A stretch of 64,000 nucleotides of DNA from positions 27,094,001 to 27,158,000 of the forward strand of contig OZ024745.1 in assembly GCA_964016885.1 (NCBI GenBank). Direction: 5' to 3'. This document shows, piece by piece, positions 1 through 64,000 of this stretch; within the stretch, counting starts at the first letter, position 1, and the number at the start of each line of letters is the position of its first letter. The notes beneath the pieces were generated by a model, which ran no database searches, was not told where the DNA came from, and saw nothing but the letters and a program-made list of their open reading frames with translations. This DNA comes from Eledone cirrhosa (taxonomy: Eukaryota). The position numbers and the translations under genes were made by a program.

Positions 1-139
1 ATATATATATATAACGCGGGCTTCTGGGCAGTTTCCGTCCACCAACAAAGTATAAGACAACTCCACTCTATAGTAAAAGCCACTTGTCCATGAGACTCCA
101 TATTGGGATCAAATCTGGAAACACATAGTCTGGAAAAGA

Positions 140-699
140 ACGTCGTAGCTACCCAGGTACGTATGCACGAGCTTGTACGGCGTAGCTACCCTGGTACGTA
201 TGCTCGAGCTTATACGTCGTAGCTACCCAGGTACGTATGCACGAGCTTATACGTCGTAGCTACCCAGGTACGTATGCACGAGCTTGTACGGCGTAGCTAC
301 CCAGGTACGTATGCTCGAGCTTATACGGCGTAGCTACCCAGGTACGTATGCACGAGCTTGTACGGCGTAGCTACCCAGGTACGTATGCACGAGCTTATAC
401 GGCGTAGCTACCCAGGTACGTATGCTCGAGCTTATACGGCGTAGCTACCCAGGTACGTATGCTCGAGCTTATACGGCGTAGCTACCCAGGTACGTATGCA
501 CAAGCTTGTACGGCGTAGCTACCCAGGTACGTATGCACGAGCTTATACGGCGTAGCTACCCAGGTACGTATGCACGAGCTTATACGGCGTAGCTACCCAG
601 GTACGTATGCTCGAGCTTATACGTCATAGCTACCCAGGTACGTATGCACGAGCTTATACGTCGTAGCTACCCTGGTACGTATGCACAAGCTTATACGTC
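140..699. repeat. 37-bp minisatellite, ~15 copies (cgtagctacccaggtacgtatgcacgagcttatacgt)
   Basis: Head-to-tail units with point variants and no spacers; CpG-rich relative to surroundings. Confidence 0.95.
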
Positions 700-939
700 C
701 CATCACAAAATTAGTAAGGTTTTTTTGTGATGTTTTCTTTTAAATTCTTTGAAATATGTTCGTATATAACAAAAATGTCTTTGCTCTGGTCAATGAATAA
801 AAAATACTCACTCAATGATATATAGTTTCCGGTTGAAATTAATGTCAAAATAGTAAATGTATTTATAGAGAAGAATGAAACGAACACGTGTTGCTGCAGA
901 GTTTCATTTTAAACATTTAAAATATCAATCCCAAATCAA

Positions 940-1322
940 AGCCTTCTCAAACTTCTTGGAGGAACTCCTCCCTGGTTGACCTTCCCCACTTTCTATCTCG
1001 GGCCATGTGGGGGCGAGGTATCGGGTGTGATCATCACTTGGCCGGCCTCTGTTTCTTCTCCACTGCTTTCGTGACCACTCTATCACTCTAATAGTTCACC
1101 TGTTGTCTCTAAACGAGAGACGTGGCCAGCCCATCTATGTGTGTCTTTCTTCGTGCTCTCAATTATGTTCTTCATGCTAGTCTGCTGTCGAATCCAGGTG
1201 TTGTTCTTCCTGTCACGCAAGGTGATGCCGAGCATGGTTCGCTCCATTTTACGTTGGGCTACTGCAAGAGTCTCTGTTATGGTGGTGTTGAGTGCCCACG
1301 TCTCTCTTCCATATGTCATAAC
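940..1322 (-). mobile_element. RTE-clade LINE 3' fragment (decayed)
   Basis: ORF 1083-1319: TYGRETWAL..AQRKMERTMLGITLRDRKNNTWIRQQT..RWAGHVSR, the typical RTE C-terminal region. Confidence 0.8.
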
Positions 1323-2260
1323 AGTTAAACGTAAATTGAAAGGGAAGTAATTGTAATGAACTCACCACACCAGTCCATTTGTGATAGCTATAAAACAACC
1401 TTTTGATTTAAGACAAAACACTAAAGTAGGGTCGTTTGATCAGATTTATTGAATCTAGTGAAGATTCTACTGGGAGTCGAAACTTTAATCATCTAATCAT
1501 GCTTGTTCAACTTTATGGAATATAGTCATTGAGCCTGCCTGCTTTCTAAAGTTTGTTGTTGCATGGGAAATAATTCTCGGTATATATGAAAGTTATTTCC
1601 CTTGAACGACAAGTTCTGTATTTAGGAAAAATTTTATTTAATATTTCATCTTTTAAAAGACAAGTTTATATATTTTTTTTTAATTTTAGTAAACCTGTGA
1701 TAAAAAGCATTCCATCTGTGACCATCCCGTTTTTAGGAGTATGACTATGATTACTTTATCTCATTTGACTACTGAGTGTATTGAAGGAGATTTAGCAGCT
1801 ATTTGTAACATGTCGACCGACCTCATACAGCCTTTACTGTTGGTTCGGAAAATGCAAATACGATAAGATAAAAACGGTGGAGTGACACAATTGTATTTAC
1901 AGTTTGTTATATGAGAAGAAAGGCGGAAGAAAAAAGTTGACTAACGATATCAGCTATGATAAATATACACCTATCAAAAAATAGGCTATTATGTTTCATA
2001 TATTGTGTGTGTGAGAGAGAGAGAGAGCATTACCTCTTTCATAAGAAGACTGCTACCCTACTCCTACCCTAATATGTCATCTGCCTCGTGGTCCCGGCCG
2101 AGTTGAAATTAATGCATGCAAGATTTCACAGATCTAGCATCATTCCTTCATAGTCAACCTATGAACCTTTCAGCCCACCCTAGTACACTTACAAAGTTGT
2201 GAATATTTTGAGCATCAGTCTAGTTATCAACAATCAAATACCAAAGACAGAATGACAGTA

Positions 2261-2419
2261 AGATGTTATACATAGAGGACTATAGTACTCCAGAACTACA
2301 GATGTTATACATAGAGGACTATAGTACTCCAGAACTACAGATGTTATACATAGAGGACTATAGTACTCCAGAACTACAGATGTTATACATAGAGGACTAT
2401 AGTACTCCATAACTACAGA
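2261..2419. repeat. 39-bp minisatellite, 4 copies
   Basis: agatgttatacatagaggactatagtactccagaactac repeated; explains the repetitive ORF 2234-2470. Confidence 0.95.
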
Positions 2420-3047
2420 GTTCTGCCAGTATATTTTAGGGACACCTGAAATAAATTTAATTTTAAACAATTGAAAATATAGTCACCTCAGTGCAAATAA
2501 CTACAGTAATAGTTGAGAACTATAATTAAGCCTATCTCTTTAGCCTACCTCGAGTGACTCTTAAGTGTTCTGAAATATTATTTATTTATTATGACCTAGA
2601 CATTGAAGCAATTTGAGATCAAATTCAAACCCCCTAAAATAATGCACTAAGTAAGAAAAAGGTCAGCTGAATTCATGTCTTTGTGTATGTATTTTTGTTT
2701 ATAATAAATTATATCTCCGATAGTTTCTATATACTTTTAAAGTCAAAAATGCTTCTTTAGATTGAAAAGATTCCTGACCCATGCTCTATACCAATATTTC
2801 CTAAAATAGGCTTTCGTAGAACCCCAGGATACCACGAAACATTTCTGCGGTTCACGAGATAAGAAGTCTTTAAATAAAATTTAATAAAAATTATTTTATA
2901 TATTTTATATATTTTATATATTTTATATATTTTATATATGAATAAATTCTCTCACTAGAAACAAATTGGAATTAGGGTGGTGATGGTTATCTGTAAAATA
3001 TAGGTAAGAGTGCCACGGTTTTTGGATAGTCATATAAGGATTCCGCA

Positions 3048-4540
3048 AGTGGAGAATTGGCAGAGCCGTTATAACGTCAGATAGATTTCTTTACAGTATT
3101 CGTTCCGGCTCTCTACACTTTGAGTTCAAATCCTGCCGAGGTCAACTTTATCATTCATCCTTCCGAAGTCGATAAAAGAAAGTACCAGTCAAGTATTGAA
3201 GTCGATATAATCGACTTATCCTGTGCCTATGTAAGAAGCCATTAAATTATATTCAATATATGTGTATTATAAAGGGCGTTGGGTTGGCAGTATCGGTGGA
3301 GCATCGGACAACATGCGTTATGGCGTAGAGTTACGGCCCTTTGTGATCTGAGTTCAAATCCTGCCGAGGTTTGCTTTGCCTATTATCCTTACGGGGTCGA
3401 TAAAATAAAGTATCATTAATGCGCTGGGGTCGATTTAATTGACTTTCCCCTTCCCAAAAATTGTTGGCCTTGTGCCTAAATAAAAAAACCAAGCTTTTTT
3501 ATCACTAATATGAGACTAAGAAAGCCATTAAAAACATGATCATACTAACATATTTATAGTCAATAGAAAATCAGTGTAGTAAAAACCAAAGCACAAGTAT
3601 ACTGAAACAAATTATTGGAGGGGCTTAAACACCGGAAGGCTTGCAGTTTATAGACAACCAAATCGATATTACATTTTGAGTAAAAGAAAAAAACATTGTG
3701 CTTGATTAAAAGTTAGTATGACCTTATTTCTTTAAGATGGGGAATGTTCCAGTTTCGCATGGCATCTATTGCCATCTTTCTTCTTTTATTGTAATCTAAA
3801 CAAATAATTTATCTTATCTTATCTTAATAACACTCTATAGCTTTATAACTAAGTTTGTTTACTTCTGGTTTGATAAAAAGAGAAAGGATGACGTCCATAA
3901 ACAATTGATGTTGCAATAAAAACAGATAATGTCCTTGTACGATAATAGATAGCCATGTCAAATAAAGTGTGTACTGTTTTCAAAACGGATATTTTACAAG
4001 ACGAAAGGGAAGATTTTTAATCTTACATATCAGATTCTTCAAGGTTAACATCATTTTGAGCTGCTTCTAAAATTCAATTTAAAATTTTTTTTTTTTAAAC
4101 CAGAAAACGAAGATATATATATTTGATATATATTTTTAATGCCATTTTCAATGTAGACTCCATTTAATATGGGAACGGTCATTGACCTGTGTCTTAACTG
4201 CTTTTATTTAATATTTTAAGATGGCGGTGGATTGGTAGTCTGTAGAGAGTCGGACAGATTCGTAGTAGTATTTGTTCTGGTTCTTAATGTTCTGAGTTCA
4301 AATCTCGCCAAAATCAACTTCACCTTTCATCTTTTCTGGCTCAATAAAGTACCGAAAAGGTAGTGGGGTCAATTTAACCGACTTTCCCTTCCTTAAAATG
4401 AATGGCCTAAAGTAGAAATCATTTAATATATTAATATAAGTTTCAAACAACTGGTAGAACGTCGGACATGCTTCGTGGCATAGAGTTACTGCCCTTTACG
4501 GTCTGAGTTCAAATCCCACCGAGGTTAGCTTTGCCCTATG
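3048..4540 (+). mobile_element. Cluster of tRNA-derived SINE copies (~3048-3230, 3273-3480, 4220-4420, 4450-4540)
   Basis: A-box-like tggcagtatcggt, B-box gagttcaaatcc, conserved core gcctttcatccttacggggtcgataaaataaagtacc and tail ttggccttgtgcc. The same family recurs across the window. Confidence 0.85.
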
Positions 4541-4557
4541 TATATCATATATATATA

Positions 4558-4656
4558 CAGGGTGTTAAAAAAATGTATACACACTTTGATTACTTGTACA
4601 GGCAATATTTATTAGAATGCTGTTGAAGTGCGTATACATTTTTTGGGAACACCCTG
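4558..4656. mobile_element. Tc1/mariner-type MITE
   Basis: Imperfect TIRs cagggtgtt..aaaaaatgtatacacactt / aagtgcgtatacatttttt..aacaccctg, flanked by TA on both sides. Confidence 0.75.
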
Positions 4657-4671
4657 TATATAGATAAATAT

Positions 4672-4745
4672 GTATCTTTATTAGCCACAGGGGCACAAAA
4701 GAAAGGGACAAATACAAAGGGGGAAGTTTACATACAATAAAAATA
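4672..4745 (-). mobile_element. Extreme 3' end of the Tx1-like LINE family found at 42.8-49 kb
   Basis: tctttattagccacaggggcacaaaagaaagggacaaatacaaagggggaagtttacatacaataaaaa matches 43713-43780; flanked by tagata / (gata)n. Confidence 0.8.
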
Positions 4746-5435
4746 GATCGCTAGATAGATAGATAGATAGATAGATGTGTGTCTGTATTCTGAAATGTCA
4801 AAGCGGTGACCTTTTGTTTTACAGGAGGGTTTGGGGTGGGGGTTTTAATTTTGTTTTCATCTCTCTATGACCCGAAAAGCTATTTGTCAAAATGTTTCAA
4901 AAAGAGATTAAAAACAGTTTTGTAACGGTTATATTCAATGTTGTACTAAACCAGAACAGACAGAATTTCGTGGGGGAAAGATAAGACACGTCTTCTTCTA
5001 CTTGCTGCTGTCTTTTTCTTTCAAATTTCCAAGTAATATTAATTTATATGTTGAGGGAGGAGAGGGCGATGAGGGTGGTGAGTTGGCATAATTGTTAAAG
5101 CGTCGGACAAAATGCTTTGCGACTTTTCCCTTCTCCCAAATTGCTGGCCATGTGCCAATGCTAGAAAGAATATCAATTAATATAGTAAAGGTGTTGAGGG
5201 TGGTGGAAAGACAGAATATGTAAAGCGTCTGACATAATGCTTTGCAGCATCTAGTTACGGCCCTTTACGTTCTGAGTTCAAATACCCCTCATGGAATTAA
5301 TGAGTGAATGAGGATTGAACACACAATGTTGGTAGATGGATACAAATACCGTTGTGTCCATGACAACTGTTACTGCAGCAAACCCTGGGCTGGTAGCTGA
5401 ACGCACCAGATTGTCACTAGGGGGTTGCTTTAGAG

Positions 5436-6053
5436 CAGTGGCCGCCAACCTTTCGGACCTCAAGGACCACTAAATTCATAATTTTAAATCCCACAGACCA
5501 CTAATATGAATTTTTTTATAAAAGTTAAATACATTTGCAAAATAATGATCAGAGAACTTCCATTTTATTAAACAATACTGAAGTGTAGCTCTGTCATACT
5601 GTCGATAGATGATACAGATGTGTCACATTCTTTCATGGGTGTTAGTTTTTTACTGAGGAGAAACATTTTTTAGGGCTGTTATAAAATATATTTTAACCGA
5701 ATATTATTTTTCTTTTATTATTAAAGGCGGTGGATTGGCAGTATCGGTAGAGGGTCGGGCGCCATGATTTGAAGCATAGAGTTACCTCCCTTTATGATCT
5801 GAGTTCAAATCCCACCGAGGTTAACTTTGCCTTTCATCCTTACGGGGTCGATAAGATAAAGTACCAGTAATGCACTGGGATAATTGTTGGCCTGGTGCCA
5901 AAAGTAGAAACAATTATTAAAGGCGGTGAATTGGCAATATCGGTAGAGGGTCGGGCGCCATGTTTTCCAGCATAGGTAGAAACAATTATTAATAAAACAT
6001 ATAAATTACAAATAATGTCCATATTTTTCTGCAGACGCCATTGGGGACCGCTG
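5436..6053. mobile_element. hAT-type non-autonomous DNA transposon with a nested SINE (5725-5990)
   Basis: TIRs cagtggccgccaa / ttggggaccgctg; exact 8-bp TSD ctttagag at 5428-5435 and 6054-6061. Confidence 0.85.
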
Positions 6054-7079
6054 CTTTAGAGTTAATACATTGTATATATTCTGTTTATCTCTTAAATACA
6101 TGATTACCAGCAAGAAATGAACTGGTTAACTTTTTTGTTATCCATATTTCTATTAAAAAACACTGTCTATAATTATCAATTAATTTTTTAAATAACCAAG
6201 AATTTGTAGGGATTTAGTAATATAGCTAACTTTCTTATTAAGTTGGTATTGGGAGCTTTGCTTAACATTTTCTTACATAAAATTATGATGGAAATCTTAA
6301 ATTTAGATATTGTTTTAAAACAAAAGTTCATAGGCTGACCAAGATAATCTCATGGAATGACTAAATGAGATTTATTTTTCAACATAGTCCCTAGAAAGAA
6401 ACAATGGAATTATTCATAAGAAGAGTTGAAATTCATGCATGCAAGATTTCACATCTCTAGCATCAATCCTTCATAGTCAGCCTATAAAATGTTCAGCCAA
6501 CTCTCGACTCTTGTATCATGGACACAAGAGCAGTTTCTGGTTGTTTCTTATCATAAAAGTTAAAGGATGTATAGACGCTGGCTAAGGGGGTGATACCAGA
6601 CTAGACAGTGTCACTGCACTGTTTTGACAGTTGTATTTCTATTGTGAAACTCTATAGGGCAAACTATGAGCTGCTGGTGGGTGAAGGACCAAAGTTACTG
6701 GTAACTAATAGTGATAATGGCTAGTGATGACTGAGAATTCCTTTATCTTTTCAATTCAGGTTTTATAAATAGATAAAGATAACAGAAGCAGTCCTGTCAG
6801 AGGTGGTGGAGTGATACTTGGTAGGAGTTGAGGCTTCACCACCGAAACAGCAGCAGATATAGAGGTGGGCTTCAGAAATATTATCTTTATTTTTTTGTTA
6901 ATAGGGGTGATTGGGATGGTAGCTGGAGTAAGTTAAGGGTGGCACAGTCAATCAAATACTATACAAGCAACATCAAGATATCCCATCCCATTATTTGTTC
7001 ACATAGTCAATCACTTTCTTTTATACAATCTTTATTTTCCACATATATGCAAATCCATTCACACACACACACACACAAT

Positions 7080-7112
<33 letters not shown>

Positions 7113-7492
7113 GTTTAACGTCCATCTTCCACGCTTGCATGGGTTTGGACGGGAATTTTCCCACTTGAGGCAAGATTGGTTGTCTTGCTCGTGGAGGACT
7201 GTCTGGCGGGTTTTCTACGGCTGGATGCCCTTCCTAACACCAACCACGTTTACAGTGTGAACTGGGAGGTTTTTACCGTGTTACCTACACGGCCACATTA
7301 CAGCGTGGACTGTGTGTTTTTTTGTTGTCGTGAAACCTACACGACCTCATTTATTTCGGACTGGATGTTGTGGTACCAACATAACTTTACATCGAAAGGG
7401 GTGGTGTGGATGGGGTGGGGGTAGGGGTAGTGGGACGGGGGTGTATTTTTGTTAAGAAGTGCTTACTGACTGTAGGTTTCGCTTTGTACTTT
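7080..7492 (-). mobile_element. RTE LINE 3' UTR with (GAT)n tail
   Basis: Reverse complement of 39500-39894 and near-identical to 29523-29913; (cat)n at the 3' terminus. Confidence 0.85.
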
Positions 7493-7513
7493 ATATATAT
7501 ATATATATATATA

Positions 7514-8242
7514 TGGGACGGTTGGAGGGTCACTGATGAATGACTTACTTTTTCATATGCACCACCATATGCAACGCGCAGCCATCATTATTATCATATT
7601 TACACATAATTTTTCTTCTGCTGCCATCCGTCTGTTTCGTTCTTTGTACCTTTTACCCTTTCTAGCAGTCTCTCTCTCTGTTAGCCTCCTCCTCAACTTT
7701 CACTCACTCATTCTCTGTCACTACCTCTCCTCCTCCTCTTTCCTCCTCTTCCTTCAAGTTTGACCTGTGTGTAATTCTTTTCTCGCGCGTTCTTGGTCAA
7801 GCCGGTATGAAATTTTTTCTCTCTCTCTCTTTCGTCTGCGACTTCACAAAACTTATGTTTACCGAATTCGTAGACCAGACCCCTTCTTCTTCTTCTTCTT
7901 CTTCTTACCCCCGTTAGTCTTGTGCAAAATTCCTTCCTTGCTCACATTTCAACCAGGTTTGATGGTCTTTTGTCTCTTGTTCACGATTTCACCGAGTTTA
8001 TATTCATAGAGATCTGGGACTTGTCTATTTCTTCTCACTTTCCGTTGCTTAAACCATTTTGTTTGTTACCCTAACGTCCCCTTTATTTACGTGTCCCAAC
8101 GACTTTTTTTAGCCGTTGCTCGCACCAACCTGAGGTATATGGCCCTTAAAGCGATGAAATGCCTGGGACGGTTGGAGGGTCACTGATGAAGGACTTACTT
8201 TTTCATATGCACCACCATTTGCAACGCGCAGCCATCATTATT

Positions 8243-8247
<5 letters not shown>
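7514..8247. repeat. ~730-bp non-coding unit bounded by 84-bp direct repeats (7514-7597, 8164-8247), inserted in (TA)n
   Basis: tgggacggttggagggtcactgatgaa..gcagccatcattattatcat occurs twice, 650 bp apart; (TA)n on both sides. Confidence 0.85.
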
Positions 8248-8283
<36 letters not shown>

Positions 8284-8286
8284 GTA

Positions 8287-8333
<47 letters not shown>

Positions 8334-8341
8334 GTATGAAT

Positions 8342-8375
<34 letters not shown>

Positions 8376-8384
8376 GTATATGTA

Positions 8385-8553
<169 letters not shown>

Positions 8554-8602
8554 GTATGAATATATATATATATATGTATGAATATATATATATATATATG
8601 TA

Positions 8603-8718
<116 letters not shown>

Positions 8719-8844
8719 AATATATATATATATATGTATGAATATATATATATATATATATGTATGTATATATATATATATATGTATATATATATGTATG
8801 TATATATATATGTATGTATATATATATTTATATATATATATATA

Positions 8845-9259
8845 TCCGGGAGAGATGACCCCTTAGCCTTTGTCAAGGCAGAATTCTAGGAGAAGGAAAA
8901 CTCTGATGTAACACCTGCAACCCTGATGGTATCCAATGATGTTGACTTGTTCTTCTTTTTGGTAAATATTATCTTGGTTAAGAGAGTGGGACTGGCTTTG
9001 TGCAGTGCCTTTGCTCACTATAAAAGCTTCACGGCACAGACATTGCTTTATATCTGGAGATCTCTCTGCACTTGTCGTCACATGGTACCATGTGCCTAGC
9101 ACTATGTGTCAATAATTGTCACAATTGTAGTGTTTGTACCAGAGTTTTCAAGTCGCTGGCTGGACTAAAAAGTCACACTCGTTCAGCGCATCGGTAGGGG
9201 GTTCTCCTACATGGATATCAAGTAGTGGCCGTACTCGAAAACGAATTGGCAGCCACCAT
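8845..9259 (+). mobile_element. 5'-truncated copy of a short RTE-derived non-autonomous element (longer copy 23639-24250)
   Basis: Near-identical to 23836-24250; contains ctaggagaaggaaaactctga and the zinc-finger remnant CSVCTRVF.. Confidence 0.75.
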
Positions 9260-9272
9260 ATATATATATATT

Positions 9273-9330
<58 letters not shown>

Positions 9331-9406
9331 TATGTATGTATATATATATATGTGTGTGTATGTATATGAATGTATATATATATATATATGTGTATGTATA
9401 TGTATG

Positions 9407-9495
<89 letters not shown>

Positions 9496-9498
<3 letters not shown>

Positions 9499-9740
9499 GG
9501 GATTTGAACTCAGATCGTAAAGGGACGTAACTATGCTGGAAAGCATGGCGTCCGACCCTAATATATAATAATATATAATTGTTTCTACGGTTGGCACAAG
9601 GCCAGCAAATACTCAGTGCATTACTGGTACTTTATTTTATCGACCCCGTAAGGATGAAAGGCAAAGTTAAGCTCGGCAGGATTTGAACTCAGATCAGAAA
9701 GGGGCGTAACTCTACCGATACTGCCAAACACCACCACCCT
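9496..9740 (-). mobile_element. Two tRNA-derived SINE fragments
   Basis: Reverse complement of the SINE consensus (ggatttgaactcagatc; tggtactttattttatcgaccccgtaaggatgaaaggc). Confidence 0.85.
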
Positions 9741-9962
9741 ATATATATATTATATTATATTATATTATATTATATTATTATATAATAATATAATATATTG
9801 TACGTCAATACTCATCTTTTTCCATTTCTCCGAGGGGTCTTAACGCCACTGTCAGGCTAAATAGTTTCTTTAATTTCTTTAGTCAAAATACGGCGATAGC
9901 TTACATTTCTAATAATTTCAAACCAACTCGGTGTTTCGAAAATATTCTTACATGATATATTT

Positions 9963-10010
<48 letters not shown>

Positions 10011-10150
10011 GTATGTATATGTATATATATATATATATGTATATGTATATATATATATATCTATATGTATATATATATATGTATATGTATATATATGTAT
10101 ATATATATATATATGTATATGTATATATATATATATGTATATGTATATAT

Positions 10151-10210
<60 letters not shown>

Positions 10211-10228
10211 GTGTATATATATATGTGT

Positions 10229-10271
<43 letters not shown>

Positions 10272-10407
10272 TGTATGTATATATATATATATATATATGT
10301 ATATGTATATATATATGTATATGTATATATATGTATATGTATATATATATATGTGTATATATATATATATATATATAGATGTATGTATATATATATATGT
10401 ATGCATG

Positions 10408-10446
<39 letters not shown>

Positions 10447-10513
10447 ATATATATATATATATATATAGAGATGTATATATATATATATATAGATGTATGT
10501 ATATATATATATG

Positions 10514-10592
<79 letters not shown>

Positions 10593-10607
10593 GTATATAT
10601 ATATATG

Positions 10608-10676
<69 letters not shown>

Positions 10677-10963
10677 TAAAATAACAGATTAAAGTTTAAG
10701 CAAAGAATCGCTGCTTTCACCCTTAACGGGATCTTCTGAAACTAACAAAGTCAATCTGTAAACGCAAAAGTGGATATTTCAAAAAACGCTGCAACCGGAG
10801 GAAGACAGGAAGACGATACTTTGGTTCGTGGAAACGTTCCCTGGCAAAGAACCTAGAAAAAACGAATATAATACGTCATTAATAGGAGCGGTGAAAAACA
10901 ATTACGCGCAAAGACAGAACCACGTTTATGGTATAAAAGAAGTCGTAGACTAATATTCTCTTA

Positions 10964-11213
10964 GATCAGATGACTATATATCATAATTGATCTGGTCCAG
11001 TTGAAAATAATTAACATATTTAAAAGACAGAGTGGCTCATCGGAACTTCAAAGGAATATAAATTAAATTAATGGGATAATGTTACATAATATAATGTTCC
11101 ATATATTGGTTTAATTTATATTCCTTTGAAGTTCCGATGAGCCACTCTGTCTTTTAAATATGTTAATTATTTTGACCTGAACCAGATCAATTATGATATA
11201 TAGACATCTGATC
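10964..11213. repeat. Inverted repeat, ~105-bp arms (10964-11068 / 11110-11213)
   Basis: ..aagacagagtggctcatcggaacttcaaaggaatataaattaaa mirrors tttaatttatattcctttgaagttccgatgagccactctgtctt.. Confidence 0.9.
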
Positions 11214-11250
11214 CAGAAATATTATATGGAGTAGCGAAACAATTGTAAAC
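11131..11250 (+). ncRNA. Hammerhead ribozyme-like motif (type I, variant core CCGAUGA, long helix II insert)
   Basis: gtt-CCGATGA-gccactc[~80 nt]gagtagc-GAAAC-aatt-GTA-aac. Helix I gtt/aac; helix II 6 of 7 pairs; palindromic helix III ACAAUUGU. Confidence 0.6.
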
Positions 11251-11480
11251 GGACATTATTATTGTTGATATTATTATTATTATTCTCTACATTCCTTACA
11301 TCAAACTAAAATATGTTGACAATCTTTTAATAATGTCTTCCTTGTGAAATTTGTGGTCTTGTTTTGCTTAACTAATGAATATTTCCAGCTCTGCGCACCT
11401 AACTTCTGCATGAACCCAGCCACCTAGCTGCTTTCTACTGCATATTGCACATTGAGCACATGCCTTTACGGTTTGGCTTC

Positions 11481-11711
11481 TGACTAGTGTGTGTTTATGT
11501 GCTTGTTGTTATTGTGCTTGTGTATGTATTTATTTATCTTATTTTATTTTATTTTATTTACTTATTTATACTTCTCTTAGGTCAGTGTTGTTTGTTTCAA
11601 CACCCAAACAAACAACACTGACCTAAGAGAAGTATAAATAAGTAAATAAAATAAAATAAGATAAATAAATACATGCACAATAACAACAAGCACATAAACA
11701 CACACTAGTCA
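11481..11711. repeat. Near-perfect palindrome, ~105-115 bp arms
   Basis: tgactagtgtgtgtttatgtgc..ttaggtcagtgttgtttgttt [caacaccc] aaacaaacaacactgacctaa..gcacataaacacacactagtca. Confidence 0.9.
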
Positions 11712-11896
11712 CCCAGCAGACACAACACTATACACACTAGTCACACAGCAAACATAACACCATACACACACGCAAACGCATGCGCAAAGAAGACAAAATA
11801 AAATAAATAAACAAGCAAATAAATAAATAAATATATAGACAGACTGAATAAAAAATGGCGTAGACATACAACACAACAGGAGGAAAAAATATAACA

Positions 11897-11936
11897 CCAC
11901 TGACGATGTTGCAGATGTGCAACGAAAGATTTATGT
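11897..11936 (+). ncRNA. Degenerate minimal hammerhead motif
   Basis: cca-CTGACGA-t-gttgca-gatg-tgcaac-GAAA-gatt-TA-tgt. Perfect core and 6-bp helix II; helices III and I each carry a mismatch. Confidence 0.5.
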
Positions 11937-12208
11937 AAATTATGTAAACTATATATATGTGTTTGTGTCTATATTGTATCTGTATTATTTTTGACCGTCG
12001 GTCAGTCAATGGCAACATTGAGGACCGAGTAAGTTAGATCGCAGATATAAAAGACAGCGAGAAGCGAAAACCAACCAAACAGTGAGTGTGTTCTGTTATG
12101 AATTCTGGCAATATTACACAAATATGACCCTCCCCAAGTATAACAATATTTGTTTCGACACACGATTTCATATAAAAAACCTCGCTAAACTAATATATAT
12201 ATATATAT

Positions 12209-12248
<40 letters not shown>

Positions 12249-12316
12249 GTGGAATACTGGAAGGTAATATCCGTAGTGGTAGAGCACTGTGGTTACACAA
12301 CAGTTAGTTCACCATA

Positions 12317-12356
12317 CCGAGAACAATTGTTTCACCTTAGCGAATCTTCAGCTCGG
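12317..12356 (-). ncRNA. Minimal type-I hammerhead ribozyme motif (left arm)
   Basis: Reverse complement: ccgag-CTGAAGA-ttcgctaaggt-GAAAC-aatt-GTT-ctcgg; helix II is weaker than in the right-arm copy. Confidence 0.65.
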
Positions 12357-12639
12357 GATGTGTATGGTTATAGGAACTGGAAGGAGAACCGTACGAACGC
12401 GCATGCACAGAAACTCGGTCACTTCACACAGGCAATAATAGACTGCGTGCGCGGGGTGTAAGGGGAATAACTGCGAAAGTCCGGAAAATTTTTGGTTCAA
12501 CCAAAAAACTTTCCGGACTTTCTGAGTTATCTCCATTACATCCGAGCACGCAGTCTACTATTGCCTGTGTGAAGTGACCGAATTTCTGCGCATGCGCGTT
12601 CGTACAGTTGTCTTTCCTGTTCCTATAACCATATACATC

Positions 12640-12679
12640 CCGAGCTGAAGATCCGCGAAGGTGAAACAATTGTTCTCGG
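12640..12679 (+). ncRNA. Minimal type-I hammerhead ribozyme motif (right arm)
   Basis: ccgag-CTGAAGA-t-cc-gcgaa-gg-t-GAAAC-aatt-GTT-ctcgg. 5-bp helix I, palindromic helix III, predicted cleavage after GUU at 12674. Confidence 0.75.
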
Positions 12680-12714
12680 TATGGTGAACTAACTGTTGTG
12701 TAACCAATTCTATA

Positions 12715-12756
<42 letters not shown>

Positions 12757-12846
12757 GTAATAATAATAAAATTGAAGACTAAAATCCAAAGATCCCGTTA
12801 AGGGTGAAAGCAGCGATTCTTTGCTTAAACTTTAATCTGTTATTTA

Positions 12847-12906
<60 letters not shown>

Positions 12907-13062
12907 GTATATATAAAACAACTGATGTTATTACATTGAGCTATTTATCTTACTGGTAATAAGGTAGTAATAGATTACTGTCTTTCACTATTTAGGGTTT
13001 AAAATATATATAACTATAAATGGTTTTAGTATATACATAACCATAAATAGTATCCTTAATAC

Positions 13063-13147
<85 letters not shown>

Positions 13148-13153
13148 CATATA

Positions 13154-13219
<66 letters not shown>

Positions 13220-13255
13220 AATATATATATATATATGTATATGTATATATATATG

Positions 13256-13322
<67 letters not shown>

Positions 13323-13341
13323 GTATATGTATATATATGTA

Positions 13342-13461
<120 letters not shown>

Positions 13462-13619
13462 TTTAGGTTATCAATAATGTAGTGATAATATATCGTTACG
13501 TTAGAGATGAACAGCGTACGTGCAGGTTTGCTCAACGAGTATAAATTATATTCCGGAGAAATGTAGAAAGGATGAATATAAAATGAAAGTGCTTTTGTTA
13601 AAAAAGGAATTTATTAGGT

Positions 13620-13735
13620 ATTGACATATGTTTCTGTAACAGACCGAATACCTATGTATCGCTGCTTGCGTAATCATATAATGTTAGCAAGTATTCGATA
13701 GCAAATGTATAATCAGTTGTCACTTCTTCAGAGAT
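13620..13735 (-). ncRNA. Hammerhead motif in the 3' region of Penelope-like element 1
   Basis: Reverse complement: atct-CTGAAGA-a-gtgaca[~75 nt]tgttac-a-GAAAC-atat-GTC-aat. Sense to the ORF, ~470 nt after its stop; helix I is imperfect. Confidence 0.65.
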
Positions 13736-14203
13736 TTTGGATAAACTGGATAAAATCAGAAAAATTGAAGTATTTATATTAGTAAAAGAGGAAGGAACTG
13801 AGGGGATAGAATATGACAGATGGTAAAATAATTTACTGCTAAACAAGTATATAATGGGTTTTTAATGAGAATACCATGAGTAAATCTAAATAAGAATTTT
13901 GGGAGTGCCAATTTTAATCTCTACTTGACCAACTGGACAGTGGACAGGGCTGGTCATTTGGTGCAGTAGTATTAATTATAAAGTGTCAATTGGGGAAGGG
14001 GGAGATTTCGATTGCTACTAAATAACATCAATGCTAGTAGCCAGCTGGTATATGCATTAGGGAATTGAATCAAGAATCAGAAATCTCATTTTATCTATAG
14101 CAGTTTGTATTAAAAGGTAAATAATAGAAGAGTTGATAGAATTAAGACTAATAAAGAATGTTCATATCTATTTTGACAATCAAACGGGGATAGAGACAGG
14201 CGT

Positions 14204-16387
14204 TCAATCCTGGTAGTATTTATAATATGAAAATGTAGATTTTAAGCGATGGTTACAGTATAACGATCGCTCTATTCTGTTATTTAATAAAATGTTTTTG
14301 GATTTCATAATACAAAATAATTCTACATTACATAATTTACAAAATTCCTGTCCATTGGAATATGGGGGGGGGGGGGCAGCCGCTATTATATCCCATTTTA
14401 GGTGAAATTGTTGGTTATTTTCACGCAGCTGCCAAGCCTTGTCTGCGAGTGTTGTTACATAACGCTGGTTTTCATGTTTTATCGAATAACGATGTCTATA
14501 AAGGCGTGATTTGAAGGAGGTGGCTGTAGATCCCACATAGTACCACTTCTGTCTATCCGATTCGATAGTACATTTGTATACGATGTTACGCTCAAGACAC
14601 TGATTGTTCAACGGACACATTCCTGGTTGGACACAGTTGCAATTATAATTTTGCGTTGTTGTATTGCCATGGATGGGTTGATGAGGTTGCTTATGTAGGA
14701 CAGGATGTTGTTTGTTGTTTTGTGATGTTATAGCTAATGTTTTACGTGTATTGTTATGTGTTGGAAGGCGTTTATACAACCGTTTTGCGTTAAGCTTTTT
14801 TATATGTTGTTCAATATTAGGGGCGGTTGAATATGAAAGTCGAATAGTGTTAGGGTTTAAGATTTTATTATATTTATGTGATGTTGGAAAGTGTTTTCTA
14901 ACTAATCGAAAGAATTTTGAGGGTAGATTGGTTTTAATAGATTTGTTATAGACCGGGTTGTACCAGATATACTCCCTACATCGCCTTCTGTTTGGTGGTG
15001 TGCGACTATTATTGTGTCTATTGCGGTAGTGTATGTATGGTGGTGATTCTGTGCTATTTCTACTCCTATGTGATTTATTTTGGGTGTTTTGGTGATCTTT
15101 GACTATATACTCTATATTATCTAGGTGACCGGCTTTCCTAAGTGCATCATCATAATACTCGGCATGTTCTTTGAAGGTTTGTTGGTTGGACGATAGGCGG
15201 GAGATTCTAAGAGAAACGTTTCTAGGGATGGATTTAATTATAGAGAGTGGATGGTTAGAACTCGTATCTACATATTTAAGGTTCTCATTTAGTTTATGGA
15301 ACGGTTTAATCGTATCTGTATTGAGATTGAAAGTAACATCAAGGAAATTGACCTCTTTGAGGTTATATTCAAATGTAATATTTAATCCTAGTTCCTTAAA
15401 AAGTTTTCTGATATTTTTACGCATCCTTTCTAAATTCTGGTTATTCATATGCTTAACTAATAGGAGCGCATCGTCACGGTAAATTCCACCGTGGAGATCC
15501 TTGAATTTTCCTTGTAATCTGTGGGTGATATAAATTCCCACAAGATCTGTTACTTCCGCCGAATCATTAGAACCCATAGTGATATCAAGGATTAAATATT
15601 ACATTTGAATATAACCTCAAAGAGGTCAATTTCCTTGATGTTACTTTCAATCTCAATACAGATACGATTAAACCGTTCCATAAACTAAATGAGAACCTTA
15701 AATATGTAGATACGAGTTCTAACCATCCACTCTCTATAATTAAATCCATCCCTAGAAACGTTTCTCTTAGAATCTCCCGCCTATCGTCCAACCAACAAAC
15801 CTTCAAAGAACATGCCGAGTATTATGATGATGCACTTAGGAAAGCCGGTCACCTAGATAATATAGAGTATATAGTCAAAGATCACCAACCCAGTAGCTAT
15901 CATCGAATTTAACTATAGTTTTTCTCGCTTCCATAATAATTTTAATTTCAGCATCCGTAAGGTCGGAATTATCCTTAGCGAACGAAAGAGCTTCGTGTAG
16001 AGTATCAGGTGAAATTGAGGAATAATATTCATCAATATCAAACTGAATAAATTTTGATTTTTTCTTATCAGTAATGTTATTAAACCATCTTATTGCTTCA
16101 TGGGTGTTACCCCATAGTTTAATCTCTACTTTAACCTTAACTTGGGGGATAATTCTGTCTAGTATATATTTGCTAATTTTACCTATATCAGATTTAGAGG
16201 GGCATATAAGTCTAATATTAGGGTTAGTATCGAAGTTTACCTTGTGGTCCTTCAGGTTGAAGGATGGTATAGCTGGTGTTAAGGGTTGCGTTCTATCGTC
16301 AATACAAAGTTTTTTAACAATATCACATGCCGAGTTGTTGATGTTTTTAAGTGTGGCTTCATTAGTTTTCCTGTATTTTTTATGCAA
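14204..16387 (-). pseudogene. PLE reverse transcriptase / GIY-YIG ORF split by a 301-bp inverted self-insertion
   Basis: Two ORF pieces (15875-16387 and 14204-15577). 15588-15888 is the reverse complement of 15089-15389. Confidence 0.88.
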
Positions 16388-16469
16388 TTCCTTACGGATG
16401 AAGTTATTGTAATATAAAAGTTATTGTTATATAACTTATATATTGTAATATATAAGTTATTGTTATATA

Positions 16470-19778
<3,309 letters not shown>

Positions 19779-19830
19779 ACTCAGGAAAGAAGGTTGACAT
19801 GGTTTGCTATACAAAAAAGGTTTTTAATCT

Positions 19831-19943
19831 CATAGCTGACAATTGTTTCTCTGAACTGGTAGGTCTAGAGATCGCTATTCGCTTATTTTCACGTTACTCG
19901 ATCGCCAATACAAAATTATAACCAGTCAGATCTTCGGAGCATG
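19831..19943 (-). ncRNA. Hammerhead motif in the inverted pseudo-LTR of PLE 2
   Basis: Reverse complement: catgct-CCGAAGA-tctgactggt[~60 nt]accagttcaga-GAAAC-aatt-GTC-agctatg. Confidence 0.7.
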
Positions 19944-19999
19944 CGAGAATGAAGAAAATACACAGGCAAGAAAAGAATAAACACATACAATAGCTTTAT

Positions 20000-22098
20000 C
20001 CAGCGTGAACTACATAAAAATATAAAAAAACAAATGAATCTACACTCACCAGCATTAACATGGAGGGCCTCAAGATAGTTAATAAACTCGGAATTCCAGA
20101 TAGAACCGAACCGCTAACCCAGTGCAACCCAACATTTAACCTGAAGGATCACAAAAATAACTTTGAAACTAATCCCACCATTAGATTAATATGCACATCC
20201 AAGTCAGACATAGGTAAAATTAGCAAGAACATTCTAGATAGGGTAATCGCACAAATAAAGGGTAAACTAGAAATCAATTTATGGGGCAACTCTAACGAGG
20301 CAATTAAATGGTTCAATAAAATACAAAATAGGGAGACGTGTAACTTCATACAATTTGATATAGACGACTACTATGCATCCATATCCCCAGCTACCCTAGA
20401 TAATATTTGCCCAAAATAACTCTGATCTTACCCATGATGAAATTGAAATAATAATTGTTTCTACTTTAGGCACAAGGCCAGCAATTACCCAGTGCATTAC
20501 TGGTACTTTATTTTATCGACCCCGTAAGGATGAAAGGCAAAGTCAACCTCGGCGGGATTTGAACTCAGATAGCGGCTAGAAGGACTATCATAAAATTTGA
20601 AAATAGCTACTGGGTAAGAAAGGATAGAATAAATAGCTTCGATATAACAATGGGATCAAATGATTCTGCGCAAATCATAGATATCGTGGGGCTATTCATA
20701 GCACACAACCTACATAAGGAATTCAGTAACCTCCAAGGAGGAATTTATAGGGACGACACGTTACTTATAGCTAGGAACCTAAACAACCAGAGCATGGAAA
20801 GACTAAGAAAAAATATTAGAATATTCTTCAAAAAACTAGGCCTAAGTATTACCTACGAACTAAACCATAAGAAGGTAAATTTTCTAGATGTGACTCTAAA
20901 TCTAAATACTGGATTAATAGAACCTTTCCACAAAAATAATGAAAATCTTGCCTACATTAGTTACAACTCAAATCACCCCAAATCCATAATTAGATCCATA
21001 GCACGTAGTATATCCCTCCGAATATCCCGCTTATCCTCAAACCTAGAAATCTTTAACGAGCATGCTGACTATTATAATGCAGCATTACGTAGGGCCGGTC
21101 ATAAAGATAAACTGCAGTATATAGTGAATAAGGACAACGTAAACAATCCTAGTAATTACTACTCCAACCGCTCACATAATAATAGAAATAACTTGACTAG
21201 ACATAGGGTTGGACACATAACACCTGGAGTAAACGGCCAAAACACTAATAACGTAAACCCAAGAAACAATAGAAGAAACAGACAAAGAAAATACCTATGG
21301 TTCAACCCAATATTCAACTCCTCTATAAAAACTAGACTGCCCTCTACATTCTTTAAACTAATAGATAAACACTTCCCTATCTCGCATAGATATCACAAAA
21401 TACTCAATAGATCTACTATAAAACTCTCATACTCAACAGCAGCTAACATAGAATCACACATACGCAAGATCAACCACAGAAATATCTCTAGTAAATCAAC
21501 TGCACCTATACATAACGTAGCACCTAATTATAAGCACAAACACATCACAACATCACAACCACAAGCGCATACAAACGCGCAGCAGCAAAACCCCATTGGG
21601 CATATATCACAACCCACTTATAACAGAGTACTAAACAGGAATGTAAAAGCTGCACAAAATAGCGCCTCAAACTGTAACTGTCACCTACCAGATAGGTGCC
21701 CATTGGCGAACAGATGTCTCGATTTGAGCCTAGTGTACATGTGCACGGTCATCTCGGGTAACTCCACCTGGAATTACATAGGATCCACCGCGGGTTCTTT
21801 TAAAAAAATATGGTATGTGCACAGACACTCAATGAAAAACCGTGCACTTATGGGTTCCACAACCCTCGCCAAAAAAATATGGGAACTGAAGGACAGCAGC
21901 ACTAATTACAGTATCAACTGGTCGAAGTTGTCGGCTGCTAAAACCTATAGTACAGGGATGTCCCACTGCGGGCTATGTGATCTTGAGCTTTTGTATATCC
22001 TCAAAAATGTAAAAAGGCTACTTAACAATAAGTTAGAAAGATCTATCTTCTGCAGACATAGAATTGCCACTAAATTCATAAGATTCAAACCTCCGTGA
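20000..22098 (+). pseudogene. PLE RT / GIY-YIG ORF disrupted by a small deletion (~20403) and an antisense SINE (20454-20570)
   Basis: The frame resumes as AARRTIIKFENSYWV..FDITMGS after the SINE, collinear with element 1. Confidence 0.85.
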
Positions 22099-22411
22099 AT
22101 CGAACCAACACAACATAGCTTTAAATTAGGATACCTACTACCCACAGAAATATAGTCATTAAGTATACTATATCCTTCACAAGTCTATACCACACAAATG
22201 TCTGTAAGTACCTCATCTACCCACAAACTTATTCCTTCTCAGTTGCTGCCATCATTTGATCCCAAATCCTAGTTTTTCTCAAATCACTACTACAATGTAA
22301 CTTTACCTTCCTTTTGCCATAATTACAATTAGCACGCTTATCTCTCTGCATGTATGTATATGTTTGTACGAGTGTATATTGATGTGTATGTATGTGTCTA
22401 TGTACACATGC

Positions 22412-22561
<150 letters not shown>

Positions 22562-22936
22562 ATATGCGTATATTACTTCGTTAACCTCTGTATTAACTCA
22601 ACAACTATTTAGCTTTGACAGTGTTGTCCCACTCATGTATACTATTGAAGATGAAAAGAAAGACTGTAAACGCTGGCTTATCTTTATAATTTAAAATTGA
22701 TACACACTTCGATACTCTGTACATGCCAAACTCTTACTTTTGCCTCATGACAACTAGTTTTACACGCCGTAACGTTAGATACATTATACCCCCCACCTAA
22801 GTAATGTCAGGGTCTCCTCAAATAATTTATTAATAGCATTGTTGTAATTGTTGTTATTGTTCTAATTGAATGCCATTACTACTTCATATAGTAGCCTGTA
22901 TATTCTTTTCTTGCCTGTGTATTTTCTTCATTCTCG

Positions 22937-23049
22937 CATGGTCCGAAGATCTGACTGGTTATAATTTTGTATTGGCGATCGAGTAACGTGAAAATAAGCG
23001 AATAGCGATCTCTAGACCTACCAGTTCAGAGAAACAATTGTCAGCTATG
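22937..23049 (+). ncRNA. Hammerhead motif in the 3' pseudo-LTR of PLE 2
   Basis: catggt-CCGAAGA-tctgactggt[..]accagttcaga-GAAAC-aatt-GTC-agctatg. 10-bp helix II with one bulge; one helix-I mismatch relative to the 19.9-kb copy. Confidence 0.65.
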
Positions 23050-23308
23050 AGATTAAAAACCTTTTTTGTATAGCAAACCATGTCAACCTTCTTTCCTGAT
23101 TTATTATTACTCCAAGTGTTTACAACATAGGAATTACAGCATACCCGCAGCATCACTATGAAAACGCCTTGTTGAGTCAAACCAAAGCAAGCGTTGATAT
23201 CATCCACTACCTGGAATACCATAACTGGACTTTACCTAAGTGGACTGCATTTAACTATTATTTGTTACCCCGTATATGTATATATATATATATATGTATA
23301 TATATATG

Positions 23309-23361
<53 letters not shown>

Positions 23362-23368
23362 GCATATA

Positions 23369-23451
<83 letters not shown>

Positions 23452-23452
23452 G

Positions 23453-23520
<68 letters not shown>

Positions 23521-23538
23521 TATATGTCTATATATATG

Positions 23539-23569
<31 letters not shown>

Positions 23570-23600
23570 GTATATATATATATATATGTATATATATATG

Positions 23601-23632
<32 letters not shown>

Positions 23633-23638
23633 TATATG

Positions 23639-24249
23639 TCAGGTCACCACTTGGTGCTACTGGTAACATGTATTCCAGTACAACCTGTCCCGTGGTCGGG
23701 TCGTTGGCGACTAAACTGGCAACCCCACCAAGGTTTCTTGGTGAGGAGGGTGACTTTGGACATCCTGCAGGACTAAAAACAAAACCTGTCAAAGGGCAAA
23801 GGAGCTCTTAAAAGTCAATGGCCATCCAAAATCACCGGGGGAGATGACCCCTTAGCCTTTGTCAAGGCAGAATTCTAAGAGAAGGAAAACTCTGATATAA
23901 CACCTGCAACTCTGATGGTATCCAATGATGTTGACTTGTTTTTCTTTTTGGTAAATATCATCTTGGTTAAGAGAGTGGGACTGGCTTTGTGCAGTGCCTT
24001 TGCTCACTATAAAAGCTTCACGGCACAGGCATTGCTTTATATCTGGAGATCTCTCTGCACTTGTCATCACATGGTACCATGGGCCTAGCACTATGTGTCA
24101 ATAATTGTCACAAGTGTAGTGTTTGTACCAGAGTTTTCAAGTCGCTGGCTGGACTAAAGTCACATTCGTTCAGCGCATCGGTAGGAGTTATCCTACATGG
24201 ATATAAAGTAGTGGCCGTGGCCGTACTCGAAAACGAGTTGGCAGCCACC

Positions 24250-24250
<1 letters not shown>
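23639..24250 (+). mobile_element. Short internally deleted RTE derivative (5'-UTR-like part joined to a C-terminal C2H2 finger and 3' UTR)
   Basis: RTE 5'-UTR-like motifs (ggcgactaa, gagaaggaaaactctga), then [17 protein letters not shown] / HIRSAHR* across a frameshift, a short 3' hairpin ctcg-aaaa-cgag and (TA)n. Confidence 0.65.
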
Positions 24251-24335
<85 letters not shown>

Positions 24336-24420
24336 GTATATATATATATGTATATATGTATATATGTATATATATATATATGTATATATATGTATATATA
24401 TATGTATATATATGTATATA

Positions 24421-24469
<49 letters not shown>

Positions 24470-24479
24470 GTATATATAT

Positions 24480-26995
24480 AACTTTGAATAACTTTGAAAT
24501 GTTTTGGCCAGTATTGGCCCAGGCCATGTCTAACTTAATAGCACCACCTGGCGAAGTCTTTCAATTCAGGATTTGGGCACCATGGCCCATTCGAGAAGAG
24601 AATTACTGTTTGCGGAGACATATCCGGGTGTGGGTGGTTTGTCCGGGATTACTTGGAGGAATTTGTCCAAAGACTTCTTGAATTTTGAGTGGTCAGTTTC
24701 TGTTTTGATGTGTCCTGGTGTGATGTTGAAGAGAGCAGGGCCGATTGAGGTGAAATAATTGTGCCGTATTGTTGTTATGAGTTGTGATTTAGATTTTTGA
24801 ATGGGACGGATAGCACGGGGCCCAAGCCTTGGGTGTATCATTTGGGCAGTGATGATGGAACATTTTCCACATCATGCAGATAATATAACGCTCACGGCGA
24901 CGTTGGAGTGAGTAAAGTTTCAGGTTTTCCAATCGACCCCAGTAGTCAAGGTCTGACATGCCATCTATCTTTTTCGTGATTGCCCTTTAAGGAGCTTCAA
25001 GTTTCATGATACTTTGTTTCGTGTGGGGAGACCACAGTGGACAACAGTATTCAAGGTGTGGTCGGGCGAAAGTAGAGAAGAGAAGGATAATGGTGCGGGA
25101 ATCTCTCGACTGGAAGGTTCTGAGGATCCAGGAACACATTCTGCCGGCTATGTCAACCTTGCTGCTTATATGCGTGGTCCAGCTTATGTTGCTGTCCACG
25201 GTTACTCCCAAGTCTCTGATGTTGTTAGATGCCACGAGAGTTTCCCCGGAGGGAAGGGAGTACGGGAGTTTCAGAGCATCCTCTTTTCCAAAGTGGATCA
25301 GTTCGAATTTGTCCTCGTTCAGTAACATGTTGTTCTTTTCTGCCCATTGGGTAACAGCCAGTAGGTCTGACTGAAGGCTTATCCGGTCATCCACGCCATT
25401 GATGACCTTTTGGAGCTTGGAATCATCAGCGAAAATTTTAATGTTGCTGTGTTTGATGATGTCAGTGATGTCATTAATATAGATGATGAAGAGAAGTGGG
25501 CCCAACACAGTGCCTTGTGGGACTCCACTACTGACTTTGGCTGGGCTTGATTTGACTCCCTCAACTACAACATGTTGGGTTCTGTTTGACAGGAAGCTCT
25601 TGATCCACTGCAGCAGCTTTCCAGTGACACCAATATTGGACAGCTTTCTCAGTAGAATGTTATGATCAACCCTGTCAAAGGCCTTGCTGAAATCAAGGTA
25701 GATAACATCAGTGTTGGAACCCTCTCCCAAGGCTCTCAAAATGTCATCAAAGTGATGCAGTAGTTGCGTCAGGCAATCCCTTCCATTACGGAATCCATGC
25801 TGGTTGGAGTTCAGCATATTGTTACTCTCAAGGAAGTGGGTCATTCGCGATCTCACCACTCGCTCAAATACCTTAATGATATGAGAGGTGAGTGAGATTG
25901 GACGGTAATTCACGGCAAGGGATTTGTTTCCCTTTTTGAAAACTGGGACAACAGACTGGGATAGAAGGTTTTCTGGCACATATCCAGCATCCAGTGAGTT
26001 CCGCCACAGATTGGCAAGAGGAGAAGCAAGTTGGTGTTGACACGCCTTCAGGACACAAGCAGGGAACCTATCGGGACCTACTGCTGAATTATGCTTGATT
26101 TCCTTTATTGCCGCCAAGACATCAGGGGCGCCAAACGTTATGTCCGATAAGGTGTAATGGGGAGTAACATCGCCGATACAGCCCAGATCGGCCATATCAG
26201 GATTGCTGAAAACAGAGCAGTATTGTTTCTGCAGTATCTCACCCATGGTTTTAGCATTGTCTTGAAGAGTGCCATTTTCATCAATTAGAGGGCCAACAGT
26301 AGAGCCAGTGATTTTGTGTTTTTTTGCAAATGAAAAGAACACTTTGGGATTGAGTTTGATCTTCTCAATGGCCCAGGCCTCTTCAGCTCTTCTCTGATTG
26401 TTGATGAGGGACATTATGTTGTTTTGGAGGTTATGTTTTTTAATCTCTAGTGATGAAATGGCAGTCAAGTTGATGTGTTGCTGCTGACAGTATTTCAGCT
26501 TGTTGATTTTTTTGTTCGTTCTCTTAATTTTTCTGATGAGCGTTTTTCTATTTCTAGGGATTCTGCTCTTAGATTTGTTTATAGTTCTTAATGGGGTGTG
26601 TTTAGCACATATGTTTGTAACAGTGTCCACAAATGTCTGCCAGGACTTTTTGATGTTAGTGGGTGTATGAGTGTGCGTGAAGGACCAGTCGACATGTGCA
26701 AGATCATGACTGATCGCTTCCCAGTTTGCATTGTGGAAATCCATAGCGTCAAACGGATGGACAGGAGAGATGACATTGGGTTTGTATATTGGACGGTGGA
26801 ATCTCAGATCACAGAGAACCATGTCATGATCAGAGAGTAGAGTTTTCTCCACTGCAATATTGTGGATATTGTCAGTGTGATTGCTGAAAATTAAGTCTAG
26901 GACGTTTTTGTGGCACCTCGTTGGTTCGAGCACTAGTTGGGATAGGAAGAAATCATCCATGAAGTCAAGAAGTGATTCCACAGCTTCCCTGTCAG
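24480..26995 (-). mobile_element. CR1/L2-group LINE copy A, 5'-truncated (endonuclease C-terminus + RT), premature stop at 24987
   Basis: [61 protein letters not shown]; 3' tail (tttcaaagtta)2. Confidence 0.92.
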
Positions 26996-27265
26996 ATACA
27001 TATATATATACATATATATATACATATATATATATATATACACATATATATATACATATATATATACATATATACATATATATATATACACATATATATA
27101 TGCATATATATATATATACATATATATATATACATATATATATATACATATATATATACATATATATATATATATACACATATATATATACATATATATA
27201 TACATATATATACATATATACATATATATATATACACATATATATATGCATATATATATATATAC

Positions 27266-27296
<31 letters not shown>

Positions 27297-27297
27297 C

Positions 27298-27330
<33 letters not shown>

Positions 27331-27368
27331 CATATATGTATATATATATATATATGTATATATATATG

Positions 27369-27639
<271 letters not shown>

Positions 27640-27673
27640 GTATATATATATATATGTATATATATATGTATAT

Positions 27674-29483
27674 AACTTTGAAATGTTTTGGCCAGTATTG
27701 ACCCAGGCCATGTCTAACTTAATAGCACCACCTGGCGAAGTCTTTCAATTCAGGATTTGGGCACCATGGCCCCTTCGAGAAGGGAATTACTGTTTGCGGG
27801 ATTACTTGGAGGAATTTGTCCAAAGACTTCTTTAATTTTGTGTGGTCAGTTTCTGTTTTGACGTATCCTGGTGTGATGTTGACGAGAGCAGGGCCAATTG
27901 AGGTTAAATAATTGTGCCGTATTGTTGTTATGAGTTGCGATTTAGATTTTTGTTTGGGACGGATAGCACGGGGCCCAAGCCTTGGGTGTATTTTGAAGGT
28001 GATGCCAACATCATTTGGGCAGTGATGATGAAACTTTTTCCACATCATGCAGATAATATAACGCTCACAGCGACGTTGGAGTGAGTAAAGTTTCAGCTTT
28101 TCTAGTCGACCCCAGTAGTCAAGGTCTGACATGCCATCTATCTTTTTCGTGATTGCCCTTTGGGGAGCTTCAAGTTTCATGATACTTTGTTTCGTGTGGG
28201 GAGACCACAGTGGACAACAGTATTCAAGTTGTGGTCGGGCAAAAGTGGAGAAGAGAAGGATAATGGTGTGGGAATCTCTCGACTGGAAGGTTATGAGGAT
28301 CCAGGAACACATTCTGCGGGCCATGTCAACTTTGCTGCTTATATGCGTGGCCCAGCTTATGTTGCTGTTCACAGTTACTCCCAAGTCTCTGATGTTGTTA
28401 GATGCCACAAGAGTTTCCCCGGAGGGAAGGCAGCACGGAAGTTTCAGAACATCCTCTTTTCCAAAGTGGATCAGTTCAAATTTGTCTTCGTTCAGTAACA
28501 TGTTGTTCTTTTCCGCCCATTGGGTAACAGCCAGTAGGTCTGACTGAAGGCTTATCCGGTCATCCACGCCATTGATGACCTTTTGGAGCTTGGAATCATC
28601 AGCGAAAATTTTAATGTTGCTGTGTTTGATGATGTCAGTGATGTCATTAATATAGATGATGAAGAGAAGTGGGCCCAACACAGTGCCTTGTGGGACTCCA
28701 CTACTGACTTTGGCTGGGCTTGATTTGACTCCCTCAACTACAACATGTTGGGTTCTGTTTGACAGGAAGCTCTTGATCCACTGCAGCAGCTTTCCAGTGA
28801 CACCAATATTGGACAGCTTTCTCAGTAGAATGTTATGATCAACCCTGTCAAAGGCCTTGCTGAAATCAAGGTAGATAACATCAGTGTTGGAACCCTCTCC
28901 CAAGGCTCTCAAAATGTCATCAAAGTGATGCAGTAGCTGCGTCAGGCAATCCCTTCCATTACGGAATCCATGCTGGTTGGAGTTCAGCATATTGTTACTC
29001 TCAAGGAAGTGAGTCATTCGCGATCTCACCACTCTCTCAAATACCTTAATGATATGAGAGGTGAGTGAGATTGGACGGTAATTCACAGCAAGGGATTTGT
29101 TTCCTTTTTTGAAAACTGGGACAACAGACTGGGATAGAAGGTTTTCTGGCACATATCCAGCATCCAGTGAGTTCCGCCACAGATTGGCAAGAGGAGAAGC
29201 AAGTTGGTGTTGACACGCCTTCAGGACACAAGCAGGGAACCTATCGGGACCTACTGCTGAATTATGCTTGATTTCCTTTATTGCCGCTAAGACATCAGGG
29301 GCGCTAAACATTATGTCCGATAAGGTGTAATGGGGAGTAACATCGCCGATACAGCCCAGATCAGCCATATCAGGATTGCTGAAAACAGAGCAGTATTGTT
29401 TCTGCAGTATCTCACCCATGGTTTTAGCATTGTCTTGAAGAGTGCCATTTTCATCAATTAGAGGGCCAAGAGTAGAGCCAGTG

Positions 29484-29486
<3 letters not shown>
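27674..29486 (-). mobile_element. CR1/L2-group LINE copy B, 5'-truncated
   Basis: ORF 27719-29419 is near-identical to copy A and has the same 3' end. Confidence 0.92.
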
Positions 29487-29522
<36 letters not shown>

Positions 29523-29525
<3 letters not shown>

Positions 29526-30137
29526 TCATCATCATCATCATCATCATCGTTTAACGTCCATATTCCACGCTTGCATGGGTTTGGACGGGGGTTTTCCCAC
29601 TTGAGGCAAGAGTGGTTGTCTTGCTCGCATAGGACTGTCTGGCGGGTTTTCTACAGCTGGATGCCCTTCCTAACACCAACCACATTTACAGTGTGGAACT
29701 GGGAGATTTTACCGTGTTACCTACACGGCCACATTACAGCGTGGACTGTTTTTTTGTCGTGACACCTACACGACCTCATTTGTTTCGGGCTGGATGTTGT
29801 GACACCAACATAACTTTACATTGAAAGGGGTGGTGTGGATGGGGTGGGGTAGTGGGACGGGGGTGTATTTTGTTAGAGGTGCCTACTGACTGTAGTAGGT
29901 TTCACTTTGTACTTAGGTAAAGCGGGTCTTCTCTATTACTGTGTAGCGCCAAAGCTCTCGGTCCAGTGACATTGTCTTGGAGAAGTGTGTGAGGTCGGAA
30001 TTTATCAAGTCGTCCCAGGTTTTTCTGGGTCTGCCTACTCCGTGGCTACCGTCTATTTTTATTGCCCTGCACTTTTTTATACAGCTGTCGTCTTTCATGC
30101 GCATCACGTGACCATACCAACGTAGTCTTCTCTCGAG

Positions 30138-30140
<3 letters not shown>
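29523..30140 (-). mobile_element. RTE LINE 3' fragment with (GAT)n tail
   Basis: [22 protein letters not shown]; same family as 37367-39894. Confidence 0.9.
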
Positions 30141-30210
<70 letters not shown>

Positions 30211-30212
30211 AA

Positions 30213-43709: not shown

Positions 43710-46075
43710 TATTTCTTTATTAGCCACAGGGGCACAAAAGAAGGGGACAAATACAAAGGGGGAAGTTTACATACAATAAAAACGTGTAAAATGTTATCAC
43801 AGATGGAATTTAAAAGTTAGTCGATTTTCCCCAATAGAGGGAGACAGTTTATATGGGTAACACAGACCCCCGAAAAAAATGTGCAACCCTCATCTCCAGG
43901 AGTACGAAGAGCTTGTACTCCTTTCCTCTCCTCCTCCTTTTCCTCAACCTACAGGCTGATATAGAGAGAAGGCCCATTCACTCGGGCCATTCTCGCCACT
44001 TTCACCCACCTTTCATAAAACTTGCTGGGGTACAGCACCTCTCTCTCCATCCTGATTCTTCTTCCAAAGTGGTATTTGAAAAAAAGAATCAGTTGTTGGC
44101 CGGAGAGAAAGGTGTCTGACCTCAGCCCTTTCAACCTTGTCCACCATACAACCTCTTTCGCCATAGCTATCACACAAAGGAAAACCGCCTCTCCTTCGTT
44201 TTTGAAGGAGGGTGGCGGTTTGATCATGACAATGGACTCGGTGGTCAACTGGATTGGTCCCACCCGCGACAATAGTCGTTCCACATAGCCCCACAGGTCA
44301 GTGACGCCCGGGCAGTGTATGAATGCGTGCGCGACGGTTTCTTCGTCTCGCACGCACCTCGGACAGATCTTTTTTGCAGGGTCCCTGCCCGGGCGCCCAT
44401 GTCTGTAGAGCTTGTCTCGAACTGGTAGAGCTCCTCGGTAGCACTGCCAGGCCAGGGACTTTTGGAAGTTGTCCATCGGTCCCGGGCGGAAGGTCCTACC
44501 GAACAGACTGGCCAGTTCATCTTCCTCCACGCCTAGAGTTTCACCGAGCGCGTCGTCGCACTTGCTGCGGACCAACCCTCTATAGAATGACGAAGTGGAG
44601 TCTCCACTGATCGCCGGGTCCGCCTGCCAGAGGGCTGTGAGCGCCTGAGCACATTCGATGTGCCAGTCGCCCATTTTCCTCGGTCTCTGCTTGACCCAGG
44701 ACTGCAGCTCGGTCAGCGAGACGAGTCGTGGGAAGGCTCGCCTCACGAACGGGGCCCACACCGGTTGTCCGGTGAGGAATACGTAGAGATGCCGCAGCCT
44801 GAGCGCGTGTTTGCGCATCGTCAACCACGGCATCCCCAGCCCTCCGTTAGAAGGGTGTTGGCAGCAGATGGATCTTCTTACCAAAGGAGCCCGCCTCTTC
44901 CAAAGGAATCGGAAGAGGGCGCGCTCCATTTTGGCGAGCGTTTTGGCTGGACAAGGCACGACGGTCAAGCGGTAGTAGATGGCGGACGCTATAAAAGTGT
45001 TCGCCACCTCCGCTCGACCTTTCAAGGATAGTTTGCACTCGGCCCACTTCTGGGTGAGTGCAAACACCTTGGCCGTCACTTCGTTCCAGTTCTTCTCCAC
45101 CTGGAGGTCCGGACCAAACCAGACCCCGAGCAGCTTTACCGGTCCTTCCGTCCAGCGTCCGACGACGCCATCGGAAGGCATCGGTCTGCCTCTCCACGAT
45201 CCGAGTTGCAAACCGATGGACTTGTCCCGGTTCAGCTTCGCTCCTGTGAGACTTTCGTATTCCTTTAGTAAGGTGCCGACTTCCTCGATTTGCGAGGCGC
45301 TCGACACCATTACTGTCACGTCGTCGGCGTAGGCCGACGCCGCTTTCCGCAGTCCCGGTTCCAGAGGGATGCCCTGCAATAGCTCCAGCTTCCGCAGTAG
45401 TGGCTCGAGAGTCAGTACGTACAGAAGGGAGGAGAGAGGGCATCCCTGTCGAATGGATCGCGTAATATGGAACGGCTCCGAGAGGTAACCGTTCACCTTG
45501 ACCCTTGAGCAGATGTTGCTGTTGTGCATTGCAGCAATCCAGCCCCTGAACACGGGTCCGAAGCCTGCCGCCTCGAGCACCGCATCCAGGTAACGATGGT
45601 CAACCCTATCGAAAGCCTTAGACTGATCCAAGTTGATCAGGGCCCCACCGAAGCCGGGTTTACACCCTACCCTCTCTATGATGTATCGCATGAGGTGGAG
45701 GTTGTCGTGTATGGACCTGGTCGGGATCGCGCATGTCTGCGCTTCTCCCACCAGGTTCTCGACGACAAGCGCCAGCCTCTTTGCCAACACCTTGGCCAAA
45801 ATCTGTAACTCTGTGTTTAGCAGAGTTATGGGCCGGAAGTTGCCTATGTCATCCCCCTTATTCTCGTCCTTCCTGATTAGTGTGACCACGCCCCCGGTTA
45901 CAGAATTGGGAATTCTCCCGTTCTGTTGCCAGTTGCAGTAGACCGCTTCCAGGAGACCGGAGAATAAGTCCGGCATTGCTACGTAAAATTCGTAGGGTAG
46001 ACCGTCGAGACCTGGAGATTTGCGTTTGCCGCATTGGCTCAGCGCGTCCCCTATCTCAGTGGCTGAAATCGGCTG
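43710..46075 (-). mobile_element. Tx1/L1-clade LINE copy 2, 5'-truncated, open RT ORF 43949-45976
   Basis: NFRPITLLN..ILAKVLAKRL, LDQSKAFDRV, SIRQGCPLS, AYADDV, KLLGVWF, GGLG, C-terminal CPRC..ET..H..C. Confidence 0.93.
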
Positions 46076-46082
46076 AATTCGG

Positions 46083-46119
<37 letters not shown>

Positions 46120-46124
<5 letters not shown>

Positions 46125-49066
46125 TGTTTCTAATTATTGCCACGAGGGCGCAAAAGAAAGGGACAAATACAAAGGGGGGAGTTTACACAAAAGAACGAGT
46201 AAAAAAAACAAATAACAAATATAAAATTAACAATAAAGTCCTCAATAGGGAGGAGGCTTTTTGGGGGTCGCGCACACCTCCCAAAAAGTGTGCAACCCTT
46301 CTCCTCAGGAGCACAGAGAGAGGGTGCTCCCTTGTTCTGCCATCTTTTTCACCTACAGGCTGATATAGAGAGAAGGCCCATTCACACGGGCCATTCTCGC
46401 CACTTTCAGCCACCTTTCATAAAACTGGCTGGGGTGGAGCACCTCTCTCTACATCCTGATCCTTCTTCCGAAATCATATCGGAAGAAAAGGACCAGTTGT
46501 TGGCCAGAGAGAAAGGTGTCTGACCTCAGTCCTTTCAAACGCGTCCACCATACAATCTCTTTCACCATGGCTATTACGCACAAGAAACACCGCCTCTCCT
46601 TCATTTTTGAGGGGGGGGGGCTTGATCGTTATAATAGACTCGGTGGTCAACCGGTCCCACCCGTGACAGCAGTCGTTCGACATAGCCCCACAGATCGGCG
46701 ACGCCCGGGCAGTGTACCAATGCATGCGCGACGGTTACCTCGTCACACACGCATCTGGGACAGATCTTTTTCGAGGGGTCCCTACCCGGGCGCCCGTGTC
46801 TGTAGAGCTTTTCTAGAATGGGCAGAGCCCCTCGGTAGCACTGCCAGGCCAGGGACCTCTGGAAGTTGTCAATGGGTCCCGGGCTAAATGTCCTACCGAA
46901 CAGGCTGGCCAGTTCGTCTTCCTCCATGCCTAGGGTTTCTCCGAGGGCGTCGTCGCACCTTCTGCGTACCAGCCCTCTATAGAATGTCGAGGTGGAGTCT
47001 CCACTGATAGCCGGGTCCGCCTGCCAGAGAGCCGTGAGCGCCTGCGCACACTCGGTGTGCCAGGCGCCCAGTTTTCTCGGTCTTTGCTTGACCCATGATT
47101 GCAGCTCGATGAGTGAGACGAGTCTCAGAAAGGTTCGTCTCACAAACGGGGCCCACACCAGTTGACCGATGAGGAATACCTGGAGGTGCCGTAGCCTTAA
47201 TGCGTGTTTACGCATCAGCAGCCACGGCAACCCCAGCCCTCCTTTCAAAGGGTGTTGACAGCAGATGGATCTCCTCACCAAAGGGGCCCGCCTCTTCCAA
47301 AGGAATTGGAAGAGTGCGCGCTCCATTTTGGTGAGCGTTTCCCTTGGGCAAAGCACGACGGTCATGCGGTAGTAGATGACGGACGCTATATAAGTGTTCG
47401 CCACCTCCGCCCGACCTTTCCGGGATAGTTTGCACTCGGCCCACTTCTGGGTTAGTGCAAACACCCTGTTCGTTACCTCACCCCAGTTCTTCTCCACCTG
47501 GAGATCTGGTCCAAACCAGACCCCGAGCAACTTCACCAGGCCCTCCGTCCGGCGTCCGACGACGCAATCGGAGGGCATCGATTTGCCCCTCGACGTGCCG
47601 AGTTGCAGCCCGATCGACTTGTCCCGGTTCAGCTTAGCCCCTGTAAACCTTTCGTACTCCTCCAGTAAGGTGCCGATCGCCCCGATTTCTGAGGCGGTCG
47701 ACACCATTACTGTTACGTCATCGGCGTAGGCCGACACCGTTTTCCGCAATCCCGGTTCCAATGGGATGCGCTGCAACAACTCCAACTTCCGCAGCAGTGG
47801 CTCGAGGGCCAATACATACAGAAGAGAGGAGAGAGGGCATCCTTTTCGGATGGACCGCGTGATTTCGAACGGCTCCGTGAGGTAGCCGTTCACCTTGACT
47901 CTAGAGCAGATGCGGCTGCTGTGTATGGCAGTGATCCAGCCCCTGAAAACGGGTCCGAAACCTGCTGCCGCTAGCACTGCATCCAGGTAACCATGGTCGA
48001 CCCTATCGAACGCCTTAGATTGATTCAAGTTGATCAGGCCCCCACCAAAGCCGGGTTCGTTCTCAACCCTCTCTATAATGTATCGCATAAGGTGGACCTG
48101 GACGGGATAGCACATGTCTGCGCATCTCCCACCAGGTTGCCCACGACAAGCGCCAACCTCTTTGCTAACACCTTGGCCAAAATCTTTAACTCTGCATTTA
48201 GCAGAGTTATGGGCCTGAAATGACTTATTTCGTCCCCCTTGTTTTCGCCCTTCTAACGAAACTACGCCCTTGGTCACAGAACAGGGAATTCTCCCGTTCT
48301 GTTGCCAGTTGCAGTAGACCGCCTCGAGGGAACAAGTCCGGCATAGCTAGATATAATTCGTATGGAAGACCATCGAGACCCGGGGATTTGCGTTTGCCGC
48401 ATCGGCTCAACACGTCCCCTATCTCAGCAGCTGAAATGGGCCCCTCGCAAGTCTTCGCCTCCTCGTCCGAAAGACGCGGCAGGCCGTCGAGGTATGGACC
48501 GAAGTCCACATGGCCATCCCCCCCCCCCCGCGAACAATCGGGTAAAGTGCCTTTGCTCAAGGATCACCCGTCCATCCTGGTCTCGCAAAGACCGGATAGT
48601 GGATCTAATCCCTCTTTTGGCTTCTGTCACGCGGGCCCAGCTAACAGCTTTGGTCCCCTCGTTTCCTAGAGCACCTATTTTGCTTCGGACAACGCAGCCT
48701 TCGTGCTTCGCGTCAAAGAACTGGCCCAAGGCCGTTATCGACGCTAGCACTCTGGCTACGTCGCCGCTTCTAATTGCCTCTTCTACACTATCTACCAACT
48801 CCCTTTCCTTCCTATTTCTATCTGAGGCTAACTCCTTACTAAATCCTATTGAAACTACTCTAATCTCTCTTTTGAGAGATCGCCACCACCTGCTGTTGAC
48901 GATCGCTCCCGTCAACCACTCTTTAACTAAAGTACTAATCCGGTCCCTGTACACTTTACTTGCAGGTAAGGACAAGTTCAGTTTCCAGTAACCGGGTCCC
49001 TGTCTATGGGTTCTATCAAGGTTGAGTATGCAGGTCACTAATTTGTGATCCGAATAGCCAACCATG
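46120..49066 (-). mobile_element. Tx1/L1-clade LINE copy 3 (diverged, frameshifted; includes endonuclease C-terminus)
   Basis: SDHKLV..GPGYWKLN (48424-49065), KSPGLDGLPYE, RT 46601-48277; bounded by (gata)n. Confidence 0.9.
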
Positions 49067-49261
49067 TAGATAGATCGGTTTACTGAATTGCATAAATTCA
49101 GTAAATCGCATTGAGTGCTAAACCTAGTTTAGCACTCAATGTTGTTGTTGGATTTCCGAGGTGAAGTAGTGTCGACTCGAGGGTTGATTACTAGTTTCTG
49201 GTGTAACGTAGGAACGGTAGTCGTCTGCAACAAGGATCACAAAGCATAAATAAACCTTCTG

Positions 49262-49305
<44 letters not shown>

Positions 49306-49306
<1 letters not shown>

Positions 49307-50890
49307 TAGCAGTTTAGCCCGGCGTTGCTCGGGTTTGTTCATTTGCTATGAAAAGTTACATACAGGTAAACGTAGCTTGAAAGCGCATACGCTTATCAAT
49401 TAAGTGCATAAAGAAGTTGAACCGGTTATTAATAGTTACGAACCAATTAGAATTTTGGACAATCAATGATGGGTTAATAATCTTCCAATAGCGAATTTAG
49501 TAGACCAAAGTTGCAAGATGCTGGCCCTGATGCCGCTGGGTGTCAGATCTGTCCGCTATGGGTGACCCTACCAGTTTTCCAGACGGCATAGCTCCAACAC
49601 CTCCAACACCTGCACCAACATCTATAGCACCTTTTTGTAGACGATATTGCATGTCATCCCTTGAGGAGTGTAAGCAAAAAGTCCATTCCTGCTCCCTACG
49701 CGGGAACAGGCAACATAAAGTTAGCCATGGGAGATTAGCCAGTTTCAGTCTGAACACTCTGGCAATGAGGTCATGTCTGTTCGAATAATTTTGCCCAGGA
49801 AAAAGTTCACGGGTTACATTCCGATTCATATGTCTATAGCATTAATGTGTTATATGAAGTGTTATTTTGCGGGTTGTTATTTGCAATAAGCCGATTGAAA
49901 ATGCCTCAGATAAGCCGTATGCCAATACGGAACGCTCCACTGCAGTGTTGTCATATAGTGAGTGAAGAGCGACAGAGAGAGTAAAGCAGTTAAATTATAG
50001 AGAGGGGGAATGATCATGATCGATTTTTGCCCTTATTGTTGATTGATTTGAATTTTTTTTTTTTGCTTCATGACCTTCTCCTGACCAAAAGCAATAATTG
50101 TCCCGAATTTGAATAGAATCCCGTGAAAAAGGTTTTCTTAATTGTTTGTCTCATATTGAGAAAAAGAAAGAAAGAAAATTACAAAAAGGACAACAATAAA
50201 ATATAATGGCTTTGTTGAGAATCATGTAAATAAATGCTTAAGCGTCGCTATTGTTACGTTTGTTGTTTTATAAATTCATCTGTTGCTTTTGAATATTTGT
50301 TATTTGATGTAAAATGTAACGTTGGGAGAGCAGTATGTATTTAGTGTTATCGGCTTTTTAAATTTTGATATTTGATGTATGAGTGTCGTTATGACTGTTT
50401 GTTGCTTAGGTTTCAAAGTTTGTGTCGCGTTCCTTCAAAAGAAGTTTTGTCGTTGTTCTAAACTGTAAAGGGTAGTAGACGGAGGCAGTAACCTTTTAAA
50501 GAGAGTTGCAGAGGAGATTGAGGGGGGAGTAGAGAGAGTGATGAACGTTTTAAAGAGAGTTGCAGGGGAGATTGAGAGTGGAGTAGAGGAAAAGATGAAC
50601 CTTTTAAACAGAGTTGCAACATGTATGTAGTTTCATATATTTTGATGGTAGTAGTGAGAGGAATGAAGCGTGTAAGAGAGAGGGTTACAGCATATATTTA
50701 GTTTTATCGATTTTTTTTCATAGAAGCAGGAAATTTTTGGCAAAAATAATTACGCAAAAATAATTACGCGTTGACCTGCCCTGGTAAATTTGGAGCACAT
50801 TGGAAAAAAATTCGTCAAAATCGGTAGAGAAATGTGAAAATGCATAAAAATCATACATACAGACAGATAGACATCTACCGTTTTATATAT
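49306..50890 (-). mobile_element. Non-autonomous Helitron with a Rep remnant
   Basis: Reverse-complement 3' end cccgagcaacgccggg-ctaaactg-CTAG|t (subterminal hairpin + CTRR). Remnant TRELFPGQNYSNRHDLIARVFRLKL resembles Helitron Rep; the other end is tatatataaaa + (gtct/gtat)n. Confidence 0.8.
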
Positions 50891-51070
50891 ATATATATAT
50901 AATACTTAAGTATTAATTAAATATTAATTACTTAAACATTCAATGAATGGATAAAATATATCGATAAAATATCAATCAGAGAAGCAATATTACATATTAA
51001 ATTTAAGGGAAAAAAGTCTATTTGTAGGAGTATACTGGGTTATACTCCCATAAATGGAATTTTTTCACTT

Positions 51071-51139
<69 letters not shown>

Positions 51140-51689
51140 CAAATTAAAAACGGAGTAAAAGACTCACATTAATTCTCTATAATTTAATGAGCTCTAGGAA
51201 TAGATTCCGGGTCCTTTATTAATCAGTATATAGAGAGAAGTACACATAGAGGCATGTGTTTAATCATAGGGGATAGAAAACCACCTGAGTGACGAACATA
51301 TTGTCTACTAAAGGAAAGGCGAATACAGATCAATTAAAAGAATAAATTAAAATGTACTAACCATCCAATAATAACTATTACACCTGGACATGCTCAAATT
51401 AGAGTGAAGATTCCATATTGTAGTGGGCTTGTCAATAGGAGGACACTTCTAAAAGTATATCAGATAACTAAAAAAAACGTACATGGTGTAATTATCTTCA
51501 CTATCACCAAAAACTCATTCTCCAGCCAAATTTTGAGCAAGAAAGATGGAAGAAAACTTACTCCAACATTTGATTTTAATTTTAAATCTTTAATTTTTAG
51601 TTTTTAACTCCTATTAATTCTTTTTAATTTTTATTTCAATACTCAACATTTGATAAGATGAATTTTAATAATACATCGAAACCGGAAAT

Positions 51690-51812
51690 ACTTTATATAC
51701 TTTATATACTTTATATACATTATATACTTTATATACTTTATATACTTTATATACATTATATACTTTATATACTTTATATACTTTATATACATTATATACT
51801 TTATATACTTTA
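51690..51812. repeat. 9-bp tandem repeat (tatatactt / tatatacat)
   Basis: Direct reading; explains the KVYKVY ORF. Confidence 0.9.
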
Positions 51813-51989
51813 TAAAACTTTTTTTTAAAAAGAATTGTCCCTCTCATTTTTTCAATAATGTCACTTTGACGAATCAAAGAAAGGATAAAAAAAGAAAAAC
51901 AGACCCTTAAATATATTTTCCGTGTTATTTCCAACTTCACCTTTTCTCTATATCCACTGTTTTGTATAGAACCTTACTTCCCTTTTCTA

Positions 51990-52244
<255 letters not shown>

Positions 52245-52252
52245 CGATATAG

Positions 52253-52489
52253 GCTCGCCATGTAAGAAAACCGATGCTCTGTGCTTGGTGTGTGGTGATC
52301 GAGCATCTGGCAAACATTACGGTGTTCTTAGTTGTGATGGATGTCGCGGTTTCTTCAAAAGGAGCATTCGTCGAAATCTCGATTATGTTTGCAAAGAAAA
52401 TGGATCCTGTGTTGTCGATGTTGCTCGAAGGAACCAGTGCCAGGCGTGTCGATTCAAGAAATGCTTGGAAATGAAAATGAACAGAGATG
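52253..52489 (+). CDS. Nuclear receptor NR2E subfamily (PNR-like / NR2E6-like): DNA-binding-domain exon
   Basis: [69 protein letters not shown]. Acceptor ag at 52251-52252, donor gtgagt at 52490; 237 nt, phase 1-1. Confidence 0.95.
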
Positions 52490-52566
52490 GTGAGTGTGAG
52501 TATTTTAATTCTTCATTGTTTGATGACCATCTATAATATATCTAAGCTTACTTAGAATGAGTTAAT

Positions 52567-52694
<128 letters not shown>

Positions 52695-53004
52695 GTATGT
52701 ATATATACACACACACATTGTTTTTCCATTGGACAACATCGGTGGATTGGAGAGGTGAGAGTGGCGAGAGCGGTGTGCATGGGTGACCGCTGGTCTTCCA
52801 CAAACAACCTTACCCAGACCTGTGCCTCGAAGTGAACAGCTGGTTTCTTCAAGAGATGAAATAAGATATGTAGAGGAAGAGTGGACCTCAGTACTGGAAT
52901 TGTACTTTTTTATTGACCTCGAAAAGATGAAAAGCAAAGTTAACCTCACCAGTTAACACAGAAGGTGCAGAGAACCGAAACGTAAACTGCAAAGCATTCT
53001 ATCA

Positions 53005-53805
53005 AATCGGTAGAGGGTCGGACATGCTTTCTAACATAGTTATGTCCCTTTACGATCTGAGTTCAAATCCCGCCGAGGTTAACTTTGCCTTTCATCCTTA
53101 CGGGGTCGAAAAATAAAGTACCAGTAATACACTGGGATAATTGCTGGCCTTGTGTCAAAAATAGAAACAATTGTAATGACTCTGCCTATTGGCTGCTCCA
53201 TTAAAATATTATATACATTGTACTACATTTTAATTTTTTATTATTTAGCATTGTAATTGTAGTGGTAGTTGATTTGCAGAATCGTTAGTGCGATGGACAA
53301 AATGCTTTGCGGCATTTAGTTACGGCCCTTTACGTTCAGAATTCAAGACCTGCCGAGATTAACTTTGCTTTTCATCCTTCTGACGTGGCTGAAATAAGAA
53401 CTAGTGAAGTACTTGTGTCGATATAACCGACTTTGCCCTACTCGCCAAAATTACTGGCTTTGTGCTTAAATTAGAAATAATTATTGGCAGTATCGGTAGA
53501 GGGTCGGACGCCATGCTTTGCAGCAAAGAGTTACAGCCCTTTACGGTTTAAGTTCAAATCCCGTCGAGGTTAACTTTGCTTTTCCTCCTTACGTGGTCGA
53601 TAAAATAAAGTACCAGTAATGTACTGAGTAATTGCTGGTCTTGTGCCAAAAGTACAAACAATTATTATCTTGTAACGGAAATATGTGTGGAGTTGAAGGC
53701 AGAATTGTTAGAACGGCAGATTAAATGCCGCGTGGTATTAGTTTCGTCCCTCTATGCTCTAAATTCAAATCTCGGCGATATCAATATTATCCTTCATCCT
53801 TTTGG
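53005..53805 (+). mobile_element. Four tRNA-derived SINE copies (intronic)
   Basis: Repeated B-box gagttcaaatccc and core gcctttcatccttacggggtcga. Confidence 0.85.
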
Positions 53806-53834
53806 AAAAAAATTACTCGTATGGCAAATCACTC

Positions 53835-54695
53835 CTTAGCCACTTTGGCGACAACTTAGCCACCTTGGCGACAACTTAGCCACCTTGGCGACAACTTAGC
53901 CACCTTGGCGACAACTTAGCCACCTTGGCGACAACTTAGCCACCTTGGCGACAACTTAGCCACCTTGGCGACAACTTAGCCACCTTGGCGACAACTTAGC
54001 CACCTTGGCGACAACTTAGCCACCTTGGCGACAACTTAGCCACCTTGGCGACAACTTAGCCACCTTGGCGACAACTTAGCCACTTTGGCGACAACTTAGC
54101 CACCTTGGCGACAACTTAGCCACCTTGGCGACAACTTAGCCACCTTGGCGACAACTTAGCCACCTTGGCGACAACTTAGCCACCTTGGCGACAACTTAGC
54201 CACCTTGGCGACAACTTAGCCACCTTGGCGACAACTTAGCCACCTTGGCGACAACTTAGCCACCTTGGCGACAACTTAGCCACCTTGGCGACAACTTAGC
54301 CACCTTGGCGACAACTTAGCCACCTTGGCGACAACTTAGCCACCTTGGCGACAACTTAGCCACCTTGGCGACAACTTAGCCACTTTGGCGACAACTTAGC
54401 CACCTTGGCGACAACTTAGCCACCTTGGCGACAACTTAGCCACCTTGGCGATAACTTAGCCACCTTGGCGACAACTTAGCCACCTTGGCGACAACTTAGC
54501 CACCTTGGCGACAACTTAGCCACCTTGGCGACAACTTAGCCACCTTGGCGACAACTTAGCCACCTTGGCGACAACTTAGCCACTTTGGCGACAACTTAGC
54601 CACCTTGGCGACAACTTAGCCACCTTGGCGACAACTTAGCCACCTTGGCGACAACTTAGCCACTTTGGCGACAACTTAGCCACCTTGGCGACAAC
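53835..54695. repeat. 20-bp minisatellite, ~43 copies (cttagccaccttggcgacaa)
   Basis: Highly homogeneous tandem array with an occasional c>t variant; no spacers. Confidence 0.97.
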
Positions 54696-55212
54696 CTTTC
54701 GAGACATGTAAAAATGCCAAATACGTACTTCCTATTCCAATGACTTAGATATTCCACCTCAAAATACCATCTATCCTTGTCTTATCAAGTGCGTGTGTGC
54801 GTTGATGTTCTCTCTGTTTCAGTCACTGCCCCCGTCTCTCTTGCTCTCCCCATTCACTATTATAAATAAATGAGAGCCCACACGCTGGTCGCCCCCCAGG
54901 GCCCGGTTGACAGAATAGAGAAGGCGTTTCCCCGGAGGATGGTGAGGGAGATGTGCATCATTGTGATGAAAGTAGATGAGCTGCGACTCATCTACTTTCA
55001 TCACAGTCGAACGAGGATTCGGGACTCACCGACGTCACTTTTTTAAATAAGAATTATGGACATACACCATCATATTGATGAGTATTGGCGTAATTGTCTG
55101 TGGTCCCCGACCCTCAGCATTGATGATGGGAAGAGACCAAAACCATAAGTTGTGGCTTTGTTAGAAATCAGTATTTTGTAATATTATTTTTGCATATTAT
55201 TAAGTATTAATG

Positions 55213-56008
55213 GGGCAGCGGATTGACGGAATCGTTAAACCATTGGACAAAATGTTGTACGGTATTTAGTTACAGCGCATTACGTTCTGAGTTCAAATCG
55301 CACCGAGTCAACTTTACCTTTCATCTTTCCAGAGTCAATAAAATATAGTTTCAGTCAACTTTCCCTTCCCATAAAATAACTGGCCTTGTACTAAAATTAT
55401 AAATCATTATTGGCGATGGATTAGCAGTATCAGTAGAGGGTCGGACGCCATGATTTGCAGCATAGAGTTACGGCTCTTTATGATCTGAGTTCAAATCCCG
55501 CCGAGGTTAACTTTGCCTTTCATCCTTATGGGGTCGATAAAATAAAGTACCACTGGGGTCGATTTAATCGACTTTCCCCTCCCCCCAAATTACTGGCCTT
55601 GTGCCTTTTTTGGCAGTATCGGTAGAGGGTCGGACAACATGCTTTGTAGCACAGAGTTACGCCCCTTTCTGATCTGAGTTCAAATCCTGCCGAGGTTAAC
55701 TTTGCCTTTCATCCTTACGGGGTCGATAAAATAAAGTACCAGTAATGCACTGGGTAATTGCGGGCCTTGTGCCAAAAGTAGAAACAATTATTATATGGAT
55801 TGGTAGTATCGGTAGGGCATCGGACAACATGCTTTGCGGCATAGAGTTACAGCTCTTTACTTTCTGAGTTCTAATCCCGCCTGGTTAGCCTAGCCTTTCA
55901 TCCTTACGGAGTCGATAAAATAAAGTACCAGTAAAGCATTAAGTCGATTTAATCGACTTTCCCCTCCCCTCCAAATTGCTGGCCTTGCGCCTAAATCAGA
56001 AACCATTA
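55213..56008 (+). mobile_element. Four head-to-tail tRNA-derived SINE copies
   Basis: Copies at ~55213-55410, 55411-55606, 55611-55790 and 55797-56008. Confidence 0.88.
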
Positions 56009-56512
56009 TTATATATTATTAAGTTTTAATGACTTTCGTCGATACATCCACCCGATACATTCCACCCGATACATTCCACCCGATACATCCACCCGATACA
56101 TTACTTCACTGTATCTAAAAGGCAAATTAGGACATCCTGAAAATCTTTAAATCATGTCTAATCCATTTTCCTCGATGATCTTATAAATCGAAACTTTCAC
56201 TCAGATCAAATCTGCCACTCTCGCCAGAAACGTAGCAAGAGAATGAGAAGAATGGAAGTTGTCTTCGGGTTCAGTTATGAAGAGGTGCAATATTTCCTCT
56301 GACTTCTCATGCCTGTTTATATATATTTTTAGTTTGTAGATTTTGAAGAAGGAGCAGTGCCCATATCCTGACGGTTGCCGTAAGTTGAGAATGCTAAATG
56401 TAATTGTGTCCCTAGGGCGCTGAGATCACTTGCTATTCCACTGACTCTTTCCCAAGTTTCTTAAAATTTCCTGCCCGATAACTCGAAGTTATAGGTTTAT
56501 ATCGTGTATAGT

Positions 56513-56891
56513 CAGACCTGCCAACCGCTAAAAACCCAAACGGGGAGTACCATGAAAAAAAGTTCCCCAAAACGGGGAGAAATGAGGCAAAATGGGGACA
56601 TTTTACATAATTGTTTCTATTTTAGGCACAAGGCCAGCAATTACCCAGTACATTGCTGGTACTTTATTTTATCGACCCCATAAGGATGAAAGGCAAAGTT
56701 AACCTCGGCCGGATTTGAACTCAGATCGTAAAGGGATGTAACTATGCTGCAAAGCATGTCCAACCCTCTACCGATACTGCCATAATGAAAGCTATACCCA
56801 AGAGAAGCTATATCACAAGAGAAGACATCTCTTACCCACCACAAAGTGGGTGGGATATCTCTCTATGGGACGGGGAGAGTTGACAGGTCTG
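56513..56891. mobile_element. MITE (probably hAT-like) with a nested antisense SINE (56608-56782)
   Basis: TIRs cagacctgccaac / gttgacaggtctg; flanks tatagt / tatagc. Confidence 0.65.
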
Positions 56892-57038
56892 TATAGCAGA
56901 GAGCTGAGGAAAAATAAATCCTTAAAAGGAATGGCTTATGAAGAACAGTGGTGATGTACGCTGGGAAAACACAAGATTCTAGATGGTGTACACGAATCTA
57001 TTGTAATACCCTACATTCAACTTGAAATGTGCATCTGT

Positions 57039-57114
<76 letters not shown>

Positions 57115-57119
<5 letters not shown>

Positions 57120-58004
57120 TGTGTGTGTGTGTGTCTGTGTATTACCTATAGGGGCCTACATCTTACGACCGATTTTCATGAAACTTTACAGGCTCATAGA
57201 TTAGTCATCGGGGAGTTTTTTCTATATATCATCGTATTGTTTTTTTTATTCTGGGGTCATTCTGCAGATAAAAATCAATAGGGGGTCACCTTTTTTTAGG
57301 TATCGAAAAATAAGATTTTTGGCTCTAGCTCCCACATTTTGCCACCGCTTTCGTTCAAATTTTAAAGCAAAATAGAATTTATCATTGCATATCCTGTAAT
57401 GGCTTTATATTTTGCATTTGTTGTTCAAGGACGGCGTGGCAGCCGCTTAAATATTCAAAAATACCACTTTTAGACTCAAATTTCCACTTTTTCGGCTCTA
57501 GCTCCCACATTAATCAACCTACTTTGTTCAAATTTTACACTACGCTAGATCCGATTATTTCACGTATTAAAGTGGCTTTACATTTTGGATTTTTTGTTCA
57601 GGAACGGCGTGGCAGCCGCTTAAATATTCGAAAATACCACCTTTTCGCTCAAATTTTCGCCTTTTCGGCTCGAGCTCCCACATTTTTCAACCGATTTCGT
57701 TCAAATTCGAAACTTCGGCTCCACCTCACACATAAATCAATTTATTTGGTTCAACTTTTATACTACGATAGAACCTATCATTGCACATCTTATAGTAGCT
57801 TTACACTTTGCATTTTTTGTTCAGGGACTGCGTGGCAGCCGTTTAACTCTTCAAAATACGATTTTTTCCACCTCCCACATATTCCATACGATTTCACTCA
57901 ACATTTCGCCATTTTCAAGAAACTCGCAGTCGCTAAGATCAACACCTTTTCATCAAAGCAGATATTATTTTACCTACCCAGGCAACGCTGGGTACTGCTG
58001 TTAG
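57115..58004 (+). mobile_element. Non-autonomous Helitron-like element with internal ~175-bp diverged tandem repeats
   Basis: 3' end acccaggcaacgctgggt-actgctg-TTAG|t; 5' (gt)n + ccgattttcatgaaacttt; ggcgtggcagccgcttaaatattc repeats. Confidence 0.65.
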
Positions 58005-58700
58005 TATATATATATATATGACTATATACATCGTATTCATGAAAAAGCTTTGTGTGTGAAGTGATTACAGTATTTGCCGGCCTATTGGACTCACTTTTTT
58101 TCAAAAAAAAAAAAAAACAGAAAAAAATCTTCCTGCATCTAATACGCTCGCCCGTATCACCGATAGAGGCCGAACGAAGGGTGAGGATAATCATGGTTTT
58201 AAAATTTTTGTTTATATTACTATTAGTATTTCTAATACAATTTATCTAAGCAAAATGATGTCGAAAAAACAATGAAATAATTTTTAATAAATCTATGAAG
58301 AAATATACTAAAATTCTTTTTTTCTCAAAATGTTCTTGTAAAACCAGGGACACTTATACGAAGGGGGTCCAATAGGCCAGTGAATACAATACATTCTTGG
58401 GTGTTTTGTTTTTCATAAAATATGTTTATGCATACGGGAGGTTTATAAAATAATATGTATATTTGCGTATATACGCGCGCGTGTTTATGTGAATATATTG
58501 ACTGTTTTATAGCCAGTATATTTCGCTTAGCAATAATATTTAAATATAAGACTTCGGTCAGGGCACAGTTTCACTGGCAAGAAAAAGATGATAATTCTGT
58601 TACTATGCTAAAAGTCTCTAAAATTAAAACTATGTGAGGTGGTTAAAAAATAAAAGGTTGCTTCAAAAATGAGTAAACTGTGGTTATCGTTCAATTGCAG

Positions 58701-58827
58701 CTGTTCAACATGAAAGAGCGCCAAGATCTTACCAACAACGACACTCAGGTCCAGATGAAATCAGAAGACACAATGAAGAAAACCAAGTACCATTTGTTCC
58801 TATTACTAAAATTCTTGATCATCCAAG
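58701..58827 (+). CDS. NR2E receptor exon: T-box / hinge (AVQHERAPRSYQQRH..)
   Basis: ttgcag|ct gtt caa cat gaa aga gcg cca aga completes D-AVQHERAPR in phase 1. The 3' end (aag|gttttt, phase 2) was chosen to fit the next exon and is less certain. Not in the ORF track. Confidence 0.8.
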
Positions 58828-58880
58828 GTTTTTATCAAAACTTTTATCTTATGTAATATTCAGTCATAATTATAATTATG

Positions 58881-58997
58881 CAAGGTGGTCCAAAAGTCAC
58901 TAGACCATTTCAAGATATAATAACTCTTTTGTTTATTAAAAATTAATTGTAAAAATAATATTTTAAAAAATGGTCTAGTGACTTTTGAGATACCCTG
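58881..58997. mobile_element. Tc1/mariner-type MITE
   Basis: caaggtggtccaaaagtcactagaccattt / aaatggtctagtgacttttgagataccctg, followed by ta. Confidence 0.7.
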
Positions 58998-60476
58998 TAT
59001 TATGATATGATTATAATCATCTTTTACATCATTTTTCTTCTAGCTTTCTCATTGTAAATATCTTGTGTTGTCAATAACGACGTCCGTGTAACTTCATATT
59101 ATTAAGATGTATTAATGTGGTGTGGTAAATAAATACATATACACCAGGTCCGAACACAATAGCACCAAACTCATTGTCCGATAGCTCGATCAGATTTAAA
59201 GTACCACAGACACACCGTATGTCACAAAGACACCCAACGTCTCCATCAGAAGTTACAGGTCCAAGCATAAATATAAATGTATTCTAGAGAACTGAATGTA
59301 CTTTTGTTCAAAGAAGAATATCTCGAAATCACAGGATTAACCTCCAATCCTTTAAAATTACTATTTAACCAACATATAAACACAAACTATTAAGGTGTGT
59401 GATCAAATGGTTAGGGTGTTCGACTTACAATTATAATACCGTGAGTTCGACTCCTGTTTCAGATTGATTTCTAATTTTTGGCACAAGGCCAACAAATTTG
59501 GGATAAGGGTAAAGTTGAATAGATCAACCCTAATACTTGACTGGGACTGTATTTTATCGACCCTGGAATAATGAAAGGTAAATAAATTTAACCACGGTTT
59601 CTGAACATTGGCTGACACTTTGATTCGCAATAATTCTAAGGTGGAGCTTTGGAATAAACATACCACCGAAAACGTTTCTGAATCTGAAAAATAGTGAAGA
59701 GGTGGGGTGCAGTGTCATCCAGTGTCACCCCCCCCCCCCCCACACACACACAAACCCTACTTGACGGTGGAACCGGTCTAATGACTAAAACCAGTAAAAG
59801 AATTTTTAAAAAAAACGTTCTTACATTCCGTAGAATAATATTTGAATATGCAAATTTTCATGTGAAGGCGTGTAGCCTAGTGGTTACGGTGTTGGACTTA
59901 CAATCATAGATTCAATTAGGGTGTTGGACTTACGATCATAAAGTCATAGATTCGATTCCTGGAACAGGTTGTGTGTTATGTTCTTGAGCAAAGAATACAT
60001 TTCACATTGTTTCAGTATACTTAGCTGAAAATGAGTACCAGTTGTGACTGGGGGTTTAACTCTGTGATGAACTGGCATCTTGTCCCGGGGGAAGTTTTGT
60101 CGCCTGGAATTATTGGGAATTAGAGTGTCAGCCAAGAATGTTCCGAAACCGAGGTAAAATTTACCTTTCATTCTTCCGGGGTTGATAGAACAAAGTCCCA
60201 GTAATGTAGTGAGGTTGATTTATTCAACTTTTCCCTTGCCCAAAATTTGATGGTTTTATGGCAAAACTCTCAAGATATGCCCGGCCTAATGAACCTCGGG
60301 GCTTGAGATAGACTTTAGAGAAAGTATATGCTGGTAATGCATATAAAATATTCCCACCCATCCAAGGTCATATGTACAGGTCTTCAAGTTTATTTATTTG
60401 TTTATGTTTTGGAGGTTGTTGTTTGTTTTTGTTGTTGTTGTTGTTGTTTTTACCCCTTTTTTCATGTTATTTACAG

Positions 60477-61018
60477 ATTGGATTATGCCCAGTTTCACCA
60501 GTACAGCACCCCAGTGGCTCTGCATCATGAACTACCCGGTTACAATCCTGGTCAAGTATTCCAGCCAATTACAATCCAGTTAGCTGACCAAAATAGCCGC
60601 GCAGCTACTGCTGCTTTTCTACACCCTCACCATCACCACCATCCAACACATCTACCACATCACTATCCGAATCACTTGTTACAACCAGGCACTACACCAA
60701 GTGGAGAAATGGGCTTCCGACCAGCTGTTGTGAGGATTCCATCTAGCGAGCCAAACGTACGTGGAATTGGAGGAGGAGGAGGAGATGGCGAAAGAGGAGG
60801 AGGGGGAGGAGGAGGAAGCAACAGTGGTTGTGGTGATGGTAGCGGTGGTAGTAGTGGTGGGGGTAGTGGTGGGGGTAGTGGTGGTGGCGGTGGTGGCAGT
60901 AGAAATGAGAATACTAACATCGATTGTACTATCAAAGAAAACTGTTCGTCACGTGTTTCTGGAGAATGTTCCACGCCGTCGCACATGAAACGCGAAAAGA
61001 CCGAGTCAGACAGCACAG
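60477..61018 (+). CDS. NR2E receptor exon: His- and Gly-rich hinge
   Basis: Pyrimidine tract + ttacag| (phase 2); LDYAQFHQYSTP..HPHHHHHP..GGGGG..KREKTESDST; donor ag|gtaaat in phase 1. Confidence 0.8.
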
Positions 61019-62068
61019 GTAAATTGATTCAGTGCTTAACTAGAGTTAACTTTGGATATATGGAATAAGTACAAATAATATACAGAAATCGTTTCTCTGG
61101 CAAACAAAACACAACTGTCGTTGTGTCCTAGAACCCAATATCAGTTTATATTTAGCGAACCTAAATCAGCGAATTGACAGAGTCGTTAGAACGACCAATA
61201 GAATATTTAGCGTTATTCCTTCCAACTCTCTGCGCTCTGAGCTTATATCCCGCCAAGGACAACTTTGCGTTTCGTCCTTTCAAGATCGATAAAAAAATAC
61301 TTTGTATAGAAGTCAATTCTCTCTCTCTCTCTCACTCTCTCTCTCTCTCTCTAAGAAGAAGAAGAAGAAATTGGCTGTATTCAGACCTGGAGAGAAGTGA
61401 GCTTAAAATGCCCAAGAAACGCCTACGACTCCACCAGGAGTTACGTGTCCATACATACAAATCAGAGCCATATAATAAGATTTCTTAAGATTCAAGATCA
61501 ACTCGAGAGATACTGAAATATTATGTAATAATACGATGTTAATTCTAAATATACAATTAGAAAGCAGTAAAATACTTTACAATCGTTTGAAATTCTTTGT
61601 TCTATACAGCTGAGAAAGAATTTATAAGTTTGGCCTTTAAGCTGGAATTGGGAGAGTCGTTAAAGTGTTGAATTAAATGCCTCGGTATTTGTTCTGGCTC
61701 ACTGTGCTCTGAGTTCAAATTCTGGTGAAGTCAATTTTAGCCTTTCACCCTTTCAGGGTCGATAAATAAACTACAAGCCTTGGGTTGCTGATTAGACAGA
61801 AATTGTTAAAATATCAAACGAGATGCTTTGAGATATCTGATTTAGTCATGTGCGTTATAAGTTGCCAGAAGTTGCAACCATCAGATAGTAACAGCAATGG
61901 AAAGACCCAAGAAAACACTCCTTGGCCTAATTGGACAATCGGTTCCTTTCTTTTCCATTTTTTTCTATGAAATTTCTCTTCTCAATAGAATGTATCTACA
62001 ACTGCTTTGGTATTAAATTGAAAAATGACGTTTTTCCATATTGTTTTGTTTTATTTCATTCTATTTAG

Positions 62069-62461
62069 AATCTTCTGGAGGCACTTCACAGGAGAATTCA
62101 GTTAGCACAACAACATCTATTCATCCACCGACAACTATAAGCGGCAACCAGCCTCAAACCTTTCCATACAAAATGATTCCAGCATCAGCTGTAAATATGA
62201 ATCCTTCATCATACCAACCACCGTTTAGTATGTTAACTAACCCTCTTACTGGAGGAGACCAACATTTTTATGTCAATAATTCCAGTGTAGAAAGCGTCTA
62301 CGAAACAGCAGCACGCCTCTTATTTATGTCGGTGAAATGGGCGCGAAACATTCCATCGTTTCTTCAGCAGCCATTCCGCGATCAAGCAATTCTTTTGGAA
62401 GAAAGCTGGAGTGAATTGTTTATTCTTAGTACATCACAATGGTCAATGCCAATCGACATAG
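62069..62461 (+). CDS. NR2E receptor exon: start of the ligand-binding domain
   Basis: ESVYETAARLLFMSVKWARNIPSFLQQPFRDQAILLEESWSELFIL; tttag|aa to ag|gtaagt; 393 nt, phase 1-1. Confidence 0.93.
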
Positions 62462-63409
62462 GTAAGTAAATATTCTTGAGATTGTTTTGTTCGGTCTTAT
62501 CTGTATCGATAACTTACAAATTCTAATAAAAATAAAAAGGAAATATTCATGACTGGCCACGATTTACGCACCTCTGACAGACCATAGATTTGCATTTCCG
62601 AAGTAGAGGCCTTACCAAGTGATTTGTGTAAGACCAACAATCGCCCATGCATGCAAGTCTTCCTTCTCCACGACACTGATATTGTCCAAGGAAAGGACAA
62701 GTGCTGATACAGATTAACACCTGTGTCGTTACAACTCATATTTTTATAGCTGAGTGGACAGGAACAACGTAAAATAAAGTATTTTTCTCAAGGACACGAC
62801 GTACCGCCCGGTCTCGGAATCCAACTCACGATCGGGAGCCCAGCGTCTTAATCAATAAGCCATGTACCTTCTCAGAGATAAAAACAGCCGTTATATGATA
62901 ACGTATGTTTAAGATATTTTTTAAAGGCGTGCCAGCTATGACCATCCTGACATTTTGTATATAAGAGACTACATTGTTTAAGCGTCCTTCTTTACTAGTG
63001 TCTTTACAAATTTTCTGTAATCTTAATTGCCTTTCTATTCGACTTACGTACAGTGTTTGTTTACATACGTCTGTCTGCCTGTCTGCTGACATCTGAAAGC
63101 TGTTGTCTAGTTATCTAGTTAAAAAGACGGTGGAAGAGTTGTCACGGCCCCTTAGAGCGTCTAGCCGGTATCTGGAAGATATGGGGGTTTCAATTCCTCC
63201 TAGCGACTGATGACAACATATTTTCCCGTCTTTTAAGGGTTTTCACCCTATTTTATAAGCTATTACATAGCATCTCTGCGCTTGAACACATCATCCTTTA
63301 AACTTATATATATAATATATATATATATGTATGTAAAAGGTAAACAGAAATAACAACACAATCGGTACAGGAATATATTAGGTTAATGCTTGAAATAGAA
63401 GGAAGAGGG

Positions 63410-63445
63410 TCTTAACGTTTCGGACGCTAGTCCTTCATCAGAAGA
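63410..63445 (-). ncRNA. Minimal PLE-type hammerhead motif, antisense within an NR2E intron
   Basis: Reverse complement: tctt-CTGATGA-a-ggac-tagc-gtcc-GAA-ACGT-T-aaga. Canonical core, 4-bp helices I and II, loopless palindromic helix III. Confidence 0.8.
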
Positions 63446-63541
63446 AAGAATGAGAAATAAGATATATATATTCTCAGCGTTTAAAAGACCAAAATTCAGC
63501 TTATGTACATTGTTTATACATATATATTTTTTTAATTGCAG

Positions 63542-63712
63542 CTTCATTATTAACAGCTAATGGTTGGAGCTTGGATACACAACATGCAGAAAAAACAGCT
63601 TTCATGATGACACAACTGCGACTGCTGCAAGATATAATCAATCGCTGTAATGAATTACATGTTGATGCCACAGAATACGCATGTCTTAAGGCGATAACAC
63701 TTTTCCGTCCAG
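63542..63712 (+). CDS. NR2E receptor exon: mid ligand-binding domain
   Basis: ttgcag|ct: ASLLTANGWSLDTQHAEKTAFMMTQLRLLQDIINRCNELHVDATEYACLKAITLFRP, then ag|gtaatg. 171 nt, phase 1-1; not in the ORF track. The gene continues beyond the window. Confidence 0.92.
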
Positions 63713-64000
63713 GTAATGTTCAATGTAAAGTCGTTGATATCTGTAAATCATTAGAACCACTGAGGATTGATTTGTTCTCGTGTGCTGATTCTTCTCGTTG
63801 CCTCTCTCGGGCTGACAGTAAATATTTGACCCCATCATCACAATTTTTAAAAAAAGTGGAGTGGGGAAAGATGGCCAAATACCGGTACCAGACCCTCCAA
63901 TTCCTTTCCTCTATACTGGTCACTGTCTTAACCTCTGGTGTCAATGGTCTCCGAACTGCTGTTTTCCTTCGCAATATTGAGAGAAGCGCATCCCGCATAA

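Follow-up and report, generated by a model that had tools for sequence, protein, structure and literature searches.

Type I hammerhead-like motifs of the window and their predicted association with Hydra-clade and Neptune/Nematis-type Penelope-like elements and ORF-less retrozymes in Eledone cirrhosa

The window analyzed here (a 64,000-nucleotide stretch of the Eledone cirrhosa genome) contains type I hammerhead folds that, judging from the sequence, very probably belong to the 3′ pseudo-LTRs (pLTRs) of five Hydra-clade families and one Neptune/Nematis-type family among the Penelope-like elements (PLEs) and to two ORF-less retrozymes, and that are likely to cut their own transcripts as double hammerheads. 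The literature already describes hammerheads in PLEs, insertion at (TA)n, and cleavage as dimers, including a Hydra element of Octopus bimaculoides (PMC8557442). The overall system is known, and the gain lies in variants and test cases, not in a new kind of element. The predicted features, in window positions, are as follows.

11131 to 11250, plus strand: family G hammerhead, 3′ pLTR of a Hydra-clade PLE (core start 11134, H17 11247)
11481 to 12190, plus strand: 5′-truncated Neptune/Nematis-type PLE end with the family F hammerhead (core start 11900, H17 11933)
12317 to 12356, minus strand: family A hammerhead, inverted copy (core start 12351, H17 12322)
12640 to 12679, plus strand: family A hammerhead, 3′ pLTR of a Hydra-clade PLE (core start 12645, H17 12674)
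13458 to 16420, minus strand: PLE-1, Hydra clade (family C), 5′-truncated (ORF pieces 14204 to 15598 and 15875 to 16420)
13615 to 13739, minus strand: family C hammerhead-like motif (core start 13731, H17 13623)
19781 to 23278, plus strand: PLE-2, Hydra clade (family B; ORF 20018 to 22098)
19835 to 19940, minus strand: family B hammerhead, inverted 5′ pLTR (core start 19937, H17 19838; U4C core, 81-nt helix II)
22940 to 23045, plus strand: family B hammerhead, 3′ pLTR (core start 22943, H17 23042; 847 nt past the ORF)
30213 to 31251, plus strand: unit of a ~1.05-kb ORF-less tandem element, family D (hammerhead 30939 to 31063)
32115 to 32180, minus strand: family E hammerhead, inverted copy (core start 32172, H17 32123)
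32316 to 32381, plus strand: family E hammerhead (core start 32324, H17 32373; 8-bp helix I, 31-nt helix II, AU-only palindrome)
36503 to 36921, both orientations: family J inverted pair, a tenth family missed by the first-pass annotation (motifs 36628 to 36658, minus, and 36766 to 36796, plus)
40447 to 40830, minus strand: partial unit of a 591-bp tandem retrozyme, family H (hammerhead 40681 to 40768)
63410 to 63445, minus strand: family I hammerhead (core start 63441, H17 63414)

The first-pass annotation had listed at least 12 diverse motifs. A type I hammerhead-like motif ends within ~10 nt of each of its 12 coordinates, and all are real and above chance, but they represent nine independent repeat families (A to I), with A, B, and E each present twice, as inverted copies. 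The exact core (CUGANGA...GAAA...NUH, in type I order) is found at 8 of the 12 sites, the U4C variant at three, and U3-A8 at one. That such motifs are chance matches in foldback-rich, AT-rich DNA is extremely improbable. A loose descriptor that allows two core mismatches does have a background of 1.7 loci per shuffle, and one of 28 sampled loci was a satellite false positive. The controls refute this explanation: a strict descriptor (exact CUGANGA and GAAA, perfect palindrome, and helix I of at least 4 bp) recovered 6 of the 12 sites versus 0.02 expected from 100 local dinucleotide shuffles, and a relaxed one that included the U4C and U3-A8 cores recovered 9 versus 0.22. Genome-wide pattern searches returned 8,102, 4,479, and 4,243 loci versus 5, 0, and 3 in the reversed controls; the first of these patterns, of the family A type, captures mainly, not exclusively, family A, and the third is the U4C core, which is found in several long-arm subfamilies. 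The covariation and helix III counts given below also argue against chance.

Sixty evenly spaced 10-kb stretches of the genome contained 28 matches versus a background of 2.0, and this sampling suggests a genome total of ~1.2 × 10^5 motifs. The motif density of the window is threefold that of the genome sample and its microsatellite content is raised likewise; the window is dense because microsatellite targets are abundant and most copies are 5′-truncated ends. A catalog of 45 clusters, from which 9 were removed as satellite, duplicated, or weak, comprises 36 families, most of which keep the core and helix I. The helix II arm exceeds 30 nt in 24 of these families and measures 79 to 97 nt in 10, and G10.1-C11.1 is present in only 11. 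Among 19 long-arm copies chosen by core and spacing alone, 94.7% of the cells are paired, with 43 two-sided changes; none of 500 shuffles scored as high, and slid controls gave 27 to 45%. (A separate pairing analysis drew on copies that had been chosen for pairing and is circular as evidence of covariation.) The covarying helices of a type I hammerhead are therefore present, and the earlier claim that pairing is kept between unrelated families was overstated: it fails for family C, whose proximal helix I is 1 bp long, and is weak for F with 2 bp, the values for the others being 3 bp (B and G) and 4 to 8 bp (A, D, E, H, and I).

A comparison of motifs, by eye, with the published alignment assigns families A, B, C, E, and G to the 3′ pLTRs of different Hydra-clade PLEs. 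The linker and endonuclease motifs (CxCX5C, CxxC, and CxH around the catalytic E/N) were seen in A, B, C, and G and also in an endonuclease fragment of family E. Family C has RWK and DKT in a single ORF with a C-terminal GIY-YIG domain, and an RWR/RWK region and DKT are visible in E; the proteins of A, B, and G were covered from the RT core or thumb onward. Pfam offered no informative family for the Hydra-clade proteins. A PLE ORF lies upstream of the motif, at a family-specific distance, in 6/30 (A), 14/30 (B), 22/30 (C), 10/30 (G), and 9/20 (F) loci, and in three other long loci the family E motif follows a Hydra-clade ORF stop by ~1.4 kb. A TA run was found within 400 nt downstream in 39/41 (A), 31/31 (B), 57/64 (C), 30/31 (E), and 38/41 (G) copies. 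The link to PLEs and the embedding in (TA)n proposed earlier are both borne out by these counts.

The family A motif folds with a 5-bp helix I, a bulge, and a 6-bp distal helix, a 2-bp helix II flanked by U.U, and an 8-nt palindrome. Families B and G share the U4C core, and G combines it with a 95-nt helix II, an 8-nt palindromic helix III, and a 3-bp proximal helix I. Its copy in the window is without an ORF and has a partial foldback copy at 10951 to 11055 (minus strand). U4C is present in 37/37 B and 38/38 G copies, all retrieved by their likeness to U4C queries; three of three incidentally sampled copies of related long-arm subfamilies have U4. The PLE-2 ORF of family B carries a 123-bp repeat insertion (20448 to 20570) and is flanked by inverted pLTRs, one with a short (+59) and one with a long (+236) 3′ end, and the copy with its core at 22943 has one additional helix I change.

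Family F belongs, by its CX2-5CxxC linker and the CCHH motif before or in the C-terminal GIY-YIG domain, to a PLE of the Neptune/Nematis type, the two clades being taken jointly. Its motif has a 17-nt helix II with a bulged first base, a 2-bp helix I, and a 6-nt helix III that needs G-U pairs; all 40 scored copies are 100% identical. Family I is of the textbook PLE type (bulged base, G10.1-C11.1, and a 4-nt palindrome) and lies antisense between exons of a nuclear receptor gene. No partner element was found for it; two Hydra-like ORFs upstream of I copies were rejected as partners, as other sequence intervenes. The motifs had been described as minimal. By the features of minimal PLE hammerheads (helix III absent or of 1 to 2 bp, a bulged base after A9, and G10.1-C11.1), this description suits I and in part F, but not the other seven families, all of which have an 8- to 10-nt helix III. 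Likewise, helix III had been called a perfect or near-perfect palindrome throughout, and a palindrome is present in the families examined, but that of F is self-complementary only with the help of G-U pairs.

Families D and H are built of tandem units that lack an ORF and contain a single type I hammerhead apiece, in agreement with the retrozyme reading of the first-pass annotation. The D hammerhead (core start 30944, H17 31058) has a branched 96-nt helix II, and the H hammerhead (core start 40763, H17 40686) has a U3-A8 core, a 57-nt helix II, and a 10-nt palindrome. A PLE ORF was found upstream of D in none of 30 loci, and no partner element was found for either family.

Every PLE family carries a motif specific to it, set at a constant distance downstream of the family's ORF. 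In a transcript that spans two pLTRs or tandem units, the two palindromic helix III strands would pair, and the paired hammerheads would then cut at both NUH sites. The resulting unit-length RNA could be circularized and reverse transcribed at a TA target, giving rise to tandem and inverted copies, and the long helix II arm may serve as a conserved accessory domain, probably through a tertiary or protein contact. Dimer pairing is supported by the innermost pair of helix III, which is impossible in a hairpin and yet is complementary in 18 of 18 multicopy clusters (versus 0 of 5 shuffled matches), as expected for the dimer-type palindrome proposed earlier. Several observations weigh against cleavage as double hammerheads: C and J have spread despite defects expected to impair catalysis, I, D, and H are without a partner found, and at each of the 12 sites the hammerhead fold is less stable than the monomer minimum-energy fold, by 1.7 to 7.8 kcal/mol. 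Invertebrate ribozymes whose 8- to 10-nt helix III closes as 2 to 3 bp plus a tetraloop cut as monomers, and helix III could close with a tetraloop here as well, so that cleavage would not necessarily depend on dimers. Copies terminate in (TA)n at either of two fixed points. Every mapped 3′ end lies downstream of the predicted cut, as would be the case with a circular template and just as much with an uncut read-through RNA. No data set listed as carrying these sequences is recorded as RNA. Four runs (contigs of unrecorded kind from one study) had 3′-biased depth and showed neither a clear spliced joint nor the ends of molecules, and are uninformative either way.

The conserved job of the motif could instead be to pair two element RNAs through the palindrome, in the manner of a retroviral dimer-initiation site. 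Two RT-RNA complexes would then prime at either end of a single DNA break, and cutting would be secondary, attenuated, or dispensable. We regard this as unlikely. The palindrome is indeed retained in every family examined, including C and J, and its innermost pair is complementary in all 18 multicopy clusters; 31 of 35 scored inverted pairs combine one short and one long 3′ end (p of about 3 × 10^−6 if independent, which not all pairs are); and Naiad PLEs multiply without canonical hammerheads. Double-hammerhead cleavage, however, accounts for the palindrome equally well, and the one-sided tail is a published PLE feature that requires no dimer. The retention of the rest of the core in C and J, and of core and helix I in most of the 36 families, points to selection on catalysis.

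For the motif of family C, 1,952 copies were found in the genome versus 0 in the control. In the window, the PLE-1 ORF is split by a 301-bp inverted duplication (15588 to 15888); elsewhere, the family has an intact 781-aa ORF within 3,115-bp tandem units, with the Hydra motifs RWK, DKT, CxCX5C, CxxC, and CxH. The core is intact, helix II is 90 nt long, and the palindrome has 8 nt, but a single contiguous helix I pair is seen in 39/39 copies and, among 25 scorable copies taken from another 30 loci, in 23 (the sets overlap in part). The sister family C′, with 63% identity in the endonuclease region, has a 5-bp helix I. An 8-nt perfect complement of the 3′ arm of C lies inside helix II (−7.5 kcal/mol), whereas in 17 other long-arm families such a complement does not exceed 5 nt, and this strand is a candidate for a pseudoknotted stand-in for helix I. 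The 100 listed copies differ by scattered variants only, the family being too young for covariation. An intron restoring helix I was rejected, as the candidate acceptor would have to lie 14 nt farther downstream and many copies have an A in place of its G. Non-circularly permuted hammerheads form all three stems although their C, G, and S blocks come in scrambled order (PMC10085705). Such an arrangement (SGC or CSG) was also rejected: the order is C-G-S, and by inspection the only alternative S block, in helix II, is unable to make A15.1-U16.1 and another pair besides. Family J has a U3-A8 core and a 6-nt palindrome, with the A13 of the GAAA box replaced by C in 13/13 copies; a sister family has GAAA. 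From these core and helix I changes, cleavage is likely to be slow or absent in the U4C families B and G, in C, which is without a proximal helix I, and in J with its A13C.

The fixed defects in the young families C and J would also be expected if the motifs were hitchhikers, ribozymes once functional or parasitic on PLEs and now passive, which C and J simply lost; hammerheads as possible PLE parasites have been raised by Craig et al. (PMC8557442). This explanation is very unlikely. It is weakened for most families by the compensatory changes across diverged families, and C and C′ both keep the core together with palindromes that differ by a compensated double change. There is, finally, a small chance that the hammerhead has been partly repurposed, with the palindromic helix III as a dimerization signal coupling two RT complexes for two-ended insertion, the covarying 80- to 97-nt arm as a protein-binding domain, and catalysis tuned down (the U4C clade) or given up or rewired (the helix II pseudoknot of C and A13C of J).

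The Hydra-clade families share with those described by Craig et al. (2021, PMC8557442) the C-terminal GIY-YIG domain, RWK and DKT, the CxCX5C linker, CxxC/CxH, and (TA)n targets, as well as a sense motif close to the 3′ end, a helix II often flanked by U.U, and a 9- to 10-nt near-palindromic helix III, an arrangement that the first-pass annotation did not connect with the Hydra clade. One of the families tabulated there is from O. bimaculoides. In the 26 published Hydra rows, by contrast, the core halves are ~26 nt or less apart (here 79 to 97 nt in 10 of the 36 families), and U4C, A13C, and the loss of helix I are absent from these rows. Long arms have some precedent outside Hydra, since helix II measures ~55 nt in one plant PLE-X row. 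The minimal, small-palindrome hammerheads of metazoan PLEs (Cervera and de la Peña 2014, PMC4209133) are similar in that they lie in pLTRs, occur as many sequence-diverse families in one genome, have a palindromic helix III, include the U3-A8 variant and, in D. virilis, a 2-bp helix I, and have been proposed to cleave as dimers and to pass through circles. The best fit to them is seen in families I and F, whereas most families here have an 8- to 10-nt helix III, a long helix II, and infrequent G10.1-C11.1. Families D and H, known here from DNA, resemble metazoan non-LTR retrozymes (Cervera and de la Peña 2020, PMC7229834; Li et al. 2026, bioRxiv 10.64898/2026.07.22.740005), for which up to 126,247 motifs (in axolotl) and a PLE origin have been reported and proposed, respectively; they differ in their long arms and, for D, in a unit slightly above the reported range of 51 to 972 bp. 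The U3-A8 covariation, U10.1-U11.1 mismatch, 2-bp stem II, and stem I-II pseudoknots have counterparts among the natural core variants of Perreault et al. (2011, PMC3088659), which include the U4C variant of a viroid, viable though weak in vitro; U4C occurs here at thousands of genomic loci, and A13C and a 1-bp helix I were not seen among the variants described there. Our literature searches returned no octopus hammerhead paper beyond Craig et al. and no description of the long arms, although Lunse et al. (2017) may describe some of these variants.

Rfam gave no match at the gathering score across the whole window, no hammerhead family was among the matches listed (150 of 490), and local scans with E up to 10 found none over 10700 to 12820 or 63300 to 63520. 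The expectation that standard descriptors would miss such variants holds for Rfam, and Rfam and short-helix descriptors overlook a class of ~10^5 structured motifs. What hammerheads do in PLEs is considered an open question (PMC8557442, PMC7761336). Young, intact elements here provide natural sister pairs suited to direct comparison, C (no helix I) versus C′ and J (A13C) versus its GAAA sister, and the need for cutting becomes testable with two families that have spread recently with a likely crippled motif.

The hammerheads of the window are real and their interpretation is correct: each of the 12 positions singled out by the first-pass annotation marks a type-I hammerhead-like motif. The motifs exceed the level of dinucleotide-shuffled sequence, with 6 sites detected by a strict descriptor (a computed motif pattern) versus 0.02 in 100 local shuffles, and 9 versus 0.22 when the descriptor allows the U4C and U3-A8 variants of the canonical CUGANGA...GAAA...NUH core. 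As had also been proposed, standard models miss these motifs, and Rfam matches none of the 12. The reported diversity and universal helix pairing hold only in part. All 12 motifs exist but represent only nine repeat families (A to I), with inverted pairs in A, B, and E; a tenth, family J, had been overlooked. A proximal helix I of 4 to 8 bp and a perfect helix III palindrome are combined at seven sites (two each in A and E, one each in D, H, and I). Families B and G have the U4C core and a 3-bp proximal helix I, whereas family F has a 2-bp helix I and needs G-U pairs for its helix III to be self-complementary, and family C has 1 bp of proximal helix I.

The window contains several retroelements and, at 52240-63999, exons of a nuclear receptor gene, which is presumably NR2E-like. 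Dinucleotide microsatellites make up 18% of it, compared to 6% in 60 evenly spaced 10-kb genome stretches. The introns of the receptor gene hold the family I hammerhead (antisense to the gene) and several repeats. Two pairs of the non-LTR copies are near-duplicates (24491-26313/27675-29486 and 43696-46073/46111-48441), and one copy of the dispersed short repeat (20448-20570) sits inside the PLE-2 open reading frame (ORF).

Features of the window (PLE, Penelope-like element)
140-697, homogeneous minisatellite, 37 bp x 15 copies
3092-3487, 5716-5978, 9497-9715, 20448-20570, 53006-53668, 55186-56012, 56602-56786, dispersed short repeat, many copies
13458-16420, minus strand, PLE-1 (family C)
19781-23278, plus strand, PLE-2 (family B)
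about 22983-23006, 5x5 internal loop of the B-clade helix II arm (alignment A3 columns 64-68 and 83-87)
24491-29486, 37708-39500, 43696-48441, non-LTR retroelement copies, reverse transcriptase (RT) matches
36503-36921, family J palindromic pair with the A13C core variant, arm identity 99.5%; 100% identical copies elsewhere
52240-52533, 62029-62466, 63457-63999, plus strand, nuclear receptor gene exons (zf-C4 and ligand-binding domain)
53835-54695, homogeneous minisatellite, 20 bp x 43 copies, 98% matches

In PLE-1 and PLE-2, the motifs of families C and B lie 476 and 847 nt, respectively, past the endonuclease ends, in the sense orientation. A full-length family C element occurs in tandem units of 3,115 bp; the 781-aa product of its ORF bears RWK, DKT, CxCX5C, CxxC, and CxH, the motifs that together identify the Hydra clade (PMC8557442). 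Sense PLE sequence is found upstream of the hammerhead at 6/30 loci with the family A pattern, 14/30 of B, 22/30 of C, 10/30 of G, and 9/20 of F, and the family E hammerhead lies ∼1.4 kb behind another Hydra ORF at three long loci. The CX4CxxC linker and CCHH of the family F protein assign it to the Neptune/Nematis type. The retrozyme-like families D and H form ORF-less tandems with units of ∼1.05 kb and 591 bp, respectively, and no upstream PLE ORF was seen at 30 loci of D or 20 of H; no partner element was found for family I. Within the family D unit, 249 bp are duplicated (30250-30752). Families B, C, D, E, F, and H are young, as each has many copies that are 99 to 100% identical.

The descriptor matches 28 loci (one of them a satellite) in 600 kb sampled at even spacing, compared to 2.0 in shuffles. 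Extrapolation to the 3.0-Gb genome gives about 1.2x10^5 hammerhead loci (95% range, 0.8 to 1.9x10^5); this is a minimum, as odd-length helices and 3 of the 12 window sites escape the descriptor. This number is high but precedented, given the 126,247 motifs of the axolotl (PMC7229834; bioRxiv 10.64898/2026.07.22.740005). A survey of 1.6 Mb yielded 45 clusters, 9 of which were dropped before counting; the 36 families retained carry 20 different palindromes, and palindromes of odd length or with G-U pairs occur in additional families. The longest helix III seen, 13 nt, belongs to a D-like hammerhead in locus L070 (minus strand, position 2943 of that strand).

Three tests of whether the structure is under selection, on the palindrome, the innermost helix III pair, and arm pairing, were designed without presupposing the answer. 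In a search that did not require a palindrome, 23 of 71 matches are palindromic, compared to 0.2 of 11.6 in shuffles. The innermost pair is complementary in 18/18 multicopy clusters, 8/12 single copies, and 0/5 shuffled matches, in a test that required only the two outer pairs of helix III and included some clusters from loci retrieved with palindrome patterns. Because this pair is impossible in a hairpin, its complementarity points to intermolecular or double-hammerhead pairing. The minimum-energy fold of the monomer differs from the hammerhead fold at all 12 sites; monomer cleavage through a helix III of 2 to 3 bp with a tetraloop is possible.

Copies of each family stop in (TA)n at two fixed points, 35 to 315 nt on the 3' side of the predicted cut, and 31 of 35 scored inverted pairs have one short and one long end. 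The one-sided tail is ∼65 to 180 nt, in contrast to the 30 to 40 bp of published accounts of PLEs. Tandem transcripts would be cut as double hammerheads (after Cervera and de la Pena, PMC4209133), the unit-length RNA would circularize, and RT primed at the TA target would run round the circle, placing both insertion ends downstream of the cut. Ends in that position also fit uncut read-through RNA as the template.

Helix II exceeds 30 nt in 24 of the 36 families and reaches 79 to 97 nt in 10, whereas in the published Hydra rows (n = 26; PMC8557442) it is about 26 nt or less. Among 16 arms of at least 50 nt, 9 fold with z below -2 and 7 do not. U4C is combined with a long arm at 4,243 genomic loci from several subfamilies, versus 3 controls; U4C is weak but viable in a viroid (PMC3088659). 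In 19 long-arm copies (16 selected solely for core and spacing, two that match the descriptor, and the copy in the window), 94.7% of 395 cells are paired, with 43 two-sided changes, exceeding all 500 shuffles, a comparison inflated by kinship of the copies and hence not a probability, and all slid controls. Five of the eight pairs predicted within the arm covary. Inside the B-clade arm, covarying helices flank a conserved 5x5 internal loop, a candidate protein-binding site that could form tandem A.G/G.A pairs.

Two families have defective motifs and intact sisters. Proximal helix I is missing in 39/39 copies examined of family C (1,952 copies) and is 5 bp in 21/21 copies of its sister, C'. Family C retains the core and the base of helix II, and its palindrome is compensated. 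A stretch of 8 nt within helix II is complementary to the 3' arm, a possible pseudoknot unsupported by covariation. A13 is essential in the hammerhead core. A13C is present in 13/13 distinct family J copies, and the sister family has GAAA. Family J has 3 copies in the 600 kb sampled, and no upstream ORF was seen in the copies inspected.

PLE hammerheads with a palindromic helix III and their cleavage as dimers (PMC4209133; PMC8557442), Hydra elements in (TA)n, among them an O. bimaculoides element (PMC8557442), and retrozymes (PMC7229834; bioRxiv 10.64898/2026.07.22.740005) are already in print, as are U3-A8, a helix II that begins with U.U, and helices of 2 bp (PMC3088659; PMC8557442; PMC4209133). 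The finding is valuable for the long-arm clade and for its natural pairs of defective and intact sisters, which are relevant to the question of whether PLE hammerheads need to cleave.

Follow-up and report, generated by a model that had tools for sequence, protein, structure and literature searches.

Introduction

According to Craig et al. (2021, PMC8557442), Penelope-like elements (PLEs) of the Hydra clade are diagnosed by the protein motifs DKT and RWK, a CxCx5C linker, CxxC and CxH towards the end, and the lack of a CCHH motif. Dual hammerhead ribozymes (HHRs) about 100–700 bp apart on opposite strands were described in Schistosoma by Cervera and de la Pena (2014, PMC4209133), who also linked dispersed HHR motifs to truncated PLEs. 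Head-to-head repeats with palindromic junctions have likewise been reported (PMC3846280). The kind of structure treated here, opposite-strand HHR pairs at 100–700 bp and inverted truncated pLTRs with a one-sided tail, is therefore already in print. For PAc, a Poseidon element of Anolis (Frangieh et al. 2024, PMC11167929), it was found that both target strands are cut and extended, that two reverse transcriptase (RT) start sites define the tail and that HHR cleavage is dispensable. Retrozymes consist of units repeated in tandem on one strand, contain two or more HHRs and give rise to monomeric circles (PMC7229834; bioRxiv 10.64898/2026.07.22.740005). Our literature searches, which mostly covered sources outside subscription journals, found no described palindromic retrozyme.

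Here we analyse a palindromic locus in a 64,000-nt stretch of the Eledone cirrhosa genome (GCA_964016885.1, contig OZ024745.1, positions 27,094,001 to 27,158,000), hereafter the window, numbered from its first letter. An earlier note, made from the letters of this stretch, had proposed the locus as a candidate palindromic retrozyme or, alternatively, as a fold-back product of PLE reverse transcription. We find that it very probably consists of head-to-head truncated 3′ ends of a Hydra-clade PLE in a TA repeat, likely placed there by a single event, with one of the two arms tailed.

Structure of the insertion

Self-BLAST of the 64-kb window returned an inverted repeat at 12290–12706 with 90.2% identity (E 1e-158). 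Global alignment of its two 207-nt arms gave 188 identical columns out of 208, with 18 substitutions and two compensating 1-nt indels, around the central nucleotide C12498. The 207-bp arms and one-nucleotide centre of the earlier note are thereby borne out. Its end points, 12291 and 12705, are not those of the element, as the insertion runs from 12244 to 12712 (Table 1). Alignment to another copy of the family (L036) revealed a 26-nt deletion in the left arm that took away 5 nt at the end of the body and 21 nt at the start of the tail. Because this deletion hid the tail, the true left boundary at 12244 had been missed.

Copies of this PLE family finish either at a short end or at an end 66 nt further on, the additional stretch forming the tail. 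Each end closes with CTA, after which (TA)n follows. Where copies stand in tandem, the next unit's leader begins with the tail; in L142, L147 and L162, it is the tail that leads into the 5′ leader of the following unit. At our locus, only the left arm has a tail, which is partly deleted; the right arm is tail-less. The TA and TAA microsatellites noted nearby are present as (TA)n and (TAA)n flanks. The palindrome had also been described as devoid of coding capacity. For the arms themselves this is right, save for one stop-to-stop antisense frame of 135 aa that bears no mark of a gene; they do, however, form the 3′ UTR of a retroelement that codes for protein. Each arm departs by 4–5% from the family majority sequence. 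With 90%, the identity between the arms is the lowest of seven long pairs (90–97%), consistent with an older copy.

Past the TA tracts, both flanks (11960–12195 and 12750–12855) are ends of other repeats, present in 15 and 25 fetched loci, respectively (self included), which indicates that TA-targeting elements pile up side by side.

Table 1. Coordinates of the insertion and its parts in the window
Feature	Position	Strand	Remarks
Left flank	12194..12245		(TA)n target tract
Whole insertion	12244..12712		Very probably two 5′-truncated pLTR copies of a Hydra-clade PLE, head to head in (TA)n
Tail remnant of left arm	12244..12288	-	45 of 66 nt; from alignment to copy L036
Left (tailed) arm	12289..12497	-	3′ UTR/pLTR; 4–5% from family majority sequence
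Type I HHR motif, left arm	12317..12356	-	Intact core; U.G in place of one C-G in helix II; cut predicted between 12322/12321
Inversion junction	12496..12498		2-nt (TT) arm overlap at 12496-12497; genome-unique
Right (tail-less) arm	12498..12712	+	Stops at the family's short 3′ end (12712)
Type I HHR motif, right arm	12640..12679	+	Core 12645-12651; predicted cut after 12674
Right flank	12711..12769		(TA)n, then (TAA)n tract

Assignment of the arms to the Hydra clade

By sequence, both arms represent the 3′ end (pLTR) of a Hydra-clade PLE. Upstream of the arm sequence, other copies continue into a coding frame with RT and GIY-YIG. The protein motifs follow in the order DKT, YRDD, CxCx5C, AVIYE..SYVG without a Cys in between, CxxC and CxH. 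The linker reads CSCPKPEAC, CGLC and CPH stand near the end, and RWR replaces RWK. In L162, a 722-aa frame has YRDD at 407 and AVIYE/SYVG at 635/655, that is, an RT followed by a C-terminal GIY-YIG endonuclease, and the overall layout is pLTR, tail, leader, ORF, pLTR and tail. None of the 120 RT matches that were scored had an intact full-length frame, the longest open frame being that of 722 aa. The RT and endonuclease of this PLE went unrecognised in sequence searches of Pfam and PDB. The clade assignment thus rests on the motifs together with look-alikes in the ESM Atlas, which score 0.95–0.97 and include GIY-YIG clusters. A Neptune-clade PLE was considered and ruled out: the linker is CxCx5C and not CX2-5CxxC, and no Cys lies between the GIY and YIG halves (no CCHH).

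Like the Hydra-clade PLEs with C-terminal endonuclease (EN+) described by Craig et al. (PMC8557442), this family is smaller than 3 kb, has DKT and CxCx5C, lacks CCHH, carries CxxC/CxH around the late EN motifs and an HHR at its 3′ end, and targets (TA)n. In line with this target, TA-rich flanks were present on both sides in 29 of 37 head-to-head pairs, as well as at our locus. An inverted 5′-truncated copy with a one-sided tail, as found here, is described as typical in the legend of their Fig. 2. Differences concern the RWR in place of RWK and the length of the tail, which measures 66 nt here versus 30–40 nt. Moreover, the HHR sequence differs from that of Hydra-1_Obim, the one row of the supplement of PMC8557442 that was compared, so the family may be unlisted there.

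Hammerhead motifs in the arms

The two outward-facing HHRs of the earlier note were recovered at the same positions by a motif scan, in which they were the only matches in the 64 kb, one per strand. The motif was assigned by hand because Rfam detects none: no HHR reached the gathering score in the window, nor E ≤ 10 within 12200–12800. Rfam matches to miRNA families scored far below the gathering score and reflect the hairpin shape.

The motif is composed of CUGAnGA (CUGAAGA), GAAA and a GUU site. Its helix II has 2 bp and stands on a U.U base, and its helix III, likewise of 2 bp, is capped by a palindromic AATT loop. In the right arm, helix I can be extended by pairing 12629–12633 with 12680–12684. 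Core positions are at least 95% invariant across 133–160 family arms and stand in order with helices I–III, and the motif is therefore real at the family level. Inside the motif, the common variation of the family is found at N7, in loop 2, and in the internal loop and at the edge of helix I. At least two subfamilies, differing in N7, loop 2 and the helix I internal loop, occur among census loci L071–L150, and the second of them holds most of the very short palindromes in this set. The helix II base is U.U in 142/145 and 145/150 arms, and the type I feature G10.1-C11.1 is absent.

Folding prediction for an isolated arm yields a minimum-energy structure that is not the HHR fold, and self-cleavage would likely need a dimer or a protein. 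The dual minimal HHRs of PMC4209133 resemble those of our locus in their opposite strands, palindromic loop 3 and likely dependence on dimers. Whereas their helix II spans 7–8 bp with G10.1-C11.1, it is short here and has a U.U base. In this respect, the motif is reminiscent of axolotl HHR_Amex2, which also has U.U at the helix II base and a 2-bp helix III with a tetraloop, and whose cleavage is weak in the monomer but improves in the dimer (PMC7229834; bioRxiv 10.64898/2026.07.22.740005).

Census of copies and centres

A 24-nt motif from the 3′ end had 4,676 exact matches in the genome, with 0 for the control, so the family comprises at least 4,676 3′ ends. The first 100 matches, ordered along C1, contained 18 outward-facing pairs spaced 38–2428 bp, one inward-facing pair and no same-strand pairs within 6 kb. 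The census sample consisted of 80 of the 81 regions from these position-ordered matches. Head-to-head pairs were found at 38 of the 80 loci, or 37 of 79 after dropping L097. Exactly one arm was tailed in 35 of the 37 pairs (p 1e-8). Extrapolation from C1 gives an estimate of roughly 1,800 head-to-head insertions genome-wide. No census locus carried two same-strand strict HHR matches.

The earlier note had suggested testing whether many copies share the same centre and ends. In the census, the centres of the pairs vary, lying between about 25 nt and more than 1 kb from the 3′ end. The centre of the insertion at 12244–12712 had a single genome match, itself, as opposed to 838 for the uninverted sequence, in a search that returned exact rows only and that diverged same-centre copies could escape. 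Centres that differ between copies, and a form confined to one place, are outcomes that the earlier note itself had named as refuting its proposal. A further genome search produced 2,315 candidates. Among the 40 scored, the full 415 nt were matched only by this locus and by L002 (C7), the rest being matches to one arm, and the junction of L002 differs from that at 12496–12498. The sole identical-junction pair in the census, L096/L097 (G000:C1:35.17 Mb and 36.10 Mb), has common flanks (97% over 1356 columns, in inverted orientation); since these are shared, the pair is a segmental duplicate and not a repeated centre.

Proposed insertion mechanism

We consider it reasonably probable that a double-strand cut, double priming on uncleaved RNA and joining through a 2-nt overlap made this locus. 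The endonuclease of the element, acting as a dimeric enzyme, would cut both strands of a (TA)n tract. The RT would prime from both DNA ends on the same kind of uncleaved RNA, from one source, using two start sites on the RNA, the tail end and the short end. At 12244–12712, both cDNA copies would have stopped about 215 nt in and would then have been end-joined via the 2-nt overlap. Double priming on uncleaved RNA is favoured because the arms share a haplotype, because either arm can be the longer one and because many arms stop at helix I.

Within single insertions, the two arms have the same state at 274 of 303 polymorphic cells, compared with 0.58 ± 0.07 after shuffling, in a set of 48 loci with one arm per strand, some of which are not true pairs. 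At our locus, both arms carry a G that occurs in 0 of 78 other arms. They differ at 4 of 16 family-polymorphic cells, two of which match another haplotype, a weak hint at two templates or gene conversion. In the 36 census pairs, the longer arm is the tailed one in 16 and the tail-less one in nine; in L163, L034 and L040, the tail-less arm greatly exceeds the tailed one, by more than 1 kb in L163 and L034.

Out of 125 arms, 41 stop between −90 and −69, on the 5′ strand of the extended helix I. The stop rate in this zone is 0.027 per nt versus 0.0012–0.0014 further upstream (about 20-fold), with endpoints good to approximately 10 nt and some of them wrong where the panel copy held its own inversion (L001). 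An exact stop hot spot at −71 was discarded as partly a reference artefact, the second subfamily differing at −79 to −72; analysis with a panel of 73 copies resulted in the broader zone of −90 to −69. No run-off peak was seen at the predicted HHR cut (−38/−37), with 6 of the 125 arms ending in −39 to −10 and 7 in −50 to −40, in a count that under-detects very short arms. The insertion at 12244–12712 is among the minority of loci whose arms passed the ribozyme.

The single steps of the proposed mechanism find support in PAc, whose tail is set by two RT start sites, whose enzyme cuts and extends both strands of the target, and for which uncleaved RNA is the main template (PMC11167929). However, PAc belongs to another PLE clade, and the accessible sections of that paper hold no explanation of head-to-head junctions. 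As a more tentative generalisation, Hydra-type PLEs may prime both break ends at two fixed start sites of the same uncleaved RNA, with helix I of the HHR serving as an RT roadblock or joining signal and not as scissors. A helix I roadblock would explain both the stopping of about one third of the arms there and the estimated one to two thousand small HHR palindromes.

A less likely route to the second arm is fold-back self-priming of one cDNA (or an antisense template), the tail difference being produced by later endonuclease trimming. Self-priming has been proposed in PMC3846280 and endonuclease resolution of the tail in PMC8557442, and the haplotypes common to both arms are in keeping with such an origin. 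Arm lengths also correlate, lying within 15 nt of each other in 24 of 36 pairs as against 12.4 expected, a count that takes in L097 and reference-biased ends; the correlation is owed partly to the shared stop zone and to reference bias at −71. Yet the nine pairs with a longer tail-less arm, and L163 and L034 with an excess above 1 kb, have a geometry that is impossible for a tail-first fold-back. In addition, a centre of 1 nt leaves too little room for a hairpin primer, and PMC11167929 maps the tail to two RT start sites with both strands cut and extended. The suggestion in the earlier note that PLE reverse transcription produced the palindrome is supported. Simple fold-back of one cDNA is doubtful, since the ends of the two arms correspond to different points of the RNA and the longer arm, by a wide margin, can be the tail-less one.

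Hairpin potential and selection

A transcript across the locus would be expected to form a long hairpin hiding its single sense HHR; for either strand, the predicted fold is about −346 kcal/mol. Hiding of the HHR would be a by-product of the inverted geometry, expected of any such insertion. Arm mismatches that would give G.U pairs number 4 in the plus and 7 in the minus transcript (p 0.55), that is, without bias. Neither editing-type A/G mismatches between the arms on the plus strand nor, apart from one shared variant, compensatory changes between the arms were found. There is no sign of selection on the hairpin, and the insertion at 12244–12712 has likely been decaying without function since it occurred.

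It is accordingly very improbable that the host has adopted the hairpin RNA as a source of siRNA or piRNA or as an editing substrate. Transcription of the locus would yield a 200-bp duplex, and nuclear-receptor exons are located about 40 kb downstream. Nevertheless, the arms show no pairing-preserving bias and no compensatory change beyond the one shared variant, and many similar stubs exist genome-wide.

Still less credible is an independent palindromic unit, be it a retrozyme or a non-autonomous element, whose transcript would fold back, sequester its ribozyme, perhaps as the switch envisaged in the earlier note, and be re-inserted as a whole. Both ends needed for mobilisation in trans are present, either strand is predicted to fold strongly, and the HHR cores are intact in both arms, although by our estimate intact cores are expected around 30% of the time at such divergence. 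The locus also resembles metazoan non-LTR retrozymes in its type I HHR, non-coding nature and relation to PLEs (PMC7229834; bioRxiv 10.64898/2026.07.22.740005). Unlike those elements, it carries a single HHR on each strand, is not built of tandem units and is present in no further copies; it is not a retrozyme. Centres vary across the family, this one is found once in the genome, the junction of L002 is a different one, and the sole identical-junction pair is a segmental duplicate. We therefore do not retain this part of the earlier note.

An assembly or read chimera (fold-back artefact) is the least probable origin of all: no read or contig spanned the centre in four sequencing runs searched (three empty, the fourth, X1, with family relatives elsewhere) and several other palindromes lie in the window, but the arms differ by 10%, as the earlier note had already held against a fresh artefact, and end at two different family-typical points, and contigs of the independent run X1 hold two shorter head-to-head joints of the same PLE family.

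Taken alone, the locus is of little weight, being one decayed insertion among thousands. The family sample, on the other hand, bears on the origin of the inverted structures and tails of PLEs, a question named as open in PMC8557442. The one-tail rule, the shared haplotypes, the either-arm-longer pattern and the helix I stop zone furnish predictions for an in-vitro assay in the style of PMC11167929. Annotators of TA-rich animal genomes should be aware that HHR pairs on opposite strands usually represent PLE stubs.

Other repeats and genes in the window

Two further Hydra-like PLEs lie nearby. At 14204–16420, a second, different element with about 32% protein identity to this family contains an internal inversion. 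Its inverted arms (15089–15389 and 15588–15888) are 100% complementary, so this copy is either very young or assembly-homogenised. A third Hydra-like remnant (20018–22098, minus strand; about 30% identity) retains RT, thumb and endonuclease regions. Three more palindromes of 88% (10951–11224, 11481–11711 and 32039–32470) belong to other repeat families. They have relatives in other fetched loci, the scan found no HHR motif in them, and they probably are stubs of this kind as well.

Exons of a nuclear hormone receptor, which we take to resemble the NR2E group, are found on the plus strand at 52243–52500 and 62029–62466 (zf-C4, E 9e-31; ligand-binding domain, E 2e-08). The palindrome is situated about 40 kb upstream of the DNA-binding exon of this receptor. 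Fragments of LINE-type retrotransposon frames occur at 27719–29485, 37708–39500 and 43949–48346, and the segments 16404–19800 and 24987–29485 look like local tandem duplications.
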